Program-made: the position numbers and the translations under genes | Source of the DNA: Rhizaria sp. SCN 62-66 | Taxonomy: Eukaryota | Assembly (NCBI GenBank): GCA_001724265.1 | Contig: MEDY01000044.1 | Span: 1 to 64,000, forward strand | Length of the DNA: 64,000 bases | Direction of reading: 5' to 3' | Notes under the pieces: generated by a model | What the model saw: the letters and a program-made list of their open reading frames with translations, nothing else | Database searches by the model: none | What the model was told of the DNA's origin: nothing | Part shown: positions 1 to 64,000 of the stretch, piece by piece | Numbering within the stretch: position 1 is the stretch's first letter | How the letters are laid out: each line of letters starts with the position of its first letter

Positions 1-347
1 CAATTTATTCAAACAACAATCGGACGACGTTTAAAAAACCGTAAAAATCAACCACTATCTCTATAATTTTCGCTCACTATCTGTATAATCGACTGTACAA
101 GGATAATTGACATTGATCAATAATATACAACAACATGCAACCACGCTTAAGATATGAAGTATATTCATTAGGGTACCTGCGGAGTGACAAAGTGTAGATT
201 GTAGTCGACAAATGTGTACGCCTCGATTGTAACACAAATGAGCTGCGAGTTGTATTCTGGAAGAAGACACAACGACAAGTGATATGTAACCGATGACTAA
301 CTAGTACCGCTCTTGAAATGTGCAACTGTTTGTTTTTGTTGTTATAG

Positions 348-3243
348 GCTCAATTCGCGCTTCTCAACTCAGAGCCTTCCAATGCGACTGTTCCATTGCC
401 TTCCGCCGCTGTCGCAGCAGCAGCAACAGCAGCAACTGCAGCAGGCACTGCAATCGCCACTCACATCCTACCGAGCAAACCCAATGTACGTTTTTTTACA
501 GTTGCGTGTTCGTAATTATCACCTTTCTTTGACACTGACAAATGCAGTCTGTGCAAGTTATTCTTGAACACCAAGTACTCATGAATTGTACTGAACTGGA
601 TACCAGAGTTGTATCAGTACTGTAAGCTTAACACGTAAGTTACGATGCTCTGTGACGGTAATAATATTTTCCATCATCTGCGCTCATCTAATTCTTTCTG
701 CACCCCCGAAATCCATTATGTTCTTTTCCCAACTGCTTTGGACCTTTGATACTCGCATAGTACTGCCACCGGCACGACCACCCGATTGAGATCATCAACT
801 GGTGCGACACTTGCAACACCACCGCGTGCGCGCAATGCACATATCTGTTCGGCGAGCACAAGGATCACACGGGCCGCTTGCTCAGCAGCGTGCGCGCTGA
901 GCTGAAGACACGCGCAGAGCAGCTACCGCCGCAGCTGGCTCGCTTTGAACGCGACGTCAAGGTACGGATACACTTTGAAACACTTAAGTATTGCGAATCT
1001 CCCTCATAATAGCGTTTTCAGCGCAATTTAGGTGCTGTGTCTAAGTGTTATTGAGAAGAAAATATCAAGCAAAATTAGCATCTAAAAATGAAGCAAAATT
1101 ATCTCATATGCAATACGTTCTTGCATCGACTGTGTACTTGCAACTCAGGAGCGGAATGTCGATATGACTCACTTCAAGACCGAGGTCGAGGACGCGCATA
1201 CGGCTCTGCTTGACAAGAGCAAGTCCTTCACCGCCCAAGCCGCCGCCCCGCTTGCGACAGTGTTGTCGCAGCTCAAGCTTTACACCGCGCAGTCAATTAG
1301 TGCTGAAGAGAAGAGGCTCACAAAGGCACGCCGCAACCTCGAAGGCGTCAGCAGATCTGTTGCTGCGCCTGAGGTCACGGCAATGGCCGCACTTGTTGCA
1401 GCAAGCCCTGGCTGGCCCGCGAGCGTGGGCCCTGAGTTAAAAATCAGTAACATCAAGTAGTTGGTGAGCGCGCTTTCGCTGTTGACAAGCTTATCTCTAC
1501 AAGCGACGATGAGAGCGACGACGATGAAGACTGCCACATCGACGGTATTGTAAGCGCCCCATCTATTGTTAATTCTGCAATCAAAGCTGTAGATGCGGCT
1601 GCCTCTGTTGGCGTGTCCGTTGTTACTCCTCCTTTCACAACTGTTGCAAGTACCTTTGGCTGCGTAAACGTATCTGTTACTGTAGGCGTAAAGTCGGAAG
1701 GTAGTAACAAAGGTCAGACTCGCGGATTTGGTCAGGTGTGGTTAACAGGAGGCAATAATGATATGAGCGAGGATGCGAATGGAAGCAAGTCTCATGTGGA
1801 GTCCGACGTCAACGCTAAGAACGCAGCAACTATTGCTGGCTTAGAAAACGGACACACAGCCGTCATCAAGGTAGGCCTTCCAGCAGCACTAAACGTTGCG
1901 CCGTCTCAACACAATGCGAATAACACTATAGCAAGCAGCGACACTACTGTGTTGCGTGTACGTTGCGCTGTGTCGTTCCCTGACGTTTTCAGCAGGCGCG
2001 TGCATTGCAGCTGTGCGTTGATGTTATGGCGATTGAGATTGATGCACAAGTCGATGCCAGGCAGCAAAATGTAGTTTTTGCGCTGGAGGCCGAGACAAAT
2101 GTTTGGCAGGTTTGCAAGGTCGATTATGATAAGAGGATTCGTTTGCTAGAGTATGACAAGGAGACGTCGCAGAACAAGCAACGCGCGTTGGAGACTGAGA
2201 AGCTGAGTTGGCAGAAGTGCAAAGCCGATTATGATAAGAGGATTCGCTTGCTAGAGTCTGACAAGGAGGCTCTGGAGACTGAACTAGCGCCGCACCGGCA
2301 ACGAGTTGCTGATGAAGCATATAAAAAGGCTAAAGTGGAAGAGGAAGCCAAGGCAAAGGCAGAGGAAGATGAGGCTCGACGTCAAAACGCGCTGTGGGTT
2401 ACTTCATTAAAGTCTTCTGAATGGGTGGCCGAGTTTTACACGCACATTGCGTGTACTCTTGAGGAAAGCGGCTACCCGCGACGGCTCAATAGTCCGTGGA
2501 AAGCGCTTCCAGCCCCTGCGCGCAAACTTGGCGCGCCATCGTCAGCGGTACTTAGTGCACTGCAAAAAAAGGCGCGTGATCGCATTTTGTCTTACACAGC
2601 ATCAACTTTAAAAGAAAAATCCAATTCGGATTTGTTAATGCGGGCACAGTTTCTTTGCCCTGCCACGAACCAGAAAATCCGTTACAGTTTGGTAATCCGG
2701 CTTGATGATGCAAAGTTCCCCGCCAACGCCGCTTATGTTCGCGCCGCTGCGAGGAGCGGCAACTTGGGCGACTTAGTGCACCGTTTCGTGCCACGTGGCA
2801 ATTCTGCAGCAAAAAAGCTTTATGTCACGCTCTACGACTCTTAGTACAAAGGGGTATGTAAAAAAAAGCCTATAACGCTTCCTGACACTGATATCGTATA
2901 CGGAGAGTATACAGCACCTGGTGCTGACACGAGCCTGATCTATCCAGTCGGCACAGTACTCGTATATCCACGCATTACTGGAACGTCCAGTGGTGGCTCC
3001 CATGACACACCTGTATTCATCGTCTTCAAGCCCTGCGTAGCAAGTCTCCTGGGCGGTGCAGTGCCTGTCGGTTGCGTGATGTCGTGTGTGAAGGGGACAA
3101 CAGCGGCGAAAGCTGACAACAGTAGCATGCCATTCCATGATGATGTGTTGCGCTGTTTTGAGTCTTACTGCAGTTAGAAGAAGTGCTTTCAACAATCCAC
3201 TATCTCATGCTGCAAGTTTGAAAAAATTCATGGAATGAATTGA
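348..3243 (+). CDS. Multi-exon B-box zinc finger / coiled-coil / divergent cyclophilin-like protein (TRIMCyp-like architecture); 5' end uncertain
   Basis: Proposed exons 348-485, 761-961, 1149-1463, 1490-1870 and 1993(or 1996)-3243 have phase-compatible GT..AG borders. Exon 761-961 encodes CHRHDHPIEIINWCDTCNTTACAQCTYLFGEHKDH (B-box). The last exon reads through TAG 2842-2844 and TAG 3175-3177 to TGA 3241-3243, and there is another in-frame TAG at 1458-1460. The 1463/1490 join needs a 26-nt intron or a 1-nt frameshift. Confidence 0.7.
764..868 (+). other. B-box type-2 zinc finger coding segment
   Basis: C-x2-H-x9-C-x2-C-x4-C-x2-C-x6-H-x2-H spacing matches the B-box 2 pattern. Absent from the ORF track because it is an internal exon. 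Confidence 0.8.
962..1148 (+). other. Spliceosomal intron
   Basis: AAG|GTACGG ... CTCAG|GAG, AT-rich, joins ...ERDVK to ERNVDMTHF in phase 0. Confidence 0.8.
1871..1992 (+). other. Spliceosomal intron with tandem CAGCAG acceptor
   Basis: AAG|GTAGGC ... CTGAC (branch-like) GTTTTCAG|CAG; joins the 1613 frame to the 2005 frame in phase 0. Confidence 0.7.
2080..2283 (+). repeat. Intragenic ~105-nt (35-aa) tandem duplication in a coiled-coil region
   Basis: ALEAETNVWQVCKVDYDKRIRLLEYDKE / ALETEKLSWQKCKADYDKRIRLLESDKE / ALETE; the DNA core GATTATGATAAGAGGATTCG occurs twice. Confidence 0.85.
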
Positions 3244-3341
3244 ACGATATATTAGGAAGCGTTTCGAGGTCAATTAGTCAATGAAGTGTTGGGTAAGCGA
3301 CTTAATAAAATAAACATGAAAATCTCGCAACAATCACGAGC

Positions 3342-3974
3342 TCACTCGTTTACTCGTAGGTGTAGGTCGCTTCCTCTCACTGCGTCATACGCAGCGCCGA
3401 GCCAGTTGTTACATTTGCCAGTGTTCTTCTTGCCACCGCTGTTGACGTTAGCGCTACTTTCGGAAGCAGTCTTAGTGTTGTTGCAATCGTTGTCGTTGGC
3501 GTAGTTGTCATCATAAGTCATCGTAGGATCAATGATGGCCGGCGTGATGTCCAATACAATGGGTGCAACCAATGAAGGCTGCGGACTGCAAGGCGCGTGT
3601 TGTTGCAGTGGTTGCGAGTCTTGCGGTGGAAATTGCTGCTGAAGTTGCGGCTGTGGCGCGGCGCGTGACAACGGCAGCTAACGCAGGTTTCGTCTTCCAA
3701 ACGGTTGCGCTTGCAGCACGTTCTCATGTGACATCCGGGGAGCTGCAGACGTCACAGACGCGGAAGCTGCGTTCTACGTAGAAACCAAAACTGACATATT
3801 CTTGCGTGGCTGCAGTGGCACTTGTAACTGCCGACCGCTGAGAGCGTCTCGGTCTGTATGAATTGGGACTCGGTGATACGATACTGGATGAGACGAAAGC
3901 AGAGACAGAGTGTGTCGTCGCCGCAGAAAACGCACAAAAGGCTCTGCAAAGTAAGGCCGATTATACGGCGACAA
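3342..3974 (-). CDS. Hypothetical Gln/Pro/Asn-rich protein or degenerate gene
   Basis: ORFs 3774-3974 and 3342-3671 are one frame, separated only by TAG 3774-3776 and TAG 3678-3680, and end at TGA. The 5' frame is ambiguous and no domain is recognised. Confidence 0.35.
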
Positions 3975-5037
3975 GCCTTGTTAAGGGCTGAAAGCTAACG
4001 CGGGGTTGCGAGGGAGACGCAAGTAGTACGGAGGAGACACGGCGAGTGGGCCTGAGAATGCAAGCGTCATGAAATTCGTGTCTGACTCTAGAGCTGTGCA
4101 CAAAATAATCAGATTTGGATTTGACCGTACGTGCAGCACGCGTAAGACCACATTTCTTTTACAGTAAATACAAGTGCGCACTTTGACACACATTTGTGTG
4201 TACCATTCTGCAAAGGATGCTGCTTGAGCGAAACCATGATCTCAAGGCTCTGCGGCGAGGTTGCTTGAGTGATATGCGGATGCACGTTTTCAATGTTGCA
4301 AGGTTTAATTACAGAATAATGGTTGTTAGCAGAATATGTGAGTCAGTTGCATGCAAGAGCTTTTAAAGTGCCACGAGTCACAGCTTCAAGTTGATGTCGC
4401 ACCCGAACACATCAAGCGCTAGCTAGTAAAGAAATCAGTTAATGCACTGTGAATGCCGTGAGGCAACATTAACAAGTACACAAATTTGAAATATATTACG
4501 TGCTTAAGTGCCTTACGTGCTTGAGTGTAGCTTCACATGTGTATTCAAAGCAGGCTGCGCACAAAAACATGGGAGTTGCGTGTGTGGTGATATGTAGGTT
4601 GTCCTAAATTGCCTTGCAATAACACATATAACTTCATGTATTGATGGTTTATAAAGCTGCCGCACATTTTATATACCATCAATCACCGTTTAAAATAGTT
4701 CGATGTATTTATATGCCAATAGACCTCATGTGTCATCTTCAACCTTCGTCTCTAGAAGTGAGACATGTCGCTTAATACTACGAATTAGTGTCGAAGCTGT
4801 GGATCGCCGTGTGAAGGTTTACCTGTCAACAAAGCGAGTCGAGGCCCGGCATGTCTAACAACGGTACAAATCTCCTGCAGCATGGCATCAGAGCCCATGT
4901 TAGAGTGACTAATCATCATACCTTCACGCGCCCTCTGCGTACTTTTCTCTATTCGACCGCGCTGCAGTTTTATTTAGTTAGCCAATACACTAAGCGTGAC
5001 GCACGTACTTATCTTCATTTGATATACCATTTTCCAG

Positions 5038-5932
5038 AACCAAGGCTCTCTCGCCAACGTCGCTCCACCTGAGACTGCTCACGCAGATGGCGCCACCGCT
5101 GAATCGTCGATCTTGTCGTCGCTGTCATCAGAGTCGTTGACATGGGAGTCCATAATGCAGTTCTCCGGCTGGGAACCCAAGTTTGATGCGCACATTGCGT
5201 GCACCCTCGAAGCCAGCGGCTACCCGCGTCGTCTCAAACGCGACCCATGAACGGAGGAGGTCGAGCCCTTCGCCGCCCCTGGACGACGAGCGGCTCCCTG
5301 CCAACGCCGCGCACGTCCGCGCTGCAATAGGGAACACGCTGGGACGCCTGCTGCACCAGTGCTTTGTTCCTCCGGGGCAAACCGCGGCGTCGCTGCCGTT
5401 CGTGACGTGGTACACTGGCGTGCTCCACTGCAGCTCGTAGACGCTCACGCTGCCGGACAGTGACATCGTCTACGGCGAGTACGCAGCGCCGGCCGCCAAC
5501 GCGGGTGTGGTGTATCCGGCCGGCACGAAGCATGTGCATTCGCGGGCAGTCGTTCCGGTCGACCCACCGTCGTGCGGCGGCGAGTGCGTGGCTGATACGC
5601 TGATGTTCCTCGTCTTCAAGCCGTGTGACGCGACGCTCTTGCGCGGCGCAGTGCCCGTTGACCGCGGGCTGTGCTGCTACACTGACTATGCGCAAGCGAA
5701 GGTGTATGATAGCGGGGACACTCCCTTTGACGAGGAGATGATACGGTGCTTCGAGAGGCCCTGTGCGCAGGAGACGTGCACTACGTACGAGTCAACAAAC
5801 AGGACAGACGTTCATTAGTGTTTATTAGGTTTGCCGAGAGTGACATGGCGCGCACCAGCGGTAATGTGCCTGTACGTGAACGGATTCGGAACTCAGTTTG
5901 TAGTTGCTCTATCGCGTGATGATGAATGCTAA
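5038..5932 (+). pseudogene. Disrupted paralog of the cyclophilin-like family
   Basis: WEPKFDAHIACTLEASGYPRR and LDDERLPANAAHVRAA...DIVYGE...VYPAGT...FLVFKPC...GAVPV...PFDEE match the 2005-3243 exon. There is a TGA at 5248-5250 where the paralog has Trp, and a frameshifting loss of ~58 codons near 5278. In-frame TAGs lie at 5438-5440 and 5816-5818. Both ends are uncertain. Confidence 0.7.
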
Positions 5933-6783
5933 TTTCGAAATCTAGTGACCACTCACAATGGTGACTGGCGACTGTGAGTTCAAAGAGAGGTATGGGGCAA
6001 GGGGCTGAGAGCCGAGAGAAGGAGCAGATAACATAATACAATGTATACTATACTGGTGAGTATCGATCAAAAGGACACCACTTTTGACCACCTCAACTTC
6101 AACCGCCATCAGCCACCTCGCTCCTCGCCTTACAAACCGGATTTCACCACTTCACATCCTCACATGTGATGAAAACAAAATTTAAGGCCATTTTCGTTGC
6201 AAATGAATACTTGATTGACAAATATTTTGCGATTCAATTATAATGCAATGAGAGATATATAGATATGCGCTAAAATTTCCCTATATACGAAGAATAAGCC
6301 AAATTTCAGATACATTACTTCCTAGGAGCAACTCGGTCGCACGTGTCACTTGTGACAATTGGCGCGTATATCGGCGTATAAGCAGACAGAGAACTTGCGA
6401 GAGAGAGCGATAACAGTACATGATATAGCGCACATATTTTTTATCGTAACAATGCGCGTTAAAGCAAGTTCCTTCTGTTGTGAGTCATATCAGTGACGAA
6501 AGTCACTATTCCGAAACGAGCGTCGGGGCTGCTGTGGCCTCCAACACCAATGGTCAAAAACATGCGATTCCCATACCCAGTAACTGTAGAATTAAGTTTC
6601 ACAAAATGATTCAATTTCAAAACGAACGTTTTGTCATAATTATATAATTATACATCGCAAAACTTTATATTCACTCTGCTTCATTCCTTTTTCCTTCCGC
6701 CCAATTGCACTCTAACACAAAACTGAAACGGCTCTCCTCTCTACATTTTCCTTCCTTGACCCCCTTACTCACCCTAAAGCCCG

Positions 6784-9411
6784 ATGTCGCACTCTGCGGC
6801 ATTTCGGGAACACCACGCATTTGCTACTACTCAGGGCTCCGCGCCCGGTGCCCAGACTGTGCGCTTTACTCCGGTCTACGGTCCTCCACAGCCCTCCACT
6901 CAGATGAGCAGTCGCAACCCCAATGACAGTAGCACTAGGACGAGCAGTAGCACTCCCAGCTCGAGCGCGCAGCTACCGCAGTCGTTTTCTTCCTCCGCGC
7001 ACGTGCGGCGGTACCCCGCAGTATACTCTTCGACGGCGCAACACGCACTGCAGCATCTGGACAGCACACACCGCTCCGCCGAGGCCTCGGCGTGGGACGC
7101 GCCCACCACGGCCTTCGCCGAGCAGCTCCCGCCGCCGCGCCGCCGCTTCGTGCCCGCGCGCGCGCGCTCCGCGCTGGCCGCGATTCCTGCACTCGCACCC
7201 GTCGCCGCGCACAGCGGCCGGCCTCTGCGTGTCGACGTGGGCGTGAACCTGCCGCGCATCGCACAGCTCGACGCGGCCGTGCGGAGCCAGGTCCGCTTTC
7301 TGGACAAGATCGTGCCGCAGTACATCGCCGACGCGGATAACGACGGCGTCCCAGACAACTTTGACCCCGGCAACCCCCATCACGCCGCCGCGCAGTCGCA
7401 GGCTCAGTCGCCGTCGCAGTCTGAGCCGCCGCCCGCGCCCGTGACTGCGGCCGAAGTGCGCGCGATCGCAGCGGGCGCGCGGCCTAGCGCGCACGTGCAA
7501 GAGCTGCTGCGGCTGCGGCAGCTCTGGGACGCGTATGGGCGCGCGCAGTCGCGGGCCGTCGCGGAGCGGGTGGCCAGGGCCAGGGCTGCCGCCAACACGG
7601 CGAGCGCGCGCACTGCCTCTGCCTCTGCCTCTGCATCTGCGTCTGCGTCACAGTGCCAGAGTGGCGTACGCCACGGCAGTGTGGCGCATGGTGCGGACGG
7701 CTACACCAGTGCAAGGCAGCATCACCAACAGCTCAAACACTCACGTGACAGTGGCCCAGGGCAAGGGGGCCACAGTCACTCGGAGGGTCGGCCTCAGCTT
7801 CAGGGGGAACATGGGTTCGATGAGAACTACGCGCAGAGACGCGAGGCCGCTGCTGCTCGCGCCGCCGCTCGGGCCCAAGTCGTTTCTATGTTCATGACCC
7901 CTACTGGCAGCAACAGTAGCAACATTAACAGCGAGAGCAACAACAAATCCACCGCGGGCAACGGCTCCCGGTCGCGCCGCCACCTTGGCTTCTTCAGCTC
8001 TATCGGCGGCCTCGCCGGCAGCGACGGGAGCGCGGGCAGCGGCGGCGGCGGCAGCGCGCTCGAGGCCCGCGTGGCCCTGACGCGGCGCGCGCGGCGGCAG
8101 CAACTGGCTACGGCGGCGGCGTCGCGCGCGCAGGCCGGCGCGGCGGAGCGGATCGTGGCCGAGACGCGGGAGCAGGGGCGCCGCGGCAGGGCGGCAGCCG
8201 AGGCGCGCGCGGAGAAGCGGCGGCTCAAGCAACAACAGAAACAACAGCAGCAGCAGACGATTGTTGTGAAGGACGGTGTTGCTGTAGTCGTGAACAGTTA
8301 CAACGGCCAGGAGAATGATTTCGACGATGAGGACGAGGACGAGGACGAAGACGACGAGGGGCACATGGTCCTACAGTCGCTTTGCGCTGGCGCTGGCGCG
8401 GGCGCGGGCGCGGGGTCACTGGGGCTGGGCGACAAGACTGCGGGCGCAAAGACAGGGGCCGCTGGCGCTGGGGCAACTGGGGCAGGATTGGACCGTGAGG
8501 AGCAGATGTTGCCGCACACGATGGCCTTCGTCAAGGTACGCAGGAGTTTCTCGAACTTGTTTTCATGTTTACTGAGCTCAATGCATTGTTTCTACACGAC
8601 TCTCTTTGTATATTCAATTTAAACTCACTGGTTGCTTGCATTGTTCGTGTTTCGTTTTTTGCGTTGTTTCCCTCAACTTCAGGCCATCGGTCTGCGCGCG
8701 ACGCCGTGGCAGGTCTCGGTGCCCGCCGCGCACTCGGCGCCCGCCGTGGGGCCAGGATCGCTTGCGAACGACCTGCGCCCGCGCTCGCGCGCGCAGTCGC
8801 GGGCCCAGTCGTCGCGTCCACACTCAGGCCACCCACAGCCTCAGCCTCAGTCGCAGTTCACGCAGTCGCAGTCTCTGTCGCAGTCGCACTCTTTGCGCCC
8901 CCAGTCGTCCCACCATTACTCGTCCTACGACCGCGGGTCGGCGCCCAACACCGCGCGCGTGCTCACCGGGGGTTCTGGCAGCTACGACACCACAGCACGC
9001 TACAACGCCGCAGCACACGGCCAGTCTGCCGATGCCGCCGCGCCCGGTCACGCCGTGCTCGCGGGCGGATACACGGTCCCCGTCCCCACCCCGACCGGCG
9101 CCTCGAGCTTCAGTGGCGGCGGCGGCGCCTCGCGGCCCTCTCGCCCGGCCACCGCGCGCGTGAGCGTGGTGCCGCGCCGCGCGGCCTCCCCGCGCGCGGC
9201 GCTGGCGTCCCGCAACTTCGCCTTCGACAAGTCCGCCGCGCAGGCCGCGCAGGCCGCGCAGGCTTTTGCCGCGGCCGCCACGGGGCACTCTGCGCGCGGG
9301 TCGCCGCGGGGCGGGGCCGGGCGCGCGGGCGGCGGCGCGGCGAGCGAGGAGGTGCAGGAACCCGACCCGGTGTACGGGCCCCAATATGTGCTCCGCGTCA
9401 GGCCGGTTTAA
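6784..9411 (+). CDS. Hypothetical Ala/Ser/Gln-rich protein, 2 exons (6784-8535, 8683-9411), ~826 aa
   Basis: Long GC3-rich frame from ATG 6784; one phase-0 intron; TAA stop followed by AT-rich DNA; no recognised domain. Confidence 0.75.
8536..8682 (+). other. Spliceosomal intron (147 nt)
   Basis: AAG|GTACGC ... T-rich ... TTCAG|GCC with a sharp GC drop; contains the in-frame stop that ends ORF 6784-8622. Confidence 0.85.
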
Positions 9412-9841
9412 GCGCTGTAGTCCGCAGATATACGCCTTCAAGTATTTATAGTATATTTCTACATAGTTACGATTATTTCAAGTCGATTTTGTCTGAATAA
9501 ATCCCGATTGTATTTGTTTATCACAACAAGCATTTGCGTTTTTAAGTTCCCACCACAAACGCTTTTTGGCGAGACTGTCGTGCCGCAAAGATGGCCCGAG
9601 AGACGAGAATTCAGAAGGCAAAATCTACGCTGTCTCGTGTACTAAGACTTATCTGGCACGATATCTGATTGCTAAACCCAATGAATAACGCAAACCCAAT
9701 TTGGTTCACCCGCTGATTCCGCGACAAGCAGTCTCCACCCTTTCTTAAATCCCCTCTGCATCCTCAGCTCTGCGCTACCCCTTCTCACTTTGCACCTGCG
9801 CCCTGTCTTTCCCCGCATCACCTGCCACAGTACCATTCGGT

Positions 9842-10472
9842 ATGTCTGGCTTTTTTGACGACGACGAAGTCCCCGTCCCCGTTCCTGGTGCGGCTCAGGC
9901 CGCCCGCAGCGCCGCCCAGAGCGGCTCCGGCCGCGGCGGCAGCGCCTCTTCGCGCCGCGGCGGCCGTGGCGGCTCGGCGGGCGGCGCAGGCTCTGCGCTC
10001 TCGGAGGGCGCGGCGGCGCGCACCAACGACGCCATCTCCGCGTTCTACGCTGCGGCCGCGGTTGCCGCGGGCGACGCCGCTGACGGTGCGGCATCTGATT
10101 CGCAACAGAACAAGGGCGGTCGCGACAATAGTGCGGACAACAACAGTAGGAACAGTAACAACAACAATGCGCGGCAGAAGAAGCCTCCGCTGCAGCAGCA
10201 ACAGCAACACCAACATCAAGGTAGGCCACCATCAGAAGGAGGTAGTCGTGAACAGAACAGGAACAGTCACAGTAAACCTGACTCAAAGGATGCCAAAGAT
10301 CCCAAAGACGCCAAGGACGCGAGCAGCAACAAGAACAAGCCGAGGGACTCTAGGGACTCTGCCAAGGACGCTAATAAGGACAGCAGCAACAAGGATAGCA
10401 ACAACACCAGTAACTGCAGCTCCCGTCCCTCCGGCTACGACCGCAGCGACCGTGGCAGCGACCGCGGCGACC

Positions 10473-10509
<37 letters not shown>

Positions 10510-13500
10510 CAGCAGTAGCAACAGCGCCCCTCGCGACCGCGACCAGCACCGCGGCGACCGCCCTAGTGGTCACAGCCACAACCACGGCCACGGCCCTCAC
10601 GGCCACGGCCACGGGCACGGCGACCGCCACGGGCACCAGAACGTGAAGCCCGAGAAGCCCCCCACGCTGGACATCGACCACCACGGGCCCTGCGGCCGCA
10701 TAATTGCCGGAGCCACCAAGAGTGACCAACAGCTGCAGCAGCAGCAGGCGCGTCCGCCGACCGAGTGCTCCCTATGCTGCCACCCCATCTACGTCTTCGC
10801 GCTGATGGACTGCGAGCACTCGGCGCAGCTCTGCGCGCCCTGCTTGCTCCGCATGAAGCTCTTCGCGAAGCCCCCCTCCCTGGACAGCAGCTCCGCGGCG
10901 AGCGCCGGTGGCCGCCAGACCGGTGCCGCGGGCTCCCGCGGCGGCAGTGCGGGCGGCAGTCGCGGCGGCCGCGGCGGCGCCGTGTCGGCCGCGTCTCAGC
11001 GCTCGAGCTCGAGCTCTAGCTCTAGCTCTAGCTCTGGCTCCGGCGTCACTGCGAGCCACGCTGCGGCGCCCCGTGCTGCCGGCGGCTTCTTCGACGACGG
11101 CACAGACAGCGCCGCCGCCGCCGCTGCTGCTGCTGCTCACAACAACAACAACAGCAGCACCAGCACCAACACTGCGAGCTCGACTGCGGTGACGGCGCGC
11201 GCCAGCTCCGCCACGTCGGCGGCGCCCGAGACGATCGACGGGTGCCTAGACACGGACGCGCTGGCCCGGCTGCGCGCGACGCACGTCTCGTGCCCCTTCT
11301 GCATTGGCACACGCGAGACTGTCGTGTTCGCGCGGTCCGCCGCGCAGCCCTTCGCGGCCCTGCTGCGGCCCGGGGCTGCGGCGCTGGTGGCGGTGCCCGC
11401 GCTGGGCCCCGGCGTGTTGTGCGACTCGCTGGACACGGCGCAGCACGTGCTCAAGCTGTGCTCCGTCTACTGCCCCGCCTGCGACGCCACCGCGCCGCTA
11501 CTGCCGTCGCCCGCGCACGTCACCACCGGCAAGAAGGACAGCAGCGACAAAAGCGGCGACAAGAGCAAGCACCTGCGCACGTACGACACACTGCGCGAGC
11601 TGGTGGCGCACCTGGCTCACGCGCACGGCGGCCGCAGCGTGTGCACGGCGTGCGTGGCGGGCCGGCGCGCGCTGTTCGTGCACGAGCGCGCGGTGCTCAC
11701 CCCCGGGCAGTTACTCTGGCACTACCAGCACGGCGAGGAGGCGCGCGGCGATGAGGGCGCCGTCCCGCCGCACCCCTTCTGCCGCTTCTGCGCGCAGCCC
11801 TTCTTTTCCGCGGACGAGCTCTACGCGCACATGCTGGGCGCGCACGAGGCGTGCCGCGTGTGCCATTCGGCCAAGCGCCGCTGCTTCTTCCGCGACGCGC
11901 CCGCGCTGGTCGCGCACTTCCGCGCGGACCACTTCCTGTGCGCAGAGGGCGTGTGCGGCGTCAGCGCGGCCGACTCGGACCCCGCGTCGATGACCGTCTT
12001 CGGCGACGCGCTGGACCTGCACGCCCACGCCGTGCAGCTGCACGGGCGCGTCAACAAGGACGTGTCGGCCGCGCTGACCCACGGCGCCGGCGCGGGGGCG
12101 CTCGCGCACGGCATTGATGTCGCGGCGGGCGCGGGCGGCGCGCGGCGCGCGCGGCCCACTGCGGGCCCCGGCGGCCCGACCGCCGTGGTCGTCTCGCTCG
12201 AGGGCGCCGGCAACAACGTGCTGCGCGTGGCCGGCGCCGCGCGCGCCTCGCTGCTCGACTCGGTCGACCTGACCGAGTTCTTCGCCGAGGCAGACGCCAG
12301 CGCGGGCGCCGGAGCAGGGCTCACCGTCGCCGACCAGCGCCGCGTGCGCGACCGGCTCCGCGCGAACCTGTCCCTGCAGAGCACGGACAGCGCCATGGGG
12401 CTGGCGGGCGTCTCGCAGTCCGACGTCGCCGCCGCCACCGCGCTCATGCGCTCGGCCTCCAGCGGCTCCGGCGCCAGCGGCTCTGGCAGCAACACCGGCG
12501 CAAACGGCAGCAATTCGCTGGGGCTGGGGCTCGAGATGACTGCGCACCACTTCCCGACGCTCAGCGGCGACGGCGGCGGCTTCTCGCCCTCTGCGGCCGG
12601 CGCCGACTACAGCTCGCTGGCGGCGCGGCGCAAGGCGGCGCAGGGGCCGCGGTCGCGCGACCAGGAGTTCCCCGAGATCGCTCCCACGGCTGCGGGCGCC
12701 GCGCCGGTGTCCTCTTCGTCCTCGTCCTCACTGAGCGGGAGCGGCGCGGGCGGCGCAGGCAAGAAGAGTGGCAAGCAGCAACAGCAGCAGCATACGACTG
12801 CGAAGGCTGTCGCGCCGACCGCGATGACGCAGGGCACTGGCAGCGCGGCGGCGGCCATCGCGTCGCTGATCGCGCCCCGCACCGTGGTCGCCGAGGCGCC
12901 TGCCGCGAAGAGTAAGAACACTGCAGCTGCCAAGATCGCTGGCGTGCCGACTGCTTCTTCATCAAGCTCTAGTTCTAGCTCTAGCTCTAGCTCTACTGCG
13001 AGTGCGCCTGCGCCTGCGCGTGCGCCGCCGAGTGCCGCCTCTTTCCCTACGCTTGACGGCTCCCCTGCCGCCGCCCCGGCCCCGGCCTCCAAGCAGTCGC
13101 AGTCTAAGGTCTTTGTCGCCGCTGCAATCTCCCAGGCCCAGTCCGCCCCCGCAAGCTCTATCTCTAGTGCGACTGCGAGTGCCAGTTCAAGCAAGAACCA
13201 GTTCCCTAGCCTTGATCCTGAGTCCTTGTCGCAGTCTCCGTCTAAGGCTCAGTTCCCGTCTCTGTCTCTCGACTGCGACCCCGAGGACCGCCGGCCCAGC
13301 CAGAAGAGCGGCGGCGGCAAGCCCGCCAAGGACGCGTTCCCGGACCTGGCGCCATCCCCGGTGCCCGGCGGCGCGTCGCCGCCCGGCGTGCCCGCGCTGG
13401 GCCCGCGCCCGCCCGCTAAGAAGGGCGTGGCGCCCGCGCCGCTGTCGGGCATGGCGCTGGTGCAGCAGGCCCGTGGCAAGGCGGCGCGGCCGGCCACGGC

Positions 13501-14695
13501 CTCGGCCGGCCCGGCCGTCGTGAGCGCCTGGGGCAACGCCAGCCAGACAGCCGCCGTGGCCGCCGCCGCGGCCGCCGTCGCCGCCAAGGAGCGCGCGGCC
13601 GCCGAGGAGGCTGAGCGCTCGGCCGCCGCCGCGGCTGCTGCGGCCGCCGCTAAACAGAAGCAGCAGCTGCAGGCCGCGGCTAAGAGCGTCGGCGGCGTCG
13701 TCCGCCCCGTCTCAGCTTACGCGCCCGCCAGCGCCGGCAGTGGCAAGCACGGCTCCGCGGCGGCGCTGGTGGCGGCGCTTAACGGCGTGGCCGCGCCGCC
13801 CCGCGCGACGGCCGTGGCAGCGCTGGCGCGGCCGCAGGCGATGGCCGGGCGCGGCAGCGATGACGTGTTCGTCAAGGGCGACGGGCTGACGAAGCAGGAG
13901 CGCCGCGCCGCCGCCGAGTTGGCCGCCGCGCGTGAGGCCGAGGAGGCGGCCGCGGCGGAGCTGGCCGCGACGCAGTGGCAGACCGTCGCTCGCAAGCCCT
14001 CGGCGCGGGGCGACTACGAGGCCGAGCCCGGCTCCGGGGTTGGGCCCGCCGTTAAGGGCGACAAGAAGAAGGCCCGCGAGGCGATTCCCATTAGCCTGAG
14101 CGGCCCCGCGGCGAGTGGCAACGGCGTGAACGCGAGCACGGCGGCGGCGTCCGCGCCGCCCGGGTTCGCGCATACGCCAGGCGACGCGGACCTGGTCACC
14201 GTTCCCACGGTCGCGCCGCCGCGCGCGGCGGAGGGCTCGCTGGCGACGTGCAGCGCGGGCGTGCTCAAGCGCGCGACGGCGCTGGCCGTGCTGTCGCTGA
14301 CGCTGGACGAGGTCAAGGCCCCGCTGGCGGCCTACTGCGCCAAGATGCACGCGTCGTCGCAGCCGGTGCTGCCCGCGGCCGAGAGCGAGGGTTACTTGCG
14401 CGCGTTGCCCGCCGCCGTGCTGCGGCAGGCGCAGGCCGAGGTGTCGCCCGCGCTCATCGAGATGAAGGTCAACATCTTCAAGACGGCGTCGGCCGCCTTC
14501 GTCGCGGGCAAGATCACTGCGCGCGAGTTCGTCCGCGACAAGCTCGCGCGCATAGTCGCCAAGGGCGTCGCCGCGCCCGCCGTCGCGGCCTTCGCTGTCA
14601 ACATGACCGCCGCAATGCCCGAGAGCGTGGACCGCGAGGCCGTGCTCGAGGCCGCACACGAGCTTGTCGACGCGTGGAAGAGCGCGCGTGCGTAA
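9842..14695 (+). CDS. ZNF598: ZNF598/Hel2-like RING + C2H2 E3 ubiquitin ligase (ribosome-collision sensor family), 1617 aa
   Basis: RING CSLCCHPIYVFALMDCEHSAQLCAPCLLRM...CPFC; C2H2 array including HPFCRFCAQPFFSADELYAHMLGAHEACRVC and LVAHFRADHFLC; repeated FPxL motifs; PPGF motif; C-terminal FKTASAAFVAGKITAREFV segment; TAA stop. Confidence 0.85.
10474..10522 (+). repeat. Coding (AGC)n/(AAC)n microsatellite, poly-Ser/Asn
   Basis: Direct trinucleotide run. Hexamer TCTAGC poly-Ser runs also occur near 11002-11037 and 12962-12994. Confidence 0.8.
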
Positions 14696-15416
14696 AGTAC
14701 GCGCCGTCCGAACATTGATATGATTTGCAACTTCAGTTGGTTCTAAAGTTGTCAGTAACCATCAGGAAAAATGATGCCTACCGCGCAGTGTGCTGTGCTA
14801 TACAAAGATACACTTATATTCTGCATTGTTTGAGCGATAGTCATACCGATTAGTGTTGGTTGGTTTGAGAGTTGTATTTGAATAAATCTCAAAGCTTGTC
14901 GGCTATTCGCATTCAATGGAATCTTGTCACACTTCACGGGCCAAAATGTACTGCTTAAGCTGTGGTTGATAATGCCGTTCAGTTAAAACAATATTTTGTT
15001 ATACAGGAAATCAGTACTGAATTTCATTTAACACTTTGAATGCAGACCGATTGACGGTCAGAATATTGAGATTCATTGCAAACAACTTGTTATCACCCCG
15101 CCCTCCTGGCCGACGTGACCCAACAACGTTGACATTTCATGGCTATTTGTCATCGTTACAAGCTTGTATATGACGTAAGAACGTAAGACACGATATGTAG
15201 CGTTAAATTAACACGTTACTATATGGATTCACCGTTGATTCTATCAAATTTGCCTCTCCTGACTTAGTGTAGACTCTTCCGCACGTTGCGCTTCATCCGG
15301 ACACTATCATAGGATTTCGGAAGGATTTCGGATCAAAGTCGTCAACAAAAGTGAGAGTAGGCACTTGGTGAAGATAATCACACACTGACTGTTGCCTACA
15401 GTGGGAGTGTAGCGCA

Positions 15417-18400
15417 ATGAATTCCGCTCTGTCGCCGTTTCGGACTCTTTTGAGGAAGAATGCGACACAGAAGTGGCGCTCTTGCCGCGCTAGCTTCATC
15501 GAATATTTCTTACCTTTGTTATTGTTGTTTTTAATTGGAGTCTTGAAATCTAAAATTTACGATTCGTTTCGCTTCGATGCTGCAGATTCCAAGACGATGA
15601 TTGGTCATTTGGACGCGAACTACGCCATGTTCCAAACCATGTTCCAGACCTCACCATTGTCCAAGTTTGACTACGCGTTCTGCTTTGTCGGCTCTGATGA
15701 TGGTTGGGAGGCGTTCCAGTCATTTACGACCTCACCCACAAACCCTATGTACGCGACACCAGTCCGACTTGCCGATATTAAGCGCTTTAGCTCACGAGAT
15801 GAGATGACTTCACTCAAAGCGACTCGGAGCGATTTGGAGCCGTTCTTGGTTGGCGTAGTTGAGACGATTACAACAACGCCCATCAAGAAGAAATCGACGA
15901 TATCTACTCATGACACCGCCGCCAATAACCTTACCAGGGCCAGTGGAGCTGACAGTGACGTGTTGATGACGTATAACTACGACTTGTATCAGTACATGTC
16001 GTAGTCGTACCGCTATCACCGCGATGACATGTTCGATATGTCAATGCGGTCGTGGGGCACCTAGTCTTATATCTTCATGGGTCCCTTTGCGATCATGGAG
16101 GGCATCCAGGCGCATTTACTGCGCAAGCATGGCGCAGTGAAGTTAGAACATATCAATGCGACTTTGTCCAATCACAGCGCTGTCAGTAACACCAGTGTCA
16201 ATATGACTGATGCGAGCAATGAGCTCAGTATCCTCTCCGTTTCCAAGACATTTTCCTATCACCTTGCCTCTGGTGCGTTGCCCGCCGGAACTGGTGCCAA
16301 GTTTCTCCGTAACGCCGACACTGCAGTCGCTATTTCTATATCAATTGCGCTGTTTATCCCGTTTATTCTTTTGACCTCAGTTGTTGCTGCTGAGAAAGAG
16401 ACGAACATGGTTGAAATGCTTCGAATTGCAGGTATTACGCTGCCTCAAATTGCGTTCTCTTGGGCGTGTTACTATGCAATCGCAATCGCACTCCTTGCGT
16501 TGCCCGCATCATGTATTCTTAGCATCATGTTGATTGAAAACACATCGATGGTGCTGATTTTTATCACACTTTTATTATGCCTCTTCAACATGATCGCAAT
16601 CTTTATTTTAATTTCGTCGTTCTTCTCTTCAACGCGCACCGCACAGCGTGTGTCTGCGCTCATCCTCGCCCTCTCTATCACACTTATTTCTGCTGTCCAA
16701 TCTATGAGGACGCGAATCAGCGACACTGATGTCACAGACTCCGCCCCAGGGCTGCTCATGCTGTCTTTTGCACCGACTGGGATGACGCTTGCAATTTCAT
16801 GGCTGATTTACATGAACCGTGTCACAGTGTCCTCGGTCACTCTGTTGGACACAAACAGCTCTGTGGACGGGTACTCTCTGACTGCAAGCTATCTTGCGTT
16901 GATGCTGGGCACTCTCATTTTCTCTTTAACCGGACTCTATACGTATGCAGTTGCTGCTGCAATGAATGATGGGCACGGTTTATTTTCCGCAATGTCGCAT
17001 CCATTCAAATCCTTTTTTTCCCGCTTTAGCTGCGAAGATAAGAACAACCTTACTAACAGACACTCTTCAACTAGTTTACAGAATGAGGTCAACAACAGTG
17101 TAGAAGACAAAGATGCTGATGATAATGACGATGATGAACGCAAGCTTTACGCACAACCAGCACAATACCACTCATGTGCTCTCATCGAGCATGGTATGCG
17201 TGGCAACATCAAAAGCAATTGTGACACTAACAGCCAGACCTCAGACACTTGTCATGGACACACTGATGAGGACAATGAAATCTTGCGAATTCGCAACTTA
17301 CGCAAGGTGTACATGCCTTCAAACGTCATAGCTGTGAAGAATTTCAACTTAGATATTCACCGCGGTGAACTCTTTGCCTTGCTTGGTCATAATGGGGCAG
17401 GTAAGAGTACAATCTTGAATTCATTGACTGGGTTTTGTCAGCCAACCTCTGGGAGCGCAAGGATTGATGGCATTGACGTTCGTGAATGTCGTAGTATAAT
17501 CTCAAGCACATCAAACAATACGACGAAGAACGTTCACACGAATCGCCATCGTGACACAGTTGCATGGACTTGTATTAACGGCCCTGCCTTAGGTATGTGC
17601 CCTCAAAACGACATTTTATATCCTGAAATGACTCCGCGCGATCACTTTACTCTCTTCGCAAGGCTGCGCGGTGTGCCTGCTGAGCGGCTGAACACAGAAG
17701 TCGATCGGTGGCTTGCTGCTTTAAATCTCTTAGACTTAGCAGATACACACGCCGCCGCCGCTGCTGCTGCTGCTGCTGCTGCCGCCGCCACAGCAGCTGC
17801 TGCCACATCAGCAACTGTACAAGTCGAGCAGACAAAACCTCCCGCACAAAGTTTGATGCTGAGCTACACGCAGGGTAACAAAGGAGCCCGAGGGCGTGTT
17901 GTCGCTGATGCACCGACAAGTTCGCTCTCTGGTGGGCAGCGGCGGTGCGTGTCGCTGGGCATTGCGCTGATCGGCGACCCGAAGCTGGTGATCCTGGACG
18001 AGCCGACGGCGGGGCTGGACGTCGCGGCGCAGGCCTCAGTGCGCGCGCTGCTGCAGGAGCAGCGCAGGCACCGCGCGATCCTGCTCACGACGCACTCGAT
18101 GGAGGAGGCCGAAATCTGCGATCGCATTGGCATCCTTGCCAACGGCTCGCTGCAGACCGTGGGCTCGAGTCTGTTCCTCAAGCGCACGTTCGGCGCCGGG
18201 TACACGCTCACAGTTGTAAAGGCACCCGAAGTGACACTGACTGAGACGGCTGCACGCGGCAAGAAAGCCGTTGCCGCAGCAGCCGCGGCGCTTGCCGCGC
18301 TGGAGCCAACAGCTGCCGAACTATCTGTTGAGAATTTGACGCGAGTGCGATTAACACCATCAGGACGTCGCATTGCGCGCGCGCTTTCGTCTGTTATGCC

Positions 18401-21400
18401 CAGCATTGTCCCACTTTCGGATATTGGTGGGGAGATGACGTTCGCGGTGCCGACCAAAGCTGCGTCGCATTTGTCAACGTTTCTCGAGTCTTTGGAGTGC
18501 ACCAAGGAAGTACTAGGCGTGGAATCGTTTGCTGTGTCAACAACGCCGCTTTCGGATGTATTCTTTACAGTAGCTAACGCTTCTGTGGTTGATGAAGACG
18601 CTCCAAATGCTGTGGTCTCGATTCCGACGGTGCAAATTAAGACGAATGATTTTGTCGCTGATAAGAGCAATAGGACGAGCAAGATCAATCGCGACAACAC
18701 ATGTGTCCCGAGCGAGACAGTAAACGTCAGTGACATGGACCCCTCTCTGAATGCGTCAAGTTTGACCGCCAAAGATATTCGCACTGCATCCTTTACTGAG
18801 TCCAGCAACGAACGCATTAAAGCCAGGCTTCGCGCGGCTGGGAGCGGTAAAGTCGATGCCGGTGCAGATATTAATGGGTTTTACCAAAGCGACAAAGATC
18901 TGTGGCAAGATGACTTTGCTGGACGCCGTCTCTACGGCAAGTCGTTGTCATGCTCGATTTTCCGCGCACTGTATTGCAAGCGTGCGCTGGTCGCAAGGCG
19001 CGATTTTGGTTCAACTTTCTCACAGACCATTGTTCCCATTATTGTGCTCATTGCGGTTTTTGTTGCGATTATGCTCGCTGCTGTGCCTATCTCAAGTTCA
19101 CGTTCTCGTGTTGAATTTTCACTTCAGAAGTCTTATGGTAGTAAAGAGGTTCTACCAGAACTCCCACGCTTTGTGATGCCTCTATTTACAAACACCACTG
19201 ATGACGGCGATATGCTCCGAAACGATTTTGTGCGGTTCAGTGACTTGAATGTCGACGCTATGATGCCGACTTCTGGTGCTATGGACGCTTCACGGTGCAA
19301 CCTTACTGATGCATACGATGACATGTTTCATGATATGTTTGCGACTGATACCGAGTTTCACATCGCGTTTGGGGTTGGCCAGTTCTGTCAAGCCCGCAAT
19401 ATTTACCCGAACGTGACAACAAGCACTATTCGTCACAGTAACTGTAGCATTGGGACCCCTTTTGTTGCAACAGATGGTGACTTTGCAACGAGCGTTATTC
19501 ATTCCATGTTGCTCATCAACACGTCCGTCGCGTTATCACTCCCTATTGCAACAACAGGTATTACCAATGCTTTGCTTGCTGGTGCACACAGCCGCCAATC
19601 AGCAGCATTGCCTGAAGGCTCTGCGAAGCCTCCGTTGGCCCAACTTACAGCCAGCCACAATATTCTGGGCATTACCGCGCGTTGGATTTCGATTGATGTC
19701 TTTAAGGAGTATGTGTATGTCGCCAACATTGTAACTGGTATTATGATGATCCTCGCTTCGACGTTTGGCCACGTTATTGTCATCGAGCGAGTTAACTTTT
19801 CCAAACAATTACAGTTGGTATCAGGTGCCTCAGCTTGGTCATACTGGCTTGCACACGCAATGTGGGACATTACAGTATCACTGTTTGTTGCTGTTCCATG
19901 CATAGTTATTCTCTGTTTATTGTCTATGCCTAGTTACACGATTGCTCTGTATATGGTTGCATCGTTTATGCTCATGATCATGTCCTCGATTGCGTTGGCC
20001 TACTGTGTCGCACTCTTTGCGCAAACTCCCAGCAAATGTCAAATCTATCTCTATGGTATCCACGGACTCTCAATTTTTACGTCGATAGGCTTTTTTATGG
20101 CCTTACTATCTATCGCCGAAGATACTGACACTTTCTCGAAGGTGATGTTGTATGTCAACTCCGTGTTTTATGTTATTAACATTTGCATCTTTCCAATGGC
20201 ATCTTTTGCAATCTTTAACTCAGTGTTTGTGTCCTCTGCACCTGCATCAGATTCTGTAATTCAGGTTCTGTTGCTTGGCGGTGCCGTCTCCGTACTACTT
20301 TACACGGGATTGCTTATTCTGTTTGAGAAGCGTACACGTCAGGTTCGTAAACTATTGTAACCCTATCATCGTGTTCGATCTTGACACGCTTTAATTGTCT
20401 GAACATGTGTTTGTCTATTTTTATTGTGAACTCACATGCATGATTTTCCTCACACTTTTGTTTCGTGTTGATTCAGGGCGTTGCGGATTGGGTCTCATGC
20501 TCCCGTCCCCCCGTTGAGCTTGTCAACCCAGCGCGCTCTGAGCAGCAGCCGGCGAACGAAGACCCCGACGTGGCGGCCGAGCGCGAGGCCGTGCTCAACG
20601 GCGAGCGTGAGAACGCGATGTACTACCCCGTGGTGTGCTACGGGCTGCGCAAGGTGTTCCCGCCGCGCCGCTCCCCGCCCGCGCCCGCGCACGTGGCCGT
20701 CAGCGACCTGCACTTTGCCGTTGCAAAGGGCGAGTGCTTTGGCCTGCTGGGCTCAAACGGCGCCGGCAAGACGAGTGTGCTGCAGATGCTCACGGGAGGA
20801 ATGCTGCCCACGTCAGGTGCTGCCACTGTCAGCGGTTTTGACATCCAGACTGATTCTGAGGACGTCGCTACTGTCGTCGGTTACTGCCCTCAGTTTGACG
20901 CCTTTGTGCCACAGCTCACAGGCCGCGAGAATTTGGAGTTATTTGCCCGCCTGCGCGGCGTATCTGGCGAGCAGACAAAGCTGTACGTGGCTGAGCTGCT
21001 GCGTCACCTCACGCTCGAAGGCTGCGCGGACCGCCCCGCCCAGACATACTCCGGCGGCAACAAGCGCAAGCTCTCGGTGGGCATCGCGCTTATTGGTAAC
21101 CCGCCGATCGTGATCCTGGACGAGCCCTCGACCGGCGTGGACCCGCAGGCGCGGCGCTCGATGTGGCGCCTCATCTCGTCCACGATGGCGCGCGCTACAG
21201 TGCATCGGGCGCACAGCGTACTTAAAGAATAAATACGGCGGGGGACTTCTCATCTCGATGTCTAGCGCAAGCTCAGACGTGCTTGATAGGGCTGTTTTAA
21301 TGCTGCAAGAGCATTTTCCCAAGGCTGTTGTCAAAGGGAAGCGCGGCGTCACAGTCAAAGTCTTTCTCCCTAGCACCCTCGCTGATACAGTTGCGACGCA

Positions 21401-21773
21401 TGCGACACACGCGGTTCCTTCTGTAGCGCAGCCGCGCCCCGCTCCCCGTGCCACCGACTATCACACTGACATGCCGGCGTCATCTGTGTTTAGTGTGCTC
21501 GAACGAGTCAAGAGTTTGACTGGGATTGAAACATGTACAGTGGCAACATCAACGCTTGAAGACGTGTTTCTGCGTATTGTTGCACCGCAGAACGCAAGCT
21601 CTGGTGACTGTGACAACAATGTTGTCTCTGGAGGCCAAGAGGAGTCCAGTTCATTATCCGCGACAGCGCGGTCAGCGACCTCAGTGGCTGCGAGGTCTGT
21701 ACGAGACGTCAATAGTTCTGCTGGGCGCGTCAGCAAGGCGGATACTCTGGAAGAACCCCTGCTGCCACAGTGA
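15417..21773 (+). CDS. ABCA: Full-size ABC transporter subfamily A (TMD-NBD-TMD-NBD) with a deletion/frameshift in NBD2
   Basis: N-terminal LLRKN...R....E...P ABCA motif; Walker A GHNGAGKS and GSNGAGKT; signatures LSGGQRR and YSGGNKRK; ILDEP in both NBDs; TTHSMEE in NBD1; TPLSDVF and STLEDVF motifs. In-frame TAGs at 16002-16004 and 16062-16064, intron 20343-20476, frame jump near 21190, TGA stop. Confidence 0.9.
17751..17804 (+). repeat. (GCN)n poly-Ala insertion in ABCA NBD1
   Basis: GCC/GCT run upstream of the LSGGQ signature. Confidence 0.8.
20343..20476 (+). other. Spliceosomal intron (134 nt)
   Basis: CAG|GTTCGT ... T-rich ... TTCAG|GGC; phase-0 join of the 16077 and 20465 frames. Confidence 0.85.
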
Positions 21774-22375
21774 GCGGACGTGATTTAGCTCACGTGTTCG
21801 CGCGATCAATCATCATAGTACTACTTTTTTTGTTTTCATTTCTGATTTCCTCAATACGTTATTTAAAATGGCACTTCAAAACGCACAATATACGGCAATA
21901 TTTTCTTCTTTTCTAGTTGACTTGCGACGTTCTGCAGCTAACATATAGAATTTCGACTTGAAAACACACTCACCAGTAATGCGGTGTTGAAATAACGTAA
22001 CCCCCCTTTGACGTGACTGACTGTTGCACTGGGACTGGGGTCGTCAAGACCTAATCGCCAAAGGATACCCTCATCGCCTCTATCGATAACTTTGCTTAGC
22101 AGACACTATTGTGGAATCTAACGTGAATTTAATATTCATATTATTTATATTTTCTTTCATGTCGCTAACCTTCCATGTGTATGCACATTTTGCGATTGCC
22201 GTCCCACACACGACCCACACCGTCCGCCTTCTTTGACATGAAGCAAGCTACCGTGCTTTCCCTGTCCCTCGCGAAGAAGCGTCTTGCGTCTTTCTCCTTT
22301 CGCAGTTCTATTTTCGCAACCCCCAGAGTTAACACACTTCTGTCGTCCCGCTTCTCAAGCTCCCGTCTCGCGTTT

Positions 22376-25300
22376 ATGTCTGCGCTAAAACCATTCTCCT
22401 AGTTGTCCTCAGCCTCTGTTGTCTCTTCATCGTCGTCGTCTTCGCGGCGCAAGCGCGCTGTGTCCCCCTCTACCCCCCAGTAGAGGGCCTAGACCTCCGT
22501 TTCCTCCCGCTCGGGCTCAGGCTCCTCATCGCCGGCCTGTTAGGCGCCCTCTGGCCCCAAGACCAACCGCGCGCACCGCTCAGCGCACCACACCTCCCAC
22601 GACGCCGGGCTCGATTAGGCGCTCCTCTAGTTGCCGCTGCCCCCCAACAACAACAACATCAACACTCACCACAACCACCAGAACTCCGCGCAGCGCGCGA
22701 GCAGTCGGTCGGCCTCGCGCTCGCCCACGGTGAAGCCCGCCGCGATGCGCAGCCAACACAGCCGCAGCCCCAGCCCCAACTCTTCCAAGAGCGCCCCCGG
22801 CCGTCACCGCTCTGACGCGACTGCTGCGTCTGTTGCGACTGAAGCGGCCGCAGTGTTTTCGGTTGCTGCTCCTGCTGCCGGTGCTGCTGTCGGCGGCGTT
22901 CGTCCCCTGTCGACGTGGTCTCTGGCCGAGATGATCTGCGCACTCGCGCACCACAACCCCAACGCTGACGACAACCACGTCAACAACGGCAACATCACTG
23001 CTGCTGACACCGCGCCGGCGGCTGACGCCGTGCCGGCGGTTGACAACAGCTACATCGTGAACGACCCTGCCTTCGCGTAGGCCCACGCGGCCTCGTAGGC
23101 GGCCTCTGCCGCCTTCGCCGCCACCAGCGCCGCTGCGGCCGCCAGCCAGGCCGCTGCGGCCGTCGCGGAGGCCTTCGCGGCTGATCTGGCCGAACTGGCC
23201 AGCACGACGAAGCGCGCGAGCGAGGTCGTGGTCGCGCTGCCCGAGGCGAGCCTCGCCGCCGCAGTGGCCGCCTCGGTACAGACGCGGCGCCAAACCCTCG
23301 CCGCGCTCTACAGCAACGGCGGCGGCGACAACAACGCCGCAGCTAACCACAACAAGAAGAACTCCCGCAAGAACAACAACAGCGCTCGGAGCGCAACCAC
23401 CGACGGCAACGCCAGCAGCAACGATGAGAGCAAGTCTGTCGCCGTGACTGACACAAACGCTGACCCTTCAGCTGCGACTGCACCTATGACTGCAACTGCG
23501 GCTGACCCCGCCGTGGCCCCCGCAGCGGCCCCCGCAGCGGCAGCGGCAGCAGTTGCGCCTCCGGTGAACCCCGAGCGCATGATGATCTTCAACCCGACAC
23601 CGGCGCCGCTGCCGCTGGCGATCCGCAACACGCCCTTCGCGCTGCCGCGGCGCGCCAGCTACCTGCGCCCGCTGGCCGCGCAGGCGCTCGAGTAGCTGCA
23701 GTACAAGGCGGCCGGGCTCGTCCCGCTGGCGACGCTGCCGGGCCGCGGGCTGTGTCTGCTCGTCGGCGTCTAGTGGCGCGGCGTGCAGGAGGGCGTCAGC
23801 GCCATGGTCTGCGGCGGCAAGCGCGAGCCCGACGACCCGTCCTCGCTCTTCACCGCACTGCGCGAGTTTAACGAGGAGGCCGCCGACGTTTTGAGCGCGC
23901 CGGTGCGCCGCGCGGTGGGCGTGCTGCCGGGCGACGCCGCGCTCGCCGCCGCAGACGCCGTGCGCGTCGCCGTGCTGCGCGAGTGGGTCCGAGCAAAGGG
24001 GCCCGCGGGGGCGCTGCCCGGCAACGCGCCGTGGTTCCCCGATGCCGCCGCTGCTGGTGCTGCTGCGGACACTTCTGCTGCTGTTGTTGACGTGTCTGCT
24101 AGAGAGACTGCGGTGGGAGCTGTGTTGAGCACAGCCGACGCGATCCGGGCCGCGGCTGCCAGAGACCCGGCGTTCGGCGATGACCCCAGCGTGACTGATG
24201 TGAGCGCGCCTGCCCAGACCGCGAACGCTGAGCCTATTGTGCAGCACGTTGACGCGAGCCTTCAGGTGGACGCTGCCCCCGTGGACACTGCTGCCGAGAC
24301 GGTGACTGCTACGGCGGAGACGGACACCCCCTCAGCTGCTGAGTCTGCTGCCCCAGCCACTGGCAAACTCAACAAGAAGGCCAAACGCGCCGCTGCCGCT
24401 GCCGCCACTGCTGCTACGGCGGACGCTTCCGGGAAGAAGAAGTCAAGCCGCCTGGCGACCTTGTTCAACGTGCCCTCTACGTGGGCGACGCAGATCGACG
24501 GCGCGTACAGCGCCGTGCCGCACCTGTTGCCGCCAGATCTTTCGCGCCTCTGCCACCTCGACCGCGTCGCCGCCGCGGGCGCTGGCACGCTTGGTGACAG
24601 CGACGCAAACGGTCTCTCTCTCGCTGCGGCGATGGCCGACAGCGACGCCACGAGCGCTGACGGCTCGACCGCTGATTCGACTGCTGCGGCATCTGCGTCT
24701 GCGTCTGCGTCTGCTGTGCTTAAGGGCAGGTACACGCCCGATGCGTGGAGCAACCGACACGTGAGCCTGAGTGCGGCCATCGACGCCGCGGCGGCCGCGG
24801 GTCACGCTGCGGCGTGGTTTGCCGACGGGCGCTACGTGCTGCACATGGTTGACCTTGACCGCGAGACCAATCACGGCGGCAGCGGCGCCTCTGAACCCGT
24901 CCACGACGCGACTCCTTCCGGGGATTGCGCCGATAGAAGTGCGGGCGCCTGTGCGCTGCCGGTGCGCGGCGAGAGCGAGATGGCCAGCGAGGCTGCGCGT
25001 ACGACGGCGGCGGAGCTGATTGCGCGCGCTGAGCGCGAGCTCGCCCGCCACCACCTCAACGAACTCGCAAGCGCCGGCACTTTCACCGAGAGCAGCGCCG
25101 TCATCGATGGCAACGCCGTTGACTCAGGCAATGACGTTGCGGGCGATGCGCCTGCTACTGATCTCACCGCGCGCGTCGTCGGCGGCGACGGCATCGCGGC
25201 CGAGGTGTGGCCCTTCACCGTCTCGGCCCAAGACCGCGTGCCCGCGGCCAGCAAGACTCCCGCGCCCGCGCCGACGCGCGCCGAACTCGCTGCGGCGCTC

Positions 25301-27076
25301 CGCCTCGGCAGTCATCGCGGTCACCACAGCCAGAACGCGTCCGACTCCGCCGCCACCGCCTCAGCCATTGGCACTGCCACTGACGCTGCTGGCGGTGGTA
25401 TCGACGCTGCGGTCGACACGAGCGCGCTGATGCTGGGCATCCCGCGGCTGCACACGTACCTCCGCCGGCGCGCAGTCATGGGCGACGCGGACCCGCTCTG
25501 GCGCGACCCCACCCCCGTTGCCTCACCCGCGGCCAGCCCCGCGGCAAGCCCCGCGCTTACGCCGAGCCCGCGCCGCCAGAGCCCCCGCGCCGCTGTCTTC
25601 GTCGGTGCTGGTGCCGCGGCGGTAGGCGGCGCGGCGGCGTGCCCGGCGCCCGCGCTTTCGCTCGCCGACGACTGCGCCCCCGCTGCCGCGCCCCAGCCCA
25701 CCGCTCCGCAGCCTCAGCCCGACGCGCTCCAGCCAGCGGCGCTGACCGAGCCCGTGCCGTCCTACCCTCTGGCTGACGCGGCCGTGCCTCACTCCGCAGC
25801 CACCGCAGCGACTGCCACGAGCGCCGTCAGTGTGGACACCCGCTCTGCGACGCCTGCGACTGCGAAGACAGAGACCGCGACCCAGACCGCGCCCACTGAT
25901 GCGCCGGCCGATGCGCTGGCCGCGAGCACGCCTACAGAGACTGATGTCGACACCGCCGCCGCCGCCGCACACGCCGCCGCCGTGGCTGCGGCGCGCGCTG
26001 TGCGCGTGCCGACCGCGGCACAGCTGGCGTCGCTGCAGGATCAGATGCTCGCCGTGCGCTGGGTGCCCGTCACGGCGCTACTCCACGCCACCCAGAAGCG
26101 CTACGAGGTCCTCGTGCGCTCCGTCGCCGCAGCTGGCACAAATGGCAGCGCCACTGCGACGACAGCAACGGCGGCTCAGAGCACTGCGAACAACACTGAC
26201 GCCGCCGGCGCGACCAACGCCGCGAGCGCCAACAAGCCCTCCAACCCGGCGCTGGCGTCGAAGCTGCGCATCGCAGCGGGCGTGCACGGGACCGAGGCGG
26301 CGCCGGCGCTGCCGAGCGTCAGTCTTTCCGCAAGCGAGCGGCTCACGGCGGCGGACTTCCGCGCCGCGACGCGCATGATGCAGCAGACTCCAGCCGAGGT
26401 CGCGGCCGACTTCCTGCGCGCCGTGCCGCGGTCCTCGTCCTCGTTGTCAGCTGGCGGCCGCAGCCTGAGCAGCAGCAACAGCGGGACCGACGTCGACGAC
26501 GAGGCCGACTGCGACGGACACAGTGTCGCCTCCGCCGCCGCCGCCGACGTCGTGTTCGACGTCTCGGCCGTGTACGGCGCTGCGGTGTCCGGCCACATCG
26601 CCGCCATGACTGACAGCAGCGCCAACTCCCCCGTGTTCACGGCCGCTGCCGCGGGCTCGACTGCGGACTCGGCGCGCTCGAGCGGCGGCCGCTCCTCCCC
26701 GCTGCCCGCGGCGCCGCTGAGCCCGGCGAGTCGGCGCACCGCCCGCGCCCGCGCGCGGTTGGCGGCGGCGCGCGGTGAGTGGGAGCGCGTCGCGCGGGCC
26801 AGCGGGTTCAAGCACCCGCCGCACCTTGTCAAGGACATCGACGGGTGTCCGCTGCCGCTGTACCGCATGCTGGGGCAGATCCTCTGCGTGCCCGCCGTGC
26901 GCAGCTACCTCATCGAGCGCGTGGCACGCGCCACCCCCGACGCCGTCTACGCGCCCGGAAACGATAGCGGCAGCGGCAGCGGCACGCCCAGCAGCGACAA
27001 CGATAGCGGTCGCTGCGCCGTTGAGTGTGCCCGCGTTACAGGGAGTAGCGCCGCGGAGGGCAACACGAACATCTAA
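22376..27076 (+). CDS. Nudix-box protein with long Ala-rich insertions, ~1566 aa (may start at an upstream in-frame ATG, e.g. 22175)
   Basis: One frame interrupted only by 10 TAGs (22400, 22481, 22490, 22541, 22616, 22628, 23078, 23096, 23693, 23771). Nudix-like box GGKREPDDPSSLFTALREFNEEA at 23813-23881, preceded by YKAAGLVPL...LCLLVGV; TAA stop. Confidence 0.8.
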
Positions 27077-27557
27077 GACTACGCACTGCGAGTCTTATTG
27101 GCAGACAAAGTTGATTGGCGGCCATAGTCGAGTTGATTGATGAATGCGGAGTTGTCTCCGTTCATCTATCACACTGATGTACACTTTTTCTTTTGCATTA
27201 CTCTTGTGCACTGTATCAACACGCATCTTTTGTGCTGTGCGTGTACGGTGTGTGCAAGGTTATGTGTTTTCACCGTTTTACGGCTTTAGACCTACTTTAT
27301 TTCGTCTTTTTTGTGTGTGTGTCTTTGACACATGTAATTCCTAGAAATTCATCTACTTACAATTACTTTAATTTTTATTTCCGTTTGTTCTCCGTGTTAT
27401 TTTGTTGAAGCCTTGACTGGCGAGAGCAAATGATACTGACAAACAGTAAACAACGTTTTAGAAGCTTCATCAGTTTTCCTGATTTAAACATTTGCAAGGG
27501 CCTTGCTAAAATACACAGTATCAATAATTGTGATTTTGATACGTATGCTTCACCACA

Positions 27558-30365
27558 TCACAGCCGGCGCGCAAGAAAGTTGTAGTACCGGATCCGCGAG
27601 TTCGTGTCGCACGCCGCCGCACCGCCTTGACACAGGGCCTCAAACCACGTCATGACGGTCTCGTCGAACGGGTGGTGCGGACTCGGCTGCTCAGCAGCAG
27701 GCGCCGCCACAGCATCTGGTACAGTTGCGCTGGCTGCCGCGCGGCGGGGGATGTGGGCGTTCTGGTCTACGCATGCCACGACGCGGCCGACGGGCACAGC
27801 GCCCGCGGGCAGCAACCGCGCCGCGCAGGGCTTAAACGTCACGAAGCAGAGGATATTTTGCGGGGCATTGAACACGTCACCGAGCGGAGGCAGCACCGAG
27901 CGCGCGCACATCAGCAGCGTCCCCGAGGGGTACACCACGTCCGCGTCTCTGTCTCCTACCAGCGCAGCGGCCTCCCCGTAGATGAGGTCCTCGGCGGGCA
28001 GCGCGAGCGGCGCCGCCGCGCAGGGGGCCTTGTGACGATACAACGACACGTACGGCAGCGCCGCAGCGTCGACCCCGGCTGGCGCAAAGCACCGGTGCAC
28101 ATATGCACCGAGCGCGTACATGCGCGTGGCGGCGCGGAAATGTGCGGCGTGGGTGGGAAACGCGTCGTCGTGCAGCGTAACCATAAGGTGGTACATTGCT
28201 CCGCTGTCCTCCGACTGCGGCGGCGTAAAACACGCCACCATCACGACGTGCATGTCCGTGCCCATGCAAGTGGGCCCCACTGTCGCCAGCGCCTGCAGAC
28301 GCACGCACTCGCGCGCGCGCGCTTGCAGCAGGGCCAGCGCAACCGCCGACGGCGCTCTGCTTTCCGTGGGCGCCAATGCAGTGACTGTTTCTGCGCCACC
28401 GGACGCCGGGTAGCCACCGCGCCGCAACACGGCCGCAATGTGCGCGTCAAACGCAGCAAGCCAGTCGCCCCCGTGCGCGGCAGCAAACGCCCGCACGCCC
28501 GCAACAGCCTCCTCGGGGGACACTGCAACAGCAGCAGCGGCGCGTACACTGGCAGCGTCCGAGCCCGCAGGAGTCGACGCCAGAGAGAGCAGAATGGACG
28601 CGGGCGCGACCCCAGCGGCGGCCAGCGCAGCCTCAAGCTCGCCAAGAGCGAGGACAACAGAGTCGGGAAGCTCATCCGCACAGCGCAAGAGAGCAATCGC
28701 GTGTTTGCCGTGCGCCTTCACGAAGTCTACCAGAAAGTCGCCATGCAGAGGCGCATTGACTTCAGCTTCCGCCCCGGCCTCAGCGTCACCGCTAATGCTA
28801 GCTTCCGCGTCGTCAAAGCCGTTGTCGTCGTGGGGTGCAACCAGCATCCGCAGCACCGCGAGTGCGCGCGCGACGGCATCTGTGTTTGTCCCCGCGTCGA
28901 ACAGCGCGGCCGCCAGCACAACGCGCACGCAGAACAACACGACACCGCCCTCGCGTAGCGCCGTGCGCACACACGCGGACTGCGGCCGCTGCAGCGCGTT
29001 GTCGAGCAGCAGCGCGAGCTCGGTGGCCAGCGCCCAGGGCTGCGGCTCTGTCCGCGCACCGCGCGCGGGCGCTCCCGAGAGGCCATGCGCAAGCACGCTC
29101 TGCAGCAGGCCCGCCGAGACGAGGCGCGCGGCCAGCGCGGCGGGGCCGGCGGCAAGGCGCGCGACGGTGGCCGCCAGGAGGGTCTGCATGGGGGCGCTGA
29201 GCATGTACCAGTTGTGGTCGACAAAGTCAGCGATTGCGGTCACCCGCGGCGCCGTGAAGACCGCGGCGCAGAGTTCGCCGTCGAGGTCGGCGGCGCAGCG
29301 CAGCAGGCGCACGGCTGTAAGGGGCCCGTTTTCAACGCTGCGGGACGGAAGCAGCTGCAGCACGCCGTCAAAAGCAGGGCTATGCAGAAACGCAGCAAAG
29401 TCATTGCGCAATGAGTCGTCGTCCGCGGCCACGCCGTCCGCAGCAGCACGTTGATGAGAGGTAACATAATTAGCGTCATCGGCGGTGGGGACGTGCAAGG
29501 GGACGGTGTGCAAGGGGGCAGTGTGCATCATGGCGGAGGTAAGAGCCGTGATAAAGAGGCTGGCGAGCGCGGCGTGCGTGAGGTGCACCGCGACGCCGAC
29601 CTGGTCTCCATCGGCGGCGGCGGCGGCGTAGCGCTGAGCCGCCGCGCTGAGCAGCGGGACGAAGGGCGCGAGGTCGGCCGCGTAGTCCACCCGCATTTCA
29701 GCCGCCGCAACAGCAGCCACCATCGATGTAGTAGCAGCAGACGCAATTGCAGCAGGCGCAGCTGCGGTGGCGGCGGCAGTTGCGAGGAGTGACATGACTT
29801 GCGCAATGGCGTCCGCGCAGGTGCGGTGCACAGCGGCCTTGCCCAAGTCCTCCGTGCTGGCGTGCGCGGGGTCCGCAAGCAGGATGCGGGTCACATCAAG
29901 CAAAGGCCGCAGCGCGGCGCTGCTGGCGACGCGGGGGCGCAGCTGAGGCGTGCTCTGGCGTGCGGTCTGGGCGATGATGCCGAAAGCCATAGTGGCAACA
30001 TGGTCGCTCCATCCGCAGCGGCTGAGCCAGGTCAGAAGATGTTCGGCAGCGCCGCAGGAGACCATGGCCGCGCTGCCTGCGGGAGTTGCGTTGGCGACCC
30101 AATGTAGCAGACTGGCGGACTCGCTACAGCGCTCGGTGCTGCCGCTGCGTTCCTAGCTGTTCAGTGACTCGACGATGAAGTCAAACAAACCGCTTTCGTC
30201 GCCAATCGCGACACATTTATCTGTGCTCGAGATTAGAGAGCTCCTGGCAGAGTACAACGCAGAGGTATGAAATGCCCGCATCAGAGCAAGTAGTCCTTTG
30301 GAGCCAGGAACAAGATTGTACGTCACTGCGATCGCCGCGTGCAAGGACCCAATGTCGAACTCCAT
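27558..30365 (-). CDS. ARM/HEAT-like helical region fused to a divergent cyclophilin-like domain, 935 aa
   Basis: ORFs 30153-30365 and 27558-30065 are one frame joined through TAG 30153-30155. ARM-like segments: MVSCGAAEHLLTWL, LVSAGLLQSVL, LREGGVVLFCV. The C-terminal domain is homologous to 2680-3215 and 5279-5790. TGA stop. Confidence 0.8.
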
Positions 30366-30918
30366 TGCAACGTGGCTTAGCGCACTATCTCTTTCAAATC
30401 TGCTTGCTAGACTTTAATATTAGCGGGGTCAGATGGTACATAGTAGAATATACACGCGTGTGAAATATGATTATGCTATATTTCTTTAAACTCACACAAA
30501 TACGCACCCACAAGAGCCTGCCTGCGATTTGCAAGGCGACGACAACTGGGGTGATTAGTTAACTTGATTCGAAGTGTGTAAACAACCAGAAAGCAAACGA
30601 ATAACACACGTAATTAAAAAAGTGCAACCTAATATATTCTATTCGTATGACACGCGTGTTGTGTTGACGATATGATCGTGCTACCCATCGCGTTTTGCTC
30701 AAGCTGTCTTTTCTTAAAGAGAAGAAGAAAACGTCTGTATTAAAATTGATGTTCTATGAAGGGAAAAATATCTATAAAAGTTAAGTATCATGTCTCGTTG
30801 GATATTGTTGGTAAAGTTTAAGGATGTTATATTGAACAATAATGTGCTGTTTTGTTATAAGTTGGAGCAGTTCCATGCAACGTTAAACAGTTGCACCTGC
30901 ACTCTCGTCTTCGTTGTT

Positions 30919-33900
30919 TCAATTGTTCTCGCCATCATCCTTCGCAACACTCGCAGCTACATCAACAGATGTGACTTCCGCGCTGTTCACGGGACCATTC
31001 TCAGCGATTTCACCAGCAGCGACATTTACAATCGCAGTAGCAGAGCCGGTCTCGCTCGTAACACTGCCAGTATAACTCGCAGTGACCACATCGTTGACAG
31101 CAGCAGTCATTTGCGTAAACGCTGCATCTGCGTCGGTCGCAGGTTCCGGTGCGGCCAGTTTCTCCTTGGTAGGATCATTGACATCGTTGTCACCAGCAGG
31201 AGCCACACCAGGCGTATCTCCAACAGTGTTATTAGGGGCAGCGGGGTCGATTGCAACAGTAACAGCAGCAGCCGTCTCATTGCCCGCCGCGGTTCTCCGG
31301 TCGTCAGCAGGAGCGGCTGCTCCGGCGATAGCAGCGATTTGTGAAGATGTATCGACACTGTCCATTACCTCCATCGGTTCAATGGGAGCTGGCGCATGTA
31401 TTTCAGTGGCGTTCTTCTCGACATCAGCACTCTTAACCTGAATCTGAACGGCCGATGCCACTGTCTCATAAACGGTAGCGTCTGCAGCAGCTTCGATACT
31501 GGCAGCAGCCTCATTGCTCTCTGGAACGTCGTTGACGACGGCTGTTGCAATATGGGACTTTGTGGCTGAAGTGGCGTCAGGCACAGATACATTTGCAACC
31601 GTCTTAATTGCAGGGCCTGCATTAGGAGTAGCTTCAGTAACATCAGTATCGTCTGAGTTGTTCGAGTCCGTGGTGCGCTTGGCCACATAATCTGCCGCTT
31701 CAGCACCAGCAGCAACTGCAGACGAAGTCTCGACCCGCGCAGTTCGAGCAAGGCCAGTCTCTGCAATTGCAACGTCACGAGCTTGAACAACAGCTGGCCC
31801 ATCAACGGAGGCAGCTTCAGCGGTGCCTACTTCGGCCAGAGCAGTGGGAGCACCGGCTTCAGCGGCAACCTTTTGAGAAGCAGCAGCAGCTTCAGCACCA
31901 CCAGAGCTCTGAATGCCGACCGCGTCATCAGTCGCAATATCCGAAACGTCAGTCTCAGGACCGGCCTGCGCAGGTTCAGCTAAAACAGCAGCTGCAACAG
32001 TTCCATCGGCAGCTGAAGTATCAGCAGCAGCAGCAGCAGCAGCAGCAGTCGCTTCGACAGTCGTCGTGTCAACAGAAGCAGCGGCAGCAATCTCGGCTGC
32101 AGCAGCGGCTGCCTGCGCGGCAGCGGCGGCGGCTTCAACCTCTGCCTTAGCCTTGGTTTCCTTGGCCTCTTCTTCAGCTTTGGCCTCTGCTTCAGCCTTA
32201 GCCTTGGCATCTGCCTCGGCCTTAGCTTTAGCCTTAGCTTCAGCCTCAGCCTTTGCCTTTGCTTCTGCCTCGGCCTTTGCAACAATTGCAGCTTCAAGCG
32301 CTGCCTTAGCAGCGGCTTCCTCTTCCTCTTTCGCCTTTGCCGCCGCAGCTGCCTTGGCCTTCATGGCAACCTCCGCAGCCGCCCTTGCGACGGCCATCGC
32401 CTTGGCGCGCGCGTCGGCCTCGGCCCGTGCGTTCACTAGGGCGGCGTCAACGTGGACTCCGATAGCAGCGGCCGTGCGGAGAAGCCAGGTTGTGGCGTCA
32501 GTTAGTAGCGCAGTGAGAGCACGTGCATGAGCCAAAATAGCAGCAGCACCGTCAGGCGTTGACTGTGAGTCGTTGAAGTTCGTATTGCTTGTGGGTAGCT
32601 GTGGGGGGAAGTACGAGAAGCAGTGGGGGTCGTCAATGAACTCAATCACGTCGACAGCAACCTGTTCATCCTCCTCTTCATCGTCAACCGCGCGGTCGCC
32701 TTCAGTGTTGGACTCATCGCGATTAGACGCGGCAAGCTCGTCTTGCTCAGCAAACGAATCTCCGAGCAAGCCGTGCTGTGGATGTTTCTGGGTTAATTTC
32801 ACATGCTGATTAGGCGGATGTTGCGAGCGTTGTTGATGCTGCTGGGAAGAGAACGCACCGTCCACTCTGGGCAGACGCTGTAGGTCGATTTGAGACACAG
32901 CCGAAGGCCCCAACAGCGGCGTGAGCGCTTCAGTGCCTGATCCCACCGTTGACGTTGACGCAGGCGCTGTCGCCTTAGCGTCAAGTAACAGGCCAATCTC
33001 ATCTAGCTTGGGCTCAGAACCAGTGGACACCACCACAGCGCGACGGCGGCGGTTGCGTTGACGCGATGCAGCAGGAACCTTTGCAAATACGAATTCGTCG
33101 CGTGAGTTCTGACGCAGCATGCGCACCTCAAGTGCACTCAGCAATGCCAAAGGCGCGGCTGTACGTGCGCGTTCAAGCGAATGCGGCAGAGCCAGTGTTT
33201 GCGGGGTAGTAGCTGCAGTGTTGGTCGCCGCAGTTCGAGATGTGGAAGGTTTGAGGGAGGCAAAAACGGCGTGCGACATAAGAAGAAGCGTTGCAGCGTG
33301 AGTTAGTAGCGCGCTCGCGTCGGCAGCAGTTGCAGACGAGGCGACGGCAGCAGCTAGCTGCAGAGGGTCGGCGGATGTCGCGTTGTTGATCTCCGTCGTA
33401 TCAAACATATCCATTCCAGCCTGCACACATCCCTCATCGGCTAGATGAGTGACATCGTGGTTGCTGTCATCGTCAGCAGTCGCAGTGCGGGAGACTGCTG
33501 CGGCGACAGCTTCGTGTTGTTGCATCGCCCAGCTCGCGGGCTCTACCGCCAAGCGCGCGAGGGTTTGCGGATAGTCAATCCACAAGTTTTCATTCGCACC
33601 CTCAGTTGAGTCATTTTTACCTCCAAGCAACACTGAAAAGCGGTGACGCGACGCGCTGTCACATGCACAGTCGGCAAGCATCCTCCTGAGCGCAGGCGCA
33701 GCCTCGACGTTCGCATTCCACCTCGGCGGCGCGCCTGCAGCGCTTGCGGCCGCAGCTGCGCGCGCTGCTGCAGTAGCTCGCGCCGAAACGCTTGCGTGCG
33801 TCAGCGCAACCTTCTCCGCATGCGCACAGGGCGCCGCGGCCGCAGCTGTTGCTGACAGCATGGCAGTCACGGCTACAGTTGCGGAAGCCAGCGCTGCACG

Positions 33901-36900
33901 CGCACGCGCGTGCGCTGCAGCGGCAACAAGGAGTGCCGCAACATCAGCGGCCGAAACCATACCTGGCCCGGCGGTGGACGGTGGCGCAAGCATGACCGAA
34001 GTACGGCGGAGCGCAAAGGCTGGCGAGGTGAGATGGGCTGCAAGCCCGCCTTGCCGCGCGGCAACAGAGAGTAACGACGGAGGCGAGATGGTGTCACCTG
34101 AGTGCTGAATGATGTTAGACATCACTACGACGAGCGCAGCAGGGCCATTGGAAGCATATACCGACAGCGGGCGCTGGAGAGCGGCGGCAACGGCGGCGGG
34201 TAGAAGCGCGGACACAGGTGGCAATGGCGCGGGCGGCATCGCGGCCAGGGCGAGCACGGTTACGTCAGCTAACGTTGCGTCCGGGCCCGAAAATGCGGCA
34301 GGAATTGGGCCGTTTGAGAGAGCAAGTGCAGCTTCAGATACGCCGGACTCGGTGGGCGTCAAAAGCGCAGCGAGGCGAGACAGCAACAGCAGACCCACAC
34401 CCAGACTTGCACCGGCCGTGGACCTGTCATCGCCAGCGTTCGCTAATTGCTCAGATGTTAAGCTCCCCTCCGGCGGGCGTGCACGGCTGACAGGGGGCCG
34501 CGGGCGCTGATTCCCAGCATTATCACCCATGTTTTCGTTGTTGGCGTTATTATCGCTGTTCGCAGAGGCAGGGCGGCCACGCGTGCGGTTTTGGCGGCGT
34601 TGGGCGGGAAGCGCCGAAAGCAAGTAGTGCCTCGGCAGCGCAATTGTGAGCAGCGACAGCGATGTGATGATGTCGTTCAGTGTCTCCACAGGGACAGTCA
34701 CAGGTGCCTCAGCAATGGTGCGTAGCTGCATCGCTGTAGTTGGACTCGCGCCTTCATTCGCGGCGTTAGCATCAGCAAGTGCAGCGGCAGCATTTCGCGC
34801 GCGCGTAATAGCCGAAACAAGCGCCAGGCCAAGACCGTTGCGCTCCGCGGCGGGTGCCGTCAAATGCTGCACAAGCATCAGTACCTCCGTGAAACCGGTC
34901 AGCGAGCGGGGACGCAAGCGCCAGCGCTGAGGGCCGCTTCCGTCATTATTATCGGTAACGACGACTTCGTCCGTAGCTGCACCGTCATCCTCACCGTCGC
35001 GACTCGCGACGCGTCGCTGCTGTGTGGCAGCTGAGACTGTAGCTATCACGGAGCGCAGAAGCGCGGCAGCTAACAGGCCTTGGCTCGGACCACGCTCTAT
35101 GACGGAGGCCGGCTGTGGTGCTGGTGTCGCTGTGTCTGTGCCAGCATCCGCGACAGCAGCAGCGGCGACAGCAGCGTCTGTGGCGTTGAGAGGAAGCCAG
35201 TGCGCGAGAGCTGGGTCCTGCGCCACCCGAGTCCACAGATGCTGCACTGAGTCATTCACGCGCACAGTCACCGCGCGAGCCAGCGGGTGCGTGAGCGGCA
35301 GCGCGGGGTGCGTGAGCAGCGTGATGATGTAGTCCAGCACCGCGCCGCGGGCCCACGGGTCGCTGGCGCTCACGGCGCCACCGCCGGTGTTGAGGCCACC
35401 AGTCGCAGTCTGCGCGGTCGAAGGCGCAGCACCAGCGCCGTAGCGCTGGCGCTGAGCACCACCCGTGGCCGAGGTGGACACCACAGCGTTCTGTGACGCA
35501 GAAGCAAAGGTTGCACTCGAAACCGACCGGAGGTCAATCCAAACTGCGTCGTTTGCGCTCAAAGCACTCGCACCAGCGTCAGTGGGTTGAGATACCGATG
35601 CGACATGACTGTCCGCAGTTGAAACTGCAGAGGACACAGCGGGAAAGTCAAGCGCAGGAGAGGCTGCACTCGAGAGAACTGAGGCAAGACGCGAGATCGA
35701 TGCGAAAGGCGTGTCTGCAGTCGCAAACAGTGCGACTGCAGCGCCCGCGAACGACTCGCTCTCGTCATCGTCGTCAGCTGCCCCAGTGCGCTGGGATGGA
35801 CCCGAGCGTAGACGTGAGCTCCGGGGCCGGCGCGATGCAGCATCAGGGCCAACTGTAAGCGCGCCACCAGCAAACGCTGATGCAGTGATCATTGCGCCGA
35901 GGCCAAGGCCCGGTGACAAAGTAGCAAGTGACGACACTACACTCGGTGCGGCCGCAGCCGATGATGCCGCACGGGCGCAAAGTGGCCGCGCGTAGGGCCA
36001 AGGCCATGCGGACTGCGCAAGCGCGGCAGCCAGCGACGCGGTCGGGACAATGCGCGGGTTGGGCGCATCCATGTTAGCAGACAGTGTAACCAGTTCCGAA
36101 ATCGTCCGCGGGCTGTATGCAGCCATATTTCCGCCCGCAAGACGCTTCCCAGGCTCACATGGCACTGCAGGACTGACCGAAAGCAAGAGAGAGCCAGAGC
36201 GCGCGTCTGGCGCAAGAGTCATGCTGAACAGAGTCATGGCAGCAGTGAGCGGCGAGAGAAGCGTAATTGCAGAGGCAACGTCAGACAACGAACACAGCTG
36301 CGCAACAGTCTGTGCGACCGTAGTGCACACAGGTGCGGCGTCGGGGTTCGTCTCCAGCGTCCAGCCCACGGGTACAGGCGCTGCTGCAAGGGCTGTGGCA
36401 AGCTGCGTACCCACCAACCGCGATGCCAGCGAGTCTGCCACTGCAGTTTGACTTTCAGACACTAGCGCTGTAGCTGTACTCGTATTCTGCGCATTGACAG
36501 AACCCGCATTACTCGCCATAGCTATTGCGCTCCAGGCACCGTGCCTCAAAGCGTTTTCGAGCGCTGCTATACGTTCGCCCTCAGCAGGCAGCAGCACTTC
36601 GCCACTGGCGCTGATTGTCTCGCGCTCAGGTGCACGTTGGAGCGCAAGCGCAGTTCCAGGTGCCGGGGCGACGTTGAAGCCTGCAGCAACGCTCGCTGGG
36701 AGGGCAGATGAGAAACTTGCGATCGAACCATTATACGCCACTGCAGAACCAGAGTTCAGGTTAGCGACGCGCATCACGGAATGGACACCAGGGAGCTCGT
36801 CACTTGCCGCCAACACGCAGTAGCTACGCAGCAGCGTATCTAAGTCCATGGCCATTGACGGAGGCATCCTGAGCGATGCATGTGCAGCGTTAACTGTAAC

Positions 36901-39900
36901 AGCGTTAACGTTTGTGAGTGTCATACCAGACTCAGAATCGTATGTCGTCATAGAAGTCATCGGAACTGCGGGGGCGGTGGCGGGCTCACGAGCCATGATC
37001 AGTGAATCCTCAAGACTCGTCGTTGCAAGAACGTGTGAGACAAGACGGCGCTCTGAAACTGCGTATACACAGCGGGTCGCGCGCATGTACAACAGCGACG
37101 AAAGCAGATAGGCAGCGCCCAATGGCTGCGCAGACTCTTGCGGTGTAGGAGTCGCCGCGTGAGCAATCGCGGAGGCACGAATGGCAGCAAGCCTGTGCGA
37201 AGCAACACACGCGCGCACGCCGGTCGCCACCGCGTCCGGACTCCCGCCGAATTCAGCGCACACGAAGGCCCATTGCAAGGCAGAAAGCCCCCAGGTCGAC
37301 GAGGATGATGTCGCCTGAGGAGTACCGGTCCAAAGCTCAGCAAGCATCGACGTGGAAACGGCAGAGATGACGGGCGGCTGCACAGCCGCAGCAACAGTTT
37401 CAGACAAAGCAAACGCACAAATCGTGGGCATAAGCACGGATAACAACGATGTTCCGGCGCCGCGAGTTGAAGCGACCATAATGTCATGCGCAGCCATCAC
37501 ACCCGCGAACGGCGGGGCTGCTGCGGCGATAGCAGGCAGCGCAGGGAGCGCCGAGAGCTCGAGCGGCGAGATACACGTGCGGGGTGACACACCGAGCACG
37601 GCCGATGTTGCGAGCGCGGGACCAGACACGACTTGGGAACGGTTAGCGTTGAGCTTCGTGGCCATCGCGGCAGCGTCGTACCCCGCAGTGGCTGCAACGG
37701 CGCTGAGCGAAACCGCAGCGGGGCCCATGGCAGACGGATCGGTTGCGGCAAGGTAGGAAAGCCAGCGCTGCAGCGAGGCTGTAAGCGGTAGACGTGGACC
37801 TGTCGCAACACCATTGCCAATCGACGTCATGCGCGCGTAGTCTTCTGCGACCTCAGCTGCGTCCGTTGCTTCTTGTGCTGTAGTAGAGCCACGCCTCGTG
37901 TTCGCCGACGAAACATTGTTAGTAGTACCAGTGACATGAGGAGAAAATGAGGTCGAGACCGTGAAATTTCCTGTGCTTGGTGATCCTGCAAAGGCCCATG
38001 GGAGCGGGAACGAAGTGTAATAAGGCATCAGCAAAGCGTCGAGTGCGGGTGGCGGCGGCGGCACAAGCGTTGCGCCAGTCGCGCTTACGGGGATCGACGT
38101 CGCAGTCAAAGGCGGCGCTGCAGGTCCGCTAGCCGGCGTGAGAGAAGCGGGAACCGTGCCTGGTACGAGGGCACCAAATGTGGCCAAGTTGCGCACTTCC
38201 GTCTCAGCCGCCAGCGCAGTGACGCCACTAACAGTGCCTGCGCAGCGATAAGTCGGCGACCGACGCAGGGCACGCGAGGCGCGACGCATCGCCCGTGCAC
38301 GTGCACGGTGCAACGCTGCGCCAGCAGTGTCATCATCGTCTGCGGACACGGCTGCAACGGTGGCCGAGGTGTGCTGGTGCATCGAATCAAGCGCGGCACC
38401 AAGTGTTGTCAGCAGACCTTCAGCGCTACCAGTGGCAAAAAGAACGTGGTCGATCTCACAGTCAGTGAGCGCAAACAGCCCCGTCAGTAGTTGTTGCGAG
38501 CGCGTGCGCGGATCGATCGGGGCCGCTGAAGCTGCCGCGTAAGGAGCATACGTTGGCCCACCACCTTCACCGTCAGCGTCGTGGGCTGCACTTTCATGCG
38601 CCTGCGGCACAGGCGGGGGCGGACCGGGTACGCGTCGCGGCATGGTGAGCGACAGCGCAGAGCTCAAATACAAGCGCGCGTTAGCCTTCGTGGCACCACC
38701 AGCGCCGTAGCCGTACTGGCCGAATTGGTTGCGGCCTTGCGCTGTGGCGTTACTGTTGTTCCCAGTACTACCAGTTGTGGATGGGTTGGGTTGGTTGAAA
38801 AAAGCAGCACGTCCAGCCCGACCACCGTTGGCAGCAGCATTCTGTGCAGCAACTTGTGCCGCAGCTGATTCAGAAACAACATGTGCCTCGTTGGCAGCAG
38901 CAATACCAATGATTGTGTCAATGCTTGCGGCCTCTGCAGTGGGCACGCCTACAAACGCGAACAAATCAGCCCGCGACTGTGCAGAGACGAGCCAGAGCGA
39001 AAGCACTTCGCGAACCTGCATGCGCGCACGGCTGTGGCGGTCAGCGACGGCAAGGAGAGCTTCAGCAAGCTCGGATGTTGTCAGGAAGCGAGTTAACGGC
39101 TGCGGAATTGTCGGCATCTGAGATGAAGCACCTGCAGCCGCAGCGGTCTTAAGGTGTTCAGTGACTGCGAAAACATGAAGAGCGTGCGGAATGAGGAGTT
39201 GCCAGAGAAAGAACGCGCACAGCACGAGGTTATTATCGCATGCAGCAAGTAATGCATGCGCCTCCGTATGCGTGATCACCTCGCGCAGGGGCGGGAACCT
39301 GAACCAGAGCGGGAGCTCGCCAGTCTTGAGGAATGCAGGTGCCACAGCGGCCGAGTCGGCCCCGTCATCGTAGCCCGGCTGAGCTGTCTTGCATTGAACA
39401 AAGCCGGGAAAGCGGGTCAAGTAGCCAAGAGTTCGCTGCAAGAACGGCCACTTTTCAATCAAAGCGCGAGGGATCTTCCCACCAGTGACAAAGTCGCTAA
39501 TGATGCCAGCTGCAAGTGAGTTGTAGCTGTTCACAGCACCCTTCGCTTTGGCGCGAAGCTCAGTGACGTGATGAGAGGCGTCATCGCCATAATGACGGCG
39601 CAGCGTGCGCTCAGCAGCCACGGTCGCGCGGTGCGAGCGCAGTACAGTCTCGACGCTCGAGTCTTCTAGAGAGAAATAGGCGTAGCTGTTGGCGCACGGG
39701 CGTCCATTTCGAAGGTTCATCATGAACGCCATCGTACCGTCAATCGCCATGCTACTGCCGACGCCAGTACCCGTCGCAACGTCTGCCGCGGGACCACCGT
39801 GCTGAAGCGCACCACCCGCAGCGGCCGCAAAGAGATTACCACCAGTGAGCGAGTTGCGACGGGCAAGGAATGGCGCACTCGGTACCATCATGACGCCACC

Positions 39901-42900
39901 TTGCGCCGCGGTACTAACGCCACCATGGGCTGATTGCGGTGCAGTATACTGCGGTGCAATAGTGGCCTGTGTAGTGGGATCCCACGAGATCGCCTGCATC
40001 ACGGCGTACTTCTGAGCTAACCTGGCGAGCTGAGCCGTGGTGACGTACGCCTCCATCATGATATTGTCTCCAGTTACAGTCGCGCTCGGACCAGCCCGAC
40101 GCGGTTGCTATTGCGTATCACTGATCGCATCTACGCCGTGCTCAGGCGAGGGCACCGCAGCAGCAGCGGCGTCTTCAGGGGTAGAAAATGTCGCCATGTC
40201 GACGACCTGAATCACGATTGCGTTCGGTGTGTACAGCGACGGCGGCCGCAGCGGGTTGCTGAACGCCGCCTTGTTTGCACTTTCAGCAGCTGCTGCAGCC
40301 AGTCCGCGGCCGCCGCTGGGATCGACCGCAGTGCCAGGTGTAAACAAAGGCGTCGGCGCAGTCAGGGGGTTTTGCACTGGCTCAGCAATGTACGCCCACA
40401 GTCCACTGAGCAGGCCAGACACGGGGCGACAAGAGTGGCGCACGCCAGCAGCCCGCGCAACAGCGCTGGCTTCTGTCAAGTCGGTGCGAGTCGGCAAAAC
40501 GGGATCGACAGAGGCAAGCAGCGCGTCACCAGTCTCGGGCGCAACACCGCAGTGCATGTCAAACACAGACGCCAGCGAGCGTTCCGCACCACGGCCTGCG
40601 ATGCCACCCCGAACGGCATCTGTCGCGACTGCTGGGGCGGGCAGCGACGACACAGCAGCACGGGACACGCGGCCCCATGTGCGAGCACCGTTGTATTGGT
40701 CGAGAAGAGGCGCTTGGTCAAAGTTCATCGCGTGTGTCGACAGCGACCAAGATGTCGCCAGAGACGACTGTTGCTGGTGTGAATGTTGGTTAAATTGGGG
40801 ATGCGGCTGAGGCTGCGCAGGAATAGGAGTGCCTCCGTATCCGACTCGACCAGACACAGGCCGGCGCTGCGTCAGAGGCGATGCAATGTTTGCTGCCATC
40901 GCCACAGCCTCCGCACGTGCATGCTCGGCTTGAATCTGTTGCGCCTGTTCCCGCGCGTGCTGGTGTCCATACATGCCATTGAGTGCGTGCACTGGTGCAA
41001 CTGCACTGTGGCCAGAGTAAAAGTACACCGACATCCGCGTCACAAACGTTGGTTCGTCGTCGTTGAGTGCAGCATTCGTGCGGCCCATCTCAAGCCAACC
41101 GTCGCGGCCACCAACAGGAGCAACGCGAACACCGGTGCCAACAAGCATTGACGGCAGCGCGGCCGCTGCAGCAGCGGCGTTATCACCCGCAACAGAAGGC
41201 TTGTCACGCGCATAACCCGCGCTTGCGTTGTAGTTGGACTCGGGATTGAACAGAGTCTCGAGCTGCTCAGTGTACATGTGAACCATTTGACCGCGCTGCA
41301 GCTCACCATTCGCAAGCACGTTCAGCCATGCTGCAAGTGCTGAAGAAGCAATGCCAGGCGCGCGCGCGGAGGTAGACTGGGATGGGTCAGCAACAGCAGG
41401 CGGCAAGCAAGCAGGGCGCGCGAGCGCGGCTCCGGTTGTCATGCTGTGCGGTGCAGAAGCCGCTGAGGCGGCTGAACGAATCCCTGCTGAAAGCACAAAG
41501 GGGTACAGCATTGTCAGCACAGGGAAGCTCGATACACTTCGTGCTAAAGAAGTCATCGTGACTGGGCCTGGCGACATCACAATCGTTGTAGGTGCAGAAG
41601 TTACGACATGAGCCTCTTCAGAGACTGTCGCAGGTGTGACCGTGTTGTCAGTGCCCGCACCCGCAGCATCTGTCGTAGGTACGGGAGCGGGCTCAGCAGC
41701 GGGCACGGGGTCCACAGGTTCAGGATCGCAACGCTCCAAGTAGTCTGCGCCCCACAGTGCCAGCGCGCGAGCACGGGCATTTGCCAGCTCTTGACGCGCC
41801 GCAGCAGCGGTGGCGGCACGGGCCTCCTTGAGAACTGTGGCCTGTTGCGCTGCAGCCTCCGCCGAAGCGGCAGCAGCTGCAGCAGTCGCAGCAGCGCGCT
41901 GGAGTGGCACAAGCTGCTCACGCAGTCCGGCGATTGCAGCACGGGCCTGCTCGTCCACATCACCGCTGTCAATGTCAGGTGACGGCGAAGGACCAAGTGC
42001 GGGCCCAGAGTCGGCGCCAACGTCCAGAGTCAGCGGCGCGCCGGCAACAGGTGCAAGCATGTCTCCGCGACCGCTACCAAGAGGGGCTCCATCTTGGTTG
42101 CTGTCAAGATCGTCATGGGCATCTAAGGCACTGACACCGCCTTGAAGAACAGCGACCTGAGCTGTATGCGCGTCACGGAGCGTGGCAATCTGCTTCTTCA
42201 ACGCGATCACTTGAGACTCCTCTTGGTATGCAGTCTCACGTGCGCGGGCACGCTCCTCACGAGTGCGAACATCAGCTAAACGCGCGATCTCAGCTTCAGC
42301 AGCGGCGTCGCGAGCTGCGGCACGCATTGCCGCTAGATCGGCACGCATTGTAATCTGCGCACGTTGAGTGGCACGACGGACGGAGTTCAGTGTCTGTGCG
42401 CACAAATACAAAGCGTACTGACTCATGTACGCAGAAAAAGAAAAGTACAGTCGAGGCGCGTCCACCTCACTGTCAGCAGCAGGTGAATCGGAGCTGTTGT
42501 CGTGAGGCAAGCCAGCGCGACAAGCGGGACAATTGAGTCGGGTCGCCGTGGCGTGAGGAAGGTCATACGCGTCAGCGGCAGGCTTTGTATATGCCGGGTT
42601 CGCCTGCAATACACGCACGAAAGACGAGCAGCCAGATCGATTGTCGTCAAGCGTATCCACCGCAGCCGAAGCTGTCGCATGACCCGTGGGATTGTTACTT
42701 TGCTGCTGGATTTCACCACCTGCAGCAGATCCAGGGCGCGAATTCCTCGGGTCAGCATCAGCTTCGGCAGACACGACAGGCACCGGGGATGTCGAAGCGG
42801 CCAAACGCTGTGGAGAGTGGAATGAGGCTGCTGATCTAAGCCGACCATTGTTACTACCACGGCGAGCAAATTGCGGCACAGGAACAAGAGAGTCCTCCGC

Positions 42901-45900
42901 ACCCCAGAGTAGAGCGTGGAGCAAGCGTGCCACGACGCTGTCAGAATCCTCTTGCTCACCATCTGAATCTTCGTCGTCGTGGTCGAGCGCTGGTAAGCTC
43001 GCACTACTGGCAGATGCACTAGAAGAAGTCACCATAGCACTGTGAGTGCGACTGTGAGGCAGATAGCTTCGCGGTAGTGCGCATGCGCCGAGCGGAACGA
43101 GCGCAGGATCAGCACCGCCAAACTCCTTCGCAGCCGCGGCTGCAGTGCTGAGTGCTTCCAGCGCGTGCAGCTCCTTCTCAGCCACGCGCATAGACCGCAT
43201 GGGACGCGGACGCGAATGGTCGAGACTGAGTGCGCCGTTGCGGTGCATCATCATGACTGAGGCGCGACCTGCAGGGCGCGGGAAGCCGTCGGCAGTAAAC
43301 ATTGGACCGGCGATCGAGGGACGGAATTCGCCTGGATTGTGTCCGTCATCGCGCTCCTGAAGGGCTTTGCGGAGCACTCGAAGTGAGTCGCGGCGGTCAG
43401 CGCGCATCTTCAACGATGACATACCGTTGAACATTTCATCTTCGTTACCGTCGCTGTCAAGGCCGTTGTAAAGACCACTACCGTCGTTGCCAACACCAAT
43501 GAGCATGCTATTATCTCCGCCATCGTTGTCTTCAAGATTAGCGTCGTACTCATCGTAATCTTCGTCGTCCCCGTCAGTGTCTGAACTGCTTGCAGAAGCG
43601 ACATATTCCCCCATGCCACAGTAGCGGTTGTCGATCTGGTGCTGTTTCGTGTACAGCTTGTTCATACTGACCTTAAAGTCGAGTCGCAATGCAGGACCCA
43701 TGTCGCGGCCAAGGATGATGCGACCAACAACCGGAGCAGGAGCGTCCTCGCCAACGCTTCCACCGTTCTCCGCGCTCTTTGGCGAAGTTGAAGGAACAAC
43801 GGCAGCAAGCGCAGTGAGCGGCGTGAACGGCAGTTGGGCTGCGTCATTCCAATCACTATCGGTAGCGTCAGTGGCAATGTTTGCAGGTGAAGTCGCAGTG
43901 CGAACGCGGTCGTGACGTGCCAGCAATAGCGGGGCGTGAACTGAGCTCTGCGCTGGCGAAGTAGCGCCCATATCCGTTGGCACCTGAAGCCCAATCGGCG
44001 TGGTGGCGTCGGCTGCAGGGCCGTAGGACGGAGTGCGCGCCATACCAGAGATGTTCACGACTGTCTCCGCAATCAAGTTGCGCTCGACCGCGATGCGTCG
44101 CAGCAACATCAACGTCACACCCTGAAGTCCAAGTGTCGGCGGAGTCACCGTTGCTGTACCATCCTCTATCGCTCCTGACTTGCCCGTCCCGGTGCCGCTT
44201 GCAGCGGTGGAACCACTATCGCTGGATTCGCTGCTACTCGAGCGTGAGGAGGGCGCGTGCGTAGACAGCACAGCCTGCCAGCGCGCCGCAGCAGAGACCG
44301 CAGCAGCACGGTGCAGCCGATGCATCCACGGCGCCAAGCCAGACGTACCGTGCAATGCAGCAAACGCATCGAGCACGGGCGCGCGCGCGCCAAGTGACTT
44401 AAATGATGTCGACATTGTTGCGGTTGAGGGCACCGTCTTATCGACAAGGCCGAGTTCACGTGCAAGTGCAAGAGCAAGAGCGCGCCGACGCTGCGGGGTC
44501 GACGTCATCGCAGCGAAGTCTGGATCGGCGGTGTCGCTCGGCGGGGCGGCAATGCCCAGCGGTGCGGCGACAGCGGCCGAGACCACTTTGGCGGCTCCAA
44601 GCGTCGGAGCAAGCTGACCAGCCTGGAAGGCAGCAGTGCGTGCCAGCGAGAGTGCATCAGCGTCCGCGGTCGAGACCTGGAATACGCGAAGCAGGAAGGA
44701 GTTAAGCGGTGCGGCATTGGTGATCGGCTCGGCCTCAACAGTTGCGGGCGCAAGGTGAGTGAGTGTCACTGTCGACGTGAACGCAGTCTGTGTCGGCGAG
44801 ACAAACGGAATTGTCCGTTCTCCATCACCAACGTTGTGTGTTGTCGTTGGCGCTGCGTCATACGGCGACGAGGTGGGTAGACCTAGCACGCGGCGTGCAT
44901 GTGCTCGAGCCCACTCGTTGAGGTCGTTAGCGTCGTATTCCATGCCCACATCAGCAATCACGGGAACAGCGACAACCTCAGACATGGCCGCCGCGTGGAC
45001 AGGGTCCAAGAATGCACGAGGAAACGATGCAAGTGGCTGGCCAGGTGCGGAAAGGGGAGACACAGTTGCGAGCGTGGCTTCATCGCTCGATACCGTTGCA
45101 GCGACAGCGGCTGCAACAGGTGCAAAAAGCGAGCCCTCACCGTGACGATCGTCCACAGGAAATGCAAGCACAAACCGGTAAACGTATTGACCAGGAGCCG
45201 GCATATATCCTGTCCCATGACTAGTGTTACCGCTGCCACTAGCAGACACATGATCAGGAGAAAGTGCAGCGATCTCAGAGTCCCCACTTTCCTGTGCAAG
45301 ATGCTTGCGAACGGCGGCTGCAGTGCGAGCCCGAATAGCGCGAGCAGCGGCGGGCACAGACGCAATATCAGCCACATGTACAGGCAGCGCCATGAGCTCT
45401 ACCATCACGCGGACATGAACTGGTGTCGCGATATACACTCGCCGAGAGGGCTTTGCGGCATCCGCAACGCACATCGCTGCGTATGCAGCTGCATCATCGC
45501 GACCATCCTCACTCTCAGCCTCACTCAAATCGTCAGCATCCAGAGCAGCATTTGCTGTGGTAGAAGTGTCATCGAGAGAAAAGCCAGGGGCCATCAGTGC
45601 AGGCAAGGCGGAGTTGTCGGCAAATGTGACAACCGTGCCGGCGCGTTGCAAGGAAGCCGTAGCGCGCATTGCGGCTTCATGTCGCTCTTGCTCTTCCTGG
45701 GCACGACGTTCCGCCTCACGTGCTAACGCACGCTGTTCGAGCCGATAACCGTGAGCTTCGACAATAGCAGCCTCGCGCGCGGCAGCAGCAGGGGCGCCAC
45801 GTACGGTGGCGATGGGCTCAGGGAGTAAAGCGTCGACAAAAGCACCTTGCTGCCGGCGCAGTGCCTGCACAGCAGCAGGATCCGCCAAAGGAGCATCATC

Positions 45901-48900
45901 AGAATCGCTGGTCTCAGTGTCGTTACGGGACTCATCGTCAATGCCGGTGTGCGTGCACATAAGCAGGCGTGCCGATGGTGCGACGGTGTCTAAAACAGTC
46001 TCTTCTGTCAGTCCTTCGGTGGCTTCGTCGCCGAGTGTTACATCGTCGCCAGTCGACCCATTAAGGCCGGCTAGCGGCAGAGACGCTAATGCCTCGGTTG
46101 CGAGCAAAGAAGGGACACCGTCAGCACTTAGGCTCGGCTTATCAGTCTTGCTTAATACTGCCGTAACTCTCGCGTTGCGATTGCCTTCCTCATCTTCATC
46201 GAGAAACACGGTCAACGGTTTCGCAAGCGAGATGGCAGGGCCACTCTGCTTCGCAGCTAACAGCGCAGCAGCTTCCTCGGCAGCGCGTTTGCGTTCAGCG
46301 TGCCGTTGAAGGGCGGCTGCCGCGGCGGTACCCTTACGAGTAGCTGCTGCAACCGTGCGGGCAAGCGCTGAGCGCGAAGAGCCAGCTGCAACAGCGCTGG
46401 AAAGTACCCGCGCAAGCGACATGCTGTCCAATGCAAGTCGTGGACCTTTGTGATCGAACGGAATATGCGCATCAGCGGACGGTGCGTCGCAGATAAGTGA
46501 GGCCACATCGGCAGCAAAGTTTGACAGTAATGATAGCTTAGTATGACTGCGGCGAAGCTCAGTGCCGCGCTCAACAGCACGCTGGAGGCGCGAAACGTCG
46601 ACCTCCGTGAGTTCAGGCTCAACAAGGACTGCATTAGCATCATCAGCTTCAGCACCAGATGCATTTTCGTCACCAGCAGCATTGCCCAACTCTTGCTCAG
46701 CAGTTGCATCTACGACGGAGGTGGCGTTTCGCTCCGAAGATGCAGACGCAGGAGAATGAGGAATCGGCATCGGTGAAGCCACGCGTTCTGCCTCACGTCG
46801 CTTCTCGCGCTCTTCAGCAGCATGTGTCTTAAATGTCATACCACGCAGCGCAACCACAATTAACACCGCAGTCCGTGTTGCGCGGATTGGGAAGCGACTG
46901 GCAATCCGGCATAGACGCCATAGAGTCGGAGGCCAGTAGACAAAACGCGCAACACGGTTGACGCGAAGACGCGCAGGTCGCTCAAGCGCGCGCTGCTGCG
47001 TAGCCTCAAGTTGCGCACGTTGAGCAGCGTCCCTTTTTTCGCGCTCCATACGGCGAGCATAATCCGCAGCTGCAAGTGCGTCCGCGCGCTTGCGAGCAAG
47101 ACGGCGGAGAACAGCAGCGTTGGCGCGCCGAGCTTGACGAGCAGCGTCCATGGAGGCAACGCGCTCGCGCAAATCGCAGTGCAACCACAGCAGTGCGCGC
47201 ACCGACGCACCCGCGGGTTGCGGGGGTGGCCGATGCAGGGCTGTAAAATGAGAAGCTGGAGCAGCGGACTTAGGCGCAGAGAGGGTCAGTCTACGTGCTG
47301 TGACGGTAGGTGGTGTGTACGCAGCAAGTGCAGTGCGCACCGTCTCTGCCTCGTGTGCAATGACGGACGCGATTTTTGCAGGCACACCAGGAAGCGCGGG
47401 TGACGAAACGTACGTCGTGTTGTACGTATTTGTAGGGACTGGGAATGGTGCAGGCCACGATGCAATAGCGTGTGTCGCCGCTGCAGAAGAAGGTAACGTG
47501 ACGCAATGCATGCGTAAAAGCATACATCCGCGAAGAAGTGTTTGTGCTGGTGAGTACACACCTTCAGGAGTAAACGCACCTCCTGCTGTTGCCATCATCG
47601 CACTGCCGGCAACTGGCGGTGCAACGGCAGAGAAACGACGCATTAGCATCGGCGGAGGACTTACTGGTAATGCGACTGCATTCGGTGACGCGAATGTCTG
47701 TGTGATTGCAGCACGTCGGGGTGCAATCGGTACATTCGTGGCAGCGCTACGGGCAGTGGACTCGCGCACACCAGCGCTGTAAAGCTCGATGTAAAGGTAG
47801 TGCAGCTCAGCCGGTAGGGGCAGCGCAGGGAGACCAAGTCCATCCCGCGCTCGCCCGGGATCAAGAAGTGGACGGTACAGAGACACCGCGGCATCGGCAT
47901 CAGCAACCGCGCGCTCCCAGGGCATCAGTGTCGGTGCGATAAGTTCAGCTTGCGCGGACTCAAGTTCTGCTTCGGCTCTAGTCGTACTAACAGAACAGTT
48001 GTCTCCGCCAGCGGACTCGGTCACAATGGCAGTTTGAGAGGCGTTTGCAAAAGATGATGTGGACGTTGCAGCAGCAGAACCAACAACGGTTGCAATCGTT
48101 GCGGAAGCAGATGCGGTGGCAGCCGCCTCGCGCGCAGCCGCTGCACGCAGTACACGACTGTGCGCACGAGCGTCGTGGTAAGCATCTTCAAGCGCGTGAA
48201 TCAAGTCGTCGCTCCGAGCCCAAGTGTTCTCACTTCCAGCAAGTGCAAGAGATGCACAACGAGCAGAAGGAACTGCGTTGAGCTCCGGGTAACCAACAAC
48301 CAGAGACAAGTACAAACGGCGCGAGGTCTCAAGCTGGGCACTCACTTCACGCTCGGAACGTGTGGGTGATCCATTGATACTGCGCACGGGGGAGGCGTCG
48401 TCGCCGGTTGAGCTATCAGCGCGTGCATTACGTGCACGGCTTTGGCGGGTGTTGATTGTAGACGCAAGCCAGAACGGCACACTCGCCATCGATGTGATTT
48501 TATCCGCCTGATTAGCGTTGCTGGGGCGCTTCGCACGGCTACCATCGTATGGGCGAAGAGCAATCGACTCATTTGCTGCAAAAAGTGCGCCACCCGAGCC
48601 GTTGCCACCGGTGCTAGCGGGCACATAACGCGGTGATGGCGACGATGCCATCGCAGGCACTTGCGTGTATACCCCATTCGTGTAGCGTACCTTGCCATCA
48701 GCACCCGGCGCAGGCGCAGGCAGTGGGCCGTTGTCGAGAGCAATGGCAGCATAGACACTACGCGCGAAAAATGCGTCCATTCCAGGGACAGGTACGCGGC
48801 GCACAGCAGTGCGCACCACTGCAGCAGAGCTCATAAAGCAACGCAGTACAGCGGCTTTTTCTTCTGTTACAGCAGCACGGGAGCACTCTGCTACGGCAGC

Positions 48901-51900
48901 AAATAGCTCCGCGAAGGACGAGAAACGGCGACCAAGTGCATCGAGACGATGAAGCACAAACAGAAGTGAGTGTGCAGCCGTGACAGAGCCCACAGGCGAG
49001 CGGCCGCTGCCACACAAGGCAGCAATGTGTGCGGAAGCATCGAGGGTCAGAGTTGAGCGTGAAGCGGCAAGCGAAGACTGTGTCACAGACTCTGCAGTCA
49101 TCAGCGCCTCGACTGCATCAACTGAAGCTTCTGCATGTTCAGCCATTTCAGCAGCTTGACTGATGTACGCGTGAAGATGATCGACAGCACTGCCGGTTGA
49201 CGAAACAGCAAAGGCTGAATCTCCGCTAAGCACCATGTGCGGCTGCTGCGTCAGGGGATGACCATGCGGAAGCGCACGACGCATGCTTGCGCCAAATGCT
49301 GATACCGATGATGATGTGGTAGCTGCAAACGAGCTTGGGTGAAGCGGTCCCGACGCTGTCATCGACCGCGGGTGCGGTGCGCGCAGGACGCAGTGCGTGG
49401 TAATCACTGCGGTGTCAACCGGAGGAAGAGTGGGCGCAAGCCCTTGACCTCCGTCGACTGCAACAGCAAGGATAAGCTGATCAATCTGCTCTGAAGTCAA
49501 TGTCAGTGCAGGTGGTGCGGGTTGTGACACAATTTCTGCAAACATTGTTGCTGCTGCAGTCTCGCCAGCACCACTCGCAAGCGCGGCTGCCTTTGCAGCA
49601 CCGGCCTTTGCGGCTAGCGCAGCGGTGTCTTTCACCGGTGTCAGTAGAGAGCTGCTCGGACCAGAGAGATAAGCAGCGATTGAAGCGCGATTGACCTTCG
49701 TGGCAATAGCCTGAGCCTGATCAACGACCCGCACAGTCGGGGCAAAACCATGGAACTTAAGAAGCGATGGCGTGTTGGCGCTGAGCGCGACAGCAAGGGG
49801 CGGCACTGCGAACAGCGGCAAGTTCCTGAAGTCCGGCATAACGCCAACTGGCGCACGGAGAAGTGTAGTCGATGTCAAGCCTTCTGATTGTGTCGTTGCA
49901 ATGCGTGAACTCTCACCAGACCACAAATCGGCAGCTGCTTGCGAGGTGTCATTCGGGAGACGACGCGAGCCGAAACTACTGTTGGCCGTAGCCATGGGTG
50001 TAGGTGTAACAAGCCTGCGAGACAGCACAAACGGTGTCGGCTCTGGCGCTGCAAAGAACGACTTGGGACGCATCAATTGAGGACTGCCAAAAGAAACCAT
50101 ATCGCGCGAACTCGCAAGCGGAGAACCCAAGTCCGCGCTGCCACCAGCAATATGATCGTCAACATGTTGAAGTTGCTGTTGCTGGTGGGGGTGAGGACTG
50201 CGGAGACATGCCCAGGGCGAGAGGCCGTCGACGGGACGTAAAGGTGTGGTGCCGGATGGCAACGGAGGCGGTGGGATCAGCAGATAGCGCATCGCGCGCT
50301 TGATCTTACGACCACGGACAGCTAACAAGGCTGATGTCACGCCCTGTGCAGAAGGATCGGAGGAAGACAAAGACGGAATGTCGGTTTCAGCACCCGTGTT
50401 GATGAGCGTTGTAATTGACGTAGTAAGAGCACGCAAACATGCTGTTGAGTGCCCTGTCGGCGACACACTCTCGGCTGCAGCAGCTCCGAACACAAGCTTG
50501 TGGTCGTCATCGTCATCTGATTCCATTGCAGTGGGATCTCCTGAGAGTGAGTTAAACGCAGCCAGAATGTCCGCACGCTCGTGCGGCGATTCGACGTCGC
50601 TGTCATCGTCAGAGCCCAAGCCAAGATCATCAGAGACATCATGGATGGAGCTCCCATTGACCGCCAATGACGCACCCCCATCCGTGGAATGTAGTGTGGC
50701 GCTACCTGCGGCTGATTTATCGCCATCATTGACGCTTGCAGCAGACGTGCGGTCTTCGGCATCACTACCATCCTCGCTGGCGCTGTCATTAGCATCAGAG
50801 CCTTCGTCACCGGCGTTGGCAGACTTCTTGCCTCCTGTTGCAGGTGTAGCCTTGTGTGACCGACCTGTGTCGCCGGTGGCCGGGGCGGAGCCAGCCTGTC
50901 CTCGCGAACCAATCTTAGCTGGTGTCGTAAACGAGGAGGCGTTGGTGGACATCGTGGCGTTAACTGCCATCGTAGCACTGCCGAGAGGATCCTCTGGCGA
51001 CGAAGCATTGGAGGTGTCCTTTCGTGCACAACGCCTTCCGGTAGCAGGCGTCCACGAGGGAACTGTCGGCAGAAGGTTCGGAAGATCGCCGGTCCAAAAC
51101 CCGGAAAACGGTGTGTCGACAGTCAGGTTGTGGTGCTGCTGGGCGTTGTGATGATATACCACCGTAACGGGAGACTTATACAGCTGGACGCGGTCACTCA
51201 CCGCTCGCCAGGCCGTTGCCAGATGTTTCACTAACGTTGCTCCACCGTCGAACGCGGTCATGGGCTCCGGCAACGCGGCCTGTAATAGCCAGAGATGCAG
51301 GGGGAGCTCCGCCATAGGGGACACGAACGGGATGCTCTTAAAACTCGCATGCGTGGACGCTGCCACAGGAATGGCAACGCGAGTACGGCGTGGTTGGCGA
51401 GGAAGAATGACACCAGCGCCACGCAGCAATGTCGCAGCAGTGTTGTCATTGGAAGAGGAGCCAGGAAGCGGTGCGAGACGGCAGAGGAAATCCTCGGGGG
51501 CGCTATGCACAATAAGATTGCTTCGGGAAGTAGAACGCGCGCGGCGAGCGCGGATGCTGGCGTTGGCGGTAGCTGGGCGAGATCCCAAGGTCTTCAATGA
51601 ACGTACATGCTGCACATCAGGACCAAGCCGAGTAGATACCGTGGCTGGGCGAGCTGCGTTCGACAGAGTAGATGTCTTCAAAGCCGGTGAGAATACAGAC
51701 GAACTGAGAGTTGCAGGTGAAGCATCCTTATTAATGCAAGGGGCGATCAGCGCAGTCGCACCGCGTTGACGCAGATACTGGCGACCCTCTTCGTTGAGTG
51801 CACGGAGGGCAGGCGGAGGTGACAAAACCGAGTCCATGCGGCCTAACGATGGAATGCGGTTGACTGTATGTACTGTCGGCACAGGGGCAGTGTCGTCAGC

Positions 51901-54900
51901 CCAGTCGTCGTCGGCATCAACGTCATCATCTTCATCGTCGTCGTTAGAAGATGACGAAGACCCACTGTCAGTATCGTTGCGAGCGCGAAAGATTGTGAGC
52001 ATAAAGCGCGTAGCTTCAGCCGAGCTCATGCTGGTGACAACTGGACCGGCGGGCGCCTTGTGTCGCATCGCTGCAGCAGCTGCAGCAGCACGCGCGATGT
52101 TAGATTGAGGGCGCGACCGACGCTCTTCGCGGGTAGGACGCTTAATGACACAACCACCCGCCTGTACGCACTCCGCAAAAGATTGGAGCAATGCTGCGAC
52201 AGCGTCAGGATCCTCTGCGACAATACGACCAGCAGAAAACGCGTCGCGGAGCGGCTGAGACAGCACCGACGATGGCGCGTTTTCGTCAGTGAAAAGATGA
52301 TGCAAGCGCACTGGGGCAGCGTGGGCGACGTCACGCGAGGCCAACGAAGCTAAACGTTGGTTCGGACCATAGGAGGATGTGGCTGCAGTGCCAATGGCAG
52401 TAAAACGACCGTCTGGAGCGCGGTAGGCGGGAGAGGGAATAAGACGTGTAGTGGCCGCACAAAGGAGGCCAAGAACGCGCGCACGCATAAGCTTAAAAGC
52501 GGCGCTGGCAAGCTGAGACGTCGATGTGGGGATGCAGCTCATATGCGCCGCAGGCCCGAGTGTAGCATGATTGATAACGCCGGTAGCAATGCAGAGAGCG
52601 CGGACCTCAACAAGCAGCGGGTAGACACTTATGAAGCGGCGGCGTGCCGGGGTTGGTTCAAGTGAAAGCTGCTGTTGAAGCAGAGATAACATGTACACTG
52701 CTGCAGGCGCACTTTGTGTCAGCGCAAGGATCATATCTGCCCACACCTCACCATGCAACAGTGTCGGCGGTACCGATGCTGCGATAATAGGCACGTCCGG
52801 TGCAGCTGAAGACGCAGTAATCTCAGGCTCAGGGGCGGACTCATCTGTAGCAACCGCTGCAACAGCGGACTGCACAAGTGTCAGCTCACTCCGGAGGTCA
52901 CGCTGTGCATCTTGCAATGCTGCTGTGAGAGGAGCAATCCTGAATCGTAGAGACTCCTCAGCGGCCGCGTGCGCGCTTTCAGCAAGAACCTCAAGCGCAG
53001 CTGCTTCCTCAGCAAGCGAGGAGGAGTTGACAACATGGTCAGAAGTGGCCGGTGATGTGAGCGACACTGAAGAAGCCGCAGATGCATCAACGCTGGCCGC
53101 ACCCGGGTTGAGCCCTGAACTCGGTGCGCCACTGGGAGCCTGGAGCTTAAGCTGCTCAAACTGCTGCTTTCGCCATGAGTTCAGTAATGAACTGCTTGCA
53201 AGTGGTGTCGCGCCACCAGCGTTATGACTCGCCATTACACGTTCACGCGCGGCCTCGATTTGACGCAGACGTGCGGACTTGCGGCGGAGATCGGCAGCGC
53301 GCGCAGCAGCCGCGCGAGCACGACGCAAAAGACGTGCGCGGCGTCGATATGCCATGACGAGCGCGTGGCGCACCGTACGCACAGTATCTGTGAGCATGGC
53401 GAGCGAGTCAGATGTACACGAAGCAACTAGTGCGGCAGACGATGATGCTGAGGCGGCACTAGTAGGCGCCTTGGTGTTTGAAGCACTCGATGTAGGCTGC
53501 GCAGCAGCCGATGCATGCAGGAGCTGGCAGTGTGGCGAGCGCAAATGCGTAAGGATCATGTGCTTCTCGCCCTCGCGCACAGGCGCGGTAACAGTGTGCG
53601 CCCATGCAACAGCCTCCGTGAGCTCACGTAGTGATGCGAAATTGCGCCCGGCCGCTTTAAGCCAACGGCAGTGAGTGAGAGCGTGGATACCAGCACCAGA
53701 CGCCTGCATGAGCACACTCATATCCGCAACAGTGAGCTGAGTAAACCAGGCCGGAGGAACTGCAGGTTCCTGAACACTGTGAGAAGCCAGCAACGCGGAA
53801 GCTGCGTGAGGCATCTGCACCTCGGCGCGCGTGCAGTCGGCATTCTCAGCCGCTGCAGAGGTCTCAGCTTTTAAAGCAGCGTGGTTGTACAGAGCGCCCC
53901 ATCGGTGCTCAGCAGAGAGCGGATCAAGTCCAGTCAGCGCATCGATGTCCAAATCCGCAGCGGCAACGTCATCTGTCTCAGCACCAGCACGGAACGCGGC
54001 GGCCGCGGCATCCGCTGATCCGTCAGCAATCGTTCCTTCGCTGTCAATAATTGACGGCAAGCGATCCAAGTCAATCGGAGGCCGACGGGCATCAGGAGAA
54101 GAGGCTGGATCTGCGTTTTTGCCCTCGTCAGCTCCACCACTTGTGGTGTCGTTGTTCGCGTCAGCTTCGTCATCAGACACAGCAGGTGTAATGGCAAGCG
54201 CTGGACCCACGGTGGCGGAGCCAGCAGCGGCAGCGGCTGCAGCACCTGGAGGCGCAGCAATCAAGAGCCCCTCGGCCTGTGGCGAGAACAGGTATGCTAA
54301 CAGATCGTGCGGGAAGCCAGTCAGGAACGCACCCCACTGGCGAGCAACTGTACCCAATGCGGCCAGCGTATCAAAGCCTGGCTCTGCTGCTCCTTCGTTC
54401 AAAGCTGTGCCAACAGACTCGAGAATAGCAGGTGGCAGCTTATCCTCTTCCTCATCACTGCGGTCGCTCTTGTCTTTCTCGTTGCTCGTGCCGTGATTGT
54501 TTGAGTCATCACCTCTTGAGATCGGCTGTTCCGTCGTGCTCTGGTTCGAGTCCATTGAGGCAGCAGCTGTGCTTGAGGCGGATGACTTGACAGCAGCCTC
54601 GGCAATAGGCTCAGAGGCGGATCCTGGCACAACACCAGCGGGCGCAGAAAGTGGCTGCGACGCAGAGGAGTCAGCCTCAGAAACAACAACATCAGTAGAA
54701 GCATGAGTCGATGCATCGGTGATCGCAGCACCCGTCGCAGCAGCCTCGGCTGCGTCAGAGCGGGCCTTCGCCTTTGCCGCGCGCATCTCGGCGCGCTTTG
54801 TCGCAGCACTGGCGACAGCGGCTTCAAGTGCGGCGCCAGTAGGACCCGCAACCGCGGCAGCACCACCAACGTCGTGCGCAGTGAGCATAAACGCCTGCAG

Positions 54901-57900
54901 CGCAAGCAAAGGAGATCCAATCGAAGCAAGCATCGTTGCCATAATCTCCACGCTCAGAGCCGAGGGCACGTTATCTGCGTGCGCGCGACGCGACCACAGA
55001 GACGCGAGTCCGCCTCCGGGGGCGAGATGACGGCGGAGATAGTGTGCTGTCAGTGAGAACTGTAAGGCACGAGGAAGAGTGCCCGTCTCAACGCGGTGCG
55101 CAAGGGCCGCCTTCGATCGCAGTAAGATGCGTTCGTCGGGAGTGCGAGCCGCGTTCAACTGCGGGGCAAGCGCGGCGGCCAGCAGTGCAGCTTTGCTCGA
55201 GCCTCTAAAAGCTGGAATACGCTGCAGTGGCATCGCGCGCGGAACGAGCTTAGCCCACAGGCGTAACGAGCGCGCCGCGCAGCGTGACTGCCACAGCCGC
55301 TGCAGCGTGCGCGGGGCGGGCATGTCGACACTGAGTGTGGGCAGCGCGCGGGCAACACGAAGTGCTGCGAAGAAGCTTGCAACAAGCTGTGGCGTGGCGC
55401 GCGGAGCGAGCGTGACCATTGTCGTGTCCTCTTCGTCAGCAGTGCCCTCGACCCGAGAGCCCCACGCGGTGCGCAGCGCAAGATCCGCGAATGCTGCCTC
55501 GGCTACTAGCGCGTCAAGCGCACGAGTGCGCACAACTGAGAACAGATCTGCAACGGAAGCAGCGAGACGCGGCGTGGCCAGTAGACATGCGCCATACGTG
55601 CCGACTCCGGTATGCTGTTGTTGCTGAGAAGATTGTCCATGAGCTATGCTCTGGCTCGTAACAGGACCAGGAACTGCTGGAAACGCAGTGAGTGAGAGAA
55701 GTGATGGGTGGCAAAGCAATGCGCCTGCCGTCGGTGCGTAGGGCTCGTTGGTGGAGACCGGCGCTAGTGCAGGCGGAAGACGCGTGCCCGGAGGCGGCTG
55801 AGGATAAAAGGCAACAGGCGAGCGAAACGGGCGGGCACCAGGAGCGGGAGCAGCGCGCAGGAGCATGTGCTGTGAAGCTGGAGGCAAAGCAGGAACTGTT
55901 GGCTCGTTGCTGTTCGTGTTGGCAGTATCACTCGCGGTGGACAATGTAGAAGCAGAGCCCATCAGAGCAGCAGGTTGTGTGACCTCTTTCGTCCCACGAG
56001 CGCGGAAATACGTCACCAGCTCGCAGTCGTACACAGAGCCTGACTCAACGTCTGCAAGTGCACGCACTGTGGCCGCGAACGCAGGTAGTGTGCCAAGAGC
56101 GATGCCGGCAAGAGCAGTTGCACCGGCACCGACTGCACAACTACGGACGAGGTTCAGTGCCAAACGCATGTGCGTATTTGCTTGGAACACTGCTGGCCCA
56201 GCCACGGCGTTGAGTGCTGCAGTTGCTGCCGGCACGTTAATGAGGAGTGGGGCCGGAACAGGGCGAGCAGGACCCATCTCGCCAGCGCGAATGCTAAGCG
56301 ATTGCAGGAACGACGGCACTAAGAGCGGAGTCACTGCAGGTGTCACTGCAACGCGGGTGTCAATATGTGTCGCATCCGAGTCGACTGGCGGCACAGGACT
56401 ACGCTCGGTCGCGTTGTTCGTCAACCTACTCGTGCCAGGGCCAAGGTAAAAACCCGTACCGACGCACACACCATTGCAGATGACGTGAGCTGCGGCAGCA
56501 TTGCGAACATTGTGCGGTGTCGTCAGCAGCAATGAAACAGAAAGCACACCCGAAACAGCACCTAATGCAGCACCACATGCATGGCCGGCAATAGAGCACG
56601 ATGTAAAGCCTGCACGCATGTTAGATGTAGTTGCAGAAGAGCAGTGTGAAACACCGCAATCAAAAGGCGCAGACAAGAGCCCTGGTGTGGCAGCAAGACG
56701 ATATGCAGAGGCACAGTCAGGGAGTAATACGTTGCGGCGTTTATTCGCCGCGGTGCGATTAAGACTGTCTGTCTCAGACTTAGGACGAGTGGACGCGCGG
56801 CTATTCGCAGAATTTGTGTCGCTATCCGTAACGGAGTCGTCTTCGTCATCGCTGTCGCTATTGCGCACGGAAATAGGCATAAGGTTGAGCACCGCCGCAG
56901 CAGGGCTCAACAGTGCACGCGCCCCGCGAGAGGGCAGAAGAGCGAGCGGTGCTGACGCAGTAACAAGGGTACACACCTGGGATGAAATCCATGAAGAACG
57001 GAAGTCGTACACAGGCACACGCGCACCACGTGTCTCGAAGAGCGACTCAGAGGCAAGGTGCGAAAACCACATGACAGATGATGACCCAGAAACAGAGCCG
57101 CTGCCAACAGGGCCGTCAGGACCAGGACTAGGGGTGTTTCCAATCGAACTCCCACCAACAGCAGATACTGCAGGGGCCAGTGCTGCGTATACAAGTGAAA
57201 GCGCCAGGCCGGTGACACTATCACTCTGGCTTGACAGCAAAGATGAAAGTGTTTGTGGCAATGTGGCGTTATTGACTCCGCGCAGCTGCACAAGTTCGAG
57301 AGTCAATACAGAGCCCGAATCCGCAGCAGTCAAGTTTGAGGAAGAAGCCGTTGGGGCTAGAGGTGCGGCGGGTGCGTCGGATGTCGCAGAAGACGACTCC
57401 TCTGGAACTGTCGCAGGTGCGATGGAAGCCGACGCAGGTCGCAGCCACTGAGGAGAGCCAGCCTGCATCTCAGGGGCACGCAGCAACCACAGACGGGCGA
57501 GCCCTGCGTCGCGGGCCGCAGCAGCGATCGCACCGGCTCCAGCTGCGGCGCCAGCAGCGACCGCAGCAAGAGTAGCGAGAGTGTTGCACTGAGCGGCGGC
57601 GTAAGTCGCTGTCATAGACGGTGCCGCGTTGGGTGTGTAGAGCCGTGTGAACACAGCTGCAGCGGCACTACGGGCGTTGCTAGGCATTCCTGAAGTCATC
57701 GGCGTTGGTGCGCGCATCGCAGGCGCAACATTAGTAGCGGCTGGAGCAGCCATGGTGGACACGACGATGCGGACACCGGAGCGTAGTGGGGACAGCACAT
57801 CAGAGCCCTCAACTGTTGAAGCAGCAGCCATCGCAGCGTTGGCTGCAGACGTCGCCGCAGCCGCCATGGAGGCGCTCTTGCTACCAGTTGCGGCTGGTTG

Positions 57901-60900
57901 CAGGGCATCTGCATTGAGCAAAGTTGCCAGAGCAGCAGCGGCGTCGGGCGCGGACAGCGGTGCAACTGCGTGCGCAAGAGCCGTCTCAAGCGCAGTCACG
58001 CACGCAAGTCCGCTCACTGCGGCGGCTGTGAGGGCAAGTTCGCCAGGGGCTGCAGCCACAGCAACGCTGGCAAGTGCACTCGTTGCGCCGAGTGCGATCG
58101 CACCCATCGCGGGAGTCATAGCTGGCACGCCCAACGGCCGCACGCGCACACGCTGTGTAGTGCCGGGGGCCGAGGGCGCCGGCTTGCTGCTAAGCGCAAT
58201 CGCAGTGTTGCTCTGGTACAGGGACGCGGGCACAGCGGGGATCGGGGTGCCAGCAAGGGTGCTAGTTGCAGTGTCAATGGGGAGCGTGACAAACGGCAAG
58301 TACCACAGGTCGTTGGGCCCGACTGTAGAAGGAAGTGTGAAGTCAACATGAAGCTGTGGCATGGCAAACAAAGAACTGAGACTCTCAGCCTCAGCAGGCA
58401 GTGATGTCGATGCTGAGGTGGGGGATGATGTGGAAGATGTACTAACTGCAATGATTGGTGCAAACGCGGCATTGACAGTATACACAAGCCAAACTGGCAG
58501 TTGTGTGTGCGTGATATCAGGTGCAACAGCGCGGCGCAAAGCGACAGGGGCGGGTGGCGCGGCATACATCGAAGCCATGGGCAACGGGAGCAGCACAGAG
58601 GACTGCATCCACGTGGCCACGGGGGCCGTGACTCCGAAAGCAAGTGGAGCAAGCGAAGCGGACACAGCCTCAAAGTTGGATGTGAACAATGACGTCACGC
58701 CAAATCTATCACCACTCTCCAATCCTGCAGCAACAGGTGCGGCACTCACGGCTTCAGACGCAGCGCACAAATGCTGGATCCACTCTGTTGCGCGTGCGAC
58801 AGAAGAGTCGCTGTTAACGATAATAGTTGCAGCGTGTACGTTGTGGCCCAATGACGAAGCAGGAGGTGGTGATGGGCTTGAGGAGGGTGCAATGAAGGAC
58901 GATCGACTCCATGGAGCGGGGCTATTGGCGGGACTGTGACCGCCTCCAGACGGCGAAGCTGAGAAGCTACTGCGAACGGAGCTTGTGCGGCGCGTTTCAG
59001 GCACAGCTGAGGGATACGTAGCAGCGGTTGAAGAAACAGAGGTAGAAGCAGAGAAGACAACTGCAGTTCGCAGCGTGGTAGGTGTCGCAGAGAGCATTGC
59101 GCAGCTGCTCTTCGCAAAAGAAGCTGAGTAGTTCGTGAATGCAACAGCACTCGTGACAGAAGGAAGCGACGCCGCAATGAGACGTGCGACGGACAGTGGG
59201 GCACTGACGATAAGAACCGATGGAATTTTCTCTGCTTTGTCCTCGTCATCAACACCGTAACTATCAGCTTCGGAAGCCGCGTTCGACGGGGAGGGCGTTG
59301 AGAGCGCAGGAACACTTGTCCACGCGTGCAGCAGCGCTGCAGAAAGAGTGTCACAGCCGCAGCACAGGGCTGATGTCGCGCCTGTAGACGAGCTCTGAAG
59401 CGTAGGTGCGCCTGCTGCGGGAACTGGGAAAGGCGACACGCCCCAAACAGCATCAGAGTATTGCGCTTGTAGTGCGGCAGCGGCGAAGGTGTATGGGGAC
59501 AACATAGCAAGCGACGCAGCGCCAAGACGGGCAGCGCCGCGCTGCGCAGCCGCGCCGGCAACACCGGTCGCAGCGGAGATGGCGGCAGAAATAGCTGCTT
59601 CAGTTGCATCTGCAGGAGCGTTGGGAGCCGGAGCAGCGGCAGCACCAGAAAGCAGCGTAACAAATGCGTTACGAGAGAGTGATTGGACTGCTAGAGTGAG
59701 CTGGCCGACTGTCGAGAACAGAGGCATTGGCGAGACGGAAGACGAGGCAGCCTCAGAGCCGGGAGCAGCACCGTCGCGCGCGCGAGGGGGGCGCACGGTG
59801 GTGCTGTGTGCGGCTGAAAGCAAATAGATATAAGTCAGCAGTGACTGTGCGCAGCCAGTGGCGCGGACAAGCTCAAGCGCTTCATAGTAACGCAGACATG
59901 TCGTCACAGCACGCATGGAGTCTTCACTATCGACCTCCGCAGGAGCCGGGAACGTGAACGGGAGCAGTGAGAACCATTGTTCTTCTTCGTGACCGACAAC
60001 GGTAAAAGTGTTGGTCTCAACGTCCCGGTCGAAGGCCACTGGCATGGCACTTGTGTAGGGTGCAGCAGAGCACACTTCGCAAGGCAGCAGTTGCGCAGCA
60101 GTCAGAGTTTTAATGCCCGCAGGCAGCAGCACAGCGCGCTGAGGAAGAAGACGAGCAGCTGGGTGATTGACTGCAGCGCACACTGTAATAGCAAGCCTCT
60201 GCTCCCAGCCGCTTGAAGCCATGGCGGTCGCGAACAAGGGGCCAGAGACAGGCGCCGTGCGCCAGCCGACGGCGTAGTTCACAAGCGCAGACATAGAAGC
60301 AAAAAGCGGTTTCGTGGGAGGTAGCAGCGTATAACCGGGACAAGAAAGCGTCGCAAGCGAGCTCGACGGTGGGACAAAGAAAGGTGAACCTGGATCCGAC
60401 TGAGCGGCCGTTGACGGAGCGGGGGCAGAGCGAACGTGTGCGACAGGAGCTGCATCGACCTCGTCGGCAGCGTGAGTTGCACTGTGACTAGCCGACGTCG
60501 CGGCAATAGCGGCAGAGAGCACGTCACTCCGGTGTGCGGTCGGAGCAGGAGACGGCGTCGACGCAGCCCGGGCACGTGCAGCGACCGCGCGGCGCACCGC
60601 CAATGCCTCAACATGGTGTAGGAAGCTGATTGCCGCATGCGCAGACCCACCAGTGAACGACAACACCATCGGTGCGGAGTCGTGTGTGTACCAAGAGGGC
60701 GCGGCGAGGGCAGGGACAACGCCATCGGGGCCGAGCAGGGGGAGGAAGTGCGTCAGAGCGCGGCCAGATGCTGTGGCCCAGGCCTGGAACACGGCCACGT
60801 CTGCGCGCGCTGAGGCCGCACAGCGCGAGGCGTGAGTGCGGATCAGGGGGGACAAGTGAGCCAAGGTTGGGACGGTGAAGGACGCGGGCAGCGACGACAG

Positions 60901-64000: not shown

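Follow-up and report, generated by a model that had tools for sequence, protein, structure and literature searches.

In-frame TAG codons in a 64-kb stretch of eukaryotic DNA suggest that UAG may be read as sense, possibly as glutamate, with UAA and UGA kept as stops

The 64,000-nucleotide stretch of DNA analyzed here (the window) carries TAG codons inside genes whose reading frames continue unchanged past them, and its well-supported genes end in TAA or TGA. From these observations we conclude that UAG is probably read as a sense codon, whatever residue is inserted. The more specific reading, that UAG specifies glutamate and that UAA and UGA stay terminators, is the one we put forward, tentatively.

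RESULTS

In-frame TAG codons and gene ends

The frames counted as coding were those of cypA, the two-exon gene at 6778-9411, the frame at 9749-14695, exons 1 and 2 of an ABCA-type transporter gene, a Nudix-like ORF, cypC, and a giant ORF. In the 18,398 codons of these frames in the 64-kb window, TAG occurred 16 times, TAA 0 times, and TGA 0 times. Every TAG listed by the first-pass annotation was found where that annotation had placed it (3678 and 3774 read CTA on the + strand, which is TAG on the - strand). Its observation that genes do not end in TAG was borne out as well, as all seven supported ends are either TAA (9409, 14693, 27074) or TGA (3241, 21771, 27558, 30919), and GC falls at these ends, with 0.49-0.80 over the preceding 300 nt and 0.34-0.46 over the following 300 nt. 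By our estimate, finding zero TAG among these ends, which number only seven, has a chance of about 1/8 if TAG ended one-quarter of genes. The 16:0:0 count and the seven ends, together with the continuity of frame through conserved blocks, support the earlier claim that TAG is sense and that TAA and TGA are stops. The listed sites were graded as strong (5), moderate (11), or weak (5).

Strong sites: 16002, 16062, 23693, 23771, 40108; in conserved blocks or, for 40108, in a huge open frame
Moderate sites: 2842, 3175, 30153, and eight at 22400-23096; in cypA, cypC, and the upstream stretch of the Nudix-like ORF
Weak sites: 1458, 3678, 3774, 5438, 5816; without a homolog, or in the degenerate paralog cypB

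Homology on both sides of an in-frame TAG was found at two ABCA sites and at two sites in the Nudix-like domain; the ORFs holding 1458, 3678, and 3774 gave no homolog and no Pfam match. The use of UAG is low (∼0.03-0.1% of codons) and patchy. Its density is highly uneven, with 10 TAG in 535 codons versus 6 in 17,627 (Fisher P = 3e-12), a pattern that neutral synonymous use does not predict. By our reading, T, A, G, and C are all found as the base 3' of TAG, so there is no fixed readthrough context. The GC content in the 150 nt upstream of the listed TAGs is at least 0.48, compared with 0.36-0.39 in the two verified introns described below. When single-stop junctions with at least 100 codons on both flanks were counted in all six frames, 32 were obtained, 22 of them TGA; the shadow frames in this DNA are long (often open for more than 100 codons), making this count too noisy as a test. 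The dinucleotide indices of the TAG-rich stretch were not distinctive with respect to RIP-like hypermutation. Neither a tRNA with a CUA anticodon nor an eRF1 gene is present in the 64-kb window, in which ARAGORN made one call only (a 98-nt "tRNA-Pro" within a coding region), and no family reached its gathering score in an Rfam search.

TAG codons in conserved blocks of an ABCA-type transporter gene

15417..21773, + strand: ABCA-type full transporter gene; exon 1 to 20342, intron 20343-20476, exon 2 from 20477, TGA at 21771
16002..16004, + strand: TAG in the ABCA N-terminal extracellular region, residue 209 of ORF 15378-20342
16062..16064, + strand: TAG at ABCA residue 229, in a gap-free conserved block
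20343..20476, + strand: spliceosomal intron in ABCA, 134 nt, GTTCGT...TTCAG, GC 0.36
8536..8682, + strand: spliceosomal intron, 147 nt, GTACGC...TTCAG, GC 0.39; joins ORFs 6778-8535 and 8683-9411 in frame

The product of the ABCA-type gene matched the Pfam families ABC_tran (twice), ABC2_membrane_3, and R1_ABCA1. The block around TAG 16002, MTYNYDLYQ..S[TAG]SYRYHRDD, aligns without gaps to three homologs, whose residues in the TAG column are V, T, and Y. At TAG 16062, WGT[TAG]SYIFMGPF aligns to WHTDSYIVTGPY, and the homolog residues are D, N, and D. The ABCA intron is supported by the uninterrupted paralog P0005, which reads ..ARQGLRDWV.. straight across the junction, and the only in-frame TAA, at 8620, falls inside the 147-nt intron. 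A TAG at 758, which had not been listed, is most likely the 3' splice site ahead of a B-box exon.

The ABCA frame is broken near 21185, where comparison with the relative L001 shows that ABCA lacks ∼29 residues of the NBD2 H-loop. Contigs from two other sequencing runs (X1 and X4, see below) break at 21190, coinciding with the frame break, at a repeat of threefold depth, so the break may be an assembly collapse. Neither relative examined over this region carries an in-frame TAG there: P0004 is an uninterrupted 1,126-residue ORF with none over the part that matches ABCA, and L001 has 0 in ∼1,820 codons of the ABCA region. L001 (31% identity) was the one distant eukaryotic relative obtained when metagenome_contigs was scanned with the ABCA alignment, along with 79 bacterial-type ABC loci; the loci from the genome_contigs scan were all ABC-transporter loci in bacterial and archaeal genome records, and ESM Atlas gave only generic ABC clusters for ABCA exon 2. 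The best named matches, limited to small parts of the protein and with identities of 23-54%, were spread across fishes, oomycetes, dictyostelids, Symbiodinium, and trypanosomes.

Ten TAG codons in a Nudix-like ORF

23576..27076, + strand: Nudix-like protein gene with a long Ala-rich tail; TAA at 27074, after which GC falls
23693..23695, + strand: TAG in the Nudix-like domain, AAQALE[TAG]LQYKAAG
23771..23773, + strand: TAG 15 codons ahead of the Nudix-box-like motif GGKREPDD..REFNEE
22400, 22481, 22490, 22541, 22616, 22628, 23078, 23096, + strand: eight in-frame TAGs in a Ser/Ala-rich stretch upstream of the Nudix-like domain

The Nudix label given earlier to this gene is less secure than had been implied: the match to NUDIX is weak (13.6 bits, E 0.068, versus a cutoff of 21.1). 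The domain is conserved in four homologs, the family members P0126, P0128, P0129, and P0130. An AlphaFold model of the domain (mean pLDDT 41.4) was too poor for a fold search. In the column at TAG 23693 the homologs have E (P0126), E (P0128), G (P0129), and V (P0130), and in the column at TAG 23771 the four have E, E, M, and E.

The upstream stretch has an in-frame GC3 of 0.63-0.89, 535 codons of this frame are free of TAA and TGA, and all 10 TAG trinucleotides between 22169 and 23773 lie in frame 0. Across the Nudix-like ORF, TAG occurs 10 times in the first 535 codons and 0 times in the next 1,100. No homolog covers 22400-23098, and the Nudix-like domain of the homologs starts 37-95 residues from the N terminus. 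The TAG-rich stretch may be an N-terminal extension of the protein, or it may lie upstream of the true start, for which a Met-Met near 23579 is a candidate.

TAG codons in the cyp-like paralogs and in a giant ORF

2842..2844, + strand: TAG in cypA, between conserved family motifs
3175..3177, + strand: TAG in cypA, 22 codons ahead of the TGA end
5156..5932, + strand: cypB, degenerate paralog with TAGs 5438 and 5816
30153..30155, - strand: TAG near the 5' end of cypC (ORF 27558-30413, TGA end)
30919-63999, - strand: giant ORF, at least 11,026 codons, running off the window edge, TGA at 30919
40108..40110, - strand: single in-frame TAG of the giant ORF

In cypA, the motifs LDD..FP.NAA..RAA and LG..VHR.F.P.G lie upstream of TAG 2842 (alignment A3), and LP..D..YGE, YP.GT, FKPC, and GAVPVG follow downstream in the unchanged frame. 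The column at TAG 3175 holds Q in cypB; in cypC it falls in a gap of the MAFFT alignment, and counting ungapped from the shared F we read G. Compared with cypA, cypB by our reading lacks ∼45 residues and changes frame between GYPRRL and LDDERLPANAA. TAG 5816 of cypB lies 6 codons ahead of the paralogs' stop position, GC falls from 0.62 to 0.47 after it, and it could be a terminator; cypB is of low evidential value.

TAG 30153 lies 70 codons past a candidate Met of cypC, in surroundings with a GC3 of 0.70, and in the segment just downstream (29991-30129) five of five variants are synonymous in the cypC frame. The end of cypC is at most one residue from the C terminus of its 68%-identical relative P0125, and the database gene call P0124 starts after TAG 30153. 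The label "cyclophilin-like" that this family had been given is also less secure than implied, as there was no Pfam match and the cyp-like profile matched nothing among PDB sequences; an AlphaFold model of the domain (mean pLDDT 35.4) was too poor for a fold search. The viral_contigs and genome_contigs scans contained nothing of the cyp-like family, and none of the scans, those with ABCA included, yielded more DNA of this organism.

The frame around the TAG at 40108 stays open for 7,963 codons upstream and for a further 3,062 downstream. GC across this TAG is steady at 0.55-0.67, versus 0.27-0.41 in real spacers, and the site has no intron-like features. Among 628 candidates of 4,400-14,000 residues, none was a homolog of the giant protein around this site. 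A giant-virus origin of the DNA was considered and set aside, since the window carries a gene for a full ABCA transporter and an ORF of at least 11,026 codons and since viral_contigs yielded no relatives; genetic codes in giant-virus MAGs are the subject of a separate report (PMC13524828, in excerpt).

The same TAG codons in independent contigs

The window was compared with contigs from other runs at the listed sites above 14500, apart from 40108. Both ABCA TAGs are carried by X1 record 1 (14500-17744, 0 differences) and by X4 record 17 (1 difference, at 15092). All ten TAGs of the Nudix-like ORF are present in X1 record 3 (21190-28479) and in X3 record 12 (21377-24839), each with 0 differences, and six of the ten are in X4 record 20 (22317-23034, 0 differences). 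Three studies, from 2015, 2017, and 2025, supplied the runs behind these TAG-carrying contigs. As the ABCA and Nudix-region TAGs are unchanged in contigs from three studies, they are not assembly errors, and the presence of identical TAGs in these data further supports the earlier claim that TAG is sense. Variants found in the other runs were synonymous in the frames taken as coding in 11 of 15 cases. None of the DNA pieces among the matches listed bridges 30153.

Polyadenylated RNA contigs of run X7, among the matches listed, cover 23988-24398 (0 differences), 28217-28519, and 32089-34244. In each of the three genes that they match (the Nudix-like gene, cypC, and the giant gene), the match lies downstream of the TAGs, and none of those among the matches listed lies over a TAG.

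Residue at the TAG columns

The identity of the residue was assessed at four homolog columns (16002, 16062, 23693, and 23771) that come from two families, two of the columns being variable. Summed BLOSUM62 scores over the four columns were 18 for E, the highest of the 20 residues, 9 for D, 2 for Q, and -28 for L; with only the closest homolog they were 10 for E, 7 for D, and 2 for Q. The 14 homolog residues in these columns include five E, two D, no Q, and no L, and the two closest homologs of the Nudix-like family have E at four of four TAG positions. Of the common residues, leucine fits the four columns worst. Judged from these alignments, the residue at UAG is more likely Glu than Gln, and an alignment to Glu would look alike if GAG had just mutated to a nonsense TAG.

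The glutamine assignment proposed earlier is not favored by these data (2 for Q versus 18 for E over the four columns, and none of 14 homolog residues is Q). It had drawn on a paralog column, and cypB does have Q opposite cypA TAG 3175, but cypB is degenerate and cypC differs. The contexts CAA-TAG-CAA and CAG-TAG, also cited for Gln, are uninformative on the residue. The composition of the stretch upstream of the Nudix-like domain does not separate the two residues, as adding the TAGs lifts either Glu or Gln from 1.7% to 3.4%.

DISCUSSION

Alternative explanations

In a GC3-rich genome in which TAG is the commonest nonsense product, TAG could be an ordinary stop and the genes pseudogenes or recently nonsense-mutated copies. 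Consistent with this, 42-83% of the possible single-base nonsense changes in these genes yield TAG, cypB is visibly degenerate, the ABCA frame breaks near 21185, the TAGs are clustered, relatives have no TAG at the matching places, and GAG-to-TAG mutation explains the alignment to conserved Glu equally well. However, the probability that 16 of 16 stops are TAG under a random-nonsense model is ∼5e-5 (3e-5 to 7e-5), and it is still ∼0.005 when the eight upstream sites of the Nudix-like ORF are left out (a hand estimate with the same rates). Apart from cypB and the ABCA break, which may itself be an assembly collapse, the TAG-bearing stretches have no frameshift, there is no TAA or TGA in the 18,398 codons, and 1,100 clean codons follow the TAGs of the Nudix-like ORF and 3,062 the TAG of the giant ORF. 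The polyadenylated RNA contigs match the downstream parts and the variants are mostly synonymous, and the mixed stop types, frameshifts, and even spread of a pseudogene picture are not what we see; we consider ordinary stops unlikely. Far more improbable is that the TAGs are not codons, being instead the 3' ends of in-frame introns or chance ORF junctions in GC-rich DNA with long-open noncoding frames. The DNA does contain GT..AG introns, one of them with an in-frame TAA, and the likely 3' splice site at 758, and long shadow frames could explain 1458, 3678, and 3774, but four sites are crossed by gap-free alignment to homologs, none of the listed sites combines low GC with a pyrimidine tract and, at 120-150 nt, a candidate 5' splice site, as the verified introns do, and the 3,062 codons open past 40108 are not due to chance.

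Among readings in which UAG is translated, glutamine would give the type of code found in Iotanema, Hartmannula, and Trochilia, where UAG is a sense codon for this residue. In the available portions of two reports (PMC5304391, PMC11687900), reassigned UAG most often specifies Gln, a CAG-to-TAG change needs a single transition, the composition of the upstream stretch is normal once the TAGs are added, and one paralog column (cypA TAG 3175 opposite Q in cypB) agrees with it. We nonetheless rate it a little below ordinary stops, as Gln scores 2 against 18 for Glu, none of the eight aligned residues at the two Nudix-domain columns is Q, and the paralog that supports it is degenerate and the third paralog differs. 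Lower again we place an ambiguous UAG that terminates at gene ends and is read through internally by near-cognate tRNAs or a weak suppressor, without a clean reassignment. Such codes are on record (PMC4967479 and bioRxiv 10.1101/2022.04.12.488043, both in excerpt), and in Blastocrithidia, according to the available part of the source, UAA serves as a Glu codon and also as a stop, and the in-frame reassigned codons are placed nonrandomly (PMC12153298); the very low, patchy use of UAG here and the position of TAG 5816 close to the expected cypB C terminus would suit this explanation. In contrast, TAG is found at none of the seven well-supported gene ends, readthrough of ten leaky stops in succession would leave hardly any product from the ORF that holds them, no sequence context is common to the positions after the TAGs, and the columns favor one class of residue, the acidic one.

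A proposed code and its implications

In the reading that we put forward, an uncultured, intron-bearing eukaryote, found repeatedly in wastewater and bioreactor communities, uses UAG as a sense codon for Glu and retains UAA and UGA as stops. A tRNA-Glu whose anticodon had changed from CUC to CUA, alongside an eRF1 that recognizes UAG poorly, could provide the mechanism, and GAG-to-TAG changes would then be tolerated. The low and patchy use of UAG is compatible with a reassignment of recent date, or with avoidance of a codon whose use is costly. Our full proposal, which we hold somewhat more cautiously than the assignment of Glu itself, is of a nuclear code with UAG as Glu and with UAA and UGA as stops, for which the literature search gave no match. 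The stage would be an early or a costly one, in which most genes contain few UAG codons and a single N-terminal stretch of low complexity is locally crowded with them. UAG-only reassignment would then have arisen independently in a lineage other than ciliates, fornicates, and sainouroids, and no earlier UAG-only code would have specified Glu.

It has long been held that UAA and UAG change meaning together. In the available portions of the literature the cases in which the two are decoupled are few, namely Iotanema, the rhizarian exLh, some phyllopharyngean ciliates, and PL0344 (PMC5304391, PMC11687900, PMC10553269). If true, the code proposed here would be a further independent decoupling with a new residue, Glu, and would strengthen the case that recognition of UAG alone can be lost by eRF1. 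Models of codon reassignment go by the names "codon capture" and "ambiguous intermediate"; the very low, patchy use of UAG could show a reassignment in progress and bears on the debate between them. There is also a practical consequence, as gene callers with standard or bacterial tables truncate the proteins of this organism. Two database gene calls, P0124 and P0127, start past a TAG or end at one, and for this reason eukaryotic bins of wastewater metagenomes may be mis-annotated.

Comparison with known stop-codon reassignments

The long GC-rich genes and 134-147-nt introns of the window seem unlike ciliate macronuclear DNA. The systems compared below are described as in the accessible parts of the cited reports. 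In the fornicate Iotanema spirale, nuclear UAG specifies Gln and UAA and UGA are stops (PMC5304391). It resembles the code proposed here in that UAG alone is reassigned, UAA is still a terminator, and the organism is a little-sampled microbial eukaryote, whereas here the residue looks like Glu, in-frame TAG is probably much rarer, and the ABCA matches give no sign of fornicate affinity. UAG specifies Leu in the rhizarian exLh (Sainouroidea) and in an uncultivated phyllopharyngean ciliate lineage (PMC5304391, PMC11687900); these too show a UAG-only change with UAA kept as a stop, but Leu fits poorly at the columns studied here (-28).

Glutamate has been assigned to UAG in the ciliate Oligohymenophorea sp. 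PL0344, in which UAA is Lys, UGA is the stop, and suppressor tRNAs are the mechanism (PMC10553269). The putative decoding of UAG as glutamic acid is shared with the present case, but UGA is the only stop of PL0344, whereas three of the seven gene ends here are TAA and 0 in-frame TAA occur in 18,398 codons. In Blastocrithidia (Trypanosomatidae), UAR is Glu and UGA is Trp, UAA also serves as a stop, and cognate tRNAs are involved (PMC12153298). A stop codon read as Glu (putatively so here) and nonrandom placement are points of likeness, and the window likewise has same-strand runs of genes; unlike that GC-poor system, in which all three stops are reassigned, only TAG is affected here, the coding GC is 50-75%, and there are cis-introns. 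In the phyllopharyngeans Hartmannula sinica and Trochilia petrani, UAG specifies Gln and is widely used as sense, and UAA is the preferred stop (PMC11687900). These are ciliates with Gln, in contrast to the sparse use and the acidic-looking residue found here, and they share with the code proposed here a UAG-only reassignment that was found by mining public sequence data.

In-frame TAG codons and gene ends

The window is eukaryotic DNA of heterogeneous GC content (50–75% in coding sequence, 27–45% in spacers). Its + strand carries six genes, as far as 27,076, and its − strand carries two, starting at 27,558. The features used below are as follows.

1984–3243, cypA, paralog labelled cyp-like
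5156–5932, cypB, paralog labelled cyp-like
8536–8682, intron of 147 nt; joins two ORFs in frame and contains an in-frame TAA
15417–21773, + strand, ABCA, full transporter gene
20343–20476, intron of 134 nt in ABCA; the paralog P0005 is continuous over the junction
22400–23773, ten TAGs of the Nudix ORF, which ends at TAA 27074
27558–28520, − strand, cyp-like domain of the paralog cypC, whose ORF spans 27558–30413
30919–63999, − strand, giant ORF of at least 11,026 codons, running past the window edge

When coding frames were set from homology, GC3 periodicity, and the two introns, 18,398 codons contained 16 TAGs and neither TAA nor TGA. A first-pass annotation had proposed that TAG is a sense codon, probably Gln, with TAA and TGA as stops; every TAG it placed was present at its coordinate, those at 3678 and 3774 being on the − strand. 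The gene ends it gave were also borne out, as all seven supported ends are TAA (9409, 14693, 27074) or TGA (3241, 21771, 27558, 30919). GC drops to 0.34–0.46 past each of them, and the end of cypC falls within one residue of the C terminus of P0125, a 68%-identical relative. We graded five TAG sites as strong, eleven as moderate, and five as weak.

In-frame TAG sites by grade
16002, 16062: strong; gap-free conserved block of ABCA
23693, 23771: strong; domain common to the homologs P0126, P0128, P0129, and P0130
40108: strong; sole stop of any type in the giant ORF, composition unchanged across the site
2842, 3175: moderate; cypA
30153: moderate; cypC
Eight TAGs at 22400–23096: moderate; Nudix ORF
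1458, 3678, 3774: weak; ORFs without support
5438, 5816: weak; cypB, which carries a deletion and a frameshift

The cypB copy looks degenerate, and TAG 5816 may be its terminator.

TAG sites in independent assemblies

Logan contigs from DNA sequencing runs of three different studies (X1, 2015, possibly the window's own source sample; X3, 2017; X4, 2025) showed 0–1 differences over the ABCA and Nudix-ORF TAGs, none of them at a TAG. TAGs 16002 and 16062 were spanned by X1 and X4 contigs, and the Nudix-ORF TAGs were all spanned by X1 and X3 contigs (10 of 10) and in part by X4 (6 of 10). This comparison covered a 20-kb stretch, with TAG 40108 and the sites below 14500 outside it, and TAG 30153 was unbridged among the contig pieces listed. 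In a polyA metatranscriptome run (X7), RNA contigs matched parts of the Nudix gene (23988–24398, 0 differences), of cypC, and of the giant gene; among the contigs listed, none lay over a TAG. Sampled words of 15300–25000 were found in bioreactor, wastewater, activated-sludge, and microbial-fuel-cell runs from seven studies (2015–2025). The ABCA and Nudix-ORF TAGs are not assembly errors.

Introns, chance, and nonsense decay as alternatives

In-frame TAGs could be the 3′ ends of introns, or could have arisen by chance. GT..AG spliceosomal introns do occur in the window. They are AT-rich and infrequent, and the 33 kb of giant ORF contain none. The two verified ones share a 5′ GT[AT]CG[CT], an internal AACTCAC element, a T-rich tail, and a 3′ TTCAG. 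None of the TAGs proposed as sense has the traits of these introns (GC of 0.36–0.39, a pyrimidine-rich tail, and a GT[AT]CG[CT] donor 134–147 nt upstream), and gap-free homology crosses four of the sites. Simple counts of ORF junctions have no value as a test in this sequence, where non-coding frames remain open over >100 codons. A TAG at 758 that the annotation did not list has GTAAGC and GTAAGT donors 126–139 nt upstream (GC 0.41) and directly precedes a B-box zinc finger (PF00643, 24.5 bits, within 620–1009, + strand); it most likely marks an intron's 3′ end ahead of a B-box exon. The TAG observation is real, and error, introns, and chance do not explain it.

Decay of the TAG-bearing genes into pseudogenes is a further alternative. 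TAG is the commonest nonsense product in these GC3-rich genes (42–83% of possible single-base nonsense changes), so the exclusivity of TAG is weaker evidence than it appears. Even so, a random-nonsense model gives a probability of 3e-5 to 7e-5 that 16 of 16 stops are TAG, and ∼0.005 by a hand estimate at the same rates when the eight upstream Nudix-ORF sites are left out. The TAGs are not accompanied by frameshifts, and 1,100 clean codons follow the ten in the Nudix ORF. Among variants in other runs, 11 of 15 were synonymous, several of these variants coming from higher-depth contigs that are possibly paralogs. Given 16 TAGs against no TAA or TGA within frames, and seven of seven supported ends at the latter two, the best-supported reading, which we consider likely, is that UAG is sense and UAA and UGA are stops; this part of the original proposal is supported, and its assignment to Gln is not favored.

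Uneven distribution of TAGs

TAG density is far from uniform: the opening 535 codons of the Nudix ORF hold 10, and the remaining 17,627 codons hold 6 (P = 3e-12). Several sites form close pairs (16002/16062, 22481/22490, 22616/22628, 23078/23096, and 23693/23771). Within the Ser/Ala-rich segment 22400–23096, eight TAGs fall in 700 nt, mostly paired 9–18 nt apart, a local density ∼50 times that of other coding sequence. In the stretch containing this segment, in-frame GC3 periodicity is strong, TAA and TGA are absent, and every TAG trinucleotide falls in frame 0. Because the Nudix-like domain starts 37–95 residues from the N terminus in homologs, these eight TAGs may be part of an N-terminal extension specific to the lineage, or may sit upstream of the true start near 23579.

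The ABCA locus

The ABCA frame changes near 21185 (∼21180–21190), and NBD2 is short by ∼29 residues in the H-loop region compared with L001, a DNA locus from a distant relative, in which this region reads ANRSVILTTHSMEECEALAGRIGIMAGGR. In X1 as in X4, contigs break at 21190, beside a segment of ∼threefold depth, so collapse of a gene-converted repeat during assembly is as likely here as a real deletion. The two nucleotide-binding segments (17835–18501 and 20503–21169) are 100% identical in protein among the paralogs or relatives P0001, P0004, P0005, and P0006, which are 40–69% identical elsewhere, and contig depth at these segments is ∼three times that of the flanks; together these features point to gene conversion between ABCA paralogs. 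Over the ABCA region neither P0004 nor L001 has an in-frame TAG, which fits a recent or a species-specific change. P0004, like P0125 and P0126, comes from a relative at ∼65% identity. Another locus, L081 (SVCV01000005.1, labelled a Clostridiales MAG), matches ABCA over ∼6 kb (10001–15955) at 29% identity, compared with ∼650 nt for other bacterial loci, and may derive from a eukaryote, its contig having been placed in a bacterial MAG at binning.

The cyp-like family, the giant ORF, and noncoding RNA searches

The cyp-like paralogs share a C-terminal domain of ∼250 residues with the motifs LDD..FP.NAA..RAA, LP..D..YGE, YP.GT, FKPC, and GAVPVG and with no Pfam or PDB sequence match. A 225-nt unitig overlapping 29931–30155 has a depth ∼six times that of its flanks, so the family may be larger than three paralogs. 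Given the B-box, coiled-coil repeats at ∼2000–2400, and the C-terminal cyp-like domain, cypA may be a TRIM-like multi-exon gene. The giant protein is rich in Ala and Ser and carries an acidic-basic (AKAEAE)n-like repeat close to its C terminus; it matches no Pfam domain, and candidates of 4,400–14,000 residues yielded no homolog. An Rfam search of the window found nothing, and a 98-nt tRNA-Pro(CGG) called by ARAGORN at 9966–10063 (+ strand), within the GC-rich coding region 9749–14695, is probably a false positive.

The proposed amino acid at UAG and comparison with known codes

Four TAG columns could be compared with homologs: 23693 (E, E, G, V), 23771 (E, E, M, E), 16062 (D, N, D), and 16002 (V, T, Y). 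Glu is favored because it has the highest BLOSUM62 sum over these columns (E 18, D 9, Q 2, K −7, L −28), with the same order when only the closest homolog per family is used (E 10, D 7, Q 2); the data are thin at four columns, and GAG-to-TAG nonsense changes would align to Glu equally. Support for Gln comes from a single column, in an alignment with cypB, which is degenerate; at that column the third paralog does not agree. Composition of the stretch upstream of the Nudix domain does not discriminate, as counting the TAGs lifts Glu or Gln alike from 1.7% to 3.4%. From these alignments Glu appears more likely than Gln, and the joint proposition that UAG is sense and specifies Glu has, in our judgment, slightly less than an even chance.

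In the main texts of the open full-text literature searched, we found no report of UAG as Glu with UAA and UGA both kept as stops, nor of a recoded eukaryote from wastewater. Reassignment of UAG only is described to Gln in Iotanema spirale (PMC5304391) and in both Hartmannula sinica and Trochilia petrani (PMC11687900), and to Leu in exLh, a rhizarian, and in an uncultivated lineage of phyllopharyngean ciliates (PMC5304391, PMC11687900). UAG is Glu, with UAA as Lys, in the ciliate PL0344 (PMC10553269), and UAR is Glu in Blastocrithidia (PMC12153298). In these articles, UAG as Glu is documented only alongside other changes, as in PL0344 and Blastocrithidia, whereas here UAA and UGA appear to remain stops.
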